Position numbers and translations under genes: made by a program
The notes under the pieces: generated by a model
Database searches by the model: none
What the model saw: only the letters and a program-made list of their open reading frames with translations
What the model was told of the DNA's origin: nothing
In this document: positions 1-64,000 of the stretch, one piece after another
Numbering within the stretch: the stretch's first letter is position 1
Layout: each line of letters begins with the position of its first letter
IMG/VR virus record: IMGVR_UViG_3300028920_000022
Location: 62,001 to 126,000 of that record
Length of the DNA stretch: 64,000 bases
Direction: 5' to 3' (one strand)

Positions 1-157
1 ATTGCAACATACTGCGGCGGTAAAAGCGGGCAGGCTGGAATCTATTATTGTTGCATTAGAGCAGCTTTAAGGCGATAACATAGAGAGACGCCTGGGAGAG
101 ATTCCGTCGGGGAGATCATGTCTTCTCATTGAGGACACAAAAAGTGCGGCAGATTGC

Positions 158-186
158 TTGACTTACCGTGGAGAGTTTGGTATTGC
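158..186 (+). promoter_or_regulatory. sigma70-type promoter (TTGACT-17-TATTGC)
   Basis: -35/-10 match with 17-nt spacer; same pattern recurs about 30 times in the window. Confidence 0.55.
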
Positions 187-287
187 TAAGTTCAAGTTGT
201 ATCAGGATCTAGCGATGCTGGAGGGTTTCCAGCACGCCAGGCGAACACCGGGGCTTAAAAACCTCCCCTTTCTTCATAAGTTAGTTG

Positions 288-572
288 ATGAATGATCTAA
301 AGCAGAAATTATGGTTACGGCGCCAAGCCATTCTTGCCGAATGTCCCAGGGAGGTTGCTCGGGAACAGAATACGGAGGAAATGGTTGCGTTGGACCGTGA
401 AGCAATTTCACACTGCGTGGATGATCGTATTGCTCGCGGGTGGGCGCCGGAGGATGTTTTGGCTTATGCTATCAATCTGGAGCATGTAAACCCTGTACTT
501 GAGGAAGACGTGGCACTCAAGAGAATGGCAGAAGTTTCTAAAAAGTATCCTCCGATTAAGAAGAGGGGTTGA
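288..572 (+). CDS. hypothetical protein
   Basis: ORF; TGA stop lies inside next promoter's TTGACT. Confidence 0.6.
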   Translation: MNDLKQKLWLRRQAILAECPREVAREQNTEEMVALDREAISHCVDDRIARGWAPEDVLAYAINLEHVNPVLEEDVALKRMAEVSKKYPPIKKRG

Positions 573-597
573 CTTTCATATTAAGGCTTGATATAAG
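569..597 (+). promoter_or_regulatory. sigma70 promoter TTGACT-17-TATAAG
   Basis: direct motif match; ORF-track TTG start at 569 is the -35 box. Confidence 0.75.
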
Positions 598-607
598 GAA
601 ATTAGAT

Positions 608-1075
608 ATGTACTACAAACCAATCAACCGTAAATCTAGCGCCATTAGTGCATTGCTGGACGAATCCCCGGTATATCAAAAGCAAGGGGAGGTCAATGCT
701 CGTCCTGCGAATACTGGAGAGGCAATCACTACTGAACTAAAGAGTGGTACTACGGAAACTACCAATACTGCAAAGCCCGGAGATTGGATCGTCACTAATC
801 CGAGTGGAGAGCAGTACATTATTTCCGGGGAAAAGTTTTTCAATCGTTACCAACCGACCAGTAAAACTGGAGTTTACGCTGCCAAGGGGTTCTGCCGAGC
901 AGTTCAGAATCCTTTTGGGGAACCGATTCAGATCATGGCATCTTGGGGTGAGGTGCAGGTAGGTGACGAACACTGTTTTATTGCGGACGTTTGCAACGCA
1001 GCCGGGGTAAGAGACGGAGAGCCGTACCTTATTGATGCTGATGCTTTTAGAGATACGTATCAAAAAGCGCATTGA
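608..1075 (+). CDS. PGDYG-like phage protein (start corrected to ATG 608)
   Basis: AKPGDWIVTNPSGEQY motif typical of the PGDYG/phage family. Confidence 0.55.
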   Translation: MYYKPINRKSSAISALLDESPVYQKQGEVNARPANTGEAITTELKSGTTETTNTAKPGDWIVTNPSGEQYIISGEKFFNRYQPTSKTGVYAAKGFCRAVQNPFGEPIQIMASWGEVQVGDEHCFIADVCNAAGVRDGEPYLIDADAFRDTYQKAH

Positions 1076-1100
1076 CAATTAGACTTTAATCGGCTATAAT
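1072..1100 (+). promoter_or_regulatory. perfect sigma70 promoter TTGACA-17-TATAAT; leaderless start at 1107
   Basis: exact consensus; ATG 6 nt after the -10 box; TGA in -35 is the stop of the upstream gene. Confidence 0.9.
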
Positions 1101-1106
1101 TGCTTT

Positions 1107-1541
1107 ATGGAAATCGCAGAAAGTGATAAACCGCTATTCGATGCTTTACCTAAGCTAGTACAGCGAACACAGGAGCTATTGAAGGCAGCCGGGCTTACCT
1201 GTAAGATTAGTGTCAATGATGATGCCTGGTCGGATCCTTCGATTGAACTGGATACTACTGGTATTGGTGTTTGTATTTCGTGGGATTCCGATAAGGTTAC
1301 ATATGGCGCTTTTACTACGGTTTACAATCCGGGAGTGATGTACTACCCAGATGGTAGTGGGGAACCGCCGAGCGAGGATTACAGCGAACTGGGGAAAGCC
1401 AGCACGAATCCTAACGGTCCTCTCACTGAGGCAATCAAGGCATTGATTGAGTTTCGGCTTAATGATCTGTTTGAGCACGAAGCGGACGAAGAGGAAGCCA
1501 AGTATTGGGCGGAAATGGAAAGAGTGGATTTTAATCCTTGA
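1107..1541 (+). CDS. hypothetical acidic protein
   Basis: ORF directly behind consensus promoter. Confidence 0.75.
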   Translation: MEIAESDKPLFDALPKLVQRTQELLKAAGLTCKISVNDDAWSDPSIELDTTGIGVCISWDSDKVTYGAFTTVYNPGVMYYPDGSGEPPSEDYSELGKASTNPNGPLTEAIKALIEFRLNDLFEHEADEEEAKYWAEMERVDFNP

Positions 1542-1574
1542 CAATAGTCCTTATTCCGATCTATAAGGTTGGTC

Positions 1575-1814
1575 ATGACAATTATTCTAGCAAATGGTCC
1601 CAAGGTTCCGGCACACGGCACAACGGCAGCGTGGCGGAGTGTATTGGTTCAAGAGCCTACTGAGCTGGTGGTTTATGCCGAGTATTTCAATGATACTGGA
1701 TCATACTACAGTCACGGGGTGTACTTCGACAGTGCACAATGGAAGGAAGCAAAGCGGCACTTTACGCAAGCGGTATGTCGGGACCTGAGACGAATTGATG
1801 AGATTAGGGGTTGA
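1575..1814 (+). CDS. hypothetical protein
   Basis: ATG 7 nt after TATAAG (promoter 1538-1567). Confidence 0.7.
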   Translation: MTIILANGPKVPAHGTTAAWRSVLVQEPTELVVYAEYFNDTGSYYSHGVYFDSAQWKEAKRHFTQAVCRDLRRIDEIRG

Positions 1815-1898
1815 CAAAAGGTTTAGATAGGGGTAGTATTCTCAACATCAAGTGACGGAAGTCACAGAAAGACACAACAAACAGGAGATTATCGAATT

Positions 1899-2318
1899 AT
1901 GGCACAGGTGAAGATTTTCAATCAGAGTTTCGTGAAGTTGGCTCGTTCGCGAGCTGAGCAGCTGATCGACGGTGGTGAGCGTGGCAGTGTGACTCGTCCG
2001 GCGTTGGCGGATGCGATTGCATCCGAGACGGATCAGGATGTGGCGACGGTTCGCGGGGCAATTGACGCTTGTTTGGCGGGCGGGTTGCTCAAGGGTCTGA
2101 CGACCCGACGTGGACGGAAGGGTGGCATTGTCCGCGAGGTTTCGGAGGCTGATGTTCCCGAGGCACCGGCTGCCAAGGCTGCTCCCGAGGCTGAGGAAAG
2201 CTGTGCGGATGCCATCGAGGCAGCGGCACAGGAGAACGAGGTTGACGAGCGTCCGGCGGAGGGTTGTCCTGCGGAGCAGGCTCCCGAGGCAGCTGCCGAG
2301 ACCGAAGCGACCGAGTAA
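1899..2318 (+). CDS. putative winged-helix DNA-binding protein with Ala/Glu-rich tail
   Basis: RRGRKGGI wing-like motif; promoter 1811-1839; AGGAG SD; GC-rich codons. Confidence 0.6.
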   Translation: MAQVKIFNQSFVKLARSRAEQLIDGGERGSVTRPALADAIASETDQDVATVRGAIDACLAGGLLKGLTTRRGRKGGIVREVSEADVPEAPAAKAAPEAEESCADAIEAAAQENEVDERPAEGCPAEQAPEAAAETEATE

Positions 2319-2324
2319 GGGCTG

Positions 2325-2357
2325 ATCCGCCCGGGTGGTTTTTCCACCCGGGCGGAT
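2325..2357 (+). terminator. 14-bp perfect hairpin (terminator or processing site) before tRNA-Tyr
   Basis: ATCCGCCCGGGTGG-TTTTT-CCACCCGGGCGGAT. Confidence 0.7.
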
Positions 2358-2360
2358 TCA

Positions 2361-2447
2361 GGGCAGGTATGCAAGGGGTTGAAGCAGCTAGACTGTAAAT
2401 CTAGTGCCTATGTGCTAACATCGTAGGTTCGAATCCTACCCTGCCCA
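2361..2447 (+). tRNA. tRNA-Tyr (GTA), long variable arm
   Basis: acceptor GGGCAGG/CCTGCCC; anticodon arm CTAGA-CTGTAAA-TCTAG; T-arm GTAGG-TTCGAAT-CCTAC. Confidence 0.93.
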
Positions 2448-2493
2448 CAGGTTCCAAAAGAGGATTATTTTCAACTTTCTACGGTATAGTAAC

Positions 2494-2775
2494 ATGGCAA
2501 TGACAGAAGAGAATCGATATTACATCGATCCAAAGACATTGAGCCCATTGCAGGTTCATGCAATTCAGATTTTAGCGAAGTACGGCAAACCGGCACCTAT
2601 CACATCTGGAGTGGTGCATTGTGGCAAAGCATGTTTTCGGTTGCAAACAGCAATGGAGCTGACGGAACTCGGGATCATGTATAAGACCACCACCTATCTA
2701 GGGGAAAGCTACACACTCAGCAAGGTGGGGATTGCTATTGCGTACAAGGTGGAGAAGTGGAAGGTGGGATATTGA
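2494..2775 (+). CDS. hypothetical protein
   Basis: ORF, co-directional and tightly packed. Confidence 0.6.
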   Translation: MAMTEENRYYIDPKTLSPLQVHAIQILAKYGKPAPITSGVVHCGKACFRLQTAMELTELGIMYKTTTYLGESYTLSKVGIAIAYKVEKWKVGY

Positions 2776-3017
2776 AAGTTTGGACTGACTATCCGTTGGA
2801 GGGGTTAGACGAACCGTATAGCGAAGCACCGATTCGTGAAGTCGAAGTACAGGGGTGGGACGGTAACAAGTACGCCAAAGTAAAGTTTAACAGACACACA
2901 TACACGTTCAAAGTTGGTTATTTATACACACGACCATTCAGGCTAACGTTTGACGCAGAAGAAATTCCCAACATTGATGTGAGGCAACTTCGGGTAATAG
3001 ATATTTACAAAGAATAA
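2757..3017 (+). CDS. hypothetical phage protein
   Basis: ORF overlapping upstream stop. Confidence 0.65.
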   Translation: MEGGILKVWTDYPLEGLDEPYSEAPIREVEVQGWDGNKYAKVKFNRHTYTFKVGYLYTRPFRLTFDAEEIPNIDVRQLRVIDIYKE

Positions 3018-3020
3018 ACA

Positions 3021-3455
3021 ATGAGAAAAGCCTACTCATATATCTGCACGCACTGTGGATGTCCCGATACCAGAGACGAGCCCGACTACTGCGATCCTTG
3101 TCCCAGGTGCAACAGTCGCATGGAATGTGTCGGCGTTGACCATGCGGCTATGGATCGTGAGCTGGACGCGCAATTTATACGCCACCGAGACCGGGTTTAT
3201 CAGCTGTCCAAGATCGATGGGCTGAGCGACGAAGCCGCCAGGATGGTTTCACTGAGTGCCATTGGCGAGAACGGAATGTTCTGGGTCTCGGGCACAGATC
3301 GGGACATTCTGTGCAGAGGCATTACAGAATGCAAATATTGCAAAAAGCCGTTGCCCGAGAAAGTGTTTTACGACCGCGCACCCTTCTGTAGTGAGGAGTG
3401 TGCCACCGAAGACATAGACGCCTACGCCGATTTCCTGCTCGAACACCAGGGGTAA
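3021..3455 (+). CDS. Cys-rich zinc-finger protein
   Basis: CxxC pairs (CTHC, CPRC, CKYC) and FCSEEC. Confidence 0.65.
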   Translation: MRKAYSYICTHCGCPDTRDEPDYCDPCPRCNSRMECVGVDHAAMDRELDAQFIRHRDRVYQLSKIDGLSDEAARMVSLSAIGENGMFWVSGTDRDILCRGITECKYCKKPLPEKVFYDRAPFCSEECATEDIDAYADFLLEHQG

Positions 3456-3532
3456 GAAACCTGCTCCACACGTAGGAGAACCTGGAAGCTGGGGCAGATT
3501 TCGATTTTATGGATATTTACAAGGAATAAACA

Positions 3533-3844
3533 ATGAGTTTCGAGGGATACGTACAGCGGTTGTGTAAAAACGGACATTACTCCAGTGGCGATGTTTGGAC
3601 ACATCGAGCCGGAGCACGATGCCTGGAGCGGAGATGTCGGGCTAGTATTGTCTGGACGAATCTGGTTGACGAGACCAACGGTGCTCCGCAAGGCAAGATT
3701 GATATGGAGCAATTTTTAGTAACTCCGGTAAAGAGTGAAACCTGCCCCACGTGTGGGCACACGCAACAATCTGAGCCCGCTATCTATCGAATTCCCACAC
3801 CAGAAGAGACAGAAAAAGCCAGGCAATACTTTGATGAGGATTAA
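3533..3844 (+). CDS. zinc-ribbon hypothetical protein
   Basis: CKNGH, CPTCGH; AAGGA SD. Confidence 0.65.
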   Translation: MSFEGYVQRLCKNGHYSSGDVWTHRAGARCLERRCRASIVWTNLVDETNGAPQGKIDMEQFLVTPVKSETCPTCGHTQQSEPAIYRIPTPEETEKARQYFDED

Positions 3845-3893
3845 TATACAAAAAGCTTGACCTTGATTCTAAAGAGTGATATAAGGGAACACA

Positions 3894-4415
3894 ATGAAAA
3901 ACGCACAAGAGCGAGCTTTTAGGTTACTGCTATATTATGCCTCAAAGGATAATAATACTGCCGAGGTGACGGTACACCAAGACGGGTCTATTGTTTTCGG
4001 TAACAATACCTGGATTGCTCCAGAGGGTGTGGAGGCAGAACTGAAAACACTACCAGAAGCGCCAATCTCGGATTCGCAGGTAGCAAAGCGGGTAGGGGAG
4101 CTAGTATTGCACGCCGGGTTGTACGACTCTACAGTATACGATTCTGCAGTAATAGCGAAGCGAATCTGTGGCAAAGGAAGTCCTCTTGTCGGGCTAGTGG
4201 ATATAATGCTGTGTAATGCGAAAAGCCGAAAGTGGGCGGAGGGGGTTATGGCGCCTTCGGTCAAGGAGCAACTGGACGAATGTGTTCGGGAGCTTCAGGA
4301 TTTCACGGAGAATGCTGAGTATCCGATACGGAATAATCTTAATCTTCGCAAACTTAACAAATTAGTATCACTAATTCAATCTGGCAAAGTTGGGGTGTTG
4401 CCGGAAAATGATTGA
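3894..4415 (+). CDS. hypothetical protein
   Basis: behind promoter TTGACC-17-TATAAG (3857-3885). Confidence 0.7.
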   Translation: MKNAQERAFRLLLYYASKDNNTAEVTVHQDGSIVFGNNTWIAPEGVEAELKTLPEAPISDSQVAKRVGELVLHAGLYDSTVYDSAVIAKRICGKGSPLVGLVDIMLCNAKSRKWAEGVMAPSVKEQLDECVRELQDFTENAEYPIRNNLNLRKLNKLVSLIQSGKVGVLPEND

Positions 4416-4431
4416 CAACCAGGGATAAAAG

Positions 4432-4713
4432 ATGACAAAAAATACTGCTCTAGCTCTTATTGTTCAAAAGGTAACTGACCTTCAGGGGTGCAAGGTATCT
4501 GAACTAATTGCCGCATTAGCGGACGATGAAACCAGCAGGGAAGTGGTTATCAATTTTGATATTCCCGAATTAATTGAGTTTCTTGTCCAAAACAAAATGG
4601 TAGTCGAAGTGGCTTATGTTCTGCCCAATATGGGCTATCGTATTAAATCATTTTTGCTACCCACACAATGTAAAGCACATATTTACGGGGATTATGGCGG
4701 ACTAGATGGTTGA
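4432..4713 (+). CDS. hypothetical protein
   Basis: ORF; stop inside TTGACA at 4710. Confidence 0.65.
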   Translation: MTKNTALALIVQKVTDLQGCKVSELIAALADDETSREVVINFDIPELIEFLVQNKMVVEVAYVLPNMGYRIKSFLLPTQCKAHIYGDYGGLDG

Positions 4714-4744
4714 CAATCTAGTGTATTAGAGGTATAAACGGACT

Positions 4745-5521
4745 ATGAGACAAGGACATGACAACGGGCTAATTACCACCAAAGGCAAGAAGGGCAAGAA
4801 ATCTCCGAAGCTTTTGGGAATCAACCTCGGAGCCGACTTTTGTGCTGAGCACGAGTGGGGAATTAAGGACATTAAGAATGCCTTGGGGCTGGATTCTTCC
4901 AAGGTGGGAGTGGAAGCACGAAGGGTTAGGAATATTCCCACAGAAGGGCACGAACGGCTAGAGTGGGTTCAGACCAAGGAATTTTTCGGTTTTTGCCTGA
5001 TGACGAATTGTTATTCTGGTCACATCAACACGGACTATCTATTACGAAGCGTTCGTTTTTACAACAGTTCGTTGTGGACTGCGTGGGATCAAGGTTCATT
5101 CGGAGTTTTTTCCAACGATCCAGCTATCATTGAACAATTGCAGGAGATTTACGATAATCTTCGAAATAAGAATGCGGTAGTTTGGTTGGGTGGCGGCGGA
5201 GTATTTCAGAATGCTGGGTTGTGCATTGGCATTACTGACCGGCTACCTCCGGACGTAGCGAAGCAATGGAAGGAAGCCGATGAGGATCGGAATGCTGCAC
5301 AGAAGTACATGGAGAAGTCAGGAATTGAAAAGATTCTCCGGGATGCTGGGAAAGAATATTTTGCTTTGAGTCCTCGAAAGATGAGTGACGGTTCTTTCAA
5401 GTTCTGGTTGAACCCGGATAATCAAAGGGACTACGATAGCAATTGGTTTACTTTGGAGGAGCTGAAGTTGTGGGCTCAGGACAAGGGTCCGGTTATTCTC
5501 AAGAAAAAGAGGCGATATTAA
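4745..5521 (+). CDS. hypothetical phage protein, leaderless
   Basis: 258-aa ORF; ATG 6 nt after TATAAA of promoter 4710-4738. Confidence 0.8.
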   Translation: MRQGHDNGLITTKGKKGKKSPKLLGINLGADFCAEHEWGIKDIKNALGLDSSKVGVEARRVRNIPTEGHERLEWVQTKEFFGFCLMTNCYSGHINTDYLLRSVRFYNSSLWTAWDQGSFGVFSNDPAIIEQLQEIYDNLRNKNAVVWLGGGGVFQNAGLCIGITDRLPPDVAKQWKEADEDRNAAQKYMEKSGIEKILRDAGKEYFALSPRKMSDGSFKFWLNPDNQRDYDSNWFTLEELKLWAQDKGPVILKKKRRY

Positions 5522-5522
5522 A

Positions 5523-5762
5523 ATGCGAAATACAATTATTCTATTAATCAACGTATTGGCGGTGGTGGTATTGATTGCAATTAATGTTGCTCGGGCTCAG
5601 CCGCTCCCGCCGGTACCGGGGCAAGTATTATGTGGTACAGTGCCAGCCAAGGCAACCTCGTTCGTTGCCACCCAAGGTGGTGTATGGGCGTGTAGGAACG
5701 TCAGGGGGACGCCTATGTGTGTAGAGCTACAGCCCTGCAGTGATCTGAAGGGACCACAATAA
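5523..5762 (+). CDS. small secreted/membrane Cys-containing protein
   Basis: N-terminal hydrophobic signal-like segment, AQP cleavage-like site. Confidence 0.6.
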   Translation: MRNTIILLINVLAVVVLIAINVARAQPLPPVPGQVLCGTVPAKATSFVATQGGVWACRNVRGTPMCVELQPCSDLKGPQ

Positions 5763-5766
5763 ACCA

Positions 5767-6126
5767 ATGGCTGACTGGTACAAGTTTAATCTAGTTTTTA
5801 TCGAACCTCCAGTTGAGGGCAATCTTGCTGCGGCTAACAAAGCTTTGCAGGACGAAGATTATGATGCTCCTGTAATTTCCGCGGAAGGGTGTACGGAAGC
5901 GTTGTGGCGGAGCCCACAGCTAAGCGAAGGGAAGTTGATTAAACTATTTAACAGTTACGGATTGGAGTGTAAATTTCAACTGCACTGGAATTATGAGGAG
6001 GATCGTTTTCCTGGTTGTCATGACTGGGTGTATGTATCTGATTTTGTAGAGGTAAAGGAAAAGATTCTCAAATTGTCAGAAAAAGAGCGAGCGAGTTTGC
6101 GGTGGTGGATTGAAGGAAACTGTTGA
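5767..6126 (+). CDS. hypothetical protein
   Basis: ORF. Confidence 0.65.
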   Translation: MADWYKFNLVFIEPPVEGNLAAANKALQDEDYDAPVISAEGCTEALWRSPQLSEGKLIKLFNSYGLECKFQLHWNYEEDRFPGCHDWVYVSDFVEVKEKILKLSEKERASLRWWIEGNC

Positions 6127-6157
6127 CAGCCGGAATAATTGGCGGTATAAAGGAACC

Positions 6158-6391
6158 ATGAAAAACGAAATTGGTTTTGTAGTCAACGGCAGCGTGTATA
6201 TCACCGAAGTGCAAGTTTTGCAGAGGGATGCTACGGACCTTGTGTTCCTGCAAACTGATTTGCCAAACAACATTGTGGGTGGTGGTCCTAATGTCACGAT
6301 GAAGTTTGAGTTGAGGCAGAATACCGCCTGTGAATGGTTGAAAGAAAACCTGGGAATTGCGCCGGATCGGGTGATTGATAGTGGAAGCTAA
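6158..6391 (+). CDS. hypothetical protein (start corrected, leaderless)
   Basis: ATG 6 nt after TATAAG of promoter 6123-6151. Confidence 0.7.
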   Translation: MKNEIGFVVNGSVYITEVQVLQRDATDLVFLQTDLPNNIVGGGPNVTMKFELRQNTACEWLKENLGIAPDRVIDSGS

Positions 6392-6432
6392 TCGGGGGGG
6401 GCGACACCCCAGGTTATCTCATAAGGAGAGCT

Positions 6433-6771
6433 ATGACACAGAGAAAGAAGGCTGCGAAGAAGGCAGCGAAGAAGTCCAATGACCGAACCAAGGTCGTTCA
6501 GATCACTCTAGCCAGGTTGGTTCGGCAGTGCGCGTCGGTCAACGTCCGGGTGCCAACTGGTCTGGATGAAAACCAGTTGAACGAGATTGCTCGTGCCCTT
6601 TACGAGCAGGCTGAGGACGATTGCATCGTGGATTGGGAACCGGACCACTTGTGGGGTTGCGACGAGGGCACCCATGATGTAGGAACCGCTGCTCGCGGGT
6701 CCAAGCCTCACTACACGGTCTATGACGACGGTGAGGTAACGGTGGTAGCTGGCGATTTTCGTAAGCGGTAG
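6433..6771 (+). CDS. hypothetical protein with basic KKAAKKAAKK N-terminus
   Basis: AAGGAG SD; GC-rich codons. Confidence 0.75.
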   Translation: MTQRKKAAKKAAKKSNDRTKVVQITLARLVRQCASVNVRVPTGLDENQLNEIARALYEQAEDDCIVDWEPDHLWGCDEGTHDVGTAARGSKPHYTVYDDGEVTVVAGDFRKR

Positions 6772-6801
6772 TCCTGCTTGTGTTTGGTTGGAAGTTTGAC
6801 A

Positions 6802-7206
6802 ATGGATATCATTAGCGAATCTGGTGTAAGGGTATTACAGCGCACGATATTTGTGGTTTGTTTTGCTGTACTCGTTACTGTTGGATGCTGGTATTTTCTC
6901 AGTTTTCTGGAGCTTCCTGAAGTCGTATTAGTACCCATTGTCGCTTTTGTAGCGGTAATTGCTAGTGCCGGGGTTATTATATCTATTATCGAACATAACG
7001 ACGAGGAGGACGAGGAGGACGAGGAGGACGAGGAGGACGAGGAGGACGAGGAGGAATATCAAACCATACTGCACTATTCGCCAAACCCACACGCCGTTTC
7101 TGCGTGCGGGATGTGTGGCAGTTATACACTCGAATTAGAACATTGTACTTGTAAAGAATGCAGAAAAGCTGTTAATAATAGGAATGAGGCGTGGGGAAGA
7201 AATTAA
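6802..7206 (+). CDS. two-TM membrane protein with (DEE)6 acidic tract and C-terminal Cys cluster
   Basis: two hydrophobic segments, acidic repeat, CxxC motifs. Confidence 0.65.
   Translation: MDIISESGVRVLQRTIFVVCFAVLVTVGCWYFLSFLELPEVVLVPIVAFVAVIASAGVIISIIEHNDEEDEEDEEDEEDEEDEEEYQTILHYSPNPHAVSACGMCGSYTLELEHCTCKECRKAVNNRNEAWGRN
7000..7053 (+). repeat. perfect tandem repeat (GACGAGGAG)x6
   Basis: read directly. Confidence 0.95.
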
Positions 7207-7429
7207 AGCCTGGATAGACGAATCCAATTTTTCTGGTAATTTTGTGATTGTCGATGATGAGGCGGACATGGGTGATCTAATTGATCATTTAGTACGCACA
7301 TCTTACAATGGAGCCATGGGAAGCACCGGGCTAACCGTTGCACATACTAAAAGAATTATTGCAAGGCTGAACCGGGCGGAAATTAATTGGAATTGTTATC
7401 CTGAGCATTTAAGACCATTGAAAGCTTGA
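7184..7429 (+). pseudogene. C-terminal fragment of a HAD-family (HAD_SAK_2-like) protein
   Basis: RGEEIKAW..FVIVDD..DM...LVRT...GLT pattern present, N-terminal DxD motif absent. Confidence 0.5.
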
Positions 7430-7464
7430 CAAGGTTTCGCAATTGATGGTATAAGAGTTGAGTA

Positions 7465-7677
7465 ATGGTTAAGGAAAGAAAAGCTCAGTGGCGGCAGGAC
7501 ACGCCGCAACAACAGATGGTAGCTTTAACGCAAGCAATTGCTGGTTATGCTGTGTGGTTTGTTGAGGAGCCGGAAGCCTTAAAACCCGAGAACGTACAGA
7601 GAGTATTTCAAAACATAAACGAAAAGTGTGAGGATCTTTTCGAACTTTCCAATTGGATGGATTCACAATGGCAATGA
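7465..7677 (+). CDS. hypothetical protein
   Basis: behind promoter 7426-7455. Confidence 0.65.
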   Translation: MVKERKAQWRQDTPQQQMVALTQAIAGYAVWFVEEPEALKPENVQRVFQNINEKCEDLFELSNWMDSQWQ

Positions 7678-8537
7678 AGGCACAAAACCCCGAACTTTGG
7701 GCAGCACAACGGATTCTTGATCTTTTGGAGCAGGGCGGTCTTCCACCTTGGCGAAAGCCTTGGAAGGGCTGCGCAATGCCTCAGAACATGACGAGCCGGC
7801 GGGAATATAACGGATTGAACCGTTGGATGCTTCTCATGGCGCCTTATGGTTCTCCTTTTTATATCACCATTAAGCAGATCAACGCGCTTGGTGGCAAGAT
7901 TATCAAGGGAGAGAAGCCTTGGCCCGTTTTCTTCTGGCAGCGGATTGAGAAGGAACTAAAGGACGGCTCGACTCGTAATTATCTATTTTGCCGAGGTTAC
8001 AAGGTGTGGAATGTGGAGCAATGCGAAGGGCTACCGGAGGATAAGATTCCGGATCTTGAGGCTGAGCTTCATGAGCACGACACCATTGCGGAATGCGAGG
8101 CAATTGTTCAGGGATACGAAGGTGCTCCGGAGATTATTCCTGACATTGGTCGGTGTTACTATGCGCCACTGACTGACAAGGTTGGGATGGTTCCGATTGA
8201 GCATTTCGACACTGCTGAACATTATTACAGTGCTCTTTTTCATGAGTTTGCTCATTCCACGGGGCATGGGAGCCGATTGGACCGGGAGGGTTTGACGAAG
8301 CTGGTGGGGGAAGGCAGCCACGAATACAGTCAGGAGGAGCTGGTAGCGGAGTTTTGTTCGGCAATGTTGTGTGCGCAGGCAGGGATTGATCAAGAGGTGA
8401 TTGAGAATCAGGCGGCATACATTGCCGGGTGGCACAAGCGTCTACGTGGGGATCCGGAAGCATTGGTGTTTGCCAGTCGGGACGCAAACAAGGCATTCAA
8501 CCATATTGTTGGAAAAACCTATGAAACGGAAGAATAA
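7668..8537 (+). CDS. ardC: ArdC-like antirestriction ssDNA-binding protein (DUF1738 plus zincin-like domain)
   Basis: PPWRKPW, Y.G.N, HEFAHSTGH, EELVAE, AAYIAGW motifs. Confidence 0.88.
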   Translation: MAMKAQNPELWAAQRILDLLEQGGLPPWRKPWKGCAMPQNMTSRREYNGLNRWMLLMAPYGSPFYITIKQINALGGKIIKGEKPWPVFFWQRIEKELKDGSTRNYLFCRGYKVWNVEQCEGLPEDKIPDLEAELHEHDTIAECEAIVQGYEGAPEIIPDIGRCYYAPLTDKVGMVPIEHFDTAEHYYSALFHEFAHSTGHGSRLDREGLTKLVGEGSHEYSQEELVAEFCSAMLCAQAGIDQEVIENQAAYIAGWHKRLRGDPEALVFASRDANKAFNHIVGKTYETEE

Positions 8538-8540
8538 GCG

Positions 8541-8849
8541 ATGAAAACCGTTGAAGAGCTTATTGAAGAAGTTAGCGACCGTGGTGGGAAGCTTTTTGCC
8601 CGGCAGGATCTAGAATATATTGTTGTGGTAATTTTCCCGATTCCGAAGCTATGGAACCGATATGGTATCAACACCAGCACTTGGCAGGTCTGGGTTGAAT
8701 TATGGGACATTGATCGAAAGGTCAAGGACCATCAGGAGCTACTTGGGGAGGAGCCGATGGAAGAGGACTCACTGCAGCTGGTATTGCAGCATATTCTTGA
8801 CAAATTCTCTATTGAAGAGGAAAAGAGGCTAGTGGCAGCCTACGGTTAA
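8541..8849 (+). CDS. hypothetical protein
   Basis: ORF. Confidence 0.65.
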   Translation: MKTVEELIEEVSDRGGKLFARQDLEYIVVVIFPIPKLWNRYGINTSTWQVWVELWDIDRKVKDHQELLGEEPMEEDSLQLVLQHILDKFSIEEEKRLVAAYG

Positions 8850-8887
8850 GAAACGAATTCATTGAAAAAGAAAGAAGGAAAAAGAAG

Positions 8888-9181
8888 ATGAGTAGCACAC
8901 CGCCTCCACCCTGTGCCTGGTGTAAAAACTGGGGTAAAGGAAGTCCTAATTGTGATCACATCAACGAATGTCATGATGATAATGATTGGGAAAGGCTTAA
9001 TCCGGTAGCGAACTGGCAATGGGTTCGGTTGGTATGGTTCGTGAACGAGGTTGACAGTTCTGGCATGCATCCGAACGACAAATCGCACAATATTGCTGAC
9101 AAGCTCAGGACGATGATTGCTAATGGTTACAAACCTATTGTGGATAATTCACCAACGCTTGACAAGCTAGAAAGAGATTGA
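8888..9181 (+). CDS. hypothetical protein
   Basis: ORF with CxxC. Confidence 0.55.
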   Translation: MSSTPPPPCAWCKNWGKGSPNCDHINECHDDNDWERLNPVANWQWVRLVWFVNEVDSSGMHPNDKSHNIADKLRTMIANGYKPIVDNSPTLDKLERD

Positions 9182-9193
9182 TATAACATCCGG

Positions 9194-9436
9194 GTGAAGT
9201 ACACTTTAGAAGAAAAGCTAACGGGCAAGCGGAGCAAGCTGGTAGGGTCCACTTGTGAGGGATATGGACGAGAGCTATGTTCATGCGGGCGTGGGTATAT
9301 TGAATACCGGCGAGATCGCAATGGTGTAAAGATTTCTTTACACAGTGTGTATTTAGACAGCAAGAGTTTTGGTAGAATTGAAACGGCACCCTGTTGTGAG
9401 GAATGTGCGAGTGAGCAGTGGGAGTCGAAATGGTAA
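9194..9436 (+). CDS. Cys-rich hypothetical protein, leaderless GTG start
   Basis: GTG 6 nt after TATAAC of promoter 9159-9187. Confidence 0.65.
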   Translation: MKYTLEEKLTGKRSKLVGSTCEGYGRELCSCGRGYIEYRRDRNGVKISLHSVYLDSKSFGRIETAPCCEECASEQWESKW

Positions 9437-9863
9437 GTTGGCACCAAGTGGATCTAATATTAAGAAAGGTGCTCAACCCTACGTATAAGTGTTTCTTTTT
9501 AGTAAGAATTCCTTTACAACAGTTGGCTGGTTTAGACACAGACGCAGTAAAAAACTTAATAGAACGTGAATGTAAAGGATATGAGGAGCTTTTACATTAT
9601 TCATGTGAAAACAACGAATTAGTTATGAGGTTTGCGAAATATGAATAAATTAAACCTCGAAGAATTTCTATACGTTATGCGCATTGGAATTCCACTATCA
9701 ATAATGATTGGAATAGTCACATGGGTTGTTCTCTCACTTGTTGTTTGGGATTCTGCTACGCCTGTTGTGTCAGTATTTACTGAAATAAAGGTAAAGTCGG
9801 CACTACTAGAAATTCAACTTGATGGGCGACAAAAAGAAATAATGTCTGAGCTTACGGGGAAAC

Positions 9864-10286
9864 ATGAGTAAAATTATTTCTGTAGACGGCGGTGTAATCG
9901 AAACTTTTGGGTATAGTTTTAGTAAACAAAAGGAATCTATCAGCTCAGTAGGCAGGGTATACATAGGAAAAGGGGCGTATAAAGCGTCACCCAATTCTTG
10001 TAAATATAATAAAGCATACCTAATGAGTGTTGAAATATGTATCGAGGGAAAGCATTATAGCACCTGCTATAACATCATTGGCAAAAATATCAAGGATTTT
10101 CCTAACATTACTGGAAACGCTGGTGTTTTGCGGGCAATTCAGTTTGTTTTGGCTCGTCTCGATGGAGAAGAAATAACAAAGCTTATTGGATATATTTTCC
10201 AAGTTGGGTTTCGAGCAGGACAGCAGGATTTGCAAAAGAATCTTCGTACATTACTTGACATTGACCGAAGTATAGCCGAGTGGTAG
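9864..10286 (+). CDS. hypothetical protein
   Basis: ORF. Confidence 0.6.
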   Translation: MSKIISVDGGVIETFGYSFSKQKESISSVGRVYIGKGAYKASPNSCKYNKAYLMSVEICIEGKHYSTCYNIIGKNIKDFPNITGNAGVLRAIQFVLARLDGEEITKLIGYIFQVGFRAGQQDLQKNLRTLLDIDRSIAEW

Positions 10287-10357
10287 TATGTTGCATGTTA
10301 AGCGCACGAGAAATTGAACGAGCCTATTTAGAGCATCTTAAAGCTTAAAACGGGATA

Positions 10358-10807
10358 ATGATTCACACTTACGGAGAATTCGGCGTTGATCATGTACTGG
10401 ACATGGTTCGGGCAGCGTGGGGAAAAAGGAAATCAATTTACCTTGAGTGTGGAGGTTCATTATTCGTAGTTAGGGCATCTTCTCAGCGATACCGGTTATT
10501 CATGGAAAACCGAAAATGTGTTTGTTGCGGAGTAGAGGGAACAAAGTTTCTTTTACAATCGGACAAACGAAGGTGGATTTATTACGATGAGCAGAAGAGA
10601 ATAACTTATCCAATACCGGTATGGCGGGCTCATTTCAATCTTTTTGGTGAGCGCAATGGTGGCAAAGTGATGTTAACCAAAGATCATATTAAGCCGGTTT
10701 CTTTGGGTGGACGTTCAATAATGCCAAATTATCAAACCTTATGTGCCCTATGTAACCGAAGAAAAGGGGCAATGGAGATTAGATATGGTACGGGTGAAGG
10801 GAATTGA
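10358..10807 (+). CDS. HNH endonuclease
   Basis: CVCC...TKDHIKPVSLGG...NYQTLCALCNRRKG. Confidence 0.85.
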   Translation: MIHTYGEFGVDHVLDMVRAAWGKRKSIYLECGGSLFVVRASSQRYRLFMENRKCVCCGVEGTKFLLQSDKRRWIYYDEQKRITYPIPVWRAHFNLFGERNGGKVMLTKDHIKPVSLGGRSIMPNYQTLCALCNRRKGAMEIRYGTGEGN

Positions 10808-11116
10808 GAGCGGAGTAGCAGTTCAGATTGAGGAGCGCGGGAAGGTTGTTTGGGAGCATTATTTCCGAGACAATGGTACTGCGGCGGGGATAGCTCAGGC
10901 ATATCGTTTAGCTAACACGCTGGCTACACAACTTCGGCAGGATGAGAGAAAGATTAATTAATGCTTACTCCTGAACAAAAACAATTGGCAGCTCAGTGGT
11001 TGGTGGAAAAACTACGTGAAAGAAGCGATACGGCTGCGCAAAAGAAATTGTTGACGAACGACCGGAGCCAAAATAAGAACTTGACTTAGTTTCTTATTGA
11101 GTATATAGTTGCTGTC

Positions 11117-11440
11117 ATGGAAAACAAGGAACCAGCAGAATACAAGCGTTTGACCGACAAGCATCCCACCATGCAAAAGCTGCAAAAGTTGTGGGAACTG
11201 GCAGACGAACTGGGTATTCACATCGATTTTTACGGTCACAGAACCGTTGTGACTGACGATCAGTATCCTGATCGGATTTACGACATGATCGATCTTGATT
11301 CACCCGATGCTGCTATTTCAGAATTTCCTTATGCTTTTGAGGTTGCCCTGCGGTTTGAGAACAGGTTTAGCCCAACTGCATTTTGTCAAGGATTCAGATA
11401 TTGCTGCTGTAAGTACATATGTGGAGTCGTATCATATTGA
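11117..11440 (+). CDS. hypothetical protein, leaderless
   Basis: ATG 7 nt after TATAGT of promoter 11081-11109. Confidence 0.7.
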   Translation: MENKEPAEYKRLTDKHPTMQKLQKLWELADELGIHIDFYGHRTVVTDDQYPDRIYDMIDLDSPDAAISEFPYAFEVALRFENRFSPTAFCQGFRYCCCKYICGVVSY

Positions 11441-11494
11441 TACTGAAATTGGGTTGAGGTTGTTTGCGGATACAAATAAATTTTTGGTTTAACC

Positions 11495-11764
11495 ATGTTA
11501 TATACAATAGTTTTAATTTTGGTAGGAGCGCTCATATTCGTGGGAGTAAGCGCTGCGATTCTGGCTTATCTAAATAAATGCAGCCACGATTTTGAGTTGG
11601 TTGAACGAATCTACAGCGAGCCCAAACTGATCATATATGGCAGTCAAACAGGTGACGATCGGGACCGAGCGAGATACGGTTACACCACTTTGGTATTCAA
11701 ATGTTGTAAATGTCACAAGCTACGCAAAATTGGGGCGCTTGGTAAGTCATGCCACGCAAAGTAA
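11495..11764 (+). CDS. membrane-anchored hypothetical protein
   Basis: N-terminal TM, CxH..CCKC. Confidence 0.6.
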   Translation: MLYTIVLILVGALIFVGVSAAILAYLNKCSHDFELVERIYSEPKLIIYGSQTGDDRDRARYGYTTLVFKCCKCHKLRKIGALGKSCHAK

Positions 11765-12213
11765 AGGGTTATTTTTATCACATTAGTCAGCATCTTCCTC
11801 CTGAAGATTGTGTATTATCTCCTCGTTCGTGGGGAGAGAACAGGGATGAAGGAGAGCCTAAAATCGCTCGGGTATGTGTATGTCCAACCATATCTGGGTG
11901 CATTACTGCTATTGCTCACAATTTATTTGCACGAGACGTGAGGGTTTTTCGTACCAAGAGACAAGTAACTGCGGTAATTCCTTTTGGTAAAAATACGTGG
12001 GAAGAAATAAATACAGCAGTAGCGGATTCATTTATTACAAAAGAAAGATGGCTATTGCGTCCAATACATTTCAAGTTCGTTGGGTATTTTGATGCTAATC
12101 AATTTAGACATTTGTTTAACTACGTTCCGGGTGATCCAAGCAGCTTTTACGACCAGGAAATATGCATGAAAGAAATGCTGAAACTTGAAAAGAGCAGCAA
12201 TTTGCTGGGGTAA
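11749..12213 (+). CDS. hypothetical phage protein
   Basis: FYHIS..L.PR...E...RVCVCPTI.GC pattern seen in phage hypotheticals. Confidence 0.65.
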   Translation: MPRKVKGYFYHISQHLPPEDCVLSPRSWGENRDEGEPKIARVCVCPTISGCITAIAHNLFARDVRVFRTKRQVTAVIPFGKNTWEEINTAVADSFITKERWLLRPIHFKFVGYFDANQFRHLFNYVPGDPSSFYDQEICMKEMLKLEKSSNLLG

Positions 12214-12440
12214 CAAGATGAAAAATAAAACACGGGGCTCAGAAGTTAATATTCAGCTTAGGGCAAATCGGAAACCAGCTTCGATGTGCAACTGTTTAAT
12301 GTCCAGCCAGGATGCTAAGAGTTACGATCAATGTTGTGGTATTCATGGGGCTATGAGAGAACGTCGCGGCGCCAAGAAAGCTACCTCCGCAGCCCGCCGT
12401 AGAAACGATAAGATTGTAATTAGACAGTCTCTTGAGGAGT

Positions 12441-12665
12441 ATGAAATTATCTGAGATTATAGGCTGGGTTGGAATGGTACTCGTGTTGACCATGTACGGG
12501 TTAGCAGCGAACGGGATCCTGTTAGCCACCAGTTTTGTGTTTAATATTTTTAATATGTTTGGAGCCGTTTTTCTTGGTATATCTGCTTTTGCCACTAAGA
12601 ACTGGTCTATAGTTGCTTTAAATATAGTTTGGTGTGTATTAGCAATTACATCATTTTTAAAGTAG
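12441..12665 (+). CDS. small multi-TM membrane protein (CBU_0592-like)
   Basis: IIGW.G..LVL..Y; N..GA; W..VALN.VW. Confidence 0.55.
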   Translation: MKLSEIIGWVGMVLVLTMYGLAANGILLATSFVFNIFNMFGAVFLGISAFATKNWSIVALNIVWCVLAITSFLK

Positions 12666-12702
12666 TTGACGACACTTTAGTGTTTCTGTTATAAAGGTTC
12701 CC

Positions 12703-13011
12703 ATGAAGAACAAGAAAGAAAAAGTGGTACGAGCGGACTATCACGACAATGGTGACAAAGACAATTCGCTTGCCGGTTGGGCGGAAGTCATTCGTCAGCA
12801 AAGCGAGGAAATGCGCAAACAAGAACAGCAGCGCAAAGCAAAGCTGAACGAAAAACTTGCTGTCATTGAGGGTAAGGGGTTGGAGTTCGGAGATCGTGTT
12901 TTGGCTATTTTTGATCTTTATCGCGAGCGCTACATGATGTCTGGAGAGTTTTGTGAAAAGGTATTTAAGTGGGCTGCAGAGCAGCGTGGTATTGGAGAAG
13001 AGGATTATTGA
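12703..13011 (+). CDS. hypothetical protein, leaderless
   Basis: promoter 12666-12695. Confidence 0.7.
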   Translation: MKNKKEKVVRADYHDNGDKDNSLAGWAEVIRQQSEEMRKQEQQRKAKLNEKLAVIEGKGLEFGDRVLAIFDLYRERYMMSGEFCEKVFKWAAEQRGIGEEDY

Positions 13012-13768
13012 TCATGTTTAAACTGTTTTTTGCGCTGTTGGCTGGCATTGGCGCGGCAAGTATTGCTTGTATTTTTACCGGGAGCAGCCTGATTATTGGT
13101 TTGGTTGGCGGTTTGGTGATTATGGCGGTTCTTTTCAAAATGAAGTAGGAATGACCAATTACGACTACAACCTGCAGGAATCTTTTCTTAACCATGTAGC
13201 TGGTGATAAGGTATCTGCCGAACAGCTCCAACGTTTGGTGAAGCTAGGTTATCTTAACGAATCCCTCAAGCTTACCGACGAAGGCGAGGCTGAGGTTGCA
13301 TTGTTGAGGAATGGGTATTGCACAGTAATGATGGGTGTTTTTGGTCCACATACAGTTTGTAGAAAGCTATGAAACCACGAATTTGTAGAAAATGTTGTTA
13401 TAGCATTTGTTTACCAGACGAAGGCTGGTGCTGTGTTGTAAAAGGACTAGATATATCACCTGTGCCCGAAAAGGTGATACAAAACAATAAATGTTATGAT
13501 AAAATGAGCGAAATTGCTTGGAACAAAAAGTATGGCAAAATAGATCAGTTAGCCAAGGATTAACCAATGTACGCCATCAAAGATCGTACCCCGGCTGGCA
13601 CTTTCGATTTTGCCATATTTGAGACCAAGCGGCTGGCTCTTAGGGTTTTTAGAGAGCTACGGTTGGTGATAGATTTTTTGGAACAGGAATATATCATTCC
13701 GCCATTAGGTTTCAAAATGAGGAATTGGGAAAGCGCGTAGCGGCGGCAACTTTGGAAGGTTTTGGGCT

Positions 13769-14050
13769 ATGATTCCCGAATTGCATAATTGGTTTACAAA
13801 ACGCAGCGTATGGAAAGCGCCGGAGGATAACCCAATCCGAGTGGCAGGAGAAGTTTGGAATCATCCTGGTTTTCCCAACGGGCATAAGATTCAAACTTCC
13901 TCGCCAACCAGTTTCGATCCGCAGTCAAGGCTTTTGACTACAATTAGCGGATCGGTATATAGGTTGGAAAAACCAGATCCCGAATGGATCAAGTGGATGA
14001 GAGAACAAGGAATAGAATTCGATCCTGAAAATCCGATCAGGTTTACTTGA
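13769..14050 (+). CDS. hypothetical phage protein
   Basis: G.V..HP.F.NG..I.TS...T.SGSVY.L pattern. Confidence 0.7.
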   Translation: MIPELHNWFTKRSVWKAPEDNPIRVAGEVWNHPGFPNGHKIQTSSPTSFDPQSRLLTTISGSVYRLEKPDPEWIKWMREQGIEFDPENPIRFT

Positions 14051-14081
14051 CAGCCGCCTGCTTTTATGAGATAAAGGGTGT

Positions 14082-14669
14082 ATGAGTTGTTACATTAATG
14101 CACCAGCAACCAAACTACTAGCCACTCATTGCGCCTGTTGTGGGCGCCTATTGGTGGATTCTAAAAGTGTAGAGTGTGGAGTGGGACCGGAGTGTCGAAA
14201 AAAGCATGGTTATGGTGAAGCCCAGCATCTTCCCAATTGGGAAAAATTGCTAACGGTTCTGCTAATGCCATCGCCACCAGAGAGTCTAACCGAAGCTATT
14301 GCGATTCAAGACGCTCATCGCGCTGCTAATGTTTTGGTTTACCACATTGCTGCCCAACAATCGGGAGAATATGTTGAGCAATACGTGGAGGCGTTGGCGG
14401 CATTGGGTTATGTTAAACTAGCTCGACGAATGGTACAAAGACTAAATGGAATAATTGTTGATCAAGATGGGGCAACATTAGTGGTGCGTGGTCCCTATAA
14501 TCCTCAATTGGGAATTCGTTGGATTCCGGGGGCAGCATATAGCCGAAAAAGAGGTATTCGGTTTACTGCTCCAGCAGAATATAATAAATTGGTCTGGGAG
14601 GCGCTAAAGAATGCTTATAGAACAGGAACGTTGGTTGCTGGTTCTAAAGGGGTGAGAAAACTGGCTTGA
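14082..14669 (+). CDS. DUF6011-like zinc-finger protein, leaderless
   Basis: CACCGR.L.D..S...G.GPEC; promoter 14047-14075. Confidence 0.7.
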   Translation: MSCYINAPATKLLATHCACCGRLLVDSKSVECGVGPECRKKHGYGEAQHLPNWEKLLTVLLMPSPPESLTEAIAIQDAHRAANVLVYHIAAQQSGEYVEQYVEALAALGYVKLARRMVQRLNGIIVDQDGATLVVRGPYNPQLGIRWIPGAAYSRKRGIRFTAPAEYNKLVWEALKNAYRTGTLVAGSKGVRKLA

Positions 14670-14701
14670 CATTACAACGCGCATTATGGTATAAAGGGTT
14701 T

Positions 14702-14959
14702 ATGATTAAGCTGGAAAAAGAAATTCTCAAGGAAGCTCAGCATTGGGTTCCGAGAGCCAAGGTGCAGCAGATCCGATCTGCGCTTTTGAAGCTGACTCAT
14801 GGAGGGAAGCGGGCGAGGATTTTGGCGGTAGCCGAGGCTGCCGATTGTTCGCAGGCAATGATTGAGTTTTGCTATCAGGCGAATCTTCTCAAAGGATATA
14901 CACACCAATACGGTCGGCATGGCGGATTCACTAGAAAGCTGCATTTGGTTCTGGTATAG
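14702..14959 (+). CDS. putative winged-helix protein (start corrected, leaderless)
   Basis: YGRHGGF wing-like motif; promoter 14666-14695. Confidence 0.55.
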   Translation: MIKLEKEILKEAQHWVPRAKVQQIRSALLKLTHGGKRARILAVAEAADCSQAMIEFCYQANLLKGYTHQYGRHGGFTRKLHLVLV

Positions 14960-14972
14960 CAAAGGTAGAAAT

Positions 14973-15158
14973 ATGGATAACTGTGAGTGGTGTAACAAGC
15001 AAATTAGTAGTAATCCTTTTATCGGAGCTGACGGTGGCAAATATTGTTCCGAATATTGTCTAGCTGAGGCGGATGATGATTTGCCCGTCCGTCGGACTAA
15101 GGTTCGTCGGGTTCGTAAATCTGAGTTTTTTCAGGAGAAAAATGATGCGTCGCGTTAA
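14973..15158 (+). CDS. small zinc-finger protein
   Basis: CEWC...YCSEYC. Confidence 0.6.
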   Translation: MDNCEWCNKQISSNPFIGADGGKYCSEYCLAEADDDLPVRRTKVRRVRKSEFFQEKNDASR

Positions 15159-15247
15159 TTGTCCACATTGTGGCAGGTCTGATTGTGCGGTATATGCAGA
15201 AGACGGTTTGATTACTGCGATTTGCAGTGAGACTGGAAAGGTACGCA

Positions 15248-15502
15248 ATGATGCCAGCAGGGTATCTGATCCGGAGAATCCGAAGCGGCTGGTACGAAAT
15301 TAGCAAGTGGGGTGATTCCACGGAGCCTGAGGCTGTATATCTTTTACGAGAGACGCGAAAGGGTTGGAAGTGTTCCAGCCCGGGGTGTGGTCGAAAACTC
15401 AATTGTAAGCACTCCCAGATATTACAGAAATGGCTTTTGAAAAAGATCATGAATAATGTTATGCCGGAGAAGATGTTAAAAGAAAGCGGGGAAGAATTTT
15501 AA
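15248..15502 (+). CDS. SWIM-like zinc-finger protein
   Basis: WKCSSPGC...CKH. Confidence 0.5.
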   Translation: MMPAGYLIRRIRSGWYEISKWGDSTEPEAVYLLRETRKGWKCSSPGCGRKLNCKHSQILQKWLLKKIMNNVMPEKMLKESGEEF

Positions 15503-15848
15503 TGATTAAATGGTTCATTTTTTTCGTGCTGCGGTGCATTTGGTTTGCCTATTTGGTGCTGGAGTGTTATCGTGGCGACTGGGAATGGGCTCTATTCCTA
15601 TTCGTAGCAAGCATTGTGGTGTTGAAACTGTTCGGGTTTCCCAAGGATTAAAACGAGGATGACGATGAATACTGAACAAAAGCTAGAGATTGCGGTAAAA
15701 GCCTTGAAAAGAATTTGTTATCCTATCGAGGCTGACCAATTTTGTGACGAAGAATGGAAGCTTTGGCACAAGCAATATGAGGATGGTAGCCTAGAAGGTG
15801 AGGACGTCATTGCCTACCGGGCGCTTAAGGAACTTGGAGAATTTTAAC

Positions 15849-16145
15849 ATGGACGATCAAATTGGAAAGAAACACGTTTTCTCTTTTAACCCCAATGATA
15901 ATAATGGGGAGCAACTTATTCTAGTTACGAAATTTACTGATAATGGGGATGGTTATCCTGATGGCATTTATGTGACGCAGGAGTTGCGCTTTTTCAGCCA
16001 TTGCAACGCAGCAACTTTCTATCTGACAGGAGTCACTTTGAATCCTGAAAACTTGCGAGAGTTGGCTAACCAGTTGGAATCAGAAGAGATCAAGGCGGCG
16101 CTCGCGTACTCAGGCGAAGAAAGCTTGACACCCCAGAACAAGTAA
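15849..16145 (+). CDS. hypothetical protein
   Basis: GGAG SD; ORF. Confidence 0.65.
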   Translation: MDDQIGKKHVFSFNPNDNNGEQLILVTKFTDNGDGYPDGIYVTQELRFFSHCNAATFYLTGVTLNPENLRELANQLESEEIKAALAYSGEESLTPQNK

Positions 16146-16157
16146 GGTATAAGGGAC

Positions 16158-16270
16158 TTACAATAACAGAGCAGAGCCCGCCGGACGGTGCCAACGACAC
16201 GCAGCGGGTTTCCAGAAAACAAACTGGTGGCACAGTTGTTTGAAGGAAGGTTCGCCATGCTGCTCTTTGA
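16158..16270 (+). ncRNA. candidate structured ncRNA (own promoter 16125-16153)
   Basis: closing stem AGAGCAG/CTGCTCT, hairpins and pseudoknot GTGCCA/TGGCAC; no ORF. Confidence 0.5.
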
Positions 16271-16321
16271 TAAATATAACAGATAAGATAACAAGATAAA
16301 ACTTAAAATAACACTTAAATA

Positions 16322-16350
16322 AGAGCGCCATCTGCTGGGCAGGTGGCGCT
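16322..16350 (+). terminator. strong hairpin GAGCGCCATCTGC-TGG-GCAGGTGGCGCTC
   Basis: 13-bp stem between two promoter units. Confidence 0.65.
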
Positions 16351-16408
16351 CGTCTATTGTGGCGAAGAAAAAACTTGACATACCGGAATGGTTTCGGTTA
16401 TACTGTAG

Positions 16409-16662
16409 GAAAGAAACTAAGATTGATTAAGAGTTGGTGATTCCTGTTAGTTGAGTGTCAAGATTCACGCCCCTTTTAGGAATCTGCCAATAGGACAGAT
16501 TGGATTGGAGTTAATTCTCGCGATTCCATGTGGTGCGACGGTAGCCACGGCAGAAATGTCAAGCTGTCCACTTTTCCTTGACGTAGGCACGGCGGAAGTG
16601 ATAGTGTAGACAGACCATGGGAAAAGCCTCTTTGAGGCGTGCGGACGTGAAGAACATGGGTT
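16409..16662 (+). ncRNA. candidate ~250-nt structured ncRNA (promoter 16375-16404)
   Basis: multiple stems, no ORF longer than 17 codons noticed, bounded by promoter and terminator. Confidence 0.55.
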
Positions 16663-16693
16663 GAAACGCCGGGATTTTCCCGGCGTTTCTTTT
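16663..16693 (+). terminator. rho-independent terminator
   Basis: GAAACGCCGGGA-TTT-TCCCGGCGTTTC followed by TTTT. Confidence 0.85.
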
Positions 16694-16731
16694 ATGTTGA
16701 CTATCCAGTTTATTCGGTGTATAAGAAGAAC

Positions 16732-17271
16732 ATGGAATTGAAATTATCGGTTACAGCACCATCACCAAAGGTGGCAAAATCTGGAACTAGGGTAAAAACG
16801 AAGAAATCCAACTTCGATTTGTTCAAGTTTATGACCACCAAACGCCCTTGGCTGTATGTCAAACGGTTGGATGTTTTGGGTACTGGCTCTAGTCGTATCG
16901 TTTATATCGTTAATAACAAGTTGGTTATTAAGATGGCGTATGCTGGTTACGAATGTAGGGGAAACATTCTACCTATTGGTGCTGGCAAAACGCAAAATAA
17001 AGTCGAAGCCATGGTTTCTGCGGACCCTATGAGCAATGGTTTGGTTGCCAAGGTGTACGCGGCGGCGCCCGACTACCGCTGGATAATTGTAGAAAATTGT
17101 GATGAAGGCAGTGATCAGGATGATGATGATTTCGATTGGAAAGCCTTTGAAAAACTGAGCCAAAAGTATGATTTAAGGGACGATGATGATGTTCTTGGTA
17201 TAAACTCTGATAAGAAGCTAGTAATGCTTGACTATGGGCTCGATGGTGATGTATATAATGACTACTACTAG
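16732..17271 (+). CDS. minimal protein-kinase-fold protein, leaderless
   Basis: LGTGSSRIVY, VIK, helix-C E, LDYG (DFG-like); promoter 16697-16725. Confidence 0.65.
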   Translation: MELKLSVTAPSPKVAKSGTRVKTKKSNFDLFKFMTTKRPWLYVKRLDVLGTGSSRIVYIVNNKLVIKMAYAGYECRGNILPIGAGKTQNKVEAMVSADPMSNGLVAKVYAAAPDYRWIIVENCDEGSDQDDDDFDWKAFEKLSQKYDLRDDDDVLGINSDKKLVMLDYGLDGDVYNDYY

Positions 17272-17280
17272 GAGGTAGAC

Positions 17281-17457
17281 ATGCAAGGTAAGCTTAGGCA
17301 GTGGCGGGAAATGAAGCGAGAAGAAGCCAAGGAGCGTCAAAACGCCTGGGCAGTCCAGACTCCACAGCAACAGATCAAAGAGTTGGATCGGCGGCTTGGT
17401 AAGGGGTTGGGAGCCAAGAAGCAACGGGCAAAGATTGCTCGGCAAATGGAGGATTAG
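17281..17457 (+). CDS. small basic protein (58 aa, absent from ORF track)
   Basis: AGGAGG SD; MQGKLRQWREMKREEAKERQ... Confidence 0.65.
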   Translation: MQGKLRQWREMKREEAKERQNAWAVQTPQQQIKELDRRLGKGLGAKKQRAKIARQMED

Positions 17458-17715
17458 ATGGTATTCCCGGACGAACCGACCTGCCGTGAGTGTGGCGAAC
17501 AACTGTACCCACAAAATGATTACTGTATGAGCTGCGGTACATCGTTCGAAGAGGCTGCTCGTTTTGCAGCATCAGAAGCGTACCACGACCACCCTAGCAA
17601 TCCGTCTAGTTGTGCAGCGTACGCAGAGCACACCGGACGCAATGAACGCGAGTGCCCGTGCGAGCACGCCTGGTCGAAGTACCTGCCCGGCTGGGACGAG
17701 GACGGGGAGAAGTAA
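17458..17715 (+). CDS. zinc-ribbon protein
   Basis: CRECG...YCMSCG. Confidence 0.6.
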   Translation: MVFPDEPTCRECGEQLYPQNDYCMSCGTSFEEAARFAASEAYHDHPSNPSSCAAYAEHTGRNERECPCEHAWSKYLPGWDEDGEK

Positions 17716-17879
17716 TGGGACTCATTCTTATATGTTTGGCAGTAATAATTGCATATACGTCCGGTGGGCTCATTGGCAAAGGGGATATGGATACCGGTGA
17801 TATTGGTTACTGGGCAACGTCTGGGTTGTGTGCTATACTCGTGGTTGTAGGTTATTTCTGGAATAGGAAGTAGTTAATA

Positions 17880-17963
17880 CCGGGAGTGCTGGAACAGGAA
17901 TACAGAACTGGCTTAAAACCAGTCGGTGGAAACACCATAAGGGTTCGAATCCCTTCTCCCGGA
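17880..17963 (+). tRNA. tRNA-Leu (TAA)
   Basis: CCGGGAG/CTCCCGG; ACTGG-CTTAAAA-CCAGT; long variable arm; AAGGG-TTCGAAT-CCCTT. Confidence 0.93.
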
Positions 17964-17981
17964 CCGAACGAGAAAATTATT

Positions 17982-18533
17982 ATGTCACTTCGCTATCTTA
18001 ACGAATTTTCACAAACCAAATGTGCTGCAGATCTTTTAGCGCTCAAACTCTTTCCCAATGTTAAAGAGATTAGCGAAAGTTTTGGAGCATATAACGCTGT
18101 GCGTCGGCATTTGTGGAAAACATTTCAACCCCACAATGCCGATTGTCATATGGTGGCGGTAGGGGACGGAGTATCTCCGAGAACCGCTGCTACGTTTGCT
18201 TTTAGGACTGCCTGGCAATGTCACAGTGTGGATCCGAAACTGCGTGGAGGAAAATGGTACAATCCAATTCGACGCAATAAACTACAGCGCGTGACCCTCT
18301 GGACCATGCCGGTCGAAAAGATGGTGAGCTGGAAACCTGTAGAACACTTGGTAATCGTAGCAGTACATTCGCATGCAGATTTACGGGAGGCTGTTCGAGC
18401 ATTGCCTGCCAAGCATGTTGGAGTGGTGGCGATTGAGTGTTGTGTTCCGCAAGAACTTGACCGGGCTCCGGACATTCAATATGAGGATTTTGGTATACTT
18501 AGCCCTAAACGCACAGTGAAGGTTTGGAAATGA
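17982..18533 (+). CDS. putative Rossmann/SAM-methyltransferase-like protein (start corrected)
   Basis: VAVGDGVSPRTAA..AF...W...SVDP motif. Confidence 0.45.
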   Translation: MSLRYLNEFSQTKCAADLLALKLFPNVKEISESFGAYNAVRRHLWKTFQPHNADCHMVAVGDGVSPRTAATFAFRTAWQCHSVDPKLRGGKWYNPIRRNKLQRVTLWTMPVEKMVSWKPVEHLVIVAVHSHADLREAVRALPAKHVGVVAIECCVPQELDRAPDIQYEDFGILSPKRTVKVWK

Positions 18534-19391
18534 TTGATTTGGGGCAAGGATTAAGAGATATTTGTGAAGCGGGAGGCGTTGCGCTTATTTGTGAGCTTAA
18601 TGACGCCGGTTCTGTGCTGGTTACTTGGGATCGTAAAAATACTATTACAATTTGGCAGCCAGCGATTCCTTTTGGTCCTTCAGATTGTTGGAAAGAGGAA
18701 AAAAGTGTAAGAATAGATGGACGTTATCCTGGCGGTATGACTTTTAAAGAGGCGGATCATCATGCGCGTGTGGAGTTGAATAGGTATGTCAAGAATATCT
18801 CATTCGTGCCAAATATGTCGAATAACAAAGAGGATATATAATAATGTGTTTATTAGATTCCACGAAGATGTTTTAAACATTGTATATGAGTATGGGTTTG
18901 ATCCTGAAGCCATTGAGAGAATTAAGGCTCTAGGTTATCTTTTTTATAAAAACCAAGCAGGTAACTATAAATTTTTCGATAAACGTATGGCGCGAGTAGT
19001 AATGCAGCAACTTATACGAACAGTCAGCGGAACGTGTTCAACAGAAAGAAAAAACCCACAAAAAGACCTTGAGCACTTTTGTAATCTGGATAATCATCTG
19101 GAGATTAATCCGGAGAACTTGAAACAATGGTTGCTTAGTTATTACGGTGATGAGGGTTTTATTCTTATACCATTACAATATAGAAATAAAATGTTGAGAT
19201 TGTTGGATGTCGAATAACGAATTAGAAACAACCAGAGCCCAACTAGATCGTATGCGCGCACAGCTGCATTCGTACAGGGTGGCTTTGGTTTGGATGGCGA
19301 ATGAAAAACATTGCCGCCATAATAAAGATGGTGGTGTTTGCCTAGCTTGTTATGCTAGAATGCTGTTATTGCCAACTAAGGAAGAATAATT

Positions 19392-19892
19392 ATGCGTATC
19401 AAATGTGACAAATGTGGAAAAGAACACGCATGTGGGCATGAACAAACTTGTAGGATTTGTGGGACGCATGTGTGCACTAGCTGTTCCTCCAGAATTAAAT
19501 TCGAGGATTACAAAAGTAAAAAGAGGGTTTGTAACGATTGTGCGCATACGTACCGTAATGGCGATGAATCCGCAGAATGTCGTCGCTGGCGTAAATTGGT
19601 AGAAATGATGTTACCATCGGTGTGTAATCCGATTGTGGAAAGCATTGCTCAGAAAGCGGTTTCTCGTCGACAAGCGCCTACCACATCTTCTTTGAAAACA
19701 GGTGGAGAACCAAAGTTTTCTATGCTAATTCCTGTGATGGATACAGAGAAATTGCGGCAGGATCTTGGTATGCTAGATGAGCCGACCATTGATGGTGTGC
19801 TTAATTTTTGTCATAACGATCCATATTATGCCCAATCGTTGGAACGAAGGTATGGAAAACCCCTTTCAGAATTGAGAGAAATTGCCAGATGA
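19392..19892 (+). CDS. Cys-rich (FYVE-like) zinc-finger protein
   Basis: several CxxC pairs. Confidence 0.55.
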   Translation: MRIKCDKCGKEHACGHEQTCRICGTHVCTSCSSRIKFEDYKSKKRVCNDCAHTYRNGDESAECRRWRKLVEMMLPSVCNPIVESIAQKAVSRRQAPTTSSLKTGGEPKFSMLIPVMDTEKLRQDLGMLDEPTIDGVLNFCHNDPYYAQSLERRYGKPLSELREIAR

Positions 19893-20163
19893 CTTGGAAT
19901 GAATTAATTACCACTCGTGACCCGCGCTGTCCTGGTTGCGGGCACGTCCACCCACGAAAGAAAACTTGGGGAACCTTTGTGGTAAAGACAGATTATTGTC
20001 GGCGGGATCATAAGTATCTCACTAATAAAAAAGGCGAACCAAGTCATTGCAAATGGGTTGGTTATTTGACGGAAGAAGATTATTTGAAAGGTTTGCCTAG
20101 AAACGGTCTTGATAATACTGCGGAGGACTAAAATAGGTGTCGTTTTTGCGCAGGAGATACACA

Positions 20164-20526
20164 ATGAGGAATAAGATTGAAAAACTATTGGATGTTAGCA
20201 ATGCTTTGGCTGTTAACAAAAAGATCGTTCAAAAACAATTTGAACCCTTGTCTGAGTTTGTCGGTAAAGAAAAGCTAGAATCAATTCAAAAAAACTTGAT
20301 CGAGAAAAGTAAAAAAACTCTAATCGAAAATTATCAAAAATATATGCCAGAAGCTTCGTTAGATGCCTTACTGGCGTTCTACGATACTCCCGAGGGAAAA
20401 CAGGCAGCAGAAGCTTACGAGATAATTGCGTTAGAAAACTTTAATAGCAGTTTTCAACATGGAAAAGAAATGGCTGAAGAAATGTTGGCGGAAATCATGC
20501 CTCCGGATATTAGCCAGACCAATTGA
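20164..20526 (+). CDS. DUF2059-like protein
   Basis: Y.KY....L..L.AFY.TPEGK. Confidence 0.55.
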   Translation: MRNKIEKLLDVSNALAVNKKIVQKQFEPLSEFVGKEKLESIQKNLIEKSKKTLIENYQKYMPEASLDALLAFYDTPEGKQAAEAYEIIALENFNSSFQHGKEMAEEMLAEIMPPDISQTN

Positions 20527-21020
20527 CAGATGGTTGCTGGCTGTGTTATATAGCTGGCAATGGTTGATTTCGACGAAGCCCAAGCTACTAAAATTATTAC
20601 AGATTTTTCGCGCCGGTATTGTTCTTCGGACCCGGCAACCCAGGAAACCCTACAAAAGAACTGTTCTAACAGGCTTTAATTAAAACTATTGCATTTCCTT
20701 TCATTCAACCGCTAGGTGTGTTATTGTTTGCTTGGTTGTTAACGGTGGTTATTTAAAATGGATATTGACAGCGGACTAATTGCTCTACATACTGGCGAGG
20801 AACAATACCTGAAGTCCAGAGGGTGGACGCCCGCCCTTTATCACACTAAAGGTGGGGATATTATTAGGGTATGGTCTCTGGATGGTCTTGCGTTTACTCA
20901 CCAAGCGGCTATGCGTAAGCAGAAGCGGCTTGACCTGGGAAAGTGGCAGGAAATGGATCGGGTGGCAGCTGAGCTGCTACCTACTAAATATGGGATTACT
21001 AAAGATCCTTTGGTGGAATA

Positions 21021-21341
21021 ATGTACGACTTTGAAGAAAAACTTAAATGGGGTGCCACGTTGTCTCCCGGCGACATTGTGAATGATTGTCGATACTTGAA
21101 TGTAAAAATCAAGAAAATTAGTCCCAGAATGTGCGATGGCGTGATTAGCGATTATTCTATAATTACAGAAGATGGTATGGGCTGTTCATTAATCAATTGC
21201 TGCAGAGAACCCATGACCGATGAGGAAATTAAACGTGAATTAAAAGAAACAGATTTAGAAGGTTTTGATTTGGATGAGGCAATAAAGTTTGTGATGGAAC
21301 ATCCGTTTCATAATCATCATGGAAAGGGGAATAAGAAATGA
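21021..21341 (+). CDS. hypothetical protein
   Basis: ORF. Confidence 0.6.
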   Translation: MYDFEEKLKWGATLSPGDIVNDCRYLNVKIKKISPRMCDGVISDYSIITEDGMGCSLINCCREPMTDEEIKRELKETDLEGFDLDEAIKFVMEHPFHNHHGKGNKK

Positions 21342-22091
21342 TTGGTATTCCCGTTGCATTAGCGGTTTTATTCGGTATAATTTTTATAATACATATGTGG
21401 GACTACATTCCCGCCATCTATTACACTATCATAAAACCCGAACTCAAATTCGTTCTTATCGTTGAGCCATCGCCTTTTAGGCGAAATGAATCATATGTTA
21501 TTGGACAATATAATCAAGCGAAAGCAATCTGGATTGGTCGTTCTATTGTACGTAGGAATCCTTATACTGAGATTCGAATTGCTTCCGCAACCTGTGTTGT
21601 TGCACGAGGCACACGAATTCTTTACGACGGAAAAACAGGACACAACAGCACAACTCCGGTCTGGTCATAGCATGAAACGTTGGTTTAGATATTGGGCAGA
21701 ATATCCGTTTGCCCATAAGCTAGTAAAAGAAGAGAATTTCCTCTATCAGCAAGATGCTAGTGATCTTTTAATTAAAGATCATGTGCGAGAGTGGGCTGAA
21801 AGTACCGCAGATGGGCGAGCTATTTGTCGTTTAGAGGGGAGGTATATTAGGTGTGGTTTTGAACGAACAGATCCTCCACCACACATAAAACAACAGCAAA
21901 TTGATGAGTGTAGAAAAAAGATTGAATATCAGGTACAACGATTGCGGGAACTGATAAATGACTGTTAGATATCCCGGACCTAAAAAGGCTTCATCAAATA
22001 ATCGTACATTCTTTTTATATTTTATTATTGCGCTGATTTTAACCGCAGGTTCTTTGGTTGAATATTATTTTTTTGATTCAAGGTAAAATAA

Positions 22092-22355
22092 ATGTCAACT
22101 ACGATTAGAATTACAATAGGGTGCAAAGCTGGTAGTCAATATTGCGAAGGGTGTTCGTGTTACCAACAGTTGGATATAAATAGATATTGTCAGCTTTTTT
22201 CTACACCTTGGCAGACGCAAGGTATGGAAAAACCTATTGACTCCACCATGCTAGAATGGGATAATGTAGAGCGTAAATACTTGAGACATCAAAGCTGCTT
22301 GGAGGCAGAGGAAGATGTAATGGCAGCTTGGGAAGAGAGAAGAAAGAGGAAATAG
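22092..22355 (+). CDS. Cys-rich hypothetical protein
   Basis: ORF; AAGG SD. Confidence 0.6.
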   Translation: MSTTIRITIGCKAGSQYCEGCSCYQQLDINRYCQLFSTPWQTQGMEKPIDSTMLEWDNVERKYLRHQSCLEAEEDVMAAWEERRKRK

Positions 22356-22371
22356 AAAAAGAGTAATATTT

Positions 22372-22452
22372 GGGGCAGTAGCATAGTCCGGTTTAATGCA
22401 GCTGACTTTTAATCAGAAGAATTCGTGGGTTCGAATCCCACCTGCCCCACCA
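22372..22452 (+). tRNA. tRNA-Lys (TTT) with encoded CCA
   Basis: GGGGCAG/CTGCCCC; CT-TTT-AA loop; GTGGG-TTCGAAT-CCCAC; ACCA end. Confidence 0.93.
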
Positions 22453-22453
22453 A

Positions 22454-23251
22454 TCAACTTGAATGATTTTTAATTCTCTTTCGGATAGCGTTATCTGAAA
22501 CACCTAGTTGTCTTCCTACTTCTGAATAATTGGAAGATTTCAGTATTTTTTGTAGCTCTTCGGTTTTCGGCCAATTAATTTTGAATGTCCTTTTCCTGGT
22601 GCGAGCTTCACAGGAGTTACAACTTTTTGACTTTTTTCCTATCCTTTTACCACAGGAACATTTATTTATAGTATTAGGTTTGGGTGGTTTTGGTGGTTTT
22701 GGTGGAATTTTAGTTGGCGCTTCTGTGTTAATGTGCCTGATTCTATGGCAGTTTGAACATAGCAAATCGCATTTATCTAACTCTGGTTTAATTTTTTCGA
22801 TAGATGAAACGCTGGAACCGAAACCTGTTTCTTTTTGGTTTGGGTCTCTATGATGAAAGTCAAAAGCAGCAGGGTTTCCCGAGTATCCACAATCAAGACA
22901 TTTACCGCCAAGATATTTAACTGCTGCAATTTTTAATCGCCTTTGTCTATTGCGTGTCTGTTCTTTAAGACAACTTTTACACCACGATATGGGAACTCTT
23001 TGAGAGGAATCGGATCTTCTTTTTCTAGTAAAGAAGTCGTTTTTAATATCTTTTTCTTTCTTACAGTTAGAGCAGGTCTTTTTAGTTTTATTATTGCATG
23101 GTGGATATTTTTCTAATGTGACTGTGTTATGTTGTTTGTAAGGCGAGCAATCCAAACAATATTTCCTATTTTGTAGATTTACTATTTTATCGTTTATTGT
23201 TATATTTATTCTAAAGTTTTTTCCGCATAATGCGCATATTTTAGTTTTCAT
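22454..23251 (-). CDS. HNH homing endonuclease with zinc-finger and C-terminal HTH domains
   Basis: CLDCG...FDFHHRDP...KCDLLCSNCHR..H; YSEVGRQLGVSDNAIRKR. Confidence 0.88.
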   Translation of the reverse strand: MKTKICALCGKNFRINITINDKIVNLQNRKYCLDCSPYKQHNTVTLEKYPPCNNKTKKTCSNCKKEKDIKNDFFTRKRRSDSSQRVPISWCKSCLKEQTRNRQRRLKIAAVKYLGGKCLDCGYSGNPAAFDFHHRDPNQKETGFGSSVSSIEKIKPELDKCDLLCSNCHRIRHINTEAPTKIPPKPPKPPKPNTINKCSCGKRIGKKSKSCNSCEARTRKRTFKINWPKTEELQKILKSSNYSEVGRQLGVSDNAIRKRIKNHSS

Positions 23252-23759
23252 TCGTCATCCTAATTGATTAAAATTGTAAATTTGTTCAATTAAGATGTTC
23301 AATTATTACTAGATCTGGAAAGAAAAATCTGCTAGAGTGCAACTCATGTTAAAGTCCATATTCATTCTACGCCGAGTAAATTCCTCACAGATTTGTGGAG
23401 TAGTAACGAATTTTGAGTCGTTACCGCTAATGATCAAGGGAGCTATTACTCAGGACAGTGCCCAATCTTTATATTTCGAGGAATTCCAAGAAGGTGGCAC
23501 AATTCCAGTAAACAGCCGGTGGTGTTATATTTCTTCACAAGATCGTGGCGGTGGACACTTTTTTGTTGGAGTAGAAAAGCCAAACAAAAACGAATGGGAC
23601 AAGAATCTTATTGCTAAACAGTTATGGGGAATAGATAATTTCTAATGTACTTGTTAATCATTTTATTTTTCCTAGCATTCGTCCTACCATGTTTAATTGA
23701 CATGGTGGCGTTTTATGTGCTATTCTCTGGTTGTTGGGACATCAGAAAGAATAGAAAAA

Positions 23760-24461
23760 ATGACAGATAAATTCGACTGGGACGACTACGAAGATCCAAT
23801 AGATCCTTCAGAAATATGCGGAAGACGCATTGCGGAGGTTGTAGTTATTTGTGGCGGGTATCGGTTTGAATCCGAATGTATAGCTCCAGACGAAGAACAT
23901 TCGAATACTTTTGATTTATCTTGCGAGTTTGTGGAATCGCTAGGTGTTTCTGAGCCTAAACGTAAGTCTAAGACATTTTTGGTTTTAGATAACTATGGTA
24001 ATGACATGATTCCCAATCGTTTGGAAAATCGCATTATTAACGAAACTCCTTATACTATTGCTATTGATCGGGATAGCGGGGTTATTCACACGATTATTTT
24101 CCGACCAATCAAGATGCAAACCGATGATTTACGATCTGTTTCTAGCAATATGGTGGCTGCATTTATTTTTGGTTTTCCCGCTGACGAAGAGGAGTACGGG
24201 GTTCCAACCGAATATTTGGGCAAGTTGGATGAGCTAAAGCATCAAACGCGCCCATTTAGAATTGATGTGGACAGTTTTTGTTTGATGGAGTTTTGTGAGC
24301 GCGAGAAGTCTTACGATGATTTACAGCAGTCGGTTATTGTCGATTTGCGTTTTAATAAAAAGACTTTAAATATATGTCCAGAGTGGTGGCGTGAAACTTC
24401 CGTTTGGAAACCGCCGACAACCTGGACAAATGTGTATCTAAAGGATTATAGAAATGGCTGA
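23760..24461 (+). CDS. hypothetical acidic protein
   Basis: ORF. Confidence 0.65.
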   Translation: MTDKFDWDDYEDPIDPSEICGRRIAEVVVICGGYRFESECIAPDEEHSNTFDLSCEFVESLGVSEPKRKSKTFLVLDNYGNDMIPNRLENRIINETPYTIAIDRDSGVIHTIIFRPIKMQTDDLRSVSSNMVAAFIFGFPADEEEYGVPTEYLGKLDELKHQTRPFRIDVDSFCLMEFCEREKSYDDLQQSVIVDLRFNKKTLNICPEWWRETSVWKPPTTWTNVYLKDYRNG

Positions 24462-24462
24462 C
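24417..24462 (+). repeat. 46-bp direct repeat, copy 1
   Basis: ACAACCTGGA(C/T)AAATGTGTATCTAAAGGATTATAGAAATGGCTGAC; one mismatch to copy 2. Confidence 0.95.
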
Positions 24463-24696
24463 AACGAACCGGATTGTTCAAATCCAAACAAAATAGTGTG
24501 GGTACCATTTTGGTATGGTGATCATTGGTGCGCGATTTATAATGGAACAATTGTTGGCTGGGTTAAACGCGGTGCGGGAACACCGGGTTATCCGTTATGG
24601 TTGTGGAAAACTGATGGTCATTGTGATGGCGTTGGTTCGTTAGACGAGGCTAAATCTGGAGTTATTGCTGCGTTGCAAAAGCAGGGCGTAATATGA
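24454..24696 (+). CDS. hypothetical Trp-rich protein
   Basis: ORF. Confidence 0.6.
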   Translation: MADNEPDCSNPNKIVWVPFWYGDHWCAIYNGTIVGWVKRGAGTPGYPLWLWKTDGHCDGVGSLDEAKSGVIAALQKQGVI

Positions 24697-25379
24697 GAAT
24701 TTGTTTATTGTTTGTATTTGCTATAGGTTGTGCGCCTGTAGTTATAGTAGTGCCTCCGTGTGCTCCTCCAGAGCCGGTTTGTCAATGTCCAGAAAAGGAA
24801 GAGCCTATTCCTGATGCACCGGACAACCCATACACGGACAAGAACTGGAAGATGGAAAGTGGATTCTGATAGAAAAATTGACTATTTTTTGGATTTTAAA
24901 CCAGCAGATTCCGTGGCAACATGCCAACCTTCAATAAAGAATTTGAAGAGAGTATTAATTGCTAACTACAAAGCAGATTGCGAAACTTCTGGCGAACCAG
25001 AGGATCCTGAACATATCGCATTCATAGAGAATTTTGGAAATGAAAAAAGTTAGCATATCAAAGCTGGGAGGTTTGTTAGGCGATTTGATTGCGCAAACAT
25101 TCGCCCTGGTCACGGAAAACGAGGAAGGCTCCGCGCTTCAAACCAGATTACTTCAAATAAGATCCACAATCAAATCATTATTGTTTTGGTTGGATGCTTT
25201 AGAAAAAAATGAAAAAGATTAAGATAGATATCCTTAATGGATACATACCGTTTAAACTTGAAATCAATGGACCACCAACTCCAGAACAAATTAAGCTCAT
25301 TGAGTGGCACGAGAAAAAGCATATCGAATTATACGCCAAGCATTTGGAACGAAAACTTCATCAGAAAAAGAATTGAATT

Positions 25380-25811
25380 ATGATTTATTCTAAATATCTG
25401 GATAGGCTTTTTAGCGAGCCAAAATATGTTGTAGATGCTATGTGTCGCATTATCAGGAAGGAATTTCCTGAATGCGGTGGAATTGTTACTGCCGATGGTA
25501 TCAGCGGCGTATCAATCATTATGCCTTTGGCGCTAAAGCTAAAGAAACCATATGCTATTGTTCGCCTCAAGAAAGGTTCTCACTCACACTTAAAAGTTGA
25601 GGGGCATCGAAACATAGATAATTATGTATTTGTGGATGATTTTATTGGTAGTGCCAAAACGTTAAGACGAACGTGTGCCACCATTTATAGCTGGAACAGA
25701 AGTCGCCCATGTGGCGCTGTACTTTATTGTGGTTTAGAAAAATTGGTTCCATATTATGTGAGAAAAGAAAAGTTTAAGGGAATTCCTATGGAGATCAAAG
25801 TAATTGAATAA
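25380..25811 (+). CDS. type I phosphoribosyltransferase-family protein
   Basis: PRPP-binding loop YVFVDDFIGSAKT. Confidence 0.75.
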   Translation: MIYSKYLDRLFSEPKYVVDAMCRIIRKEFPECGGIVTADGISGVSIIMPLALKLKKPYAIVRLKKGSHSHLKVEGHRNIDNYVFVDDFIGSAKTLRRTCATIYSWNRSRPCGAVLYCGLEKLVPYYVRKEKFKGIPMEIKVIE

Positions 25812-26253
25812 CCTTGATCAAATAATCAAATTAGCAACCTCAATACGTAAAAAAGCCGAAGAGGTATGTGCATATCCTCGTTTGGACGGCTGGTGTGGAT
25901 TAACCGCAAAATATATTACCTTGTTAGCTGAGACCCAAGGGTTACACCCTACGTTGGTAGGCGGATTTTTCAAAGATTGGCCACATTGCTGGATAGAATA
26001 TTATGGGAAAATTATTGATATTACCGCTACTCAGTTCAGTCACGATGTACCTAATGTATTGATTACGCACAACAAAGACGAACGTTATATGCAGACCCGC
26101 GGTTGGGGAATGAAAAAACAAAAGGATTCTTATCCATATACAAAAGAATTTCATATTGATTGGCTGCCGATTGGAGAAGCCAAACGTTTGCATGTGGGTA
26201 GAAAAGGTAAGCTTATTGATAATGGTGGTGAGTTTGTTTTTAGGATTTCGTGA
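25804..26253 (+). CDS. transglutaminase/papain-like fold protein
   Basis: GWC...HCW...IIDITATQF putative Cys-His-Asp triad. Confidence 0.55.
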   Translation: MNNLDQIIKLATSIRKKAEEVCAYPRLDGWCGLTAKYITLLAETQGLHPTLVGGFFKDWPHCWIEYYGKIIDITATQFSHDVPNVLITHNKDERYMQTRGWGMKKQKDSYPYTKEFHIDWLPIGEAKRLHVGRKGKLIDNGGEFVFRIS

Positions 26254-26567
26254 ATCTTCGGCGCAAAAAGTTTCAGAAGCTTATTCCTGAATATATTGAG
26301 AGGGATTTTGCTGTTCGAGTAAGGGTGGAAAGGGGAGATTTTGAGTTTCCTGCGATTGTAATTTATATAAAACAAAACACTAATACATTCTATTTACATA
26401 TCAAAAGAAAAGGTGGAACATATAACACTCTATACAGCAGAGCTATAAAAAGAATATATTTAACTACCGGCTCAATAAAAGAAACCTATGCTAGAATAAA
26501 AGAGTTACTTATCGAAGATGGGCTGTTGACCCACGACGAAGTGATAATTCAGGACGTGATTAAGTGA
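26250..26567 (+). CDS. hypothetical protein with C-terminal IQDVIK motif
   Basis: ends DEVIIQDVIK*. Confidence 0.65.
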   Translation: MNLRRKKFQKLIPEYIERDFAVRVRVERGDFEFPAIVIYIKQNTNTFYLHIKRKGGTYNTLYSRAIKRIYLTTGSIKETYARIKELLIEDGLLTHDEVIIQDVIK

Positions 26568-26801
26568 AACGTTTTGCAACAATATTTTTAATTTTATTGT
26601 TGGCGGGATGTTCTATAGTATTCGGAATACTGTTAGAACAACATTATTCTGTTCAGCGAGCTATGCGTATACTTCCCTCTTTACATACGGCAAGTAGGTG
26701 TGCTATATTGCGGGCGCATCTTGAGACATACCAAGAAGGAATGGCAGAGTGGGATATTAGATTAAACGAATGTATCGCATCGATGCCAAACAAATGTTTC
26801 A

Positions 26802-26847
26802 ACAACCTGGATAAATGTGTATCTAAAGGATTATAGAAATGGCTGAC
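26802..26847 (+). repeat. 46-bp direct repeat, copy 2
   Basis: 45/46 identical to 24417-24462. Confidence 0.95.
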
Positions 26848-27029
26848 GGACAGATTGCAGTATTTTATATAGTGGGTGGGTCTCAGGTTGAATTAATCCA
26901 GAACGATGGGAAGTTTGTTGTTTCTACGCAAGTTGGCGAAGAAAAATCTACAGAATTTTTTGAGAGTATAAACGAAGCCACAAGGGTATACTCAAAAAAG
27001 TGTGACAATTTGTTGAGGGGTCGAAACGT

Positions 27030-27416
27030 ATGATTCCTCCAATAATTAAATATATGCGGTTTCTGTTGTCTAACCCGGAAGTTAGTCCCTCTGATGATGA
27101 TTATGTTATATTTGGTGGAACAAAAAACCAAGATCAAAATGAGTATGTCCATCAAGCTCTAAAAGGAATAGACACTTATGAGTTTGAGGAAGAAACCTGT
27201 CGGACTTTGCACAGCTCTTACCCACAATGGTTACAGGATTTTACTATATTGTTGCACGGTTATTCGCGAGACTATATACGAAATGTTGGTAATGATGGTT
27301 CATTATCTAAAGAAGAAAAGAGACACAAGTTGATTTCCAAATTACTCAGCTCATATGATAGTGGTATAATTCCCTCCGCGCCTATATGCACTTGTTCTGA
27401 GGAAAATACTGAATGA
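27030..27416 (+). CDS. hypothetical protein
   Basis: ORF. Confidence 0.6.
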   Translation: MIPPIIKYMRFLLSNPEVSPSDDDYVIFGGTKNQDQNEYVHQALKGIDTYEFEEETCRTLHSSYPQWLQDFTILLHGYSRDYIRNVGNDGSLSKEEKRHKLISKLLSSYDSGIIPSAPICTCSEENTE

Positions 27417-27617
27417 AAAACATGGTCCAAAATTGTATTATGTGTGAGCACTTTAGGTTTGATCCTGGGTGTGGGGATTATTCTGAACTAACGCCAGGAG
27501 AAGATTGGTGTGCTAGTTGTGCTAAAAATCATTGGACTTTAGAGGGGTACAACGTATATACTGACCAATGGCGCAAAACTATATTGAAAGCCGGAGATTG
27601 TCCTGATTTTAGTTAGT

Positions 27618-27998
27618 ATGAGGAAAGTAACAACAATGTCTAAAGAGTGGCTCAAGAAATTAATAGGTAATAACCGCCTACTAGACGCGATTGTTTACAT
27701 CTTAGCTGTATGTTTAATAATGATCGCGATACAGCATTTTATAAACAACAATGTGTGGGAGGGAATAATTTATTTAATCTTTTGTGCGTTTTTGTGGATA
27801 AATGTTAAGCAAAGGCGTCTCATTGACAGCTATATAGACGAAATAATTCCAGAGTATCAAAAACTAAACGACAACACCTTAAAGGTGGCGGAAGAAGCTG
27901 CTGCCAAATACGAATATATTATCAACGAATATAGGAACAAAATCGAAGTTTTACAAGGAAACGCGCCACCAAAAGACAATACCAAATACTTAAATTAA
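27618..27998 (+). CDS. two-TM membrane protein with coiled coil
   Basis: two hydrophobic segments. Confidence 0.65.
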   Translation: MRKVTTMSKEWLKKLIGNNRLLDAIVYILAVCLIMIAIQHFINNNVWEGIIYLIFCAFLWINVKQRRLIDSYIDEIIPEYQKLNDNTLKVAEEAAAKYEYIINEYRNKIEVLQGNAPPKDNTKYLN

Positions 27999-28179
27999 CC
28001 ACGGGACTCAGTGTATCCAGCAAGCCCAACATCAACCATTTACCAACGCCTGGGTCTTTTTGACAGAAAAATAGCGCTATTTTCTACCAGGCAGAGGTTG
28101 GTTTGTGCGGCAGGTTTGTGGCTCTACTTGGGAGTATGCGGTCAGCTACTGTAGGCAGGTTCGAACCCTGTTCCGTGGA
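27999..28179 (+). ncRNA. tRNA-like RNA with a large internal insert
   Basis: acceptor CCACGGG/TCCGTGG plus A; T-arm GCAGG-TTCGAAC-CCTGT; fills the intergenic gap exactly. Confidence 0.65.
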
Positions 28180-28181
28180 CT

Positions 28182-28436
28182 ATGGATTTTGACAAAATAT
28201 ATCAGGAAGTAATAGAACTAGTCGCTATTTCTGGTAAACCAAGTTCTGTTGCGTTAGATAGGTTTCATAGTCATGATTGGGCGATTTCGATTCGAGAATC
28301 TTTTGAGTGTGATGTTAAATTCGAATGCCAAACTTGTGGGTTTTGGTTTTTTTATTGCACGGAAGATAAAAGAGTTAATGCATCTTGGTTTAAATACACT
28401 TGTCAAGAATTAACTATCAAAGATATAATCACTTGA
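28182..28436 (+). CDS. zinc-ribbon protein with C-terminal IKDIIT motif
   Basis: H..CQTCG..CQELTIKDIIT*. Confidence 0.65.
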   Translation: MDFDKIYQEVIELVAISGKPSSVALDRFHSHDWAISIRESFECDVKFECQTCGFWFFYCTEDKRVNASWFKYTCQELTIKDIIT

Positions 28437-28580
28437 GTCTTTGGTATAGTCCTATGGAAAACGAAGAACCACAAGAAGAACTTGAATTAATCATTGTGGA
28501 AAATATTCCAGAAAAAGAAGAAATTGTTTATATTGAGCCAGAAGTGTTGGATAAGATTTTAAAAGAAAAGAAGCCAGATT

Positions 28581-28883
28581 ATGGAACCAATTAATATGCC
28601 GCTAGATTTATGGGAAACCAAAGAGTGGCATCGCAGTCGAGATACCATCAGAAATCTAAAGCATAAAGAAGCGGTACAGCTAAGTGCTGCCGAAGAATTA
28701 CCGGTTAACATTGTTGGTAGTGACGGATATGTTTTAGAAACCGTTGTGGCAAAAACAGGTATTTGTCCTACTTGTTATGGAAACGGAACATCTGGCTGGT
28801 CTGATAAAACGGTTTGTAAAGAGTGTCACGGATCTGGAGAAGTAATTAAGGAAATTGCTGATGCTGATATTCAGAGCGATTAA
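28581..28883 (+). CDS. protein with DnaJ-type CxxCxGxG zinc finger
   Basis: CPTCYGNG and CKECHGSG. Confidence 0.65.
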   Translation: MEPINMPLDLWETKEWHRSRDTIRNLKHKEAVQLSAAEELPVNIVGSDGYVLETVVAKTGICPTCYGNGTSGWSDKTVCKECHGSGEVIKEIADADIQSD

Positions 28884-29106
28884 AAGAACTTTCCTGAAAT
28901 CCTATCAGGTATTACCGTGGATATATCTGGGGTGGTTGTTGGTTGTTATTATGTCCAACACTTGGCATTGGAATTTTATCATTAGTTTTACATCGTTTTA
29001 TTTCTTCCTAATGTTTATACTATATATAGTATTAGATAAACAAATTACCGAGATTGAAAAAGAACTTCAAAAACCTAAAAACAACTAATTATAGGACATT
29101 TTGATT

Positions 29107-29292
29107 ATGAAGCGCAACAAAAAGCGGGAGGACAATCTTAAAACGCGCAATACGTTGTTGGGGTTTGTTGCGCGCAATGATCCTACTCGTTTTAAGGATC
29201 GGATGGTTTTGAGTGAAGATGAGAAGCTCGCTTCTACCCGGGCTAGGCGCAAGGCTGTGTGGCGTCGTGAGGAGAAGTGCGAAACTACATAA
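29107..29292 (+). CDS. small basic protein
   Basis: AGGA SD; Arg/Lys-rich. Confidence 0.6.
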   Translation: MKRNKKREDNLKTRNTLLGFVARNDPTRFKDRMVLSEDEKLASTRARRKAVWRREEKCETT

Positions 29293-29440
29293 TTATTATT
29301 ACGGCAACATCATTGGGCGGATTATTCGGTGGAATCAAACCTGCCATGTTTTGTTTCTTTTTAGTGGGTGGATACTTGGCATGGAAAGAAACAACGCGAG
29401 TTAGTTGACAACGCAAATTGGTTCGTGTATAAAGAAAGTC

Positions 29441-29626
29441 ATGCGAAACATTAGTCAACTGATCGAACAAGTGTTAGCGGATCAAAAGGTTCTCCGGGCA
29501 CATTCTTCTGATGGAACAGAAGTCTGGGTAGCTATTAGTGAGCGCCCTAAAGATGCGTTAGATTTAGTTTTGGACCAGCAACCAATTAGTGCGGAAACTT
29601 TTAGGTTTTATGGGAGCAAAGTATGA
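29441..29626 (+). CDS. hypothetical protein (start corrected, leaderless)
   Basis: promoter TTGACA-17-TATAAA 29405-29433. Confidence 0.6.
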   Translation: MRNISQLIEQVLADQKVLRAHSSDGTEVWVAISERPKDALDLVLDQQPISAETFRFYGSKV

Positions 29627-30261
29627 ATTGGGAACAAAAACTAGCCAAGCTTCAGGAATTAAAATCTGATCTTTTGCGAATGGTTGAACCAGGACATTGG
29701 GTTTGTAATATTCCTGGTGAAATTGGTGGTGACGGAGTATTGCGTAGTGATTTTGGTCAGGGTTCTAAACCATCTGATGCTGTAAATGCTGCATACAATA
29801 TTGTCCAAAACATTCCAAACAAGAAATATATTACCACAACCGGTTGGCAAAAACCGAGACAATATTTTCGTTTGTATGGTGATGAGTGGGTAAGAGTGGT
29901 AGGTTGGGATGAGGCTTGCTAAGCATGACTGTAAAAGAATTGATAGAGGAGCTACAAAAGTTTGATCCTGACCAGTTGGTTGTTGTCAAAGATTGTGGTT
30001 TTCAAGAATTAGAAGTTTACGGAGAATGTGAGCTTACTGAAATAGGTGAAGATCCGTAGTTTACTTGGGATAACCAATGGTATATTTTCTTTTAATTTGG
30101 TTTTTGTGTGGTGTTGTTGGTATTCTCATACAGATCTTGAGAGCCAGAAGGCTTCACAGACCTTTAGTGGCGCCAGTCGTTTTAGTTATTGGTTTTTTCA
30201 TTATGCTTCTTTTGGGACCGGCTTCACTTATTTTTTCCATCTATGAATGGTATACAAAGAA

Positions 30262-31170
30262 ATGAAAATTCAAACCTTTTCCATAGTTACTGGCGGTACC
30301 GCATGTAATGCGCGCTGTCCTTTTTGCGTCAGTAGAATGACTGGCGATATGGATGTTGCTAACTTAAAAGACCCGGAAGTTAATTGGCGCAATTTCCGCA
30401 AAGCATGCAAGTTGGCAGCTAAAGCGGGAGCAACTACTGCAATGCTGACCGGAAAGGGAGAACCTCTGTTGTGGACGGAATTAATTACTCAATATATGGA
30501 ACAATTGTATGAGTCTGATTTGTTTCCAATTATTGAGCTACAAACCAACGGTTTGCTATTACCCACTAAACCAACTAGTTTTGAGACGTCCGGATACGAT
30601 ATGTTCTGTCGGCTACGCAATTGGTATAGTTTAGGGCTGACAACTGTAGCTATTTCTGTAGTTCATTGGAAACCTTCTAAAAATAAATCCATTTATACTC
30701 CAAACAAAGAATATTTTAACCTTCCCGCAGTCATTAAAACACTTCATGATGTTGGGTTTTCAGTACGTTTGTGCTGTGTGATGGCTAAGGATTATGTGGA
30801 CGATTTTTACGACGTCAAAGAAATGATAGAGTTTACAAAGGAACACGGAGTAGAACAGTTAACATTTACTCCGGTTTCGGTGCCATCTATGTCTGAAGAT
30901 CAAGATGCAACCCAGTGGATTTTGGATCATTATCTAGATCCAACCACTGATATTGAGGCAATTATTTCTGGGCTAATTCTGAATGGGGCGATGGAAATTA
31001 TGCAACTTCCTCATGGCGCTCGGGTGTTTGATTTTCATGGACAAAATGTTTGTTTTAATAACTGTCTAAACCCAGGACCGGACGAACTGAACCGTATAAG
31101 AAATCTTATCTTTTTTCCTAACGGAACAGTGCGTTATAAATGGGATTCAGAAGGATCAATTATATTCTAA
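30262..31170 (+). CDS. radical SAM protein
   Basis: CNARCPFC, LTGKGEPLL, ELQTNG. Confidence 0.9.
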   Translation: MKIQTFSIVTGGTACNARCPFCVSRMTGDMDVANLKDPEVNWRNFRKACKLAAKAGATTAMLTGKGEPLLWTELITQYMEQLYESDLFPIIELQTNGLLLPTKPTSFETSGYDMFCRLRNWYSLGLTTVAISVVHWKPSKNKSIYTPNKEYFNLPAVIKTLHDVGFSVRLCCVMAKDYVDDFYDVKEMIEFTKEHGVEQLTFTPVSVPSMSEDQDATQWILDHYLDPTTDIEAIISGLILNGAMEIMQLPHGARVFDFHGQNVCFNNCLNPGPDELNRIRNLIFFPNGTVRYKWDSEGSIIF

Positions 31171-31564
31171 TGGTATGCAAAAGAACACGCAGCAGGGCGC
31201 ATCGTAGAGACCGAAGGCGCGCAAAAGCTAGCAAATGGGCTAGACAGGGTAAGTGTGGAATGAGCGGAAAGGTCGGGCACGGTCCCGGTCCTGCACCACA
31301 GGTGGAAATTAAAAGTCATACGCCAGCCGATTTGTCACCACACGCCAGGCTGAGACGGTTGTTACTTCCCAAACCGGAAGCACTCAGACCAGAAGGAAAA
31401 AGAAAAACTTCTCTAAAAATCAAATTAAACAAGGTCGTTGAACTTCCTGAACTGCCACCAACCGTGGAAAAAGATGGTTGGGAGCAATATCAAATTGACA
31501 TACATAACGAAATGTGTGATAACGAATTTGATCTGGAAAACCTGGGGAGCAAACCAAAACCGCG

Positions 31565-32164
31565 ATGACTTCTATTATCAAAGAATTAAAAGCACACACA
31601 CCGTTCACCCTGTTTGGTACGTTTACTGGTGTGGTCTTAATGGCATTAATAGTAGTGTCGGGGATTAGTAGAAATGTTTCGGAAACAATTTTTGATATCC
31701 TTCATCCGGCTCACGTTCTTTTTAGTGCCTGGGTTACAGCAGGATTATATTTCATTCACAAAAGAAATGTTTTCTATGCTATCGTGGTGGGATATTTCGG
31801 ATCTATTGGTATTGGAACGTTAAGCGATTGTCTTATTCCATACGCCGGAGAGCTATTGCTTAAATTACCACACGCCCATCATCACATCGGATTTATAGAG
31901 CTGTGGTATGCAGTAAATCCATTAGCAATATTTGGATCTATACTTGGTATTTTTTTTGCTCGCACTAAGGAACCACACGCCTTGCACGTTCTATTAAGCA
32001 CTTGGGCTTCATTGTTCCATATTACAATGGCAATGGAAATTGGTTTTAATGCCGTAGAATTGGTATTGATTTCTGTATTCCTATTTTTGGCAGTGTTGTT
32101 GCCATGTTGTGTGAGTGACATAGTATTTCCATTATTATTTGTAAAACCTGCTAATAATTCTTAA
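31565..32164 (+). CDS. His-rich multi-TM membrane protein (possible metal permease)
   Basis: about 6 TM segments; HP.H, HAHHH, PH..H, CC.SD. Confidence 0.6.
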   Translation: MTSIIKELKAHTPFTLFGTFTGVVLMALIVVSGISRNVSETIFDILHPAHVLFSAWVTAGLYFIHKRNVFYAIVVGYFGSIGIGTLSDCLIPYAGELLLKLPHAHHHIGFIELWYAVNPLAIFGSILGIFFARTKEPHALHVLLSTWASLFHITMAMEIGFNAVELVLISVFLFLAVLLPCCVSDIVFPLLFVKPANNS

Positions 32165-32664
32165 TATCTGAAATGTTTTATTTTATCTGGTCTTTAATTA
32201 TGGGTACGGGTATGCTACCATTTCTTTTTGTAGCAAGTAGCAAAAAGACATGGACGACTCAAAACAAAAAGAATTAGAAGCTCTGATTACAGAGATTTTC
32301 GGTAAGTTTAGCCTGCAAGAAATGAAGGCTATGCGCTCCAGTTTGGAGCGCATAATCGCAATGACTCTTATTATTGAAACTGGTTTTGGGATTGAATCTG
32401 TCATACGTGTCCAATCAAAAGTTACCGGATTGTTGCGCGAATTAAATAATAAAGACATCAGTTTAGAAAGATATAATAGGTTGACCGATCCTATGTTATT
32501 ACTTACAACTGAAGAGTTTCAGTATTTCAAACTTAGCTTGGGACTTTCTGTGTTTAATCTACCAGTAGCGATACTTGAGGCATGAAAGTTTCTCATTGAC
32601 AACGAACCATCTTTAAGGTATCATCGTTTCAACATTAACGAAGTATTCGGAGACGCATAAAATT

Positions 32665-33312
32665 ATGTCAAAACAAACACAACTTACTATTAACGATCTG
32701 GTAGTTATTCAAAAGTTCCTTTGTAAGACTCTAGCTGAGCCTGGTAGTCGTGTCACTTCGTCTGATGTATATGAAAGCACCAAGAATGATGTGGAATCAA
32801 ACTTGGAGCTGCACCACTTTCGTGCGTCATTGTCAGAGCGTATCAAGGATGGTACGTTGGCTGGCGTGGCTACTAGAAAAGGTCGTTATGGTGGGATTGT
32901 GGTAGACGATATTGATCTGGCGAAAGAAACTATTGCTAGGTTGGAACAGTCTGTTGAAACTGGTAAGCCAGTACAAAAAATCAAGGCAGAAGTTCCTACC
33001 GGCAAGGAACACACTGGAGAATTTGCAATCACTGTTTCCAGTAATTATCGTATTGCCCCAATTGATAGACTTAATTGGTCCTTGCAAAAGCGCCACAACA
33101 ATGTTAATGGTGAAGCTGGTTGGACTAACATGTACTATTACGGAACACTTGAGCAGGCAGTTCACGGAACAGCAAAGGCAATTTTGGACAAGAGATTGCG
33201 CACTTCCGGGGAAATTGTGATAACATTAAAAGATCTGGAAACTATGCTTAATAATATTCATAAGACGATTGTAAATGAAATGAATATTGAGGTACAGAAG
33301 TTTACTGAGTAA
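32665..33312 (+). CDS. winged-helix-like N-domain protein
   Basis: RKGRYGGI motif; promoter 32596-32624, GGAG SD. Confidence 0.65.
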   Translation: MSKQTQLTINDLVVIQKFLCKTLAEPGSRVTSSDVYESTKNDVESNLELHHFRASLSERIKDGTLAGVATRKGRYGGIVVDDIDLAKETIARLEQSVETGKPVQKIKAEVPTGKEHTGEFAITVSSNYRIAPIDRLNWSLQKRHNNVNGEAGWTNMYYYGTLEQAVHGTAKAILDKRLRTSGEIVITLKDLETMLNNIHKTIVNEMNIEVQKFTE

Positions 33313-33324
33313 TTTGGAGGCAAC

Positions 33325-34137
33325 ATGGCAGCAAGAGCAGTTTGTAGTGGGTCTATTACTTTTGGTCTAGTTACAGTTCCGGTCAAGCTGTATACGGCAG
33401 CTTCCAGCGAATCAGTAAGTTTTAACTTTATCTCCCCTTCCAGTGTAGGAAAGGGTAAAACCTTGAAGAAGGCACGCATGCCATTGTTGGATGCTGTTAA
33501 TGGCAAGGAAATTGATCGTAGCACATGTCCACGCGGATACGAATATGCTAAGGGAGAGTTTGTGGTCTTTTCTGCGGAAGAGATTAAGAAGCTCGAAGCT
33601 ACCAAGAATAGCTGTATCGAAATTCAGGAATTTGCCGAAATCAGTGCCGTGGATCTGATTCAGGTGGAAAAGTCCTATTATGTCAAGCCTGACAAGGGTG
33701 GTGACAAGGGTTATAAGCTGCTTTCTCAGGTAATGAAAGAAAAAAGCGTAGCCGCCATTGCCTCATGGACCTACAAGGGCAAAGAGCGTCTCGTTATGGT
33801 GCGAGATTACAAGGGTGGTTTGCTGCTTCATCAGTTGTATTATGTCAACGAAGTTCGGGATTTCGATGACAATTGCGCAGCCGTTTCATTGTCCGAGCCT
33901 GAGCTGGATATTGCTTCACAGCTAATTGATCAGCACACTACTGGCGCGCTGGATTTGAGCAAATATCGCGATGTTCATGTTGATCGGGTCATGAAGGCGG
34001 TGGATCAAAAGAAGGCTGGTGGTGAGGTTAACATTGAAACCGCTGCGGCTGCTTCGTCTCTTGGTACTCTGGAGGCTATGCAAGCAATGTTGAAGGCTTC
34101 TAAGAAGTCACCCAAAAAGAAGGCGCCAAAGAAGTAA
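33325..34137 (+). CDS. ku: Ku (NHEJ DNA end-binding) protein
   Basis: G.ITFGLVTVPVKLY.A, GYEY.KG, YYV.PD, basic C-tail. Confidence 0.93.
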   Translation: MAARAVCSGSITFGLVTVPVKLYTAASSESVSFNFISPSSVGKGKTLKKARMPLLDAVNGKEIDRSTCPRGYEYAKGEFVVFSAEEIKKLEATKNSCIEIQEFAEISAVDLIQVEKSYYVKPDKGGDKGYKLLSQVMKEKSVAAIASWTYKGKERLVMVRDYKGGLLLHQLYYVNEVRDFDDNCAAVSLSEPELDIASQLIDQHTTGALDLSKYRDVHVDRVMKAVDQKKAGGEVNIETAAAASSLGTLEAMQAMLKASKKSPKKKAPKK

Positions 34138-34495
34138 TGGAAAAAAGGTTAAAACTTTATAAATGTTCGGTTAAGATTTCTCACGAATTTGTGGTTGCGT
34201 GTACGCACAAGCCCACATCTAAAGAAATCATTAGCTGGGGTAATGAGTCGGTATCGAACGACCCAATTGGTGGTACATTGTCGGGTGGCAAATCAGCACT
34301 TATAAAGTCTATGGATGATTTGCCCGAAGGTTGGTCCGGCACATGCCAACCATATGGATCGGTATGCGAAACTTGCGAGGATATTTTCTCTTCTGAATTA
34401 CGTAAACCAGATTTAATCCAGAAACTAAGGAACGGAAAGACTCTTACTGAATCAGAAATTGCATATTTGGAGAACAATTAATTGGAGATTCAATA

Positions 34496-35023
34496 ATGAA
34501 CGAAGAAAAAGACGAACGCACTACTTTGGTTTTGGGAGATTTGACTGCGCTATTCGCAGCTCGCAGCCTTTATCACAAAAGCATTAACTATGCTAGGTTG
34601 GATGAGGTTCTCAAGCGAGTATTGGGAGTTGAAGAATACGACGCAAACCTGTGGTTTACTCTGTTCCGGCAGGATAATGAAAAGCAGGCATCGTTTATTC
34701 AGGGTTTACGTGAGCTTGGTTGGGATATCGAGACGGTATCTGCCCGAGACGTGAAGCATATGAATGATACTCGTTTCTATCGATTCGATGCCAGAATTGC
34801 TTACAATCTCGGTTTGGCAGTAGAGGCATATGATCGGGTGGTTGTGGTATCTGATAGTTATGAGCTGCACTCTCCGATTACCCGGCTACATGATGATGAC
34901 CCCAAGATCGAAACGCATTTGGCATTTTTCTCTGATGCTCTGGATGGCAGGTGGTGGAAGGAAATCCGCCGTGAGAATTCCCGATTGCACTTGATTGATC
35001 TGGAAGAAGAGCTGCAGAAATAA
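34496..35023 (+). CDS. NYN/LabA-like PIN-fold nuclease
   Basis: N-terminal D, D..I, VVVVSD pattern. Confidence 0.55.
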   Translation: MNEEKDERTTLVLGDLTALFAARSLYHKSINYARLDEVLKRVLGVEEYDANLWFTLFRQDNEKQASFIQGLRELGWDIETVSARDVKHMNDTRFYRFDARIAYNLGLAVEAYDRVVVVSDSYELHSPITRLHDDDPKIETHLAFFSDALDGRWWKEIRRENSRLHLIDLEEELQK

Positions 35024-35716
35024 ATTCAATGCAAATTGAAGAAGAAATTCTCACTTTGTATTGCGAAACATGTGGTGCAGTTTTAGACCCAGATTTGTGC
35101 CAAACAGATGGTGAGTTTATTAAGCAAGAAATGGCAGACTTTATTATTGAACATCAGGACCACCAAAAACATGGAGTTGTTTGGGTATATTCAGAAGATG
35201 ACGAATGGATAGTAGACGATACGTTGACACCTTTGCGTTTGTTGGCGTTGCACTGATTTGTAGAAACTACAATGAAATCGATAAAAATTACACTACCCGT
35301 TATCATCGAGGCTAATGATTACCATGAGTTTCCTTATGCTCAAGATTACTTACGTAAGGTTATTCCCAGCCTTAAAGTAAAAGAAGTTGGTTTTGGATAC
35401 CGATATTATGCCGTTGCCTACATTGGCAGGCTGACAGATAGTCCTGTTGCCAAACTAATTAAGGAAACTAGAATTCGCTGTAGAAAAGAACAAGACTGGT
35501 CGAATGGATAACTGTGTCTCAAGGATACAAACAATACGAAACTCCAGTTACAGTTACTATCATTGGCACTGCCTGTGTTACCTTGCGTAACGATTGTTCT
35601 CCGGAACAAATAAAAGCAGCCGTAAAACAGGCTGAATCAGGATATCACCAACAATACATCGTTATCCGTGGTGATGAAACGGTTGTTATCAAACCACACG
35701 ATACAAAAATAGACGT

Positions 35717-35932
35717 TTAAGGCACTGGTTTTTCCGTACGCAATTCTTCGGCAATTAGGTCCATCAAAGTTCCCACTAATTCCATCATTTCATTTGGTGT
35801 AGCGCCTTCTGCTTTGAGACTATTAAATAATGATTTAGCCAAAGTAGGTACGGTCCTCTCATCCTTGTGGGTCATTTGAGAGGATTTGATTATATTTTTA
35901 AGTTTGTTTATACGGTGCTCTGAATGTTTCAT
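35717..35932 (-). CDS. small helical protein on the opposite strand
   Basis: LAKSLFNSLKAEGATPNEMMELVGTLMDLI helical motif. Confidence 0.55.
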   Translation of the reverse strand: MKHSEHRINKLKNIIKSSQMTHKDERTVPTLAKSLFNSLKAEGATPNEMMELVGTLMDLIAEELRTEKPVP

Positions 35933-35951
35933 CACAAAATAATGTGGAATT

Positions 35952-36143
35952 ATGCTGCAAATTGGAACACACAAATTAATACCTAAACCCAATGAGATTC
36001 GTTATTATATTTGCGAAGTTTGTGGCATTATTATATATAAGGGAGAAAATACATATATAATTTCTGTTGCGTCAGATGCTATTCTATGTGATCCAACTGA
36101 AGTCACTTGTGATGAATGGATAATCAAATCCGTGATAGAATAA
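35952..36143 (+). CDS. zinc-ribbon protein with C-terminal IKSVIE motif
   Basis: H..CEVCG..CDEWIIKSVIE*. Confidence 0.65.
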   Translation: MLQIGTHKLIPKPNEIRYYICEVCGIIIYKGENTYIISVASDAILCDPTEVTCDEWIIKSVIE

Positions 36144-36183
36144 TTGTTGACAGCATCATGGGTTTATGATAGTCTGCATTCAA

Positions 36184-36282
36184 TTCCGGCTGAGCTTTTG
36201 CTAGCCGGAGGGTCCTACCTAGTGTTTCTAGGGTTATGTTATTTGCCCCGATTTCATAACTGCTAGGGAGGAAAGGGGGCTT
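36184..36282 (+). ncRNA. candidate structured leader or ncRNA with pseudoknot
   Basis: promoter 36147-36175; four stems plus GCCCC/GGGGC loop pairing. Confidence 0.4.
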
Positions 36283-36545
36283 CAATTTTAGGAAAATATG
36301 TACGAAGTCACTGACGCACAAAAGGTAAGCGGTGGAATTGTTGTAACGTTCAGTTACATCGTTACTCCTTCCTGGTTTTTGCGTCTCTTTGGAAAAAAGC
36401 CCAGGCGTGAAACGATTGTTGCGTTTACCCAAGGTCACACAGATTGGCGATATTTCCCTTCTCTATTAAGTACTACATTTGATGACTGGTTCGGATTTAA
36501 TGATGCATGGAATCGTTACGAAATTCTTAACAAATTGGGCGATGA

Positions 36546-36818
36546 ATGACACAAATTATAATCAAATCAGAACGATCTTTGGCTAGGCGCATTGCTGGAG
36601 CACACAACTCTATTCCAGTGGTTGTTGTGTCTGGCACCAAAGCTCCTAAACTCTGTGGAGAAAGTTACCATTATACCACCAAAACAGGGCTACCAATTTA
36701 TCACCCAAACGCTTACTCCAAAAAGGGATTTTCCTCAATGGTGTACCACTGTTCTACATTGCGCGTAGAAGTGGGTGTTCGGTGGCTTGATCGTCGTCAT
36801 CTGTGGAGCACAAAATGA
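36546..36818 (+). CDS. hypothetical protein
   Basis: ORF. Confidence 0.6.
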   Translation: MTQIIIKSERSLARRIAGAHNSIPVVVVSGTKAPKLCGESYHYTTKTGLPIYHPNAYSKKGFSSMVYHCSTLRVEVGVRWLDRRHLWSTK

Positions 36819-37074
36819 AGCTTACTCAATCACAAAAAGATCAAATTATTGATGCTATCTCTAAGCATTGCCAAGGCACGCCATTGCAGCCAAACGCCGA
36901 GTTTGCTTCACACTATCTTGGTAACTACGTGATTTCACTATTAGAAAACCGTGACGAACTTTTAAGCTAAGCGATACAAAAACTCATTGACAATCTTAGT
37001 TTGTTGAGGTAAAGTCACTCTTACAAGGTTGACAGAAACCTAAACAAACCAACAAACAACAAACGAGGTAGATT

Positions 37075-37449
37075 ATGGCACGAAATGTTCTTTCCTACAA
37101 GTTCCAGTCAGCAGCGCGCGACGTCCTGCGTAAGGGTTGTGCTGAGGGGCAGCGGATCACCCGCGAGCAGCTCAGCGAGGCTCTGGCAGAGCGCGGCTAC
37201 GCTGTTTCCCCTGTCCTTGCGGCTGCAATCATTGCCGAGTCGGATGAGCTGAATACTCCCACCCAGGAGTGGATGCTCTGTCGCGGTCGGTACGGTGGCA
37301 TCCGTGAGGCTGACCTGGAGGCTTACCAGGCTGAGTTGGCTGCAGAGGCAGCCCGAAAGGCTAAGGCGGCGGAGCGTGCGGCTAAGCGGGCAGCCAAGGC
37401 TGCTGCGGAAGCCGGGCAGACCGACGAGCCCGAAGCGGTTGCGGTCTAA
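37075..37449 (+). CDS. putative winged-helix protein with Ala/Lys-rich tail
   Basis: RGRYGGI motif; promoter 36987-37015; AAAC-rich leader plus GAGG SD; GC-rich codons. Confidence 0.65.
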   Translation: MARNVLSYKFQSAARDVLRKGCAEGQRITREQLSEALAERGYAVSPVLAAAIIAESDELNTPTQEWMLCRGRYGGIREADLEAYQAELAAEAARKAKAAERAAKRAAKAAAEAGQTDEPEAVAV

Positions 37450-37473
37450 TCCCAACCAAAACCAACATTAAGT

Positions 37474-37500
37474 ACCCTGGCTCTCAAAAAGAGCTGGGGT
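37474..37500 (+). terminator. hairpin ACCCTGGCTCT-CAAAA-AGAGCTGGGGT
   Basis: 11-bp stem after a highly expressed-looking gene. Confidence 0.6.
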
Positions 37501-37824
37501 CTTAGTGTTTTCTATCGATATTTTCTCAATATGTGACGAGGCGAATATGGATAGGACAGAACAGATTAAGCAGGATATAATATTATTGGCTGGTAAAGTG
37601 TTTAATGAGGAAATTCCTATTAAGAACATTTGTGTGTCGAGAGCTGGGAAACTAAATCCCTACAATAGAACTAGTTGTGCTCTATACGAAAGCAGACTTT
37701 TTTCTAACAGCCTTCAAGAGCTAGCATGTGGTGGAATGAGCAAAAATACCGCAGGCGCCTTAAACGAATTGTTAAAAAAGATCAAAGACATAAGAAAACA
37801 ACAACTAAGAAATAGAATTGAACC

Positions 37825-38409
37825 ATGATATATGTGACCGCGGATTCACACTGGAATCATTCAAATATAATTAAATATTGTGATCGTCCATTTAATAATA
37901 TTACCGAAATGAATGAATATTTAATTAAAAAATGGAATGAAGTTGTTGGTCCCAAAGATACAGTTTATCATTTAGGCGATTTTGCTATGGGAAAGAATCC
38001 AGACAAGTTTTTCTACAGATTAAATGGGTCGCAAAAGTTTCTTATTGCAGGAAACCACGATAAAAAAGAAACTCTTAACCTTCCATGGACAAGGGTTTAT
38101 GGTAAGAAAAGAGAATACGTTACTTTAGTTTTAAATATAAATAACCAAGAAATAGCAGTAAGCCATTTTGCAGGCAAAGTATGGGACCAATCCCACCGAA
38201 ATGCTTGGTTGTTGTATGGTCACAGCCACGCGACTCTACCGGAAGACTCACGATTATCCTTTGATGCTGGGGTGGATGCGTGGGATTTCATGCCAATTAG
38301 TTTGGATATTATTACGCGAAAAATGCAATGGAAATTAAAGAATGGTGCGCCTCCAATTAAACAATACACCCCAGAAGCAGTGCGCGAATTTAATAGACAG
38401 TTCCTATGA
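37825..38409 (+). CDS. calcineurin-like metallophosphoesterase
   Basis: DSH, HLGD, GNHD, GHSH motifs. Confidence 0.9.
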   Translation: MIYVTADSHWNHSNIIKYCDRPFNNITEMNEYLIKKWNEVVGPKDTVYHLGDFAMGKNPDKFFYRLNGSQKFLIAGNHDKKETLNLPWTRVYGKKREYVTLVLNINNQEIAVSHFAGKVWDQSHRNAWLLYGHSHATLPEDSRLSFDAGVDAWDFMPISLDIITRKMQWKLKNGAPPIKQYTPEAVREFNRQFL

Positions 38410-38466
38410 GGTTTTCGCCTTAGGAACCGCTTGACAAGTGCCCGTTCTGATTGGTATTATCAGGGC

Positions 38467-39354
38467 ATGGTAGACAGAATTCAGTGGTATTGCGGTCCGC
38501 GGCTCGATGGCGTGCTCGCTGATCTGCAGGACCTTGAAGACCAGGGAAACCGTGTTGCCGAGCGCAAAAAGGACGGTCGCTGGTGTGGTCTATATGTAGA
38601 TTACTTTAAATCTTGTAAACATAAATTCGAATCTCGTGCTGGAATTGATCATGAAGATTCGCTACTATTGGGTTTAAATAATCTAGATCTTGGTGATTTG
38701 GGTAAAGATACTATTCTAGTTGGGGAACTAGAAGCGGGAACCACAGCAGCTAATATACGGTTTTCTCGATTGGGATACCGACGTATATGGTTATTCGATG
38801 TGGTTTGTTTGAGGGGACATGATTTGCGCCACATGGTTCTACGGGACCGTCGTATTCTATTGAGGGAAACCATTTGGAACATGTTTCCCGCCAAGACGCA
38901 GCAACGATTGCCTTTGGTGGAAGACAGTGAGGATAATTTTGTAGATTTCTACAAGCGTACTTTGGAAGATGGTGACGAGGGTGTGGTCATAAAGAGGTTA
39001 GATATTTCTGGCTGGTCCTATCGTTCGTCTGGGAAAACTGATCATTGGGTCCGGGTTAAGCCCACACGAACGATTGACTATGCCGTTATTGGTCCAGACA
39101 AAACCGACGGAGGAGATTTGACAGCCAATCTTGGGTTGTGGGAAAACGGTAAGTTGCGCAAGGTTCTCAAGTACCAGCTACCTCAAATGACACTTTTGCC
39201 TAACGGACATTTGGCAGAAGAGGGAAGGGTGGTTGAGATGTACGGGCGTGAATTGTTTGAATCAGGATCTCTGCGTTCTGCGCAATTCCTGCGCTGGCGA
39301 GATGATAAAACGCCTGATATGTGTGATGGAACAATTAATATGGTGAGTTTATGA
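38467..39354 (+). CDS. compact ATP-dependent DNA ligase (start corrected, leaderless)
   Basis: motifs I ERKKDG, III GEL, IIIa FDVV, IV EGVVIK, V VKP, VI FLRWRDDK. Confidence 0.82.
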   Translation: MVDRIQWYCGPRLDGVLADLQDLEDQGNRVAERKKDGRWCGLYVDYFKSCKHKFESRAGIDHEDSLLLGLNNLDLGDLGKDTILVGELEAGTTAANIRFSRLGYRRIWLFDVVCLRGHDLRHMVLRDRRILLRETIWNMFPAKTQQRLPLVEDSEDNFVDFYKRTLEDGDEGVVIKRLDISGWSYRSSGKTDHWVRVKPTRTIDYAVIGPDKTDGGDLTANLGLWENGKLRKVLKYQLPQMTLLPNGHLAEEGRVVEMYGRELFESGSLRSAQFLRWRDDKTPDMCDGTINMVSL

Positions 39355-39653
39355 GCTACCTCAGCGGTACGTTTTTACATTTTAATGACAGCGAGACTGG
39401 TTCACACAATATTCCTGCTAACGATCCTCATATTACTGCCTTGTTGGACAGTCATAACTGGTCAGTCGGTCCAGGATATACTCATTTATTGTGCAAAGAT
39501 TGTGGGGCGGCAATTATTGTGAGCGGTAACGAAATATATTTCCATAGCAATGGTAATCCACCAGAAACACGTCCGGCGATGGCTAACCATTGGGTTTCTG
39601 CAGAATATCCAATAGATTGTAAGTCCAATTCAATAAAGCAGGTAATAACATGA
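39351..39653 (+). CDS. zinc-ribbon protein with C-terminal IKQVIT motif
   Basis: H..CKDCG..CKSNSIKQVIT*. Confidence 0.65.
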   Translation: MSYLSGTFLHFNDSETGSHNIPANDPHITALLDSHNWSVGPGYTHLLCKDCGAAIIVSGNEIYFHSNGNPPETRPAMANHWVSAEYPIDCKSNSIKQVIT

Positions 39654-39920
39654 AAGAATATAGTTGTAGTGATATTGAAAGTCTTTTAGGAATAAAAAAC
39701 GCCAGAGATGTTTTTCAAAGGGTTTCACGTTTAATTAGAAACCCTGCCTGCGTTGATAGTGAAAATGTATTAGTTGATGCGTATATCAATACATATATTT
39801 TATCCGGAAAAGCGGCGGCAAGAAAAGAAATTGCTAGGAGAATTCAATTAGCAAAAGAAATAAGAAGGTTAAGAGAATTGTATCTTGACAGGATTCGTCG
39901 TTCCAGCTATCCTCCTTCCT

Positions 39921-40361
39921 ATGACTAACAAGGTAAAGATTCTTCGAGGTATCGCTGGCTCAGGTAAGTCCACGTACACACACGCGCATTACTACAATGC
40001 TGTAGTCGTGAGTGCCGATCATTTTTTTGAAGATGCACAGGGTAATTATAAATTCGATGTTTCGAAACTTGGGGATGCACATAGCTCTTGTTTCCGTAAA
40101 TATATTGAAGCATTACAGGCTGGTGAGCCTTTGATAGTAGTGGACAACACGAACACTACGGCTTGGGAATGTAGTCCGTATGTTCAAGGAGGAGCGGCTT
40201 TTGGTTATGATGTAGAAATCATTACTTTGGACTGTGATCCGGAGGTTGCCGCTAATCGTAATGTACATGGGGTTCCTAGAAAGAGTGTTTTAGAAATGTA
40301 TCGGAGATTAACGAAGAACCGTTTGCCTCCGTTTTGGAACCAAAAAACAGTGAAACCATGA
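39921..40361 (+). CDS. P-loop kinase (AAA_33/polynucleotide kinase-like), leaderless
   Basis: RGIAGSGKST, SAD, IVVDNTN, RNVHGVP. Confidence 0.85.
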   Translation: MTNKVKILRGIAGSGKSTYTHAHYYNAVVVSADHFFEDAQGNYKFDVSKLGDAHSSCFRKYIEALQAGEPLIVVDNTNTTAWECSPYVQGGAAFGYDVEIITLDCDPEVAANRNVHGVPRKSVLEMYRRLTKNRLPPFWNQKTVKP

Positions 40362-40424
40362 TTCCACTATGGATAAATTTCTCAAAAAAGTAATTAATGT
40401 TCGTAGATGCATGTGGACGTAAAT

Positions 40425-40799
40425 ATGAAAATTAGAACAGGATTCGTATCAAACTCTTCTAGCTCGTCTTTTGTTATTCTTAGCAAAACGTTGTTAACAG
40501 AGGCGGAACTGATAGAGAAATTAGATAAAAATGTTCTTGTGCCAGAAAATCATCCGTTGCATGAGATGGCTAAAGATATGGTTAGCACCTTAATAAATAG
40601 GGTTGGAGAAGCTCAAAATATCGAATCAATAGACGATCCTGAAGTTAAAAAAATGTATAATAATATGCTAGATGGTGCAGCCTACGTGTACAAAGGATAT
40701 CTTTCTGATGAGTGCGGTGGCACCGAAGAAACCTTATGCAATATGAGTCTTAACATAGAAGATGAGGATTTTGTTTTAGATCACGATGGCGGATATTGA
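40425..40799 (+). CDS. conserved phage protein of the MKIRxGFVSNSSSSSF family
   Basis: diagnostic N-terminus. Confidence 0.75.
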   Translation: MKIRTGFVSNSSSSSFVILSKTLLTEAELIEKLDKNVLVPENHPLHEMAKDMVSTLINRVGEAQNIESIDDPEVKKMYNNMLDGAAYVYKGYLSDECGGTEETLCNMSLNIEDEDFVLDHDGGY

Positions 40800-41562
40800 T
40801 ATGGCTAAAAAGAAAACAAAGAAAAAAGTTTCTAAAGCATATGTTGTTCCTGATCCGCGAGAACTAAGATATTGTGCAGATTATGAGGCATATATTGGAC
40901 AACCAAATAATTGCGATTGTGGTGACGATTACCATCGATGTGCCGTTTTCAGTGGTGGTGAAATAAAAAGCGTATATTACGATTCTATTTTTCACAAAGT
41001 TTCTGGGAGATATAATATTGTTAGCGTGAAAGATTATTGTCTGGACAGGTGGATTAGAAAAGAAATTACCACAGGATCTTTTGAAGTTTATGGGGTAAGA
41101 GGTTACTACGGGGATGAAGCAGAAGTATCTATGGATACCGTCGCCTGGTCTAATCTAAAAGATTTTGTACACATGCTCAACACTGATACTAATCAAAAAT
41201 GTATCGAAGAAGTATTATATAAAGAATATGGATATATTCTTCCGCCGTTAGAAGGAAAAGACTGGAAAGTAGTTGATAAGGTTAATATTGATCTGATTAG
41301 TTCAGCAAAGCTTGACGATGCTTCACCAGAGCATATTGTTGCCCTAAATCGTGAAGTGGTGGGTGGTTATTTATCGGATCTAAAATGTGATTATAAAAGC
41401 AAATATCTATCATGTATGTGTATTAAACATGGCAACAGTTACCGTTTAATTGATGGCAATCATCGTTTGGCAGCTTCCCGGGCGTTATGGCGAGAAAAAA
41501 TGGACAATTATAAACGCGGTTGTAAACCCTCAGTTTACATGACGGTGGTGTACTGTGTCTAG
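40786..41562 (+). CDS. protein with ParB/Srx-like C-terminal motif
   Basis: YRLIDGNHRLAA. Confidence 0.55.
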   Translation: MADIDMAKKKTKKKVSKAYVVPDPRELRYCADYEAYIGQPNNCDCGDDYHRCAVFSGGEIKSVYYDSIFHKVSGRYNIVSVKDYCLDRWIRKEITTGSFEVYGVRGYYGDEAEVSMDTVAWSNLKDFVHMLNTDTNQKCIEEVLYKEYGYILPPLEGKDWKVVDKVNIDLISSAKLDDASPEHIVALNREVVGGYLSDLKCDYKSKYLSCMCIKHGNSYRLIDGNHRLAASRALWREKMDNYKRGCKPSVYMTVVYCV

Positions 41563-42156
41563 AAAACCAACATCAATCAAAAACCTATACCGGTGTGAGT
41601 ACTGTGGTGTTTGTACCACAATCGATATGCACTGCGAATGCGGTGGGCAGAATTTTGACCCTAATGATGTTGAGTCTTATGTGCAGTATTTGGAAGGGCG
41701 TGTTCAGGAACTGGAGACAAAACTAAATGCTTATGAGACCTGTATAGTGTGCGGGGCGGAGTTGCTTCCTCCAAATTATCCACCACATTGCGAGGGCACT
41801 TGTCACCCAAACGAAGATCATGAAGCGGCTTGGGAAGAAATGATGAATATTGACGGGTAAATGATGTTAAAAGATAAAATTACCAAAGAACAATACGAAA
41901 CCTTTATGGAAAAATTAGACTGGGAGGGAACTGATTATGCTTTAGCAGAGTATTCTACCTGGAAAGATATCAAAGACAAAAAGTTTCACGTTCTTAGGGA
42001 TGCGTATGTAAAGGCGCGCAGAGAATTGTTCACTTATATTCAGGTGGATGAGTGGTAAATGATTAAACTACCTACTTCTGTTATAATCGGCGCTTTTGTT
42101 GGAGCGACTTTGGCTGCAATTGTTTCAATTATTAATATCATATTTGCAGGAACGCC

Positions 42157-42963
42157 ATGAAAATCATTATTGTAACAAAACGCACCGCTTACAGCAGACT
42201 GACAGAAGACCCTACAACCCAAAGCCTGTTGGGCAAAAAAGACATTGATCAATTAAAAAAAGCACACGAAAGACACCAAGTCTGCCTAAACGAAGTAATT
42301 AAACACCTTAAAAATATTGGTGTCCGTCCTCACATAATCTCTTCTGGTCAAGCGTTTGATGACAAAATTTCTGATTTTGTTATAACAGTTGGTGGCGATG
42401 GTACCTTGTTATCAGCTTCGCATAACGTAGGTAGCACTCCATTAATGGGAATCAATAGTGACCCAGAAACTAGCGTAGGTTATTTGTGTCACGCAACTCC
42501 CAAAACCCTAGAGATAAGTATAAAACGTCACATTAATGATAACCCCAAAACCTTTTCAGTAACCCGAATGGAAGTGTTGGTGGGAGGAAAGAGTATTGCT
42601 AAACGGGTTTTAAATGAAGCTTTGTTTACTCATTCGTGCCCAGCAGCAATGACCAAAGTTCTATTGGATAACGAATTATATTCTTGTTCAGGAATTTGGG
42701 TTGGTACCGGAGCAGGATCAACTGGAGCAATAAAATCTGCTGGTGGTAAACGATTACCAATGTGTGCGGACATGTTGCAGGCTATTGTTAGAGAATCGTA
42801 CAACAAAGGCAAAACTAAACATGTTCAAACTCAGTTTAAATTGGTGAGCAAAATCTCTGATGCCGTCCTGTATTTAGATGGACCTTTCCTCCAGATTCCT
42901 GTAGGATACGGTGACACGGTCACATGTAGAGCCTCAAAAGAGCCGCTAAACCTGATCCAATGA
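42157..42963 (+). CDS. nadK: NAD(+) kinase
   Basis: VGGDGTLL, GINSDP, LNE, G..V.T.AGSTG...SAGG. Confidence 0.88.
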   Translation: MKIIIVTKRTAYSRLTEDPTTQSLLGKKDIDQLKKAHERHQVCLNEVIKHLKNIGVRPHIISSGQAFDDKISDFVITVGGDGTLLSASHNVGSTPLMGINSDPETSVGYLCHATPKTLEISIKRHINDNPKTFSVTRMEVLVGGKSIAKRVLNEALFTHSCPAAMTKVLLDNELYSCSGIWVGTGAGSTGAIKSAGGKRLPMCADMLQAIVRESYNKGKTKHVQTQFKLVSKISDAVLYLDGPFLQIPVGYGDTVTCRASKEPLNLIQ

Positions 42964-43358
42964 ATACTTTTCTTCCATTTCCAGACTTCGAAAAATCTGC
43001 TAAAGTTTTGGATCGTTTACGTTTGGGTAAACAAAGATCAGAAGCTTTAATTATGTTGCGGGGCGGTTGGGTTAATCATCCGGCGGCTAAGATGTGGTCT
43101 AAACACTTGTATCAACTAGCGAATTATGGTATAGCTATATGTAACGAATGGATATCAAGAGGATACCGAGATAACTGTTTGAAACAATTTTTAGAGGAGC
43201 AATCTAAATTAGAAGATGCTGGCGTGCCGTGGTGGTTGGGTAATCAGGGGTTCCACATTTCTCATCAAAGCAATTTGATTAGAAAATTACCTGAACATTA
43301 CGGTCCCATTTTCCCTGGAGTTCCGGACAATTTACCATATATTTGGCCAGTTCCATAA
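42960..43358 (+). CDS. pyrimidine-dimer DNA glycosylase/endonuclease V-like protein
   Basis: MNTFLP, LD..RLGKQR.E, HPA..MW, SHQSNL..K.P..Y. Confidence 0.8.
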   Translation: MNTFLPFPDFEKSAKVLDRLRLGKQRSEALIMLRGGWVNHPAAKMWSKHLYQLANYGIAICNEWISRGYRDNCLKQFLEEQSKLEDAGVPWWLGNQGFHISHQSNLIRKLPEHYGPIFPGVPDNLPYIWPVP

Positions 43359-43546
43359 CTCACTTCTACTGTTTGGTGGTTGGCACTAGAAGTTAGCAAA
43401 GATAAACCATCTTCCGGCTAAAAACGTGAAGTGGCGGGTTTTTAGTTGGAAATTTTTAAAATTTTCTGTCCTCCCCGAGTACAGTGGTGGGTTCCGGCTG
43501 TTCAGGGTAGTATTGAGCGGGACCCACTTACATTTTAGGGGTAATT

Positions 43547-44056
43547 ATGGAAGGCACCAAATTAGATCTAAAGCGCGCTCAAATTGATGGGGACAATTAC
43601 GGTCCTTCTGATGTCTATACAGACAAAGTAGAATGTGTGCCTTTTGCACTAGCCGCTTTGATTATCATGTATGTGGAAGACGAAAAAGGTGGACCAAACA
43701 AACTCAAAGAATCAATTGAATGGCGAATGAGAAGTGCCTTGGAAGACAAGGATGAATTTTCCAGGGATAGTAGCAAACTGTGGGCAACAGCTGAGGAACG
43801 AATACTGCAGTTGTATAAGTGGTGGACCGTAGAGCGTCCTAAGTTGATGAATCGTGAAAGTGAATTGTTGGAAAAATGGTCTAAGTCTAGAGGTTTGGAA
43901 GACACATCAGATCTGGAAAATAGACTCAATGCTCCAGACACACCTAGAAGCAGAGAGTTGTTCGAAGCACACACGGATCTGGGAGAACGTATTCGTGCTG
44001 AAATGCAAGAGTTTTGTCATGGAGTAATTGATATTAGGGAGTTTCTTTGGACATAA
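43547..44056 (+). CDS. hypothetical phage protein
   Basis: ORF ending FLWT. Confidence 0.65.
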   Translation: MEGTKLDLKRAQIDGDNYGPSDVYTDKVECVPFALAALIIMYVEDEKGGPNKLKESIEWRMRSALEDKDEFSRDSSKLWATAEERILQLYKWWTVERPKLMNRESELLEKWSKSRGLEDTSDLENRLNAPDTPRSRELFEAHTDLGERIRAEMQEFCHGVIDIREFLWT

Positions 44057-44370
44057 TGGCTAAAAAGAAAAGAACAACTTGGTTACGAATTAATCAATGT
44101 AAAAGGTTTGATTGCGGGGGTTTTGATGTAATTATATACGAATACGGCAATCAAATAAGCCGTGATAGAATTGGTAGAAAGCGAAAATATTTAGCACAGT
44201 ATGATTATTACAATTGCAGAGACGAAGATAGGTTAATTATTTATAGTCGGAAATGTGACACAAAAGAACAGGCGCTAACCATGGTTCAAAACAAAATTAA
44301 ACGCTTGGAAAGACTGTTTAGTGTTAAAAAAATAATGAACGAAATGATAATCAAAGATGTCCTCACCTAG
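44056..44370 (+). CDS. tandem paralog 1 with C-terminal IKDVLT motif
   Basis: similar to the next two ORFs. Confidence 0.7.
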   Translation: MAKKKRTTWLRINQCKRFDCGGFDVIIYEYGNQISRDRIGRKRKYLAQYDYYNCRDEDRLIIYSRKCDTKEQALTMVQNKIKRLERLFSVKKIMNEMIIKDVLT

Positions 44371-44653
44371 ATATCATTTAGCAAGTTATAAGAGAGTTTG
44401 GAGTACGAGCACGTATAGTTTACATGTACTGGAATATAAAAACGTTTTACCCAACCAGAAACTTGGCAAAGAAGTTATATATGCTGCAGAGCTAACTTAC
44501 GATTACCAAAAAGATTATATCAATATAATGAGTAGAAGGTTTAACACACCAGAGGCGGCAATAAAATATGTGTTCAAACGCTTGGTTAAAATATCTTCGC
44601 TAAAGCATGACACCGTCATCAAAGAAATGATGATTAAGGACATCATTACGTAA
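44357..44653 (+). CDS. tandem paralog 2 with C-terminal IKDIIT motif
   Basis: similar to neighbours. Confidence 0.7.
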   Translation: MSSPRYHLASYKRVWSTSTYSLHVLEYKNVLPNQKLGKEVIYAAELTYDYQKDYINIMSRRFNTPEAAIKYVFKRLVKISSLKHDTVIKEMMIKDIIT

Positions 44654-44961
44654 TGAGAAAAAAACCTACGAGGTGGGCATTTTACAATTCTGAGTATCAT
44701 TCTGGAAAAGGTTTTTCTCTAATTATAGTTACTTTTGCTAACGTTATTTCTCGAAATAGATTTGGAAAAAAGAGATGTTATTCTGTAAATTATTATGCTG
44801 ATAACAAATCGAAATCGTATATAATAAGAATCCACACTAAAAAATATGACACCAAACACCAAGCTATTACTGCAGTACGTCGCACATTAAACAGATGCGC
44901 TGGTTATTGTGATGCCGACCGTATTCTAAACGAAATGACTATCAGGGATATAATCACATGA
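44653..44961 (+). CDS. tandem paralog 3 with C-terminal IRDIIT motif
   Basis: similar to neighbours. Confidence 0.7.
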   Translation: MRKKPTRWAFYNSEYHSGKGFSLIIVTFANVISRNRFGKKRCYSVNYYADNKSKSYIIRIHTKKYDTKHQAITAVRRTLNRCAGYCDADRILNEMTIRDIIT

Positions 44962-45440
44962 GTTTAATTGAAGAGTTTTATACACTGAAAACCACCGATC
45001 ATCGTAATAGAAAACTTTTCGATTATTGGGGCGCAAACGATGAATGGTTAGAAGACACCCATGATTATATTCAATGGATGTTTCCATTACAAGAAGCAAG
45101 TGCATTTAACGTACATGCGCCACTTCTTTCTGAAGAGGATCGTTATAACTGCTTATGGAACGAAAGTGTTTATGATAACTTTTGTAGATCGTTTAATGTT
45201 ATGTGCGGATTTTATGGGTTCTATATAACATATAATAACACCGTAAAGCTGAAACGTTGGGTAACTCCACAAAACCATAACTTTTTGAGGCTGACCCGTA
45301 TACTTAAAAGTAGCATGTTGATGGGCGCGGAGCCACAAGCGCGCTTTTTATTCCGAAAATTAAATGATTTGTATAAAACTCATCACGAAATCATTACCAG
45401 TAAAACGGTGGATTTTTGGAAAGATGCGGTGGGATATTGA
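44958..45440 (+). CDS. OGFr (opioid growth factor receptor) conserved-domain protein
   Basis: LE.THDYIQWMFPL, HN.LRLTRILKS. Confidence 0.85.
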   Translation: MSLIEEFYTLKTTDHRNRKLFDYWGANDEWLEDTHDYIQWMFPLQEASAFNVHAPLLSEEDRYNCLWNESVYDNFCRSFNVMCGFYGFYITYNNTVKLKRWVTPQNHNFLRLTRILKSSMLMGAEPQARFLFRKLNDLYKTHHEIITSKTVDFWKDAVGY

Positions 45441-46003
45441 TGGAACGTGAAAATTACTACCTGTTTGTCATAGATACCGAGCAATATGCTGGCAATTTTG
45501 AAAGACAAATGGCTGCTTATTGCACTGGTGTGGTTGGTGAATGTGAGGTGGGTGATACTGAGGCATATGTTTTCTCACAAGAATGTCCAGAGTTTGTGGA
45601 ACAAATGGAAAACATTATAGCGCATGTTCCAGATGAACACGAATGTCACCGTCCAGTAAGTATTTATGCTACCCCTGGGTGGTGGAATGATGGGTTGGGC
45701 AGTCATTATCTTGACTCTGAGTGGGGAAAACGCTATACTGCCTACAAATATAAAGAGGAAGCCAAGAAACGTAAAATCAAAAGAGGTATCAAAAAACACC
45801 CAGCATATATGAGTGTGGCAATATATTTTTACGATGAAAAACCTCCGAAGTCAATAATTAATCTTATCAAACAAAGAGCTATAATGTTTCCGGAATATTG
45901 GAGGAAAGATAATAAACCTTGGCATGAGGAAATAAAAATAACCGGATTTAGATTGCTCCATGAAGTTGTAACAACTAAACAGGTGTGGGGAGAGAAAATA
46001 TGA
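45440..46003 (+). CDS. hypothetical phage protein
   Basis: ORF. Confidence 0.7.
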   Translation: MERENYYLFVIDTEQYAGNFERQMAAYCTGVVGECEVGDTEAYVFSQECPEFVEQMENIIAHVPDEHECHRPVSIYATPGWWNDGLGSHYLDSEWGKRYTAYKYKEEAKKRKIKRGIKKHPAYMSVAIYFYDEKPPKSIINLIKQRAIMFPEYWRKDNKPWHEEIKITGFRLLHEVVTTKQVWGEKI

Positions 46004-46015
46004 TAGTTTGATTTT

Positions 46016-46086
46016 CCGCCTGTGGGTCGGGTTGACTCAGGAACTCTTATAAGGTTCCCAGCTTGGTTCGAGTCCAAGCAGGCGGA
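46016..46086 (+). tRNA. tRNA-Ile (TAT) with a short, atypical D arm
   Basis: CCGCCTG/CAGGCGG; GAACT-CTTATAA-GGTTC; CTTGG-TTCGAGT-CCAAG. Confidence 0.8.
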
Positions 46087-46131
46087 CAAGGTAATATTTA
46101 GCTTGGTTAATTCACATAAGGAAAAGAAAAT

Positions 46132-46575
46132 ATGAATCGTTTCACGGCTTACGTTGTTGGTGTCTTAGCGTGTATTGCTGGCGGATGTGCGATTGTTGGT
46201 GGAGTTATAGTGCTTTCCTCCCTGCCACCGCCGAAACTGGAAGAAAAACCAAACTGCCTCATATCGCCTATTGCGGTAAAAGACTCCTACCATTCCAACC
46301 TAGTGGTACGCGATAATGAGGTTTATTCGTGCAGCAGGACCGACGATGATAAACAGGTGTTTTGTCAAAAATTGGTTGTTTCTGACACTTGTAAACAACA
46401 TGCTGATGACATAGCGGTAGCTTACGAAAAATCACGCAAAGAAGAGCGTGAATATTATGCGTCTAACAAAAAGAAGGAAACGTTAGAAAAGCAACAACGA
46501 TGGGAAACCATGTTGGATATTTTCGACACACTAGAGGAGTTTAAAAAGCAAAAGCATGAAAAAGTCTCTAAATAA
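46132..46575 (+). CDS. membrane-anchored protein
   Basis: N-terminal TM; AAGGA SD. Confidence 0.65.
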   Translation: MNRFTAYVVGVLACIAGGCAIVGGVIVLSSLPPPKLEEKPNCLISPIAVKDSYHSNLVVRDNEVYSCSRTDDDKQVFCQKLVVSDTCKQHADDIAVAYEKSRKEEREYYASNKKKETLEKQQRWETMLDIFDTLEEFKKQKHEKVSK

Positions 46576-47278
46576 ACTACACTTTCCTGCAGGAACATCA
46601 CGAAAGGATCGTGTCCTATGCTGGGACATGACCAAAATGTATGTTCCTGAAAGTAACGCAGAGGTTGTGGTTGCTTGTTCGGGCGGTATTGATAGTACAG
46701 CTCTGGCGAACGCCGTGGCTCAATGTATCTATCTTGACCACGGAGATTCTATCATAACATTAGCGTATGTTAATCATGGTTTGCGTTCTGAGGTGGATAG
46801 TGAAATTGAACATATTAAGGATTTGTCTGGTAAGCTGTGTGCTGATTATATTATTCTAGATGGGCGAATCGATCCCAACAAACCTGGAATTCAGGAGCGT
46901 GCTCGCAAGAAACGTTATCAATTATTGAACGATTTTTGTCAAGGGCTACCAAAAGTAAGACGACAATACGTGTATCTTCTCACCGCTCACAACGCAAATG
47001 ACCAGGCGGAGACTGTGTTATTTAGAACCATGATGGGGAGAAAACAAACAAAAATTCCCAAGCGAGTACATAAAAGTTGGGGACAGATTTATAGACCTTT
47101 TCTGCGATTTACTCGTCAAGATATTGAAAAATACGCAAAGGTATTCAATTTATCTTGGTGCGAAGACTCTTCCAATGCTACTGATAAATATACAAGAAAT
47201 AAAATTCGTCACCATCTAATTCCTTGGATTGAGTCTAATATCAACCCAAACGTAATTAAATCCATTTCAGGATCATGA
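46556..47278 (+). CDS. tilS: tRNA(Ile)-lysidine synthetase-like protein (catalytic domain only)
   Basis: SGGIDS, NHGLR, AR..RY, TAHNANDQAETVL, RPFL, EDSSN...Y.RN.IRH. Confidence 0.88.
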   Translation: MKKSLNKLHFPAGTSRKDRVLCWDMTKMYVPESNAEVVVACSGGIDSTALANAVAQCIYLDHGDSIITLAYVNHGLRSEVDSEIEHIKDLSGKLCADYIILDGRIDPNKPGIQERARKKRYQLLNDFCQGLPKVRRQYVYLLTAHNANDQAETVLFRTMMGRKQTKIPKRVHKSWGQIYRPFLRFTRQDIEKYAKVFNLSWCEDSSNATDKYTRNKIRHHLIPWIESNINPNVIKSISGS

Positions 47279-47495
47279 CAGAAGTACAGTCAAACACTCT
47301 CGAAGCCACCCTTATGGTTGGTGGTTTTGTGCTTTTGTTGATATTGTTGTTTGGACTCACTTCTGATAATAAAAACCTGTGTAAACAAAAATGTGGCGTG
47401 CATGCAGTAATTGCATGCGATATTGAATACAAAGACAAAGATGTTGTCATTTGCGAATCTGTTTCAGGACAACCAATAATGAAAAACCTTTTCCC

Positions 47496-48104
47496 ATGAA
47501 AAAACCTCCAAACATACAGCTGATTAATCACGGAGAAGAAACTGATTCTCCACCATTTTTAACAGTTAAGCGGGTACGTTTACATGCCGAGTATCCTGAC
47601 GGATCGGTTAGTCCAGAATTTCATCATGATATAGTATTGAGAAAGAAAATAGATGCGGTTGTAATTATAGCTTACTATAGAATAAACCATACACCAATGG
47701 TATATTTGCGTAGCGCAATTCGTCCAGCTATTGCGGATAGGTTTGTAGACGGAGGCAATTTGTGGGAACTGCCCGCTGGTTTAATTGAGGAGGGAGAGTC
47801 TCCGGTTGAGTGTGCAGTACGAGAGTTGAAAGAGGAGCTGGGGTTTGATGCAGAAGAAAAGGATTTCAAACCTGTTGGTCCAATCTCTTATACTTCAGTT
47901 GGAATATGTGCTGAACAATTATACTTTTTAAGCGTAGAGGTAGATCCGTCAAGCCAAAATGTTCCCACAGAGGACGGTTCTGCTTTAGAAAAGGGGGCGG
48001 ATATTATCTCAATGTGTGTGTTCGACATTCTTTGTGCATGCCAGCGTGGTGAAATTAAAGATGCGAAAACCGAAATTGGGATACGGAGAATGAGCTTTCT
48101 GTGA
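47496..48104 (+). CDS. Nudix hydrolase (ADP-ribose pyrophosphatase-like)
   Basis: ELPAGLIEEGESPVECAVRELKEELG; IKDAKT. Confidence 0.88.
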   Translation: MKKPPNIQLINHGEETDSPPFLTVKRVRLHAEYPDGSVSPEFHHDIVLRKKIDAVVIIAYYRINHTPMVYLRSAIRPAIADRFVDGGNLWELPAGLIEEGESPVECAVRELKEELGFDAEEKDFKPVGPISYTSVGICAEQLYFLSVEVDPSSQNVPTEDGSALEKGADIISMCVFDILCACQRGEIKDAKTEIGIRRMSFL

Positions 48105-48352
48105 AAAAGTTTTTGATCAATTTTTTAAACGCCAAGGGTCATAATTGTGAATGTCCAAATCAATACAGTTCGATCGTTTATTCCAAGTGTAAAAATTGTG
48201 GGTGTTTGTTTGAATATGATGGAACGACAGTTCGCTGTTGGGGCGGTTTAATATGTGGCACCTATAATCGTCCTATTTACTCTGAAGTGAAAGAATATTC
48301 AGCTGTTTCGCTTTCTTGCCAAGATATAGTAATTAAGGATATTATTTCTTAA
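48101..48352 (+). CDS. zinc-ribbon protein with C-terminal IKDIIS motif
   Basis: H..CKNCG..CQDIVIKDIIS*. Confidence 0.65.
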   Translation: MKKFLINFLNAKGHNCECPNQYSSIVYSKCKNCGCLFEYDGTTVRCWGGLICGTYNRPIYSEVKEYSAVSLSCQDIVIKDIIS

Positions 48353-48636
48353 TGGAATCCGGAATCAAAAATCCAACTCAGTGGAAATGGCGAGAAGGAC
48401 CATTGCCAAATGTTAATGATGCTCCCGACTTGGTACGGGTAGTGGCGTGGATTCCGTATGACGATCAGACTGCAGGATATTTGGTTGTATTTTGTGCTTT
48501 CACTGGCGAAAGTTTTAAAAAAACCTGGGTGTCCTCAAGCGATTGTTCTTCCTTATTTCCGGAACGTGTAAAGTGCTGGGCGGTTGTTTCCGGTTTAGAA
48601 TTTGAAGAGTGGGCAATTAAGGAAATTATTGAGTAG
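48352..48636 (+). CDS. DUF551-like protein with C-terminal IKEIIE motif
   Basis: W.W...PLP...V.CW; ends EEWAIKEIIE*. Confidence 0.55.
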   Translation: MESGIKNPTQWKWREGPLPNVNDAPDLVRVVAWIPYDDQTAGYLVVFCAFTGESFKKTWVSSSDCSSLFPERVKCWAVVSGLEFEEWAIKEIIE

Positions 48637-48675
48637 TGGACAAAACGGTTGCTTTATGCTACTCTGGTTACAATT

Positions 48676-49644
48676 ATGACAGACGCATACAGAGGAGATA
48701 GTCCCGCAAAGAAGTTGGCACGGCTTAACTTTTGGGGTCACTATTACGGCAGAATAGACTATTGGCATCCGGCTATAGTACTTGCGGGAACCGGTGGAGA
48801 TATTGCTACTCTTATTGCACTCGGGGTTCCGCAAAGCCATATTGTGGCTATAGATATTAATGCACAACGTATTCGTGTTTGTAAAGAAAAATTTCCAGAT
48901 GTTTCTTATTTTGTGGGTGATGTTGCTGATGTAATGAAAGAAAACAATATCGAGTCTGGAGTGGTGTTGTTAGATTATTGTGGTATTATGTCTGCCAAAT
49001 GTCTTCAAACAACCATTGAAGTATCGCAACTAATTCCTAACGATTCAGTATTAGGTATTGCTACTCTCAAATGCCGGGACCGTAGCAGTATAATGTGGTT
49101 GCCCGGCAGACGTAGTCAACTAGCTACCAACATGGTGCTTCAGATTATAGGTGGCACTTCCGGAACTTCACGACAATTAAGAAGAGTTTTACGCAAGAAA
49201 GCATTGCATTGTCAACAATGTTTGGAAAAAGTAGATTCTGTGGTAATTGATTACAAACATGACCGCATAGGCGTAGATGTTGGCAATGCTGTGAAAACAG
49301 ATACAATACGTCGTGGTCGTACCTTATGTGATATTATTTCGGTTTTATATACCATGTTTGATAATCCGAAAGGATTTCTGTATCATTCGATATTTGAATA
49401 CCAAAGCAGTACACTTGATTCTTGCGGAAGTCCTATGGTAATCTATGGTTACATTGTAGGTCCATTAGGAGAAGTACAAGATTATGAAGACAGTTCGGAA
49501 TACAAACTTTCTTACACCAAAATTCCCAACGATCCTGCGATGTTATCTGGTATAATTAGAAATTTAGTATTAGAAGACAAAAATATGGTTGGCGCATTGA
49601 ACGTAGACCCGGATTTGGCGGAGTCATGGCACGCATTGGTTTAA
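48676..49644 (+). CDS. putative SAM-dependent methyltransferase-like protein
   Basis: LAGTGGD, VAIDIN, GDV, LLDYCG. Confidence 0.5.
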   Translation: MTDAYRGDSPAKKLARLNFWGHYYGRIDYWHPAIVLAGTGGDIATLIALGVPQSHIVAIDINAQRIRVCKEKFPDVSYFVGDVADVMKENNIESGVVLLDYCGIMSAKCLQTTIEVSQLIPNDSVLGIATLKCRDRSSIMWLPGRRSQLATNMVLQIIGGTSGTSRQLRRVLRKKALHCQQCLEKVDSVVIDYKHDRIGVDVGNAVKTDTIRRGRTLCDIISVLYTMFDNPKGFLYHSIFEYQSSTLDSCGSPMVIYGYIVGPLGEVQDYEDSSEYKLSYTKIPNDPAMLSGIIRNLVLEDKNMVGALNVDPDLAESWHALV

Positions 49645-50213
49645 AGGAACCAGACGAACGTTTGTTAGATTGTGCATTAATTATGCTGACATGTAGAAGC
49701 CCACATCCGCCATCTGTAAAATGGGCATCAGAATTTGTTATTGATTTGTTGACCCGCGAATGTAATGAAGAAGTTCAAAAAAAGATTAATGAAAAGTCAT
49801 GGCGGTTGGATGAGTGGAAAAACAACAGTAAAGATTTTAGATATGTTGCGGAAAAAATTAGTAACAAAATAAGCAGGGGTTTGCAAAAAACGGTTATACT
49901 TCAGCATACAAGTATGGCAAACGAATGTTCATACTTAGAATGGTTTTTCTACAACGTAGACAAGAAAACCAGAATGGAACTGCAAGCCAAATATCAGGAA
50001 ATTACTGGTGAAAATGTACCTCCGTGTTTTGATGTTTTGGACGACGAACTGGACACGATTCCTCAAAAAGATCCACCATCTACAGAAGATTATTTGAATG
50101 ATGATGGCTACAAATCAATAGTAGAAAACGATCAGAGTTCAATTAAAGAGTAAAAATAGTTGACATCATGGCTGCATGACGGTAGACTGCGTCCGCTAAG
50201 AAAGTGGTGAACA

Positions 50214-50687
50214 ATGGCAAGTCCTAGTGGTTTTTCTGATATGTTACGGCAGCTTGGCGATTGGTTGGGTATTACGCTGGTTGTGGCTAGTGTTGCTGTC
50301 GGAATTGTAACAATTGCCTACTTTATTTATGCCTACAATGCTGGTGTAGAAGATGCCAGAGCGCGAATTTTGGAGCAAAAAAATGCTTCCGATGCTCAAC
50401 TAGAAATAGAAAAACTCAAGAAGCCGCCATTAACTATTGCGTGTTATGATGGGAACAACCGTTTGGTTTTTGGACTACAGGGTCTTGGCAATGTAGATTT
50501 TCACCCCATGAATGCGACTGGTAATATGTGTATTGGAAATGAATGTTCCCATTGTTCGGTAATAAATGGAAGTAAAAAATGGGATGAAATTCAAAAACCG
50601 GTGGCTGTTAACAAACCGGACAAAAAAGAGCAAGAAAAAACGAAGGACACTACGGTTAGTGTCTTTTTGCCTAAAACATCCAAGTGA
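50214..50687 (+). CDS. membrane-anchored protein
   Basis: promoter 50160-50188; one TM. Confidence 0.65.
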   Translation: MASPSGFSDMLRQLGDWLGITLVVASVAVGIVTIAYFIYAYNAGVEDARARILEQKNASDAQLEIEKLKKPPLTIACYDGNNRLVFGLQGLGNVDFHPMNATGNMCIGNECSHCSVINGSKKWDEIQKPVAVNKPDKKEQEKTKDTTVSVFLPKTSK

Positions 50688-51416
50688 GATACATATTCCA
50701 ACAAATATTTCTTGGTAGTGGATCATATTCCCTACAACAAATACGTACAGTCTTTTTCCGACTAGACGATGCATTTTCTCATTTGTCCGGCATGCAACAA
50801 AACGGTGGAATGGGTACAGAGTTTAGTGAGGAATACCAACAAAAAAACGAAGAAGAGATAAAAGACATTCTTCGTGATGTTATTTGTGCTTTTGGGTTCG
50901 ATCCTGGCTGCGTCGAATTTAAAAAACAAAAGTTGCCACCCAACTCAGGACCCATAGCCAACAAGTTATTGGAAGATGCGCCAGACGAAAACCAATATGC
51001 ACACATTAGTTTTAGACCTTATTCTGCAAACGAAAAGCCGCCAGATCCAAAAGTAAAAGATAATGGTCTTGTAGGTATAATCAAGTTTGACATGGATTGT
51101 GATAGATTATATCAACTAGCTAGGCTTCTTTGCGAGAAATTCTGATGCGGTATTGGTGTTTGTTGTTGCTGTGTGTTTCGTGTCGTAGCGTTGTTGACGA
51201 CCCAAACAAACCACAAGAAGATTGTCGTGAAAAATGGGAAGAACGTGGCAGCAGCGTTGTTTGCATGCACCCTTATCATCAAATATTTTTGATATACAGA
51301 AATGGGCAGCCGGATGGAGCTATATGCAAATGTATTCCTCCAACCGACGCTGGTGACGCTGGTATAGAGTCAAAACTCTATGTAAATATTACTGACAAAG
51401 ATTTGGAAAACAAATA

Positions 51417-51887
51417 GTGTATCTTATACTTGCTGGCTGTTTAATTTTAGTTGGGTTAATTATTTCCTCATTTTTTGGAAAAGCAAGGGATATACAAAAA
51501 ATAGACGCGCAAAATAATAGAGAAGATCCCAAACTAGAAGTGAAAGATATTCCTCCTGGTTGTACGGGTTTAACCTATTCGTTGCACAAAAATCATTCTA
51601 ATCTTCCTTTTGTATATGATTTTTCAAACGCGGAATGTGTCGGTGGCGAGCCTGTTATAATAAATGTTACAGAGGACAAGAAAATTAACCTTATTATTTC
51701 CAAGGCTACATATAAAACATTACTTAGTTCAGCGCCTGAAAACAGTTCGTCCGTTTTGTACGTTAATAACATAACTGTTTTGCCGAGGTTGAAACACTTG
51801 GTGGCAACAATCTCAGCAATCAAAAGACTAAAACATACAAAAGAGATAGTCAGACGAGAACGAATCATCAAGGATGTGGTGGTATAA
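51417..51887 (+). CDS. membrane-anchored protein with C-terminal IKDVVV motif
   Basis: N-terminal TM; ends ERIIKDVVV*. Confidence 0.6.
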   Translation: MYLILAGCLILVGLIISSFFGKARDIQKIDAQNNREDPKLEVKDIPPGCTGLTYSLHKNHSNLPFVYDFSNAECVGGEPVIINVTEDKKINLIISKATYKTLLSSAPENSSSVLYVNNITVLPRLKHLVATISAIKRLKHTKEIVRRERIIKDVVV

Positions 51888-52207
51888 GTGCTACGAGAAA
51901 TTGAGATTGTTTTAAGCGGACCTATTTGTAATTGTAAATCGCAGGACTTGGGGTGGGGTTTTGCAGGAGATTCACTGCGAGTATTTTGTAAACGATGTAA
52001 CACCAATCTATATGTAGAGAAATCTAAAATCCAGGGTTGTGTCGTATGTGATAGCGAATATCCTGACGGTTTAGCGGAGTATACTGAAATAATAGATAAA
52101 TCAGAACCGGCTAATGTATCTGTTTTGTATAGTACAGGCGAAGATGGAAAGCCCGTTAGGCACATTAAATAGTTGACATGCTAGCGCGGTTTTGATATCA
52201 TGCGGGA

Positions 52208-52852
52208 ATGAAATATCCTCGAACATATCATCTGCCGTTCTCTCCCGGGGCAACAAACGATGATAAAACTATGCGGGATATTAGTTCTTTATTGAATGTG
52301 CCCGTAGTTATAACAGAAAAAATGGACGGATCAAACACCTGCTTGATGCGTCAAGAATGTTTTGCCAGAAGCCATGCCGCTTCGCCGGCACACATTTCTT
52401 TTAGCATGTTTAAAGCCTTACATGCTAACATAAAACGTTGTATCCCTACCGGCGTTCAGTTTTTTGGTGAATGGCTGTACGCCAAGCATTCAATAATATA
52501 TGAGAACTTACCGAGCTATTTTATGCTATTTGGGGTTAGAGATCTAGATCATAGTAAATGGTTATCGTGGGAAGCGGTAGAACAATTGTCTGATGTTATT
52601 GGGGTTAATCTAGTTCCTACAATAGCTAGAAACAAAACTTTCAAGACGGAAAAAGAATTAAAGAAATTCATCAACAAGTATCAAAAATTGCCTGGCGAAT
52701 TTGGACAAAGAGAAGGTTTTGTCATTCGGCATATGACTGAGTTCGATAATAGTACATTTCAACAATGTGTTGCAAAGTGGGTACGCGCCGGGCATAATCA
52801 GATTGATGAGCACTGGATGCGCAAAGAAGTGGAGAAAAACGGTTTAAGATGA
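52208..52852 (+). CDS. RNA ligase-family nucleotidyltransferase, leaderless
   Basis: KYPRT.HLP.S, TEKMDGSN, GEW, EGFVIR, AKWVR; promoter 52173-52201. Confidence 0.85.
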   Translation: MKYPRTYHLPFSPGATNDDKTMRDISSLLNVPVVITEKMDGSNTCLMRQECFARSHAASPAHISFSMFKALHANIKRCIPTGVQFFGEWLYAKHSIIYENLPSYFMLFGVRDLDHSKWLSWEAVEQLSDVIGVNLVPTIARNKTFKTEKELKKFINKYQKLPGEFGQREGFVIRHMTEFDNSTFQQCVAKWVRAGHNQIDEHWMRKEVEKNGLR

Positions 52853-53209
52853 GCACCATTCCCGTAATCGTTGACTCAGTTAAGGATACACATTCTAGAT
52901 GTATATATTTTTATATTGAAAGCGGGGCAATTGAAAAAAAGTTTAGTTCGGTTGATGTTATTGAATCAATTTTTGATCAGCATACAGAAGAGATAGACGT
53001 TGCCCAAGTATGGGTTTCCAATTCGGAATTCGATCGTAAACCAAAACGAGGTGATGTTTATCGAGTGTCCAAGAGCTTGCTTACTGCTTTAGTTAATACA
53101 ACCGTTCCTGCTAAATATTCAGCACTAGAAACCAAAGCATACGCTGAATGGTCTGCTTTGCAGGCTAAAAAAGCAGAGGAGAATTCCAGCAAATTACCAA
53201 GGAAATCTG

Positions 53210-53800
53210 ATGCCAAGCGAATATAAAATTGCTTCTAAATTATCCTACGAAGACCTATATCAGGTGCAGGATTATCTTATCGATATGTCAGACAGCACCA
53301 TTACTGCCACAGATGTGTGGAAAGATATTGGAAAAATATTACCTACAGGATTAACGAAGCAGCAATTTCTTAAATCATTTACTGCCAACGTAAAAATGAA
53401 ACGCTTGGCTGGGTTTGTGATTCGGGAAGACAAGGTTCTATTAGATAATATTGAAGTAGCCAAGAAAAACTTGACTCATCTAAAGAATCCGCCTAAAATA
53501 ATAGATGACGTTCAAGAGACGTTTAGGAAACCACTTACTACCATGAATAGAACAAAAAAAGTGTGGATAAAAGACAGCTGTTATCGTGTTCCGATGGCAG
53601 CACAAGACATTCACACCTTAATTGAAAGAGTTTTTCTTGGTAAAAAGGATGCTTCTGGAGATGTAATCCTCAATAAAGAACATTATCAATGTGATACCAA
53701 GCTTTTACACAGATATTTTACAGAATTTTTGGGAATTGGTCCCACACCAGAAGATCCACATGAAGATCAAGAATTACCAGACTGGTTGTTAGAGGGTTGA
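53210..53800 (+). CDS. distant paralog of the 32665 wHTH-like protein
   Basis: L...DL..VQ.YL...IT.TDV...L...F..S...K...LAG pattern shared. Confidence 0.55.
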   Translation: MPSEYKIASKLSYEDLYQVQDYLIDMSDSTITATDVWKDIGKILPTGLTKQQFLKSFTANVKMKRLAGFVIREDKVLLDNIEVAKKNLTHLKNPPKIIDDVQETFRKPLTTMNRTKKVWIKDSCYRVPMAAQDIHTLIERVFLGKKDASGDVILNKEHYQCDTKLLHRYFTEFLGIGPTPEDPHEDQELPDWLLEG

Positions 53801-53802
53801 AA

Positions 53803-54396
53803 ATGAAAGCTTTGTTACTAGTTGATATTCAAAACGATTTTCTGCCAGGCGGTTCGCTGGCGGTAAATGAGGGGGATTTAATTATCCCCGTTGCAAACGA
53901 ATTGATGGCGCCCAGAGTTACAGATCTGGTGGTTGCAACACAAGATTGGCACCCTCATGGACACGGAAGTTTTGCCTCTGCTAATGGTAAAAACCCTTTC
54001 GAAATGGGTGAGTTATCCGGTTTGCCACAAGTAATGTGGCCAGACCACTGTGTTCAGCATACTTTTGGTGCTCAGCTGGCAGATGAATTAAAAGAAGAAA
54101 AAATTCACAAAACATTTGTTAAAGGAACTGATCCTACTGTTGATAGCTATAGTGCGTTTTATGACAATGCGAAGCGCAATTCCACCGGATTAGGCGAGTG
54201 GCTGAAAAAACAGGGGGTTACTGAGCTTATTGTTTTAGGTTTGGCTACCGATTACTGTGTCAAGTTTTCAGTATTGGATGCATTAGAGCTTGGTTTTAAA
54301 GTCAAACTTGTTGTTGATGGCTGCCGGGCGGTTGATCCGGTTGCTGGAGAACGGGCTATAAAAGATATGGAAGAGGCTGGGGCAGAATTAATATGA
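53803..54396 (+). CDS. pncA: nicotinamidase/pyrazinamidase
   Basis: VDIQNDF, QDWHP..H, WPDHC, KG, GLATDYCV. Confidence 0.95.
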   Translation: MKALLLVDIQNDFLPGGSLAVNEGDLIIPVANELMAPRVTDLVVATQDWHPHGHGSFASANGKNPFEMGELSGLPQVMWPDHCVQHTFGAQLADELKEEKIHKTFVKGTDPTVDSYSAFYDNAKRNSTGLGEWLKKQGVTELIVLGLATDYCVKFSVLDALELGFKVKLVVDGCRAVDPVAGERAIKDMEEAGAELI

Positions 54397-55721
54397 CCAC
54401 GTTAGCAATGACCGTAGCAAAAGCAGAAAGCCATCCCAACGCGGATGCGTTGCGTGTGTATCAATTTGCTCTTCCAAACAGGGAAGATACGCTACAGGTT
54501 GTGGCTAATTTAGAAAATGTCTACGAAGTTGGTGACGTTGTGGTAGTGGTTTTGGCAGACGCCACTCTTAAAGACAATACCAATATAAAAGCCTGCAAAC
54601 TGCGCGGAGTGCCTTCGTATGGAATGGCGCTTGGTAAAACCGAAGTTGAAGTAGGTACCGACTTAACTGAGCAATATGAGTTGCCTGTTGTTCAACGCCG
54701 TGGTGTAAACGTAATCAAATGGACCGAAATTGAATCGTTGTATAATGTGCGACGTGGTCTAAAAGAAATGGGTAAAGAAGATACCCATGTGACGTACTTA
54801 GGGAAAGTAAAGTTGCATGGCAGCTGCGCCGGAATTCAATTATTTACTGACGGACGTATTGTTCCACAAAGCCGTACAAGAGTTTTAGATCCGGAAGATG
54901 ATAATATGGGATTTGCCCGCTGGACAGTTTCCATGTACGATTATTTTTCGCAAGTGCGAGCCAGAGCAAACGAGCTAGGTTATGATCATGTCGTTATTTT
55001 TGGAGAGTGGTCGGGGTCTGGGATCAATAAAGGTGTAGCTATATCTAAAATTGATAGAAAGATTCTGGCTGTTTTTGCGGTACAAATTGGCGGATTGGAT
55101 ACGCCAGCGAAACTAGATATTAACGGTACATCTATCCGCAAACTGTTTCCAGAACATGATGACGTATTCGTTTTGCCCTGGTTGGGTGATGCTTTAATGC
55201 TTGATTTTTCTAACAAAGAACAGTTAGAACGGCAGGCTGAGAAGATAAACCAGTTGGTAGAATCGGTAGAAACACGAGATCCTTGGGTTTACGACACTTT
55301 TGGTGTAGACGGTCTTGGCGAAGGTGTGGTAATGTATCCACTCATCGATAAAAAATACCTCGGAAAAGATGGTCCTATCTTTGTGGATAAAATGGAATTT
55401 TCTGACCTAGTATTTAAAGCCAAAGGTGAGAAACACAAAGTGGTCAAAAGCAAAAAAGCAGCCCAGATTGATCCTGAAGTAGCTGCTGGGGTGGAAGATT
55501 TTGTATCTTTGTTTGTGACTGAGCCACGACTAGAACAGTTCGCACAGCAGGTGGGAATTAGTCAGAAAAATACTGGAGAGTTTCTGAAAAGGTTTTGTTC
55601 TGATGTACAAAAAGAAAGTGTTGCTGAGCTGGAAGCTTCTGGTTTAGAATGGAAACAAGTATCAAAACCTGTCGGCACAGCAGCTAGAACATGGTATTTA
55701 AACGAATGTAAAAAACTATGA
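54393..55721 (+). CDS. RNA ligase with N-terminal tRNA-binding-like domain (DRB0094/Rnl2-like)
   Basis: HPNAD.L, KLRG..S.G, KVKLHGS, FGEW, GEGVV, FKAKGEKH. Confidence 0.8.
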   Translation: MTTLAMTVAKAESHPNADALRVYQFALPNREDTLQVVANLENVYEVGDVVVVVLADATLKDNTNIKACKLRGVPSYGMALGKTEVEVGTDLTEQYELPVVQRRGVNVIKWTEIESLYNVRRGLKEMGKEDTHVTYLGKVKLHGSCAGIQLFTDGRIVPQSRTRVLDPEDDNMGFARWTVSMYDYFSQVRARANELGYDHVVIFGEWSGSGINKGVAISKIDRKILAVFAVQIGGLDTPAKLDINGTSIRKLFPEHDDVFVLPWLGDALMLDFSNKEQLERQAEKINQLVESVETRDPWVYDTFGVDGLGEGVVMYPLIDKKYLGKDGPIFVDKMEFSDLVFKAKGEKHKVVKSKKAAQIDPEVAAGVEDFVSLFVTEPRLEQFAQQVGISQKNTGEFLKRFCSDVQKESVAELEASGLEWKQVSKPVGTAARTWYLNECKKL

Positions 55722-55952
55722 AACTAGGCTTGTTTTTAATCGCAATAGCTTTGATTCTTTGCGGTTTGATTCGTTTGGGAAACCAACACGACCGGCAGCA
55801 AGAAAACAAACTAAAAGCTGAAGTAGACAAAATAACACAGCAGCAAAAAGAATATAAAAAGAATTGTGAAAAACATGGTGGAGTTTACGTTCCAATAACT
55901 GAAGGGCTTCAACTACACATGTATTGTATGAGAAAAGATCTTTTTGTTTCCG

Positions 55953-56357
55953 ATGAGAAATAAAGCTAAATGGTACCATTATTTGCTGTCACATTTATAT
56001 AATGTGTGGTCAGTTTTTGTACGCCGGAAATGTTTGCGGGTATTATTTGCTACATCCAGATTATCTATGTTGTATACGCATTTCTGGGTTTGTACTTGTA
56101 CACCATTAGAAATAAAAAACGGAAAATATATAAAACATACTACTTGGTTGTTTAAATGCGAAGAGTGTGGTATTGTTTTAGGTAGAGGTTATTTTGAACT
56201 TGAAAATATTGGTATTGAGCATGGCTACTTGATAAGGGACGATTGTGATAATTTGTGTTCATTTGTGGGAAAATATCATAGCGCTGTAGTGGGAAACCCG
56301 CTGGTTTTGACCGAGCGAACCTGCAGAGATCATCAAGTACAATCAGTATTATTCTGA
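55953..56357 (+). CDS. hypothetical protein with divergent C-terminal VQSVLF motif
   Basis: CEECG..CRDHQVQSVLF*. Confidence 0.55.
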   Translation: MRNKAKWYHYLLSHLYNVWSVFVRRKCLRVLFATSRLSMLYTHFWVCTCTPLEIKNGKYIKHTTWLFKCEECGIVLGRGYFELENIGIEHGYLIRDDCDNLCSFVGKYHSAVVGNPLVLTERTCRDHQVQSVLF

Positions 56358-56363
56358 GGAAAA

Positions 56364-58643
56364 ATGGAAAGACCTAAATCAAACATTATTGTAGAAACGG
56401 GCGGAGAAGGTACCGAAGAAACTTTTGGTATCGGAAACCTGGGCTTCATTCTTAAAGTTCTTCGGGGGAAGATGTATGCTAATCCTATTAAAGCTATTTG
56501 CAGAGAAATTTCCTCCAATTCTCGCGACGCCCACCGCGAGGTGGGTAAGGATGATCTCCCTATAGAAATTAGTTTACCCAACAGTTTAGATCCACATATT
56601 CGGTTTAAAGATTATGGTCCTGGCATTAGTCCTGACCGTATGAGTAATGTTTTTATTTTGTATGGAAATACCACCAAAGATTCTGATAATGTACAGACTG
56701 GTGGGTTTGGTTTAGGAGCCAAAACTCCGTTCGCATATGCGGATCAGTTTAGTATTATTACCACCACCGAAGAGTTGGTTAATGAAAAAATAGTTCATAT
56801 TAAACGAAACTATATTGCTTACATAGATCCGTCAGAAGCCGGAAAGATGCGTTGTGTCAGCACCACAGAAACGAACGAACCCTGTGGTACCGAAATATCA
56901 ATTTTTGTCAGCGAAGATGATCGTAAAGCATTTACTGATGCTGCAATTGAAGTTACAGAGTTTTGGGATGTTAAACCAAAGCTGTCAGGAAAAAACCCAC
57001 TACCTAAATACAGAGAAAAGTCCAAAGCTCTTTTGGAGGGAAATGGCTGGAATGTTCCCGCGCAAGAAGAAAGTCGCAGGGAAGGGGGTTTAGCGATTGT
57101 AGATGGCATATCGTACCCCATTGATTCGTATTCTCTAAATATTCCATACGAAGAGCAGCGTATGTTGAATTACGGAATACGATTTTATTTTGGGGTTGGG
57201 GAACTAACTCTGTCTTCCAACCGTGAACAGCTACAATACGACAACAATACCACTAATAAAATTAAAGAAAAACTTCAGGACGTGCGTATACATGCGGAAA
57301 AATTTGTGGAAAAACGTTTAGCAAACTGTAAAACGTTACGCGAAGCATATCAATTTTATAGCGACATTAATTGGGCAATTTCAGGCTTAATTCCTAAAAG
57401 TTTTGTTCCAATATGGAATGGTATTGATGTTAGCGGGCGTGTAATATTCCTAAACATAGCTGCCCGCAGAAATAAATACGTAAAAAATGGTGTGGTTAAA
57501 GGTGTTTTTCTAGACAGTTATTCTATCGAAAGCAACGATAGATTATATAAAAATTCATCGTACGATGTGTTCGTACTCAATAATAGTGTACTTTATATTA
57601 ATGATTTGAGTACGGAAAGAATTTCACGCACTAGGGTGCGTAAAATATTAGAAAACACTAAAGAGAATGGTATCAGATATGTACAGGTATTGACATTTGA
57701 TGATGGAGACGTAGATGCTGGATTAAAACGTTGCCAAGAAGCAAACGAACAAAAAATTGATTTGCGACAATTAAATATCCATTATTTGTCTGATGTTCCA
57801 CTTCCCGAGAAAGAAAAGAAGACCAGAAAACCACGCAATGGCAGAGGTAGGAATAAGGAAGCTTTTTCAGCATTCAAGTTTGATTCTAGTTACGTAGCGA
57901 GACGGTCTTGTGATTGCGAGTGGCGCCCAGAAGAAATAGACAAAAACACCCAGGAACCGGCATGGTATGTAATACTTGAAGGTCACAAAAAGAATATTAT
58001 TAGTGGTAATTTGAACATGTCCGTGTCTTGGGTAAGAAGGATTAGAACATTTATTGATGAAATATATACCAGAGAACATAAAAGCGTTATAAATATTTAT
58101 GGCATACACAGTCAAGATATTAATAAAATAGGAAAAAATTGGGTACCTTTAGGTAAGGTGTTTAAAGAAGTGTTCGATGCACAACTTGGGATCCAACCGG
58201 TTGTGACATTAAAAAAGATTCGTGTTGCTATTCAGTCCCACAAATATACCATGGATAAAAACTTTAATAATCATTATATGCCCTTCATTCGTAACGGAAT
58301 TTCGTTTATTGAAAATAATGACAGTATTTTCAAGCAATATTGGGATGCATCTTGCGCTATAGAAAAAGAAATTAGCGAACACAAACAACTGTGGGGTTTT
58401 GCAGAGTTATTATATCCTAAAATTTTTGGCAAACAATTAAAGAACGAACAGTTAGAAATATGTGCCATTCAAGATAGGTTCTTGAAGAGATATCCATTAA
58501 TAAAAAACTTAGACACGTGGGATCCACCACCCAAAGAAGCGTTTTTTGAATATATTAATTTGATAGACGAAAAGTATTCTTTGTTAGAAAACAAAACAGT
58601 TGACAACGAAACTGGTTCTGTTAGGATGGTCGCCAACGGCTAG
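56364..58643 (+). CDS. rIIA: rIIA-like protein (N-terminal GHKL/HSP90-type ATPase)
   Basis: Y.NPI.AI.REI.SN..DAH, D.G.GI, G.FGLGAK.PF.Y, TTETNEP.GT; adjacent to rIIB-like gene. Confidence 0.85.
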   Translation: MERPKSNIIVETGGEGTEETFGIGNLGFILKVLRGKMYANPIKAICREISSNSRDAHREVGKDDLPIEISLPNSLDPHIRFKDYGPGISPDRMSNVFILYGNTTKDSDNVQTGGFGLGAKTPFAYADQFSIITTTEELVNEKIVHIKRNYIAYIDPSEAGKMRCVSTTETNEPCGTEISIFVSEDDRKAFTDAAIEVTEFWDVKPKLSGKNPLPKYREKSKALLEGNGWNVPAQEESRREGGLAIVDGISYPIDSYSLNIPYEEQRMLNYGIRFYFGVGELTLSSNREQLQYDNNTTNKIKEKLQDVRIHAEKFVEKRLANCKTLREAYQFYSDINWAISGLIPKSFVPIWNGIDVSGRVIFLNIAARRNKYVKNGVVKGVFLDSYSIESNDRLYKNSSYDVFVLNNSVLYINDLSTERISRTRVRKILENTKENGIRYVQVLTFDDGDVDAGLKRCQEANEQKIDLRQLNIHYLSDVPLPEKEKKTRKPRNGRGRNKEAFSAFKFDSSYVARRSCDCEWRPEEIDKNTQEPAWYVILEGHKKNIISGNLNMSVSWVRRIRTFIDEIYTREHKSVINIYGIHSQDINKIGKNWVPLGKVFKEVFDAQLGIQPVVTLKKIRVAIQSHKYTMDKNFNNHYMPFIRNGISFIENNDSIFKQYWDASCAIEKEISEHKQLWGFAELLYPKIFGKQLKNEQLEICAIQDRFLKRYPLIKNLDTWDPPPKEAFFEYINLIDEKYSLLENKTVDNETGSVRMVANG

Positions 58644-58653
58644 GAGAAACACA

Positions 58654-59556
58654 ATGAGTACATCAACCGGATATCCTTATGTTATGACGCGGGATGGAAT
58701 TACTGTATCTATGCCTGACGGCAGCAACAAATCCATCACATCAAATGACCCAAGGTTTACCCAGGTTGTTGAAATCATTCGTGAAAAACGATGGGAAGAC
58801 CTTGAGTCATTGTTGGACATGAAGAAATCTGTAGAAGATTATGGTCGCGAGGGTGGTGATAAGTCTTTTGAGGTTCGTGATGGTGTAGTTTTTGTGGACG
58901 GTGAGGCTCTGCCAGATGCTTTATCTAGTCGTATTGTTGATTTTATGAACCACAAATTGCCCTACGAACCGCTGTTGAAGTTTTGGGCTAATCTCCAATT
59001 GAACCCAAGCTTTCGGGCGGTAAACGATTTGTATGCCTATCTTGAAGCTAATAAGCACCCCATTACGGAAGATGGTTGTTTTATTGGGTATCGTGGTGTA
59101 ACAGCTGATTGGAAGGATCATTACACCCGAAAAATGGATAATAGTATCGGCGCGGTAGTAAAAATGCCTCGCAATAAGGTGGATGAGGATCCTAATGTGA
59201 CTTGTTCGCGAGGGTTGCATGTTGCTAGTTTTGAATATGCTAACAGCAGCTATGGAACCGAAACTGGCGGACATACTGTGGCTGTTATCGTAAATCCCAA
59301 AGATGTTGTGGCAATTCCTGTAGATTACAACAACGCCAAGATACGTGTTTGTGAATTCAAAATTGACAAAGAGATCGAAAAAAGCTTGAACGATCATCCT
59401 TTGTATCGGTCAGACGAATGTGATGAGGACGATTGTGGATGTCACACGTTTGAATCCGAAAACTCCGGCGATACTGATTATAATGAGGAAGAGGATTACG
59501 AGTATTATGATGACGAATCAGACTACGAGGATGACGATGAAAACGACGGCTTCTAA
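58654..59556 (+). CDS. rIIB: rIIB-like protein with acidic tail (start corrected)
   Basis: L.KFW.NL..NPS, PITEDGCFIGY, CSRGLH, V.VNPKDVV.IP.DY. Confidence 0.85.
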   Translation: MSTSTGYPYVMTRDGITVSMPDGSNKSITSNDPRFTQVVEIIREKRWEDLESLLDMKKSVEDYGREGGDKSFEVRDGVVFVDGEALPDALSSRIVDFMNHKLPYEPLLKFWANLQLNPSFRAVNDLYAYLEANKHPITEDGCFIGYRGVTADWKDHYTRKMDNSIGAVVKMPRNKVDEDPNVTCSRGLHVASFEYANSSYGTETGGHTVAVIVNPKDVVAIPVDYNNAKIRVCEFKIDKEIEKSLNDHPLYRSDECDEDDCGCHTFESENSGDTDYNEEEDYEYYDDESDYEDDDENDGF

Positions 59557-59799
59557 AGTAGTATTGGTAATTTCCTTCGCTATTATTATATGTTGGGTGG
59601 TGTTTGTTATTATTGCGGTCATCCGCTATCACCCCACTGTGAAAGAAAAATTGATACAAAACATTCAATACTACCAAGATACACGAACTGGACTTTGTTT
59701 TGCGGTAAGTGAGGCTTCTGGAGCCGGTTCTTCTGCTTTGGCTACTGTACCTTGTGACAAAGTCAAGGACCACCTATCACAAGTAGGAGATGTGCAATA

Positions 59800-61131
59800 A
59801 TGTGGAGAGAGTTCCGTAGACTTACCAAACAAGCGGAGCTTTACTGGAAAATAAAGCAAGATGGTGACAGCTATACCACCGAACATGGGCAGGTTGGTAC
59901 AGAAAACCCACAAACATTCTCAGACACACCCGGATCAAAAGGAAAAGAGGGAACTAAAGCATTCGTTAATGCTGTAGACAATTGCACCTTTAATGTGGAA
60001 CGTGAAATTCGCAAAAAGGAAGAACACGGTTATATAGAATACATAGATGGTAAACTGGTTAATACAGCAATTACAGATATAGATTTTAACAAATTTTTAC
60101 CTAAACCTTTTTGCAGTTATAAGCCGCAAACTTCTATCACAGAAAGTGCACATAAAAAGATTTTTAAACGTGGTGCTGCTAGGTATACCCGTAAAAGGGA
60201 TGGCATGCAGCATATTGCTGTCAGACACACTTGGGGTTGGGAAATATATACCCGAAGAATGGATTTGGCTAGTGATAGATTTCCCCTGCATATCAAACAG
60301 CTAGAGAGAACGAATTTTGGTGTAGGTACTATTTTAGCCGGTGAAATGATATGTGAGTTTGAAGGGCTAGATGATTTTACTGCACATGCCCGGGGCATTA
60401 GTCGTATTTGTAGGAGCGATCCGCCTGAGGCACGTAAACTGATTGAGGATGGGGAAGTAACCGAACCTATCTTTTACATGTTTGATATTATTTATAACAA
60501 CAAAATTCCGTTAAGAGATGTAAAATATGATGACCGTCGCCAGCTGTTCGTTGAAGGGGTGGGTGACGATTTAGAGCATATTAAATATGTTCAACTGATG
60601 GAGGGTTTAACTCCTGATAATTGGGAAAAAATAGCAAAAGAAAACAAATGGGAAGGGTTTGTCATTGTTGATGGCGATTCAGTTCCTGGGGAAAAATTCT
60701 TTTCTTTTGATGGAGACGCTAAGCGACCCAAGGGGCATCACAAACTGAAGCCGAATTGGGAAAGTGATGTTGTTATATATGCTGGGGTTTTTGGTACCGG
60801 CAAACGGCTGGGTAGAATTGGGTCAGTGTTGGTTGCACAAATCCACCCTCACACAAAGAAATGGATACGTTGTGGTAAGGTTGGTTCTGGGTTTACCGAT
60901 GAAGATCTGTTAGAGTTGGAACTGATTTTTACAGAAAAGAACTTACCAATATTCAAAAAAGAAAAAGAAGACACGGTTGATTTAGAAACGTGTGATGGAA
61001 TTGTGGCGATGATTGAGTATGGTGAGCGGCAACCAAAGACTCAGAAGTTTAGGTTTCCGGTGTTTATGCGTATCAGAACTGATAAAACAATGGGCGAGTG
61101 TATTGTGGAAAGATTAGCGGCAGAGGAATGA
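59800..61131 (+). CDS. ATP-dependent DNA ligase with N-terminal WGR-like domain
   Basis: TRKRDG, GEM, FDII, EGFV, KLKP, GKVGSGF, RFPVFMRIR.DK. Confidence 0.88.
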   Translation: MWREFRRLTKQAELYWKIKQDGDSYTTEHGQVGTENPQTFSDTPGSKGKEGTKAFVNAVDNCTFNVEREIRKKEEHGYIEYIDGKLVNTAITDIDFNKFLPKPFCSYKPQTSITESAHKKIFKRGAARYTRKRDGMQHIAVRHTWGWEIYTRRMDLASDRFPLHIKQLERTNFGVGTILAGEMICEFEGLDDFTAHARGISRICRSDPPEARKLIEDGEVTEPIFYMFDIIYNNKIPLRDVKYDDRRQLFVEGVGDDLEHIKYVQLMEGLTPDNWEKIAKENKWEGFVIVDGDSVPGEKFFSFDGDAKRPKGHHKLKPNWESDVVIYAGVFGTGKRLGRIGSVLVAQIHPHTKKWIRCGKVGSGFTDEDLLELELIFTEKNLPIFKKEKEDTVDLETCDGIVAMIEYGERQPKTQKFRFPVFMRIRTDKTMGECIVERLAAEE

Positions 61132-61178
61132 CCAAAGAATTAATACAACAACAGGATATGTTCAATATGTAAAGTGTA

Positions 61179-61829
61179 ATGTTGTTCCGGAGAGTTAATG
61201 TGGAAAAACCAACACCGCCTACAAAACCAAAACTTCCCGAAATCCTAGAAGGTTCCTCATCATTGCCGGGAATTTCTCCTCCAGAAGAATATTTCGATCA
61301 CATTATTTTCCAGACTAAAACTAACTTCGATATTGCGTTAGAGAAGTTTAAAAAAGATACTCCAAACCCGTCGCGAGAAGAAATTGTGAAGCATTTTCAG
61401 CAACAATATTATTGGGATGTGGAGTATAATAATGAAGGAGGTATTAATAGAATATATAGTGATCGTTTCGGTAACGACCCGAAAGATTTTGAAACAAATG
61501 CTCACAGCAGTTCTGGATCTAAACCTTTTTCCCTATCACAAATTATGGCACAAGTTGATCCATCAGATTACGACAATGTAATGGTAAAAGGTGTAGCTAA
61601 CTACAAAGGTGATTATATATGGGGAGACCCTGGGGTTTGTGTTTTTATTCGTAAAAGAAACCCACGATACGAAGAACAAACGAAAGCTTTTCAGGAATAT
61701 AGAGAAAAAGAAATGGAATATTTTAAACAGGAGGGAGTTTACAATAAAAAATTACAAAAATACGAAGCAGAACGAGAACAAAAAATTGCAATTAAAATTA
61801 AAGAAATGGAAGAAAACGGGGAGCTGTGA
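61179..61829 (+). CDS. hypothetical protein
   Basis: ORF. Confidence 0.65.
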   Translation: MLFRRVNVEKPTPPTKPKLPEILEGSSSLPGISPPEEYFDHIIFQTKTNFDIALEKFKKDTPNPSREEIVKHFQQQYYWDVEYNNEGGINRIYSDRFGNDPKDFETNAHSSSGSKPFSLSQIMAQVDPSDYDNVMVKGVANYKGDYIWGDPGVCVFIRKRNPRYEEQTKAFQEYREKEMEYFKQEGVYNKKLQKYEAEREQKIAIKIKEMEENGEL

Positions 61830-62390
61830 GTAAGAAAAATAAACAGGCTAAAACGGCAGCTAAAGAAAGAAACAAGGAAGCCGCAAATGTGCCTTTAACG
61901 GATGCTTATTTTATTTGTAAACGATTGTATCCAGGATATGCTGAATGGTTGGATAAACAGTTTTATATGCTTCAACAAAAACACAAAACATATTATGAAG
62001 ACAATTATCGTGTCTCGATAGTTGGAGACGCCGCTGCTGAACGGGAATATTTGCAGGTGCTTGGTCAGGGTTGTTGCGGTTTTATTGATGAAGTGGTAAC
62101 ATACAAAAACATTCAGTTTAAAGTTGGTTTTAATTATGGGCACTGAGAATGGATCGTACTGACAAAATAATGATTTCTTCTATCAGTGTTGTTGTATTAG
62201 CTTCAGTTGTTTTTTTGACACGCTCATGCACTAGACATATTAATGCACAGGAAAAATGTAATCGTGACGGTGGGACGCTTTTCTCTAACCTGCAGAATGA
62301 TTACATTTGCGTGAAGAATCAAGAAGTGTTATGGAAAGGTGTGGGGTCCGAATATTGGATGCAAGAATATGAATTAGGTGGGAAATAAGA

Positions 62391-63032
62391 ATGAAATCTC
62401 TTTCAACATATACCACTATTTGTGAAGCTACTGATCGGTTTGAAGCAGCGCATGCCATTAGGGCAAAAGAAACAGCCAACGCTGCGTTTGACTATGCCCG
62501 TGGTGAGAAACCAAAACATATTATCAAAAACATAAAAAACGCTGACGACATTGCCAGTCAACTAGAAATGTGGAATGAAGACAACGGATCTTGGCGCGAA
62601 TGGTTGGCACATCAGGGTTATGGTTTGCCAACAAAAGAGGAATCGGAAAAGAAAACAGATTCAAAAACAGATTCAAAAACAGATTCAAATGTTATGAGTA
62701 AACCGTGGGCGTTTACCGACGAAGAATGTGAACGTGATGACTTCGACGATTATGAGGAACTAGCGTGGGCTGCAGTCAAAACGAATGAATTATATTTTGG
62801 TTTTGATAATGAATTTGGTTATCCGTGTGTTGTGGTATGTCCAAAAGAATATTGGGATAGAGAACATCATTGGTATGATCAAACCCCATTTATGGAACTG
62901 ATAACCGATAAATGGCCAAAATATTTGAGCGAGTCTATGGAGGCGATTTTTGAAATTGAGAGAACAGTTAGCCAAGAACAATGTAAAAAAGATTTGGAAG
63001 ATTTGGGTTTAATATATAATCCAGAGTTATGA
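62391..63032 (+). CDS. hypothetical acidic protein with (KTDS)3
   Basis: ORF. Confidence 0.65.
   Translation: MKSLSTYTTICEATDRFEAAHAIRAKETANAAFDYARGEKPKHIIKNIKNADDIASQLEMWNEDNGSWREWLAHQGYGLPTKEESEKKTDSKTDSKTDSNVMSKPWAFTDEECERDDFDDYEELAWAAVKTNELYFGFDNEFGYPCVVVCPKEYWDREHHWYDQTPFMELITDKWPKYLSESMEAIFEIERTVSQEQCKKDLEDLGLIYNPEL
62652..62687 (+). repeat. tandem repeat (AAAACAGATTCA)x3
   Basis: read directly. Confidence 0.9.
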
Positions 63033-63496
63033 TATGCGCATATAAAAAACGTAGCGTTCTATTTGAATATATCAGGGCAATCAAACATATTAGCTTTGCC
63101 CCTCATAAAGCGGCTGGAATATTAATTATATGCTCAGAAGACAAATCAATTTATCTTATGAAACGTTCGTCCATTGTTCTTATGTCAGGAACCTGGGCAA
63201 TTCCCGGAGGATCGGTTAAAGAGGGTGAAAAACCATTTATTGGTGCATTAAGAGAATGTTTTGAAGAAATGGGATCAGTTCCTATTCCTGTAGACAAAAT
63301 AGGTGAGGTTTCTCTTTTTTATTATACAACCTATGCTTACGACATAACTTTGAATGCAAAAATATATTGGAGACCAATTATTAATTGTGAACATTCTGAT
63401 GCTAGGTGGTTTTCTCTTGACAATTTGCCAAGAAACCTGCATCCTGGAGTGAAGTACGCCATCAATAAGCTAGATCTAAGGAGGCGCCATGTCTGA
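63029..63496 (+). CDS. Nudix hydrolase
   Basis: W.IPGGSVKEGEKPFIGALRECFEEMG; EH...RW. Confidence 0.85.
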   Translation: MICAYKKRSVLFEYIRAIKHISFAPHKAAGILIICSEDKSIYLMKRSSIVLMSGTWAIPGGSVKEGEKPFIGALRECFEEMGSVPIPVDKIGEVSLFYYTTYAYDITLNAKIYWRPIINCEHSDARWFSLDNLPRNLHPGVKYAINKLDLRRRHV

Positions 63497-64000
63497 GTCA
63501 AAAGTTCGTTTGGAAGCAAAGAAACTGTCCTCCAAATTGGCTGGGCGTCCAGATTTGATCGAAGAATTCAAGGCTGGCTTTACCGAAGGAATGGAAGAGG
63601 GAATCAACAAACAAATCGATTCTCTTGTGGCTCAACAGGCGCAACTTACTAAATTCATGGATAGTGTTAAGGGGCTGTCCGATTCTAAAAAAGAAAAGCG
63701 CAAGGAAGCCGCCCGCAAAGCTGCTGCTACCCGCAAAGCCAACAAAAATAAAGCCGACACAAAATCAGAAAAGACTATCAAACGACATCCTGCCAGTGAG
63801 CAGGCGGTAAAGTTGCGGTCTATATTAAAGGAACCAGATACTTTGGTAAAGGTCGTGAAGCGGATTTATGGTGTTGCGCCATCAGAAAAAGAAGCCTCAG
63901 AGAGTATGTGGTTCAAAACTACTGATTTAGTAGTCAAGGTTTGGTCGGAATGTTTTGATTCTAAACTCAGTTCTAAAACTACTGCTCAAAATATTGTTCG
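63489..64000 (+). CDS. hypothetical Lys/Ala-rich protein, 3' partial
   Basis: AGGAGG SD; open frame MSESKVRLEAKK... runs off the window. Confidence 0.7.
   Translation, partial: MSESKVRLEAKKLSSKLAGRPDLIEEFKAGFTEGMEEGINKQIDSLVAQQAQLTKFMDSVKGLSDSKKEKRKEAARKAAATRKANKNKADTKSEKTIKRHPASEQAVKLRSILKEPDTLVKVVKRIYGVAPSEKEASESMWFKTTDLVVKVWSECFDSKLSSKTTAQNIV

What the first reader, a model, noticed from the sequence alone, without database searches (positions are those of the whole stretch)
569..20528. Promoter -35 box supplies the upstream gene's stop codon: modular promoter-gene cassettes
Seen: at 10 junctions (TGA ending at 572, 1075, 1541, 1814, 4415, 4713, 7429, 14050, 14669, 20526) the ORF ends on the TGA inside TTGAC(A/T). 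At most of these a -10 box follows 17-18 nt later; 4412 lacks a clear -10. Established: T4-type phages such as RB49 shuffle early genes through repeated promoter cassettes. Inference: genes here are exchanged as promoter-plus-ORF units with junctions at the -35 hexamer, so each incoming cassette terminates its neighbour's ORF. There is no long shared repeat, only the hexamer.
Basis: partly seen in the sequence, partly recalled or inferred. Interest (0 to 1): 0.68.

Follow-up and report, generated by a model that had tools for sequence, protein, structure and literature searches.

The report
Early promoters that end neighbouring genes
In the early-gene region of a 459-kb phage from marine sediment, about thirty host-type promoters are packed so tightly between small genes that the promoter's TTGACA box supplies the stop codon of the gene before it and the next gene's ATG sits at the predicted transcript start; the pattern is real and non-random, and is a very compact variant of known phage early-promoter arrays.

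Summary
All ten ORFs end on the TGA inside TTGAC(A/T). An eleventh does so at 6126, and more lie upstream of the window. The window is part of a 458,729-bp virus record.

- **Enrichment:** in the early region 22 of 48 TGA stops sit in TTGACN, against 7 of 317 elsewhere (p = 2e-16).
- **Frame bias:** of 20 ORFs that reach a promoter, 16 stop on its -35 TGA (p = 2.5e-5 against 1/3).
the next ATG lies 6-7 nt after the -10 in 18 of 30 promoters. These genes are therefore predicted to be leaderless, which fixes the intergenic gap at 31 nt.
- **Relatives:** three related metagenomic lineages (50-78% protein identity) share the layout and have shuffled gene order.
- **Against the cassette model as stated:** orthologues keep the -35 stop while the downstream gene differs, C-termini are not truncated, and two gene-sized indels sit at the promoter/ATG edge rather than at the -35.
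- **For promoter-bounded recombination:** in one relative a 37-nt promoter occurs three times with different flanks.

The promoters have no stem-loop, so they are not PeSLs. Verdict: a new variant of a known kind. The cassette interpretation is partly supported.

The parts
569..610 (+). Promoter: -35 TTGACT 569-574, -10 TATAAG 592-597, ATG 608. TGA 570-572 is the stop of ORF 288-572.
   Evidence: a marsh-metagenome variant has 14 nt fewer here
1072..1109 (+). Promoter: -35 TTGACA, spacer 17, -10 TATAAT 1095-1100, ATG 1107 (6 nt after the -10). TGA 1073-1075 stops ORF 608-1075, a PGDYG-domain protein.
1538..1577 (+). Promoter: -35 TTGACA, spacer 18, -10 TATAAG 1562-1567, ATG 1575. TGA 1539-1541 stops ORF 1107-1541.
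   Evidence: its orthologue in lineage B also ends on a -35 TGA
1811..1901 (+). Weaker promoter: -35 TTGACA, -10 TAGTAT 1834-1839, with a 59-nt leader and an AGGAG ribosome site before ATG 1899. TGA 1812-1814 stops ORF 1575-1814.
3857..3896 (+). Promoter: -35 TTGACC, -10 TATAAG 3880-3885, ATG 3894. The upstream ORF has its own TAA 12 nt before the -35.
4412..4434 (+). TTGACA without a -10. TGA 4413-4415 stops ORF 3894-4415, and ATG 4432 follows after 16 nt. It may be a promoter relic or a chance hexamer.
4710..4747 (+). Promoter: -35 TTGACA, spacer 17, -10 TATAAA 4733-4738, ATG 4745. TGA 4711-4713 stops ORF 4432-4713. The gap is 31 nt.
6123..6160 (+). TGA 6124-6126 stops ORF 5767-6126.
   Evidence: conserved in a marsh-metagenome contig
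7426..7467 (+). Promoter: -35 TTGACA, spacer 18, -10 TATAAG 7450-7455, ATG 7465. TGA 7427-7429 stops ORF 7184-7429. In relatives the same promoter and leader sit directly before the ArdC-like gene.
9159..9187 (+). Promoter read through in another frame. ORF 8888-9181 stops on the TGA that is also the extended -10, just before TATAAC.
11081..11119 (+). Promoter: -35 TTGACT, -10 TATAGT, ATG 11117. The upstream ORF reads through the -35 and stops on the TAG directly after it (11087-11089).
12663..12705 (+). Promoter: -35 TTGACG, spacer 18, -10 TATAAA, ATG 12703. The upstream stop TAG 12663-12665 abuts the -35.
14047..14084 (+). Promoter: -35 TTGACA, spacer 17, -10 GATAAA 14070-14075, ATG 14082. 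TGA 14048-14050 stops ORF 13769-14050.
14666..14704 (+). Promoter: -35 TTGACA, spacer 18, -10 TATAAA 14690-14695, ATG 14702. TGA 14667-14669 stops the DUF6011 gene 14082-14669.
   Evidence: the orthologue in lineage A keeps the -35 stop with a different downstream gene
16125..16351 (+). Promoter (-10 TATAAG 16148-16153) followed by about 190 nt without an ORF and a strong hairpin at 16323-16351. ORF 15849-16145 stops on a TAA inside the spacer.
16375..16689 (+). Promoter (-10 TATACT 16399-16404) followed by about 280 nt without an ORF and a terminator at 16663-16689.
16697..16734 (+). Promoter: -35 TTGACT, spacer 17, -10 TATAAG, ATG 16732 (6 nt after the -10).
20523..20562 (+). Promoter: -35 TTGACA, spacer 18, -10 TATATA 20547-20552, ATG 20560 (39-codon ORF). 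TGA 20524-20526 stops ORF 20164-20526.
29402..29443 (+). Last promoter of the array: -35 TTGACA, spacer 17, -10 TATAAA, ATG 29441. The upstream stop TAG 29402-29404 abuts the -35.

Best explanation
**Where it lies.** The span is part of the host-polymerase-dependent early region of a 459-kb phage. The region runs from about genome 50 kb to 91 kb, that is window -12 kb to +29 kb.

**What it is.** About thirty near-consensus sigma-70-type promoters each abut their gene. The consensus is an A-rich stretch, TTGACA, a mid-spacer A/T motif, G at -14, TATAA(A/G) and a G-rich discriminator. The ATG lies 6-7 nt after the -10, at the predicted transcript start, so these genes are predicted to make leaderless mRNAs (inferred, not shown).

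**Why the stop falls in the -35.** The leaderless layout fixes the promoter 35 nt before the ATG. The promoter is therefore the whole intergenic region, and the upstream ORF runs on until the first in-frame stop. In one frame that stop is the invariant TGA of TTGACA, which gives the recurring 31-nt gap.

**Why that frame dominates (inferred).** I attribute the excess, 16 of 20, to two processes together. The first is selection against ORFs that run through the promoter into the next gene, which would add junk residues or fuse the genes. The second is inheritance: once a gene ends on a -35 TGA it keeps that end through later exchanges at or inside promoters. Orthologues in related lineages show this, keeping the stop while downstream neighbours change.

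**Role in shuffling.** Promoters act as joints in gene-by-gene shuffling. Breaks occur at the 5' edge of the -35, at the ATG edge, or within the promoter. The units exchanged are not consistently promoter-plus-downstream-ORF.
For: - **Promoter array:** 38 on the + strand against 4 on the - strand, with 31 of the 38 in genome 50-100 kb. Consensus logo.
- **Leaderless spacing:** the ATG is 6-7 nt after the -10 in 18 of 30 promoters (p = 5e-20). All 19 promoter-proximal starts are ATG, and only 1 of 19 has GGAG or GAGG upstream.
- **Start codons confirmed:** orthologues align from Met1 with the same spacing.
- **Stop enrichment and frame bias:**
- **Alternative compact solutions also occur:** TAG abutting the -35 three times, stops in the spacer or extended -10, and an ATGA overlap. 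Promoters carry stops in the other frames in 18 of 22 and 15 of 22 cases.
- **Same layout in relatives:** lineages A and B and contigs L153 and L154.
- **Inheritance:** the -35 stop is kept in orthologues of w-2596, w1107 and w14082 while the downstream genes differ.
- **No truncation:** C-termini differ by 8 residues or fewer.
- **Recombination:** a triplicated 37-nt promoter with different flanks in L149.
Against: - No transcript 5' ends are available, because no RNA run holds this DNA. Leaderless expression is therefore a prediction.
- Stops exist in all three frames of most promoters, so avoiding run-through does not by itself explain the preference for the first frame.
- An unrelated phage contig with the same leaderless spacing (L141) has no ORF of 40 aa or more ending on the -35 TGA at its five promoters; stops lie before or after the hexamer. 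Compaction therefore does not force the overlap.
- Relatives are only 50-78% identical in protein, so breakpoints are resolved to gene boundaries and not to nucleotides, except in L149.
- The two recent indels seen between near-identical lineage B contigs are not at promoters.
Confidence: 0.55

Rival explanations
1. Promoter-plus-downstream-ORF cassettes are the mobile units. They insert with the junction at the -35 hexamer, and the incoming hexamer supplies the stop for whatever gene lies upstream.
For: - In L149 the copies at 122 and 5417 of one promoter share sequence from the -35 onward, including the downstream gene, but differ immediately upstream. At 5417 the upstream 133-aa gene stops on that -35 TGA.
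- In L153 the ArdC-like gene ends on a -35 TGA followed by a different gene, whereas this phage and L149 use their own TAA at the same position.
- Upstream promoters are kept with orthologues of w-9475, w-2596, w1107 and w14082.
- The mechanism has precedent in RB49 and phi1 (PMC2839356).
Against: - The -35 stop stays with the upstream gene when the downstream gene changes. The promoter after the DUF6011 gene resembles its counterpart in lineage A although the genes behind it differ.
- Upstream promoters are present in one lineage and absent in another for about six orthologues.
- Two gene-sized indels lie between promoter and ATG.
- This genome has no repeated promoter sequences or paralogous cassettes.
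- Random-frame insertion would give one third in frame, so selection is still required.
Confidence: 0.3
2. Pure compaction with no role in recombination. Deletions shrink intergenic DNA until the promoter is reached, and the -35 TGA is simply the last stop that cannot be lost.
For: - The genome is 93% coding by my calls.
- Many neighbouring genes overlap by 1-23 nt.
- A full range of near-minimal junctions is seen, with offsets -15, -9, -3, +1, +8, +18, +20, +23 and +36.
- C-terminal tails after the last conserved block are short and variable.
Against: - Moving from an abutting stop to the overlapping TGA saves only 4 nt, which is weak selection.
- It does not explain the shuffled gene order or the triplicated promoter with different flanks.
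- The equally compact contig L141 does not use the overlap.
Confidence: 0.2
3. Translational coupling. The fixed 31-nt distance from UGA to the next AUG, together with the G-rich TATAAGG stretch acting as a weak ribosome site, lets ribosomes that terminate on read-through transcripts re-initiate on the next gene. On this view the in-frame stop position is itself selected.
For: - The gap is exactly 31 nt at eight junctions and 32-35 nt at six more.
- G is frequent at the two positions after the -10: 14 of 24 and 13 of 24.
- Few terminators lie between the promoters.
Against: - The 31-nt gap follows automatically from a 17-nt spacer and a 6-nt discriminator.
- The G-rich discriminator can equally be explained by contact with sigma region 1.2 (my knowledge, not tested here).
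- No expression data exist.
Confidence: 0.1

Closest known systems
PeSL cassettes (promoter-early stem-loops) of T4-type phages RB49/phi1, PST and nt-1 (PMC2839356, PMC4122927)
   Same: Near-consensus sigma-70-type early promoters are densely repeated in an ORFan-rich hyperplastic region on one strand. There is an A/T-rich stretch before the -35. Promoters are associated with gene-by-gene insertion, deletion and replacement between relatives.
   Different: - There is no stem-loop or terminator component (mean fold z = -0.26).
- In PeSLs the upstream stop lies in the AT-rich region before the -35. Here it is inside the -35.
- The promoters of this genome share only the consensus, not long repeats.
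- The ATG follows at 6-7 nt, so there is no leader or ribosome site.
Leaderless mRNAs such as lambda cI from PRM (my knowledge; general statements in PMC5312081 and PMC8244752)
   Same: The start codon is at or within a few nt of the predicted transcript start. It is always AUG, and there is no Shine-Dalgarno sequence.
   Different: Known phage cases are single genes. Here about twenty consecutive early genes share the layout. The giant phages with mapped 5' ends have no leaderless early transcripts: AR9 has 26-491-nt UTRs and phiKZ has none.
Overlapping stop/start signals of compact phage genomes, such as ATGA overlaps in T4 (my knowledge)
   Same: Bases are shared between the end of one gene and the expression signals of the next.
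   Different: Here the shared element is a transcription signal, the -35 hexamer, rather than the next start codon.

Membership tests
Sigma-70-type (housekeeping) bacterial promoter | -35 hexamer close to TTGACA and -10 hexamer close to TATAAT | tested here: met
   TTGAC is invariant and TATAA is present in 21-24 of 24 aligned sites.
Sigma-70-type (housekeeping) bacterial promoter | Spacer of 17 +/- 1 nt | tested here: met
   All 30 sites have 17 or 18 nt.
Sigma-70-type (housekeeping) bacterial promoter | Non-random placement: co-oriented with and directly upstream of genes | tested here: met
   38 on the + strand against 4 on the - strand, and 2-7 in shuffles. 31 of the 38 lie in one 50-kb region.
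Sigma-70-type (housekeeping) bacterial promoter | Transcription initiates there with host RNA polymerase | not testable with these tools
   No RNA run holds this DNA.
PeSL cassette | Strong sigma-70-like early promoter in a hyperplastic, ORFan-rich region | tested here: met
   Most flanking genes have no family match, and gene order differs between relatives.
PeSL cassette | Stable stem-loop (terminator) within or next to the promoter | tested here: not met
   Fold energies of 30 promoter regions against shuffles give a mean z of -0.26; only 2 are below -2.
PeSL cassette | Sequence conserved enough between copies for homologous recombination | tested here: not met
   Mean spacer identity within this genome is 0.33, and the longest shared stretch is about 22 nt. 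One 37-nt promoter is triplicated in relative L149.
PeSL cassette | Indels between close relatives are bounded by the cassettes | tested here: inconclusive
   Supporting cases: the L149 triplication, two indels at the promoter/ATG edge, and the L153 junction. Two recent indels in lineage B are elsewhere. The roughly 93%-identical marsh relative exists only as 151-nt contigs.
Leaderless mRNA gene | Start codon at the transcript 5' end, predicted from a 6-7-nt distance to the -10 | tested here: met
   18 of 30 promoters have the ATG at 6-7 nt, and 22 of 30 at 6-10 nt.
Leaderless mRNA gene | AUG only, and no Shine-Dalgarno sequence | tested here: met
   19 of 19 starts are ATG, and 1 of 19 has GGAG or GAGG upstream.
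Leaderless mRNA gene | Mapped 5' end coincides with the AUG | not testable with these tools
   No transcriptome is available.

The most novel reading that the evidence does not exclude
The roughly 35-bp promoter may be an evolved self-contained expression joint. It would terminate an incoming ORF in any frame, through the -35 TGA, the mid-spacer TAA or extended -10 TGA, and an ATGA at the start. It would then express whatever ORF follows without a ribosome-binding site. That would let a whole clade of huge phages swap early genes freely. The phage's own IF3, IF1 and S21 homologues could then shut off or retune translation of these leaderless early messages as a temporal switch.
Probability: 0.15. 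Interest if true: 0.8.

Novelty: new variant of a known kind. Interest (0 to 1): 0.55.

Why it matters
- **Coding economy:** one 35-bp element appears to carry the stop of one gene, a full promoter and the start of the next.
- **Annotation:** ribosome-site-based gene callers misplace starts in such regions. One deposited gene call in L148 starts inside the -35.
- **Finding early genes:** the layout gives a sequence-only way to pick out immediate-early genes of uncultivated huge phages. These are likely anti-defence and takeover functions; an ArdC-like anti-restriction gene lies in the array.
- **Host clue:** the promoters indicate a host with canonical -35/-10 recognition.
- **A testable link:** if leaderless expression is confirmed, early-gene translation can be tested against the translation factors that huge phages encode.

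Tried and rejected
- **Close relatives:** megablast of the span against cultured phages found nothing. RIIA by tblastn reached only 26% identity. IMG/VR scans with RIIA and the DUF6011 protein found no relative.
- **Distant relatives:** relatives of the 258-aa protein in IMG/VR were too distant (38% or less) and lack the promoter layout.
- **Built-in promoter scan:** it did not separate signal from shuffles at its lenient threshold (33 found against 31.1 expected), so I built a position-weight scan.
- **Paralogous cassettes:** none within the genome.
- **Stem-loops:** none in the promoters.
- **Concerted evolution of promoters within genomes:** only weak (spacer identity 0.33-0.42 within lineages against 0.35-0.39 between).
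- **Truncation of upstream proteins by the -35 stop:** rejected.
- **Birth of promoters inside the 3' ends of upstream genes:** rejected for the cases I could compare, because orthologues without the promoter are not longer.
- **Recent indels between near-identical lineage B contigs:** not at promoters.
- **Rfam:** no family for the two ORF-free units.
- **Reads:** The reads call used 6,000 letters.

Full report
**Context.** The window is bases 62,001-126,000 of a 458,729-bp virus record. The only run that holds the whole stretch is a marine sediment metagenome, which may be its source. The window encodes RIIA and RIIB homologues, an RNA ligase, DNA ligases and an ArdC-like anti-restriction protein. 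No cultured phage or IMG/VR record is close to it. Nearly all genes in the window are on the + strand. The first 20 kb has 42-51% G+C, against 36-43% further on.

**The observation.** All ten coordinates are correct. I found an eleventh case at 6126 and several more upstream of the window. Nine of the ten have a -10 hexamer 17-18 nt after the -35, and 4412 has none.

The enrichment is strong. With my own gene calls, 22 of 48 TGA stops in the early region lie in TTGACN, against 7 of 317 in the rest of the genome (Fisher p = 2e-16). In the window the figures are 11 of 21 before 20,600 and 0 of 40 after it. TGA is not used more often in the early region.

**The promoters.** A position-weight scan finds 38 sites on the + strand, 4 on the - strand and 2-7 in shuffles. 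Thirty-one of the 38 lie in genome 50-100 kb. The aligned sites show the following features:
- an A-rich stretch 4-7 nt before the -35;
- invariant TTGAC;
- a mid-spacer A/T motif;
- G at -14 in 19 of 24 sites;
- TATAA followed by A or G;
- two G-rich positions after the -10.

The ATG of the next gene lies 6 nt (12 sites) or 7 nt (6 sites) after the -10 hexamer. That is 18 of 30 promoters, with p = 5e-20 for chance ATGs. This is the normal distance from the -10 to the transcript start, so these genes are predicted to be leaderless. Several observations fit:
- All 19 promoter-proximal starts are ATG, and only one has GGAG or GAGG upstream.
- Promoters with longer leaders do carry a ribosome site, for example 1811.
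- Orthologues align from Met1 with the same spacing.

The layout fixes the -35 at 35 nt before the ATG. That explains the recurring 31-nt gap from stop to start, which is seen at eight junctions.

**Frame bias.** Twenty-six promoters have an adjacent upstream gene. In 16 the gene stops on the -35 TGA. In 4 it reads on in another frame and stops at +8, +18, +20 or +23. In 6 it stops 3-15 nt before the hexamer, three of them with a TAG abutting it. Sixteen of the 20 ORFs that reach the hexamer is far above one third (p = 2.5e-5).

The promoters also tend to hold stops in the other two frames, in 18 of 22 and 15 of 22 cases. These come from the mid-spacer TAA, a TGA that doubles as the extended -10, and ATGA at the start.

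Three unrelated phage records with sigma-70 promoter arrays serve as controls. None shows the excess: the -35 TGA ends an ORF of 35 aa or more at 4 of 11, 0 of 5 and 3 of 12 promoters.

**Relatives.** The DUF6011 protein (14082-14669) has homologues of 60-67% identity on metagenomic contigs. Fetching them gave lineage A (L144-L147) and lineage B (L148-L151). The ArdC-like protein gave L153 (78% identity) and L154 (71%). All share the layout of TTGACA, 17 nt, TATAA(A/G), about 6 nt and ATG, with many -35 stops. Gene order is thoroughly shuffled between lineages.

**Tests of the cassette model.**

*In its favour:*
- In L149 one 37-nt promoter occurs at 122, 5417 and 5993. Copies 122 and 5993 share at least the 60 nt compared upstream and the promoter, then diverge just before the ATG. 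Copies 122 and 5417 differ up to the -35 and are alike from there on, into the downstream gene. At 5417 the upstream gene stops on the -35 TGA.
- In L153 the ArdC-like gene ends on a -35 TGA before an unrelated gene, whereas this phage and L149 use their own TAA at the same position.

*Against it as stated:*
- Orthologues of w-2596, w1107 and w14082 keep the -35 stop in two lineages each while the downstream gene differs.
- The promoter after the DUF6011 gene resembles its counterpart in lineage A although different genes follow it.
- Upstream promoters are conserved for about four orthologues and variable for about six.
- A 138-aa gene in lineage A, and w7465 in this phage, sit exactly between a conserved promoter plus leader and the gene that the promoter serves in other lineages.
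- Upstream proteins are not truncated. The PGDYG domain is complete, and orthologue C-termini differ by 8 residues or fewer after the last conserved block.
- This genome has no paralogous cassettes and no long promoter repeats.

**Population data.** Two marsh metagenomes hold a relative of roughly 90-97% identity, but only as contigs of 151-203 nt. Two of these contigs run straight across a promoter junction: one spans the promoter at 569, and another spans the promoter at 6123 with three differences. The contig over 569 keeps the TTGACT stop but lacks 14 nt between 587 and 607. By my reading of the listed changes, that removes the -10 and leaves an AGGAGG ribosome site before the ATG. This suggests promoter presence varies locally while the stop-bearing hexamer stays. 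It is a single low-depth contig.

**Conclusion.** The promoters differ from PeSLs. They have no stem-loop, and the upstream stop lies inside the -35 rather than before it. I conclude that this is a leaderless early-promoter array in which the promoter is the entire intergenic region and its -35 TGA is the favoured, heritable stop of the upstream gene. Promoters act as joints of gene shuffling at either edge. The relative weight of selection for short tails and of inheritance through promoter-bounded recombination is not resolved.

Noticed in passing
window 16125-16351 and 16375-16689: Two consensus promoters are each followed by about 190 and 280 nt without an ORF of 40 aa or more, and then by a strong hairpin. 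They may be early small RNAs. No Rfam family matches.
   Followed up: partly
genome (G000:C1) 408117-408308, 192982-193224 and 180543-180701, outside the window: The phage encodes homologues of translation initiation factor IF1, IF3 (C-terminal domain) and ribosomal protein S21, all above the Pfam cut-offs. A lineage B relative has an IF1-like gene 6 kb from its early array. They may bear on leaderless translation.
   Followed up: no
window 2361-2448, 17880-17965, 22372-22452, 46016-46087: Four tRNA genes (Tyr-GTA, Leu-TAA, Lys-TTT, Ile-TAT) lie among the early genes.
   Followed up: no
window 587-607: A marsh-metagenome contig keeps the TTGACT stop at 569 but lacks 14 nt. By my reading this replaces the -10 with an AGGAGG ribosome site. 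It would be a promoter/ribosome-site polymorphism, seen at about 2x depth.
   Followed up: partly
window 1-20000 against 22000-64000: The early region has 42-51% G+C and the rest of the window 36-43%. The related early regions have 42-52%.
   Followed up: no
L149:158-661 and 5452-5985: A duplicated gene in lineage B has many internal repeats offset by multiples of 9 nt. The two copies are 87% identical and lie 5.3 kb apart behind the same promoter.
   Followed up: partly
L140 (G001:C1:1-18000) and L141 (G002): One unrelated IMG/VR phage has 11 nearly identical 28-nt sigma-70 promoters within 15 kb. Another has five promoters with the same ATG-at-6-nt spacing, but none of their upstream ORFs of 40 aa or more ends on the -35 TGA.
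   Followed up: partly
L151:4608-4700 against L148:3090-3180: A 2-nt insertion in one lineage B variant shifts the last codons of the w1107 orthologue. It then misses the -35 TGA and reads 37 nt further, into the next gene.
   Followed up: yes
window 7668-8537: An ArdC-like anti-restriction gene lies in the array. Its L149 orthologue carries the ArdcN and MPTase-PolyVal domains. It has its own leaderless-type promoter in relatives L153 and L154 but not here.
   Followed up: partly

What the first reader, a model, noticed from the sequence alone, without database searches (positions are those of the whole stretch)
1072..52208. Systematic leaderless mRNAs from host-type sigma70 promoters
Seen: the start codon lies 6 nt (1107, 4745, 6158, 9194, 14082, 14702, 16732, 38467, 52208) or 7 nt (1575, 11117, 12703, 29441, 39921) after the -10 hexamer, leaving no room for an SD. 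Other promoters (before 1899, 32665, 37075, 58654) give leadered, SD-containing mRNAs. Established: leaderless mRNAs initiate on 70S ribosomes and are abundant in some phyla. Inference: a two-tier early programme that may resist translation-inhibiting defences. This also corrects several ORF-track starts that begin at the TTG of the -35 box.
Basis: partly seen in the sequence, partly recalled or inferred. Interest (0 to 1): 0.62.

Follow-up and report, generated by a model that had tools for sequence, protein, structure and literature searches.

The report
Leaderless early genes of a huge phage
In a 459-kb phage genome from marine sediment, about 29 early genes sit directly against consensus bacterial promoters, so their mRNAs should begin at the AUG with no ribosome-binding site, and related phages keep the same layout.

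Summary
All 14 listed sites read TTGACN, 17-18 nt, a TATAAT-like hexamer, 6 or 7 nt, then ATG (one GTG). The pattern occurs 14 times in the window against 0.55 expected from shuffles.

Across the genome, the distance from the -10 hexamer to the first ATG of long ORFs peaks sharply at 6-7 nt. The early block (genome 52-126 kb, + strand) holds 29 such units.

The base before the ATG is a pyrimidine in 25 of 30 sites, which fits transcription starting on the A. In 15 of 29 units the upstream gene's TGA stop lies inside the -35 box.

Homologue N-termini confirm the ATG as the true start for four genes. Related metagenomic phages keep the promoter and the exact 6- or 7-nt spacing at orthologous genes while the intervening bases differ.

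No RNA data exist, so the transcription starts remain inferred. The host is unknown.

The phage also encodes IF3, S21 and peptide deformylase. That suggests, speculatively, a translational early-to-late switch. This is a new variant of a known kind.

The parts
569..610 (+). Promoter TTGACT-17-TATAAG, then 10 nt to ATG 608 (gene 608-1075). Near-leaderless, predicted leader about 3 nt.
1072..1109 (+). Perfect consensus promoter TTGACA-17-TATAAT, then 6 nt to ATG 1107 (gene 1107-1541). The TGA stop of the upstream ORF lies inside the -35 box (1073-1075).
1538..1577 (+). TTGACA-18-TATAAG, then 7 nt to ATG 1575 (gene 1575-1814). The upstream stop lies in the -35 box (1539-1541).
3857..3896 (+). TTGACC-17-TATAAG, then 8 nt to ATG 3894 (gene 3894-4415).
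4710..4747 (+). TTGACA-17-TATAAA, then 6 nt to ATG 4745 (gene 4745-5521, 258 aa). The N-terminus (MRQG...) aligns with the SD-led starts (MR.G...) of homologues in other phages.
6123..6160 (+). TTGACA-17-TATAAA, then 6 nt to ATG 6158 (gene 6158-6391). The upstream stop lies in the -35 box.
7426..7467 (+). TTGACA-18-TATAAG, then 9 nt to ATG 7465 (gene 7465-7677). Near-leaderless.
9159..9196 (+). TTGACA-17-TATAAC, then 6 nt to GTG 9194 (gene 9194-9436). This is the only non-ATG case and the weakest, because G rather than a pyrimidine precedes the start.
11081..11119 (+). TTGACT-17-TATAGT, then 7 nt to ATG 11117 (gene 11117-11440).
12666..12705 (+). TTGACG-18-TATAAA, then 7 nt to ATG 12703 (gene 12703-13011).
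14047..14084 (+). TTGACA-17-GATAAA, then 6 nt to ATG 14082 (gene 14082-14669; DUF6011 at residues 8-43). The upstream stop lies in the -35 box.
14666..14704 (+). TTGACA-18-TATAAA, then 6 nt to ATG 14702 (gene 14702-14959). The stop of gene 14082-14669 lies in this -35 box.
16697..16734 (+). TTGACT-17-TATAAG, then 6 nt to ATG 16732 (gene 16732-17271). This is the only leaderless unit with a strong intrinsic terminator (16663-16689) directly upstream.
20523..20562 (+). TTGACA-18-TATATA, then 7 nt to ATG 20560, which opens only a 39-aa ORF. Possible small leaderless protein.
29405..29443 (+). TTGACA-17-TATAAA, then 7 nt to ATG 29441 (gene 29441-29626). The orthologue in relative L108 keeps a promoter abutting the ATG (18-nt spacer, 6 nt).
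38431..38469 (+). TTGACA-18-TATTAT, then 6 nt to ATG 38467 (DNA-ligase-like gene 38467-39354). The promoter and the 6-nt spacing are conserved in three relatives at 58-78% protein identity.
39885..39923 (+). TTGACA-17-TATCCT, then 7 nt to ATG 39921 (AAA_33 kinase-like gene 39921-40361; the Pfam match starts at residue 7). The 7-nt spacing is kept in two relatives whose discriminator sequences are unrelated.
52173..52210 (+). TTGACA-17-TATCAT, then 6 nt to ATG 52208 (RNA-ligase-family gene 52208-52852). Thirteen homologues begin with the same M..KYPRT.H motif. The database gene call for this contig is cut by 21 residues.
1811..1901 (+). Leadered promoter TTGACA-17-TAGTAT, leader about 53 nt with GGAG, ATG 1899.
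32596..32667 (+). Leadered promoter TTGACA-17-TATCAT, leader about 40 nt, ATG 32665.
36987..37077 (+). Leadered promoter TTGACA-17-TAAAGT, leader about 52 nt with GAGG, ATG 37075. The start of the leader is conserved in relatives.
50160..50216 (+). Leadered promoter TTGACA-17-TAGACT, 25 nt to ATG 50214.
58600..58656 (+). Leadered promoter TTGACA-16-TAGGAT, 26 nt with AGGAG, ATG 58654 (rIIB-like gene). The leadered form is conserved in relatives.

Best explanation
The window is the early region of a 459-kb phage genome assembled from a marine-sediment metagenome. The phage has no detectable RNA polymerase of its own, so early genes must be read by the host core enzyme. About 29 early genes (17-18 of them in the window) each carry a very strong sigma70-type promoter:
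- an A-rich stretch upstream;
- TTGACA at -35;
- a 17-18-nt spacer;
- TATAA(A/G/T) at -10;
- often a G-rich discriminator.

The promoter is placed so that the usual start position, the 7th or 8th base after the -10 hexamer, is the A of the ATG. The transcripts therefore begin with AUG, or with 1-3 extra bases in a few cases. They cannot carry a Shine-Dalgarno sequence, so they should be translated by the leaderless route, in which 70S ribosomes with initiator tRNA bind a 5'-terminal AUG.

In half of the units the previous gene's TGA stop is part of the -35 hexamer. The promoter then exactly fills a 31-nt gap between genes.

Shown here: the sequence pattern, its statistics, the correct protein N-termini for four genes, and conservation of the spacing in related phages.

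Inferred: the transcription start sites, use of the host primary sigma factor, early timing, and the leaderless mode of translation.
For: (1) All sites were verified.

(2) Enrichment is strong:
- 14 matches against 0.55 expected in shuffles;
- 16 against 0 for the reversed control genome-wide;
- distance histogram peaks of 16 at 6 nt and 13 at 7 nt over a background of about 1;
- 29 of 56 strict promoter-like sites in genome 52-126 kb are of this type, with offsets 6:16, 7:9, 8:2, 9:1, 10:1.

(3) The base at -1 is a pyrimidine in 25 of 30 sites (C in 18) and +1 is A. From my own knowledge, this matches the known start-site preference of bacterial RNA polymerase.

(4) For most sites an in-frame stop lies 6-36 nt upstream, so no earlier start codon exists. 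29 of 30 starts are ATG.

(5) N-termini are confirmed by homology:
- 52208;
- 4745;
- 38467;
- 39921.

(6) Orthologous genes in four phage lineages keep -35, -10 and the exact 6-nt (ligase-like) or 7-nt (AAA_33) spacing, while spacer and discriminator bases change. Relatives carry further units of their own.

(7) TTGACA is enriched only in the intergenic DNA of the early + strand block.

(8) No multisubunit or T7-like RNA polymerase was found.

(9) The first 36 nt after the ATG fold less stably than random windows, p = 7e-4.
Against: - No RNA evidence exists. The only public run holding the sequence is a DNA metagenome.
- The last base of the -10 hexamer is T in only 9 of 29 leaderless units, and A or G in 18. 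That is unusual for a primary sigma factor.
- The phage encodes three sigma-like ORFs.
- About 30% of the leaderless starts have an AAGG(G/A) stretch in the -10/discriminator region that could act as a weak Shine-Dalgarno sequence on longer transcripts.
- Only 1 of 28 promoters has a clear terminator upstream, so read-through transcripts probably also cover these genes.
- Three of six orthologue pairs do not share the leaderless form.
- The 5'-end structure difference against SD-led genes is only marginal, p = 0.065.
- The host is unknown.
Confidence: 0.78

Rival explanations
1. The promoters are real, but translation of these genes depends mainly on longer read-through transcripts. Ribosomes would either re-initiate after the stop codon 31 nt upstream or use the weak AAGG(G/A) Shine-Dalgarno-like stretch inside the -10/discriminator. 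On this view the tight promoter-to-ATG spacing is a by-product of squeezing a promoter into a minimal gap between genes.
For: - Only 1 of 28 leaderless promoters has a clear terminator upstream.
- Gaps of 31-36 nt between stop and ATG are common, and 15 of 29 upstream stops lie inside the -35 box.
- 30% of the starts have anti-SD pairing of -5 kcal/mol or better.
Against: - 70% of the starts have no SD-like stretch; the median pairing energy equals that of random positions.
- The spacing is fixed at 6-7 nt rather than merely short, and it stays fixed in relatives while the discriminator sequence changes.
- The pyrimidine(-1)/A(+1) bias is a transcription signal, not a translation signal.
- Some units follow a terminator or a long gap, for example 16697, 11081, 12666 and 52173.
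Confidence: 0.1
2. The motif is read by a phage-encoded sigma factor rather than the host primary sigma. The genes would still be leaderless, but not 'host-type' and not necessarily immediate-early.
For: - Three sigma-like ORFs lie at genome 139.4, 218.9 and 351.5 kb.
- The last -10 position is not T in 20 of 29 leaderless units.
Against: - TTGACA, a 17-nt spacer and TATAAT is the consensus of bacterial primary sigma factors. Unit 1072 is a perfect 12-of-12 match.
- The units cluster at the very start of the long + strand block, upstream of all sigma-like ORFs.
- No polymerase is encoded that could start the programme otherwise.
Confidence: 0.08
3. Transcription starts elsewhere, or the annotated ATGs are not the translation starts, so the mRNAs are conventionally leadered.
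For: No transcription start has been mapped. Site 9194 uses GTG preceded by G.
Against: - Four N-termini are confirmed by homologues.
- In-frame stops lie within the promoters.
- The offset peak is sharp and the spacing is conserved in relatives.
Confidence: 0.04

Closest known systems
Thermus phage phiYS40 leaderless middle/late transcripts
   Same: A large phage in which a whole temporal class of mRNAs lacks a leader, with the balance of initiation factors implicated. Infection raises IF2 and lowers IF3, as summarised in PMC3594737.
   Different: - There the leaderless class is middle/late. Here it sits at the head of the early block.
- Here the promoters carry a full -35 TTGACA.
- This phage itself encodes an IF3, the factor reported to inhibit leaderless translation (PMC9031893). 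The predicted logic is therefore the reverse.
- The host is unknown and the genome has low GC (39.5%).
Lambda cI mRNA from promoter PRM, and other single leaderless phage or transposon genes
   Same: A sigma70 promoter whose +1 is the A of the AUG. Translation is by 70S ribosomes (PMC10491246, PMC9031893).
   Different: Those are single regulatory genes. Here there are about 29 genes in one block, mostly small proteins of unknown function plus RNA-ligase-, DNA-ligase- and kinase-like enzymes.
-10 motif adjacent to ORFs in Deinococcus-Thermus (and, from my own knowledge, actinobacterial leaderless genes)
   Same: The -10 element lies immediately upstream of the ORF as a common mode of expression. 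About 30% of ORFs show it in that phylum (PMC12340547).
   Different: - That is a cellular, phylum-wide trait. Here it is a viral early programme with strong -35 boxes.
- The rest of this genome uses Shine-Dalgarno sites: 58% of other genes pair at -5 kcal/mol or better, against 15% of random positions.
Early promoter arrays of T4, T5 and SPO1-type phages (my own knowledge)
   Same: Dense arrays of near-consensus host promoters in front of many small early genes. The gene content is T4-like (rIIA/rIIB, RNA ligase). Phage sigma factors probably serve the later classes.
   Different: Those early mRNAs carry leaders with Shine-Dalgarno sequences. A 335-kb phage in IMG/VR (L012/G001) with the same promoter consensus also has mostly 18-23-nt leaders.
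Translation genes of huge phages (IF1, IF3, S21, peptide deformylase)
   Same: This genome encodes IF3, S21 and peptide deformylase, as described for huge phages (PMC7162821, PMC9723584).
   Different: The papers found by my searches do not link these genes to leaderless phage mRNAs. A search for 'leaderless' together with 'huge phages' found nothing relevant.

Membership tests
Leaderless mRNA genes | The transcription start coincides with the start codon, or lies within a few nt of it. | not testable with these tools
   No RNA run holds the sequence. The start is predicted only from geometry: the -10 hexamer ends 6-7 nt before the ATG in 25 of 29 units, with pyrimidine at -1 and A at +1 in 25 of 30.
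Leaderless mRNA genes | No Shine-Dalgarno sequence can lie on the transcript upstream of the start codon. | tested here: met
   With 6-7 nt between -10 and ATG there is no transcribed leader. SD-like AAGG stretches in 30% of units lie upstream of the predicted +1.
Leaderless mRNA genes | The codon at the 5' end is the true translation start, preferably AUG. | tested here: met
   29 of 30 starts are ATG. In-frame stops lie 6-36 nt upstream in most units. Homologue N-termini confirm 52208, 4745, 38467 and 39921.
Leaderless mRNA genes | The 5' end is unstructured. | tested here: inconclusive
   Mean folding energy of the first 36 nt is -2.6 kcal/mol, against -4.2 for random windows (p = 7e-4) and -3.8 for SD-led starts (p = 0.065).
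Primary-sigma (sigma70/sigma-A) promoters | -35 TTGACA and -10 TATAAT hexamers separated by 17 +/- 1 nt. | tested here: met
   TTGAC(N) in every unit, spacer of 17 or 18 nt in all but one (16 nt), and T-A-T-A-A in most -10 hexamers. Unit 1072 matches 12 of 12.
Primary-sigma (sigma70/sigma-A) promoters | A conserved T at the last position of the -10 hexamer. | tested here: not met
   T occurs in only 9 of 29 leaderless units (A 10, G 8, C 2), against 15 of 27 other promoter-like sites. This may be compensated by the strong -35 box, the A-tract and the G-rich discriminator (inference).
Primary-sigma (sigma70/sigma-A) promoters | Recognised by the host holoenzyme. | not testable with these tools
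   The host is unknown. IF3 relatives are scattered over many phyla at 36-48% identity. The only hint is a related contig binned as a Desulfosporosinus MAG.
phiYS40-type leaderless programme | The leaderless class is the middle/late class, and infection lowers IF3 (PMC3594737). | tested here: not met
   The units lie at the head of the + strand block among rII, anti-restriction and ligase genes, and the phage encodes its own IF3. Timing itself is inferred, not measured.

The most novel reading that the evidence does not exclude
The phage uses the mode of translation initiation as a clock. Immediate-early proteins would be made from leaderless mRNAs on host 70S ribosomes. Later, the phage's own IF3, perhaps together with its S21, shifts initiation towards Shine-Dalgarno-led mRNAs and shuts off the leaderless early class. 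This would be the mirror image of phiYS40. The phage IF3 gene is SD-led and appears to start at ATT or TTG, like autoregulated bacterial infC.
Probability: 0.15. Interest if true: 0.8.

Novelty: new variant of a known kind. Interest (0 to 1): 0.58.

Why it matters
- It would be the first described case, as far as my paper searches show, of a huge phage whose early programme is largely leaderless. It is shared by a clade of uncultivated sediment and soil phages.
- It is a practical warning for annotation. Gene callers that expect a Shine-Dalgarno sequence mis-place these starts. One database call loses 21 conserved residues, and calls in relatives begin inside the -35 box.
- It gives a compact natural design in which stop codon, promoter and start codon fit within 38 nt.
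- It provides a concrete, testable link between phage-encoded IF3/S21 and the structure of phage mRNAs.

Tried and rejected
- RNA evidence: the look-up of sequencing runs found one DNA metagenome run and no RNA. Read laying was therefore not used, because contigs of a DNA run cannot show transcript ends.
- Close relatives in reference collections: the GenBank phage collection gave none by DNA, and rIIA reached at most about 26% identity by protein. In IMG/VR, scans with the ligase-like and rIIA proteins found nothing. The 4745 protein found only 26-38% relatives in phages of 30-63% GC that lack the leaderless layout. Relatives were found only through the protein word search and contig look-ups.
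- Host inference from the phage IF3 failed. The best bacterial hits are spread over Spirochaetales, Cytophagia, Bdellovibrio, Verrucomicrobia, Clostridia and others.
- Rfam found only tRNAs in the window.
- An initiator tRNA, which could favour leaderless translation, was sought and not found. The single tRNA-Met call is an odd 86-nt molecule without initiator features.
- Ribosomal protein S1 and phage RNA polymerases were not found. The T7-type search had no positive control, so its blank is weak.
- The idea that leaderless and leadered promoters form two cleanly different -10 classes was rejected. TATAA(A/G/C) hexamers also occur on leadered units.
- My crude gene calls and Shine-Dalgarno energies pick the best of several candidate starts. 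They are used only for rough proportions.

Full report
**What the window is.** The window is bases 62,001-126,000 of a single 458,729-bp contig (GC 39.5%). IMG/VR holds it as a virus record that CheckV rates complete. The only public run that holds it is a marine-sediment DNA metagenome.

The window encodes rIIA- and rIIB-like proteins, two RNA ligases, a Ku-like protein, DNA-ligase-like proteins, an anti-restriction protein and four tRNAs. Genes run on the - strand from 0 to about 50 kb and again from about 410 kb to the end. They run on the + strand from about 52 to 410 kb. The window is therefore the first part of the long + strand block. No close relative exists in the GenBank phage collection.

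**Check of the observation.** Each has TTGAC(A/T/G), a 17- or 18-nt spacer, a TATAAT-like hexamer, and then 6 nt (nine sites) or 7 nt (five sites) to an ATG. Site 9194 uses GTG. Each start opens an ORF of 61-295 aa. The four leadered promoters are also there, with leaders of about 26-53 nt containing GGAG-type sites.

Eleven more lie just upstream of the window, at genome 52.4-61.3 kb.

**Is it more than chance?** Three independent counts say yes.
- A loose pattern occurs 14 times in the window against 0.55 +/- 0.83 in shuffles.
- A stricter pattern gives 14 forward and 2 reverse matches in the genome, against none for the reversed control.
- For first ATGs of ORFs of at least 50 aa on the + strand, a promoter-like site ends 6 nt upstream in 16 cases and 7 nt upstream in 13. 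Every other offset from 0 to 40 has about one, apart from a small bump near 26 nt, the leadered class.

In genome 52-126 kb, 29 of 56 strict promoter-like sites are of the leaderless type. TTGACA is enriched in intergenic DNA only in this block.

**Further anatomy.**
- Aligned on the ATG, the units show an A-rich stretch upstream of the -35 box and G at the position before the -10 hexamer. The hexamer is usually TATAA followed by A, G or T, and the discriminator is often G-rich.
- The base before the ATG is a pyrimidine in 25 of 30 sites, and C in 18. From my own knowledge, bacterial RNA polymerase prefers to start 7-8 nt after the -10 hexamer on a purine preceded by a pyrimidine. That is exactly the A of these ATGs.
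- In 15 of 29 units the upstream ORF ends with the TGA inside the TTGACA box, giving a 31-nt stop-to-start gap.
- In most units an in-frame stop lies 6-36 nt upstream of the ATG, so there is no alternative upstream start. In a handful the only alternative is the TTG of the -35 box, which cannot be on a transcript made from that promoter.
- Other genes in the genome use Shine-Dalgarno sites. 58% pair with the anti-SD at -5 kcal/mol or better, against 15% of random positions. This is a rough figure, because I took the best of several candidate starts.
- The leaderless starts have the same median pairing energy as random positions. However, 30% carry an AAGG(G/A) stretch spanning the -10 hexamer and discriminator.
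- Only one leaderless promoter (16697) has a clear intrinsic terminator just upstream. Most of these genes probably also lie within longer transcripts.
- The first 36 nt of the predicted mRNAs fold less stably than random windows (p = 7e-4) and marginally less than SD-led starts (p = 0.065).

**Are the ATGs the real protein starts?** Four starts were checked, and all are supported.
- For the RNA-ligase-family gene at 52208, thirteen homologues of 214-220 aa all begin with the same conserved N-terminal motif as the ATG at 52208. The database gene call for this very contig starts 21 residues later and loses that motif.
- The 4745 protein aligns from residue 1 with homologues in unrelated phages, whose starts are SD-led.
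- The AAA_33 match at 39921 starts at residue 7.
- The 38467 protein and its orthologues share their first residues.

**Related phages.** Protein searches found syntenic metagenomic contigs at 58-79% protein identity: one ENA contig of 163 kb, several JGI contigs and Logan contigs.
- They use the same promoter consensus and carry their own leaderless units, with offsets of 5-7 nt and ORFs of 60-295 aa.
- At the ligase-like gene, three relatives keep TTGACA, a 17-18-nt spacer, a TA...T hexamer and exactly 6 nt to the ATG. In the 58%-identical one, the spacer, hexamer and discriminator all differ in sequence.
- At the AAA_33 gene, two relatives keep exactly 7 nt with unrelated discriminator sequences.
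- The 29441 orthologue also keeps a promoter abutting its ATG.
- The orthologues of 52208, 7465 and one gene upstream of the window are not leaderless, and a 44%-identical ligase homologue is not either. So units are gained and lost.
- Conserved length with free sequence is what a constraint on the position of the transcription start predicts.
- A 335-kb IMG/VR phage with the same promoter consensus has mostly 18-23-nt leaders and only three leaderless-type matches.

**Context in the genome.**
- No multisubunit or T7-like RNA polymerase was detected (the T7-type search had no positive control).
- Three sigma-like ORFs lie at 139, 219 and 351 kb. This fits a programme that starts on host holoenzyme and later switches sigma factors.
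- The phage also encodes a full-length IF3. It has a strong AAGGAG site and an apparent ATT or TTG start. A peptide deformylase and a thioredoxin lie next to it. A ribosomal protein S21 homologue is also encoded.
- Neither S1 nor an initiator tRNA was found.

**Most likely mechanism.** Host RNA polymerase with its primary sigma factor fires from these strong promoters directly after infection. It makes mRNAs that begin with AUG, and 70S ribosomes translate them without a Shine-Dalgarno interaction. I put this at about 0.78.

Three rivals remain:
- Translation comes mainly from read-through transcripts, by re-initiation or by the weak SD-like stretch (about 0.10).
- A phage sigma factor, rather than the host one, recognises the promoters (about 0.08). 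The frequent non-T at the last -10 position is the main argument for this.
- The transcription or translation starts are mis-placed (about 0.04).

**A speculative extension.** IF3 at high level inhibits leaderless translation (PMC9031893). The phage's own IF3 could therefore shut off the early class later in infection. That is the reverse of phiYS40, where leaderless middle/late mRNAs go with lowered IF3 (PMC3594737).

**Comparison with what is known.** Leaderless genes with a promoter abutting the ORF are known in several settings:
- lambda cI (PMC10491246);
- the middle/late classes of phiYS40 (PMC3594737);
- cellular genes of Deinococcus-Thermus, at about 30% of ORFs (PMC12340547).

Huge phages are known to encode IF3, S21 and peptide deformylase (PMC7162821, PMC9723584). 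Transcript maps of the jumbo phages AR9 and phiKZ show no leaderless mRNAs. My paper searches found no description of a leaderless early programme in a huge phage. I therefore rate this a new variant of a known kind.

**Limits.**
- There are no RNA data.
- The host is unknown. One related contig sits in a MAG labelled Desulfosporosinus, which is only a hint.
- My gene calls are crude.
- The full 163-kb relative could not be pattern-searched.

Noticed in passing
G000:C1 about 192.7-194.7 kb (locus L017, ORFs 1228-1779, 1943-2458, 2789-3112): The phage encodes a full-length IF3 with a strong AAGGAG site and an apparent non-AUG start (ATT or TTG, as in autoregulated bacterial infC). It is followed by a peptide deformylase with a SEC-C-like tail and a thioredoxin.
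   Followed up: partly
G000:C1 about 180.5 kb (locus L018, ORF 1432-1785): A ribosomal protein S21 homologue of 117 aa with a long basic C-terminal tail. No S1 homologue was found in the genome.
   Followed up: partly
G000:C1 complement 451588-451662: A well-formed tRNA with anticodon UUA, a suppressor reading the TAA stop codon, among 16 tRNAs in the genome. Whether any genes use TAA as a sense codon was not examined, and no other genetic code was applied.
   Followed up: no
window 16125-16351 and 16375-16689 (+): Two consensus promoters are followed by no convincing ORF and each by a strong terminator hairpin. The predicted transcripts of about 190 and 280 nt fold with z-scores of -3.9 and -3.0 and have no Rfam match. 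They are candidate phage small RNAs.
   Followed up: partly
window 1073-1075, 1539-1541, 4711-4713, 6124-6126, 7427-7429, 14048-14050, 14667-14669, 20524-20526: The TGA stop codon of the upstream gene is part of the next promoter's -35 hexamer (TTGACA). This holds for 15 of 29 leaderless units in the early block.
   Followed up: yes
window 52208-52852; L027 18118-19041; L110 10918-11385: Automatic gene calls mis-place leaderless starts. The database protein for 52208 lacks 21 conserved N-terminal residues. In relatives the callers begin at the TTG of the -35 box.
   Followed up: yes
window 39921-40361, 52208-52852, 54393-55721: The window holds a kinase-like AAA_33 protein, an RNA-ligase-family protein, and a second RNA ligase whose orthologue in relatives carries a tRNA-binding domain. 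This looks like an RNA or tRNA repair set, and two of the three genes are leaderless.
   Followed up: no
window 1-8000 compared with the rest: GC content is 46-51% in the first 8 kb, where leaderless units are densest, and falls to about 36-41% beyond 20 kb. The genome mean is 39.5%.
   Followed up: no
window 58077-58115 (-): One leaderless-type match lies on the minus strand, antisense inside the rIIA-like gene, and opens a 70-aa ORF. It may be a chance match or an antisense unit.
   Followed up: no
window 36987-37077; L026 7576; L110 8113: The leadered promoter before 37075 has a long C/A-rich leader. Its first dozen bases are nearly identical in the L026 relative and similar in L110, which suggests a functional leader element.
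   Followed up: no
G000:C1 126-250 kb, intergenic regions of the + strand: A recurrent AATAATTAC-like word appears in 5-7 of 41 intergenic regions. It may be part of a later-class promoter.
   Followed up: no
P0122; L110 17724-18905 (-): The 78%-identical relative's contig is deposited in a MAG labelled Desulfosporosinus sp. (Bacillota), a weak hint to the host. The same contig carries an IS605 OrfB/TnpB-type gene.
   Followed up: partly

What the first reader, a model, noticed from the sequence alone, without database searches (positions are those of the whole stretch)
16375..16693. Stand-alone ~250-nt structured transcript with its own promoter and terminator
Seen: TTGACA-18-TATACT promoter, then stems GATTCCT/AGGAATC, AATCTG/CAGATT (mutually exclusive with the first), TGGAGTT/GATTCCA, GTGG/CCAC, and ATGTCAAG/CTTGACGT whose loop can pair downstream (CTGTC/GACAG, CACTT/AAGTG) as a pseudoknot, then GCCTC/GAGGC and a textbook terminator. 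The longest ORFs noticed are 15-17 codons. Inference: an unannotated phage ncRNA (ribozyme, protein sponge or guide scaffold).
Basis: partly seen in the sequence, partly recalled or inferred. Interest (0 to 1): 0.65.

Follow-up and report, generated by a model that had tools for sequence, protein, structure and literature searches.

The report
Gene-less early transcript in a huge phage
A 459-kb phage carries a strong promoter and a textbook terminator that bracket about 284 bases with no gene, one of two such units side by side. The transcription signals look real, but the claimed RNA fold is no better than chance and no relative exists to test it.

Summary
The transcription signals are real and more than chance. 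TTGACA-18-TATACT (16375-16404) belongs to a phage-wide promoter family found only on the + strand: 14 sites against 0 on the - strand and 1.3 expected. The hairpin at 16663-16689 plus its T-run is one of the two strongest terminators in 60 kb. No credible ORF lies between them. In most promoters of this family an ATG follows 6-7 nt after the -10; this one has none.

I also found a second gene-less unit just upstream: P16125 to terminator 16323-16351. Together the two fill the longest ORF-free stretch of the window (571 nt).

The "structured" part is not supported:
- The body without the terminator folds at z = -1.0.
- Stems of at least 7 bp number 17, against 16.5 expected.
- The proposed pseudoknot is matched or beaten by 38% of shuffles.
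- There is no Rfam hit.

The phage is a singleton (IMG/VR contig, 458,729 bp) and no homologue was found anywhere, so covariation cannot be tested.

The units are bounded by composite terminator+promoter modules, like the PeSL cassettes of T4-type phages, and these carry traces of duplication. My best reading is a discrete, untranslated early transcript that is probably a by-product of cassette shuffling (about 0.4). A true trans-acting sRNA is the main rival (about 0.3). Ribozyme or guide readings have no support.

The parts
16093..16138 (+). Promoter module A: a half stem-loop remnant, an A-rich element and the -35, inside the 3' end of the 115-aa ORF. It is a duplicate of module B.
   Evidence: Local alignment with 16341-16388 scores 35 against 12.8 +/- 2.0 in shuffles, 0 of 300 as good.
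16125..16153 (+). Promoter P_A: TTGACA, 17 nt, TATAAG. The inferred start is about 16160 and no start codon follows.
   Evidence: 11/12 match, member of the + strand-only family.
16160..16355 (+). Unit A, a second gene-less promoter-to-terminator unit of about 195 nt. It has a folded 5' part, an AT-rich GATAA-repeat tract (16262-16320) and terminator T_A.
   Evidence: No ORF of 40 aa or more. The body folds at z = -1.86. Repeats.
16323..16351 (+). Terminator T_A: a 13-bp hairpin at -24.2 kcal/mol with a weak T-run.
16341..16388 (+). Promoter module B: the 3' arm of T_A, an A-tract and the -35. It is a duplicate of module A.
16375..16404 (+). Promoter P_B (the finding): TTGACA, 18 nt, TATACT, with an A-tract just upstream. 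The inferred start is about 16411.
   Evidence: The start site is inferred from the usual 7-nt distance, not measured.
16411..16694 (+). Unit B, the predicted untranslated transcript of about 284 nt. The predicted fold has a 22-nt open 5' tail, hairpin 16433-16491, a four-way junction 16493-16569, an irregular hairpin 16577-16652 and the terminator.
   Evidence: Fold. The fold is not significant. No coding signal.
16451..16609 (+). Longest ORF inside unit B: 52 codons with a TTG start and no Shine-Dalgarno. Probably not a gene.
   Evidence: Codon score 0.116 against 0.315 +/- 0.130 for 52-codon in-frame windows of genes. The only database hit is a spurious WD40 repeat match.
16617..16664 (+). 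15-codon mini-ORF MGKASLRRADVKNMG with no Shine-Dalgarno. Its stop codon overlaps the first bases of the terminator stem.
16649..16659 (+). First copy of the exact 11-nt direct repeat GAAGAACATGG. The second copy is at 16725-16735 and contains the ATG of the next gene. The pair brackets the terminator+promoter module.
   Evidence: About 5% of shuffles of the region contain any such repeat.
16663..16695 (+). Terminator T_B: a 12-bp perfect hairpin at -21.0 kcal/mol followed by a T-run. It acts on the + strand only.
16697..16725 (+). Promoter P_C: TTGACT, 17 nt, TATAAG, with the ATG 6 nt after the -10.
16732..17271 (+). Downstream gene of 179 aa (phrog_4301, function unknown). It has its own promoter and so is not dependent on unit B.

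Best explanation
Unit B is a discrete early transcription unit with no gene. Host sigma-70 RNA polymerase would start near 16411 from a promoter of the phage's own early family. It would stop at the intrinsic terminator 16663-16695, releasing an untranslated RNA of about 284 nt. It is the second of two such units in tandem. Both are bounded by composite 'terminator hairpin + early promoter' modules of the kind called PeSL in T4-type phages. Those modules drive cassette shuffling in variable regions full of orphan genes. The locus carries traces of such events: a duplicated 46-48-nt promoter module, and an 11-nt exact repeat bracketing the terminator+promoter in front of the next gene. The RNA body shows no fold, coding signal or target match beyond chance. 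It is therefore most likely an orphaned leader or spacer that is transcribed as a by-product of cassette insertion. At most it insulates neighbouring units; it was probably not selected for a specific fold. Shown: the signals, the lack of an ORF, the duplications and the lack of structural signal. Inferred: that it is transcribed, where it starts, and that it has no sequence-specific function.
For: The promoter family is strand-specific and enriched: 14, 0 and 1.3 expected. In 17 of 26 family sites an ATG follows within 6-11 nt of the -10, 6-7 nt in most, and 16 of them open ORFs of 39-295 codons. P_A and P_B have none. T_A and T_B are the two strongest + strand terminator hairpins in 60 kb. 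The locus is the longest ORF-free stretch of the window. Each terminator lies just upstream of the next promoter's -35, the PeSL layout described in PMC4122927. Modules A and B share 46-48 nt, scoring 35 against 12.8 +/- 2.0. The only relative of the upstream protein stops aligning at 16082, just before module A. An 11-nt exact repeat brackets T_B+P_C and includes the next gene's ATG. The body fold has z = -1.04, and stem count and pseudoknot are at chance. Coding signal is low in all three frames. No Rfam match and no homologue were found. Both flanking genes are orphans, as expected in a hyperplastic region.
Against: Phage genomes are tightly packed, and 571 nt of useless DNA is the exception here. 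Both gene-less units keep near-consensus promoters and perfect hairpins although no trace of an ORF is left. That pattern fits selection on the RNAs themselves, unless the insertions are recent. The two best terminators of the window sit exactly at the ends of the two gene-less units, as expected for stable RNAs. Only 2 of about 26 promoters have a strong hairpin upstream. The PeSL likeness therefore rests on this locus alone, and the 11-nt repeat is only p about 0.05. Lack of thermodynamic signal does not exclude a functional sRNA.
Confidence: 0.4

Rival explanations
1. Unit B, and perhaps unit A, is a true trans-acting regulatory RNA made early in infection. It would act by base pairing through its open 5' tail or loops, or by titrating a host protein, with the terminator hairpin giving stability.
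For: It has its own strong promoter, a canonical terminator and no ORF. Signals are perfectly preserved around a body with no coding trace. The predicted 5' tail of 22 nt is single-stranded and A/U-rich. The 7-mer TGTCAAG, the complement of the phage's -35 box with its flank, occurs twice in the body out of 8 in 64 kb, once in a predicted open loop. It could pair with promoter sequences carried inside read-through mRNAs. Gene-less transcription units and sRNAs have been mapped experimentally in giant phages (PMC11512511).
Against: No homologue, so no conservation or covariation. No Rfam family. The best duplex with 161 phage start regions, -52.3 kcal/mol, lies inside the shuffled range of -53.0 to -43.5. 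The fold is not better than chance. The TGTCAAG observation was made after the fact. The host is unknown, so host targets could not be tested.
Confidence: 0.3
2. Unit B is a cis-acting leader of the 179-aa gene: an attenuator, a riboswitch, or a lambda pR'-tR'-like unit read through by an antiterminator. The terminator would be the regulated step.
For: The order promoter, about 250 nt, terminator, gene is the classic layout. The mini-ORF's stop codon overlaps the terminator stem, so a terminating ribosome could block the hairpin. The 11-nt repeat suggests the body was once continuous with the gene start.
Against: The gene has its own family promoter with the ATG at +6. No pairing between the body and the 5' arm of the terminator exceeds chance: -13.9 against -15.2 +/- 2.1 in shuffles. 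No riboswitch or leader family in Rfam. The mini-ORF has no Shine-Dalgarno.
Confidence: 0.08
3. The unit encodes one or more small proteins: the 52-codon TTG ORF, or the 15- to 17-codon ORFs.
For: The ORFs exist. The 52-aa product has a hydrophobic stretch. The 15-codon ORF has a gene-like codon score of 0.26. A weak internal promoter-like site, TTGACG-16-GATAGT, lies 11 nt before its ATG.
Against: No Shine-Dalgarno before any of them, and no ATG at the transcript start, unlike the phage's other units. The 52-codon ORF scores low on codon usage. Its only hit among 1.84 billion representatives is a summed WD40-repeat artefact.
Confidence: 0.08
4. The signals are chance or relics, and no discrete RNA is made.
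For: All evidence is sequence-based. The promoter scan as a whole finds no more sites than shuffles do at the 9/12 level. The spacer is 18 nt and the -10 is TATACT, not the family's usual TATAA[G/A].
Against: At 11/12 or better the family is 14 to 0 by strand, with 1.3 expected. A perfect 12-bp G+C-rich hairpin with a T-run on the correct strand follows about 260 nt later.
Confidence: 0.07
5. The locus is a replication origin, and the transcripts prime DNA synthesis as in T4 or T7 origins or ColE1 RNA II.
For: Gene-less promoters lie next to a 59-nt tract with GATAA repeats, about 72% A+T over 16250-16309.
Against: The AT-rich tract lies in unit A, upstream of P_B, not downstream of it. Cumulative GC skew rises monotonically through the locus with no inflection. 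No initiator gene is adjacent.
Confidence: 0.04
6. One reading: a structured catalytic or guide RNA, such as a ribozyme or a scaffold for an RNA-guided protein.
For: Only the listed stems and a possible loop-to-downstream pairing.
Against: Stems and pseudoknot are at chance level and z = -1.04. No ribozyme, tracrRNA, omega-RNA or other family at E<10. No repeats or spacer-like segments. No nuclease, transposase or RT gene among the neighbours.
Confidence: 0.03

Closest known systems
PeSL (promoter-early stem-loop) cassettes of T4-type phages (Arbiol et al. 2010; Comeau et al. 2014, PMC4122927)
   Same: A terminator-like hairpin lies directly upstream of an A-rich element and a sigma-70-type early promoter that abuts the next start codon. 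The setting is a region of small orphan genes. Partial or duplicated copies sit next to apparent rearrangement points.
   Different: The cassettes enclosed by the modules here hold no ORF. Only this locus of the window shows strong hairpins before promoters. Only modules A and B are alike in sequence. The phage is not a T4-type phage in the strict sense: its rIIA is about 26% identical to T4's. No sister genome exists to show indels at the modules.
Intergenic sRNAs and CDS-less transcription units mapped in giant phages, e.g. 201phi2-1 (PMC11512511) and phiKZ (PMC8244752)
   Same: Short promoter-to-terminator units without a coding sequence in a very large phage genome, with function unknown.
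   Different: Those were found by transcript mapping, and one is conserved across genera with a shared fold. This one is predicted from sequence only, has no homologue, and uses host-type sigma-70 promoters rather than phage RNA polymerase promoters.
Lambda pR'-tR' '6S' transcript and oop RNA (from general knowledge, not tested here)
   Same: Short, constitutively made, untranslated phage transcripts defined by a strong promoter and an intrinsic terminator.
   Different: The lambda 6S transcript is the unextended form of the late operon under Q antitermination, and oop is antisense to cII. Here the next gene has its own promoter and nothing lies antisense.
Hfq-type bacterial sRNAs
   Same: Own promoter, open 5' region, and a 3' intrinsic terminator hairpin with a U tail.
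   Different: At about 284 nt it is at the long end. No conserved seed or target could be shown, and there is no Rfam match.

Membership tests
Any Rfam 15 family (ribozymes, riboswitches, 6S, tmRNA, sRNAs, guide RNAs) | Covariance-model score at or above the family's gathering score | tested here: not met
   Only three tRNAs pass in the window. At E<10 the best match in 16100-16760 is RcsR1 at 24.4 bits against a gathering score of 60, and it is carried by the terminator.
PeSL cassette (T4-type phages) | Stem-loop immediately upstream of a sigma-70-like early promoter | tested here: met
   T_A ends 23 nt before the -35 of P_B. T_B ends 7 nt before the -35 of P_C.
PeSL cassette (T4-type phages) | Shine-Dalgarno and start codon of a downstream gene at the 3' end of the element | tested here: not met
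   Met for P_C (ATG 16732). P_A and P_B, including the promoter of the finding, have no start codon.
PeSL cassette (T4-type phages) | Many sequence-similar copies across the variable regions of the genome | tested here: inconclusive
   Modules A and B share 46-48 nt. Other promoters share the boxes and an A-rich upstream element but lack strong hairpins. Only 64 of 459 kb could be read.
PeSL cassette (T4-type phages) | Association with insertions, deletions or swaps between closely related phages | not testable with these tools
   No related genome was found.
Trans-acting base-pairing sRNA | Independent promoter and intrinsic terminator, with no translated ORF | tested here: met
   at sequence level only.
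Trans-acting base-pairing sRNA | Conserved seed with target complementarity beyond chance | tested here: inconclusive
   The phage start regions in the window give no duplex better than shuffled RNAs do. Host and host targets are unknown, and there are no homologues to define a seed.
Terminator-controlled leader (riboswitch or attenuator) | Alternative antiterminator pairing with the terminator's 5' arm | tested here: not met
   Best pairing is -13.9 kcal/mol against -15.2 +/- 2.1 in shuffles.
Terminator-controlled leader (riboswitch or attenuator) | Downstream gene depends on the upstream promoter | tested here: not met
   The downstream gene has its own family promoter with the ATG at +6, at sequence level.
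Guide-RNA scaffold (tracrRNA, omega RNA, bridge RNA, retron msr/msd) | Adjacent effector gene (Cas, TnpB/IscB, IS110 recombinase, RT) and a repeat or guide segment | tested here: not met
   The neighbours are small orphans with no such Pfam or PHROG domains. No repeat array is present.
Structured RNA in general | Fold energy or covariation beyond background | tested here: not met
   Energy: z = -1.04, at the 27th percentile of phage windows. Covariation is not testable because there are no homologues.

The most novel reading that the evidence does not exclude
Two tandem, independently transcribed non-coding RNAs (about 195 and 284 nt) are made immediately after infection from host-type promoters of a 459-kb uncultivated phage. 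They would act in trans. For example, unit B could use its two UGUCAAG elements, the complement of the phage's own -35 box, to pair with promoter sequences embedded in read-through polycistronic mRNAs. Alternatively it could act on host transcripts or proteins. That would be a family of early phage regulatory RNAs with no known relative.
Probability: 0.25. Interest if true: 0.55.

Novelty: new member of a known kind. Interest (0 to 1): 0.3.

Why it matters
If the RNA is functional, it would be one of very few regulatory RNAs known from lytic or giant phages. It would also be expressed from a host-type early promoter, so it could be tested in a surrogate host by cloning about 350 bp.

If it is a by-product, the locus is still useful. 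It would be an example of terminator+promoter cassette shuffling, known from T4-type phages, operating in a very distant 459-kb phage and leaving 'empty' transcribed cassettes, which are possible raw material for new genes or RNAs.

The more robust result is the promoter grammar found along the way, in which the -10 lies 6-7 nt before the ATG. It gives a direct way to annotate early genes of this phage and to spot exceptions such as these two units.

Tried and rejected
- Rfam at gathering level for the whole window and at E<10 for the locus: nothing credible.
- blastn (11-nt words) of the locus against 50,697 phage records, PLSDB plasmids and complete E. coli genomes: no match.
- Exact-word scans with 18- to 25-mers from four parts of the RNA: IMG/VR three times, JGI metagenomes once, GTDB genomes once. 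Only the source contig was found.
- Synteny route through the flanking proteins:
  - The downstream 179-aa protein has no relative among 5.8 billion proteins and no tblastn hit in phages.
  - The upstream protein has one 61% relative, on a 1,960-nt contig with no similar RNA.
  - An anti-restriction gene 8 kb upstream has 36-42% relatives, on contigs with neither the RNA nor this promoter style.
- A gapped pattern for the promoter module gave 89 stretches, at about the number I estimated for chance, none with the RNA by nhmmer.
- No paralogue of the locus in the window by blastn or six-frame tblastn.
- Units A and B are not similar to each other in their bodies.
- Stop-codon reassignment: stops of all three kinds occur in every frame.
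- The - strand 120-aa ORF 16019-16381 scores like spurious antisense ORFs.
- The 52-aa ORF's only hit is a WD40 artefact.
- No antiterminator beyond chance.
- Pseudoknot and stems at chance level.
- A first genome-wide duplex scan timed out. The reduced scan of 161 start regions gave nothing beyond shuffles.
- tRNA-like, tmRNA, 6S, CsrB-like (GGA count near expectation, by eye) and T-box readings were considered and dropped for lack of any match.
- Structure prediction, fold search and complex prediction were not used, because no protein claim needed them.

Full report
**Source and setting.** The window is positions 62,001-126,000 of IMGVR_UViG_3300028920_000022 (= Ga0272441_10000008), a 458,729-bp phage contig.
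- Apart from one HNH endonuclease gene, all genes lie on the + strand.
- rIIA/rIIB-like, RNA ligase and DNA ligase genes sit at 54-61 kb.
- rIIA is only about 26% identical to T4's, and DNA similarity to any of 50,697 phage records is negligible.
- The phage is therefore a singleton. This fixes the main limit of the study: nothing can be compared.

**Check of the observation.**
- Promoter: it scores 11/12. Relaxing the last -10 base revealed a promoter family, TTGACA, 17-18 nt, TATAA[G/A/T]. It has 14 sites at 11/12 or better on the + strand and none on the - strand, against 1.3 +/- 1.2 expected per strand.
- Terminator: it is a perfect 12-bp G+C-rich hairpin (-21.0 kcal/mol) followed by a T-run, and it has no T-run on the other strand. 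With the hairpin at 16323-16351 (-24.2 kcal/mol) it is the strongest + strand terminator in the 60 kb scanned.
- ORF-free stretch: 16146-16716 (571 nt) is the longest stretch without a + strand ORF of 60 aa or more. The next longest is 256 nt.

**The internal structure is not supported.**
- The z-score of -3.0 for the whole unit comes from the terminator.
- The body 16411-16655 gives z = -1.04 on the + strand and -1.02 on the - strand. 27% of 213 same-size windows of this phage fold at least as well.
- Stems of 7 bp or more: 17 observed, 16.5 +/- 4.5 in shuffles.
- Loop-to-downstream 'pseudoknot': -10.3 kcal/mol against -9.9 +/- 2.0, matched or beaten by 38% of shuffles.
- A fold can still be drawn, with an open 22-nt 5' tail, hairpin 16433-16491, four-way junction 16493-16569 and hairpin 16577-16652. 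It has no statistical standing.

**The promoter grammar and a second unit.**
- In 17 of 26 family sites on the + strand an ATG follows within 6-11 nt of the -10, at 6-7 nt in most of them. Sixteen of these open ORFs of 39-295 codons.
- Transcripts from these promoters would be leaderless or nearly so.
- The -10 (TATAAGG or TATAAAGG) also looks like a ribosome-binding site for read-through transcripts. This second point is an inference.
- The gene after the finding follows the rule: TTGACT 16697, 17 nt, TATAAG 16725, six bases, ATG 16732. It therefore does not need the upstream promoter.
- Two family promoters near the finding break the rule by having no start codon and no ORF. One is P_B, the finding. 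The other is P_A (TTGACA 16125, 17 nt, TATAAG 16153), whose transcript would end at terminator 16323-16351.
- There are thus two tandem gene-less promoter-to-terminator units: A (about 16160-16355) and B (about 16411-16694).

**Coding tests.**
- All three kinds of stop codon occur in all six frames, so no single reassignment opens a gene.
- Codon-usage scores are low in all three + frames. The best of three averages 0.057 against 0.218 +/- 0.145 for gene windows.
- The 52-codon TTG ORF lacks a Shine-Dalgarno and scores 0.116. Its only hit among 1.84 billion representative proteins is a summed match to WD40 repeats.
- The 15-codon ORF has no Shine-Dalgarno.
- The - strand 120-aa ORF scores like spurious antisense ORFs.

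**Search for relatives.**
- Rfam found nothing at gathering level. At E<10 there was only terminator-driven noise.
- blastn against phages, plasmids and E. coli genomes found nothing.
- Exact-word scans of IMG/VR, JGI metagenomes and GTDB genomes found only the source contig.
- The flanking proteins are orphans. The one partial relative of the upstream protein, and two distant relatives of a gene 8 kb upstream, lie on contigs without the RNA.
- These tools cannot run a profile search over whole collections, so diverged homologues are not excluded.

**Tests of rival mechanisms.**
- Leader or attenuator: no pairing of the body with the terminator's 5' arm exceeds chance, and the next gene has its own promoter.
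- Trans-acting sRNA on phage targets: the best duplex with 161 start regions lies within the shuffled range. The host is unknown.
- Guide scaffold or ribozyme: there is no family match, no repeats and no effector gene nearby.
- Origin of replication: the AT-rich GATAA tract lies in unit A, and the GC skew shows no inflection.

**Architecture and history of the locus.** Each terminator sits directly before the next promoter, 23 nt and 7 nt before the -35. This is the composite that Comeau, Arbiol and Krisch call PeSL in T4-type phages. It consists of a stem-loop, an AT-rich element, a sigma-70-like early promoter and the next gene's start. It lies in hyperplastic regions of orphan genes and is implicated in cassette insertion, deletion and exchange, with degraded half copies nearby (PMC4122927). 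Three traces of such events are visible here.
- First, the 46-48 nt running from the 3' arm of T_A through the -35 of P_B is duplicated at 16093-16138. That copy lies inside the 3' end of the upstream ORF, where only half of the stem remains. The alignment scores 35 against 12.8 +/- 2.0 in shuffles.
- Second, the upstream protein's only relative stops aligning at 16082, just before that module.
- Third, an exact 11-nt repeat, GAAGAACATGG, brackets T_B+P_C, and its second copy holds the ATG of the next gene. About 5% of shuffles of the region hold any 11-nt repeat, so this is suggestive only.

The repeat fits insertion of a terminator+promoter module just in front of the 179-aa gene. That event would have orphaned what lay upstream.

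**Weighing the readings.**
- By-product reading, about 0.4. In favour: the recombination traces, the orphan-gene setting, and a body with no fold, coding or target signal.
- Functional RNA reading, about 0.3. In favour: the genome is tightly packed, yet two gene-less units keep near-consensus promoters and perfect hairpins with no ORF trace. The two best terminators of the window close exactly these units. TGTCAAG, the complement of the -35 box with its flank, occurs twice in unit B out of 8 copies in 64 kb; this was noticed after the fact.
- Gene-less transcription units and sRNAs have been mapped in giant phages (PMC11512511; PMC8244752). Either way the object is a new member of a known kind.
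- I put the chance that a discrete RNA of about 284 nt is made at roughly 0.75-0.8. This is inferred, not measured.

**Verdict.** Interest is modest (0.3). The promoter grammar and the pair of empty cassettes are the more solid results.

Noticed in passing
window 569-62215, + strand (e.g. 1072, 1538, 4710, 6123, 12666, 14047, 14666, 16697, 29405, 38431, 52173): A phage-wide promoter family, TTGACA, 17-18 nt, TATAA[G/A/T], on the + strand only: 14 sites against 0, with 1.3 expected. In 17 of 26 sites an ATG follows within 6-11 nt of the -10, at 6-7 nt in most. This implies leaderless or near-leaderless early mRNAs. The -10 (TATAAGG) also looks like a ribosome-binding site for read-through transcripts.
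   Followed up: partly
window 16125-16355: A second gene-less promoter-to-terminator unit (unit A, about 195 nt) directly upstream of the finding. Its body folds at z = -1.86. It holds a 9-codon ORF (ATG 16257, MLLFDKYNR) behind a good GAAGGAAGG ribosome-binding site.
   Followed up: partly
window 16262-16320: An AT-rich tract with about five GATAA/AGATAA repeats, including a 20-nt tandem pair at 16273-16312, between the folded part of unit A and its terminator. It could be a protein-binding or unwinding element. Unexplained.
   Followed up: no
window 16093-16138 and 16341-16388: A duplicated promoter module of 46-48 nt: half or whole terminator arm, A-rich element and -35. One copy lies inside the 3' end of the 115-aa ORF. 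That ORF's only relative (P0003, 61% identical) stops aligning just before it.
   Followed up: yes
window 16649-16659 and 16725-16735: An exact 11-nt direct repeat, GAAGAACATGG, brackets the terminator+promoter module. The second copy contains the start codon of the 179-aa gene. It looks like the footprint of a module insertion.
   Followed up: partly
window 16456-16462, 16557-16563, 16577-16583: Unit B holds TGTCAAG twice, the complement of the -35 box with its flank; once it is TGTCAAGC, the exact complement of the extended GCTTGACA. It also holds one forward CTTGACG. Only 8 TGTCAAG occur in 64 kb. None of the - strand -35 boxes they form has a -10 partner.
   Followed up: partly
window 16541-16558 and 16583-16600: An internal 18-nt repeat in unit B, GTAGCCACGGCAGAAATG and GTAGGCACGGCGGAAGTG (15 of 18 identical), 42 nt apart. 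Possibly a duplicated binding site or a slippage product.
   Followed up: no
window 16732-17271: The 179-aa product (phrog_4301, unknown function, no relative among 5.8 billion proteins) carries motifs reminiscent of a minimal protein kinase: LGTGSSRIVY, then VIK, then MLDYG. This was read by eye. No Pfam or PDB match.
   Followed up: partly
window 2361-2448, 17880-17965, 22372-22452, 46016-46087: Four tRNA genes: Tyr-GTA, Leu-TAA, Lys-TTT and Ile-TAT. The listed ORF 17886-18533 overlaps tRNA-Leu, so its real start must be later. The only - strand gene, an HNH endonuclease (22454-23251), abuts tRNA-Lys.
   Followed up: no
window 36147-36299: A TTGACA promoter-like site is followed by about 130 nt of hairpin-rich leader (e.g. 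CCGGCTGAGC...GCTAGCCGG) before ATG 36300. This is a long structured 5' UTR in a phage where most leaders are absent.
   Followed up: no
window 1-20000 against 20001-64000: G+C is higher in the first 20 kb (about 45.5%, locally up to 51%) than in the whole window (41.4%; mostly 36-43% after 20 kb). The high-GC part is also where the consensus promoters are densest.
   Followed up: no
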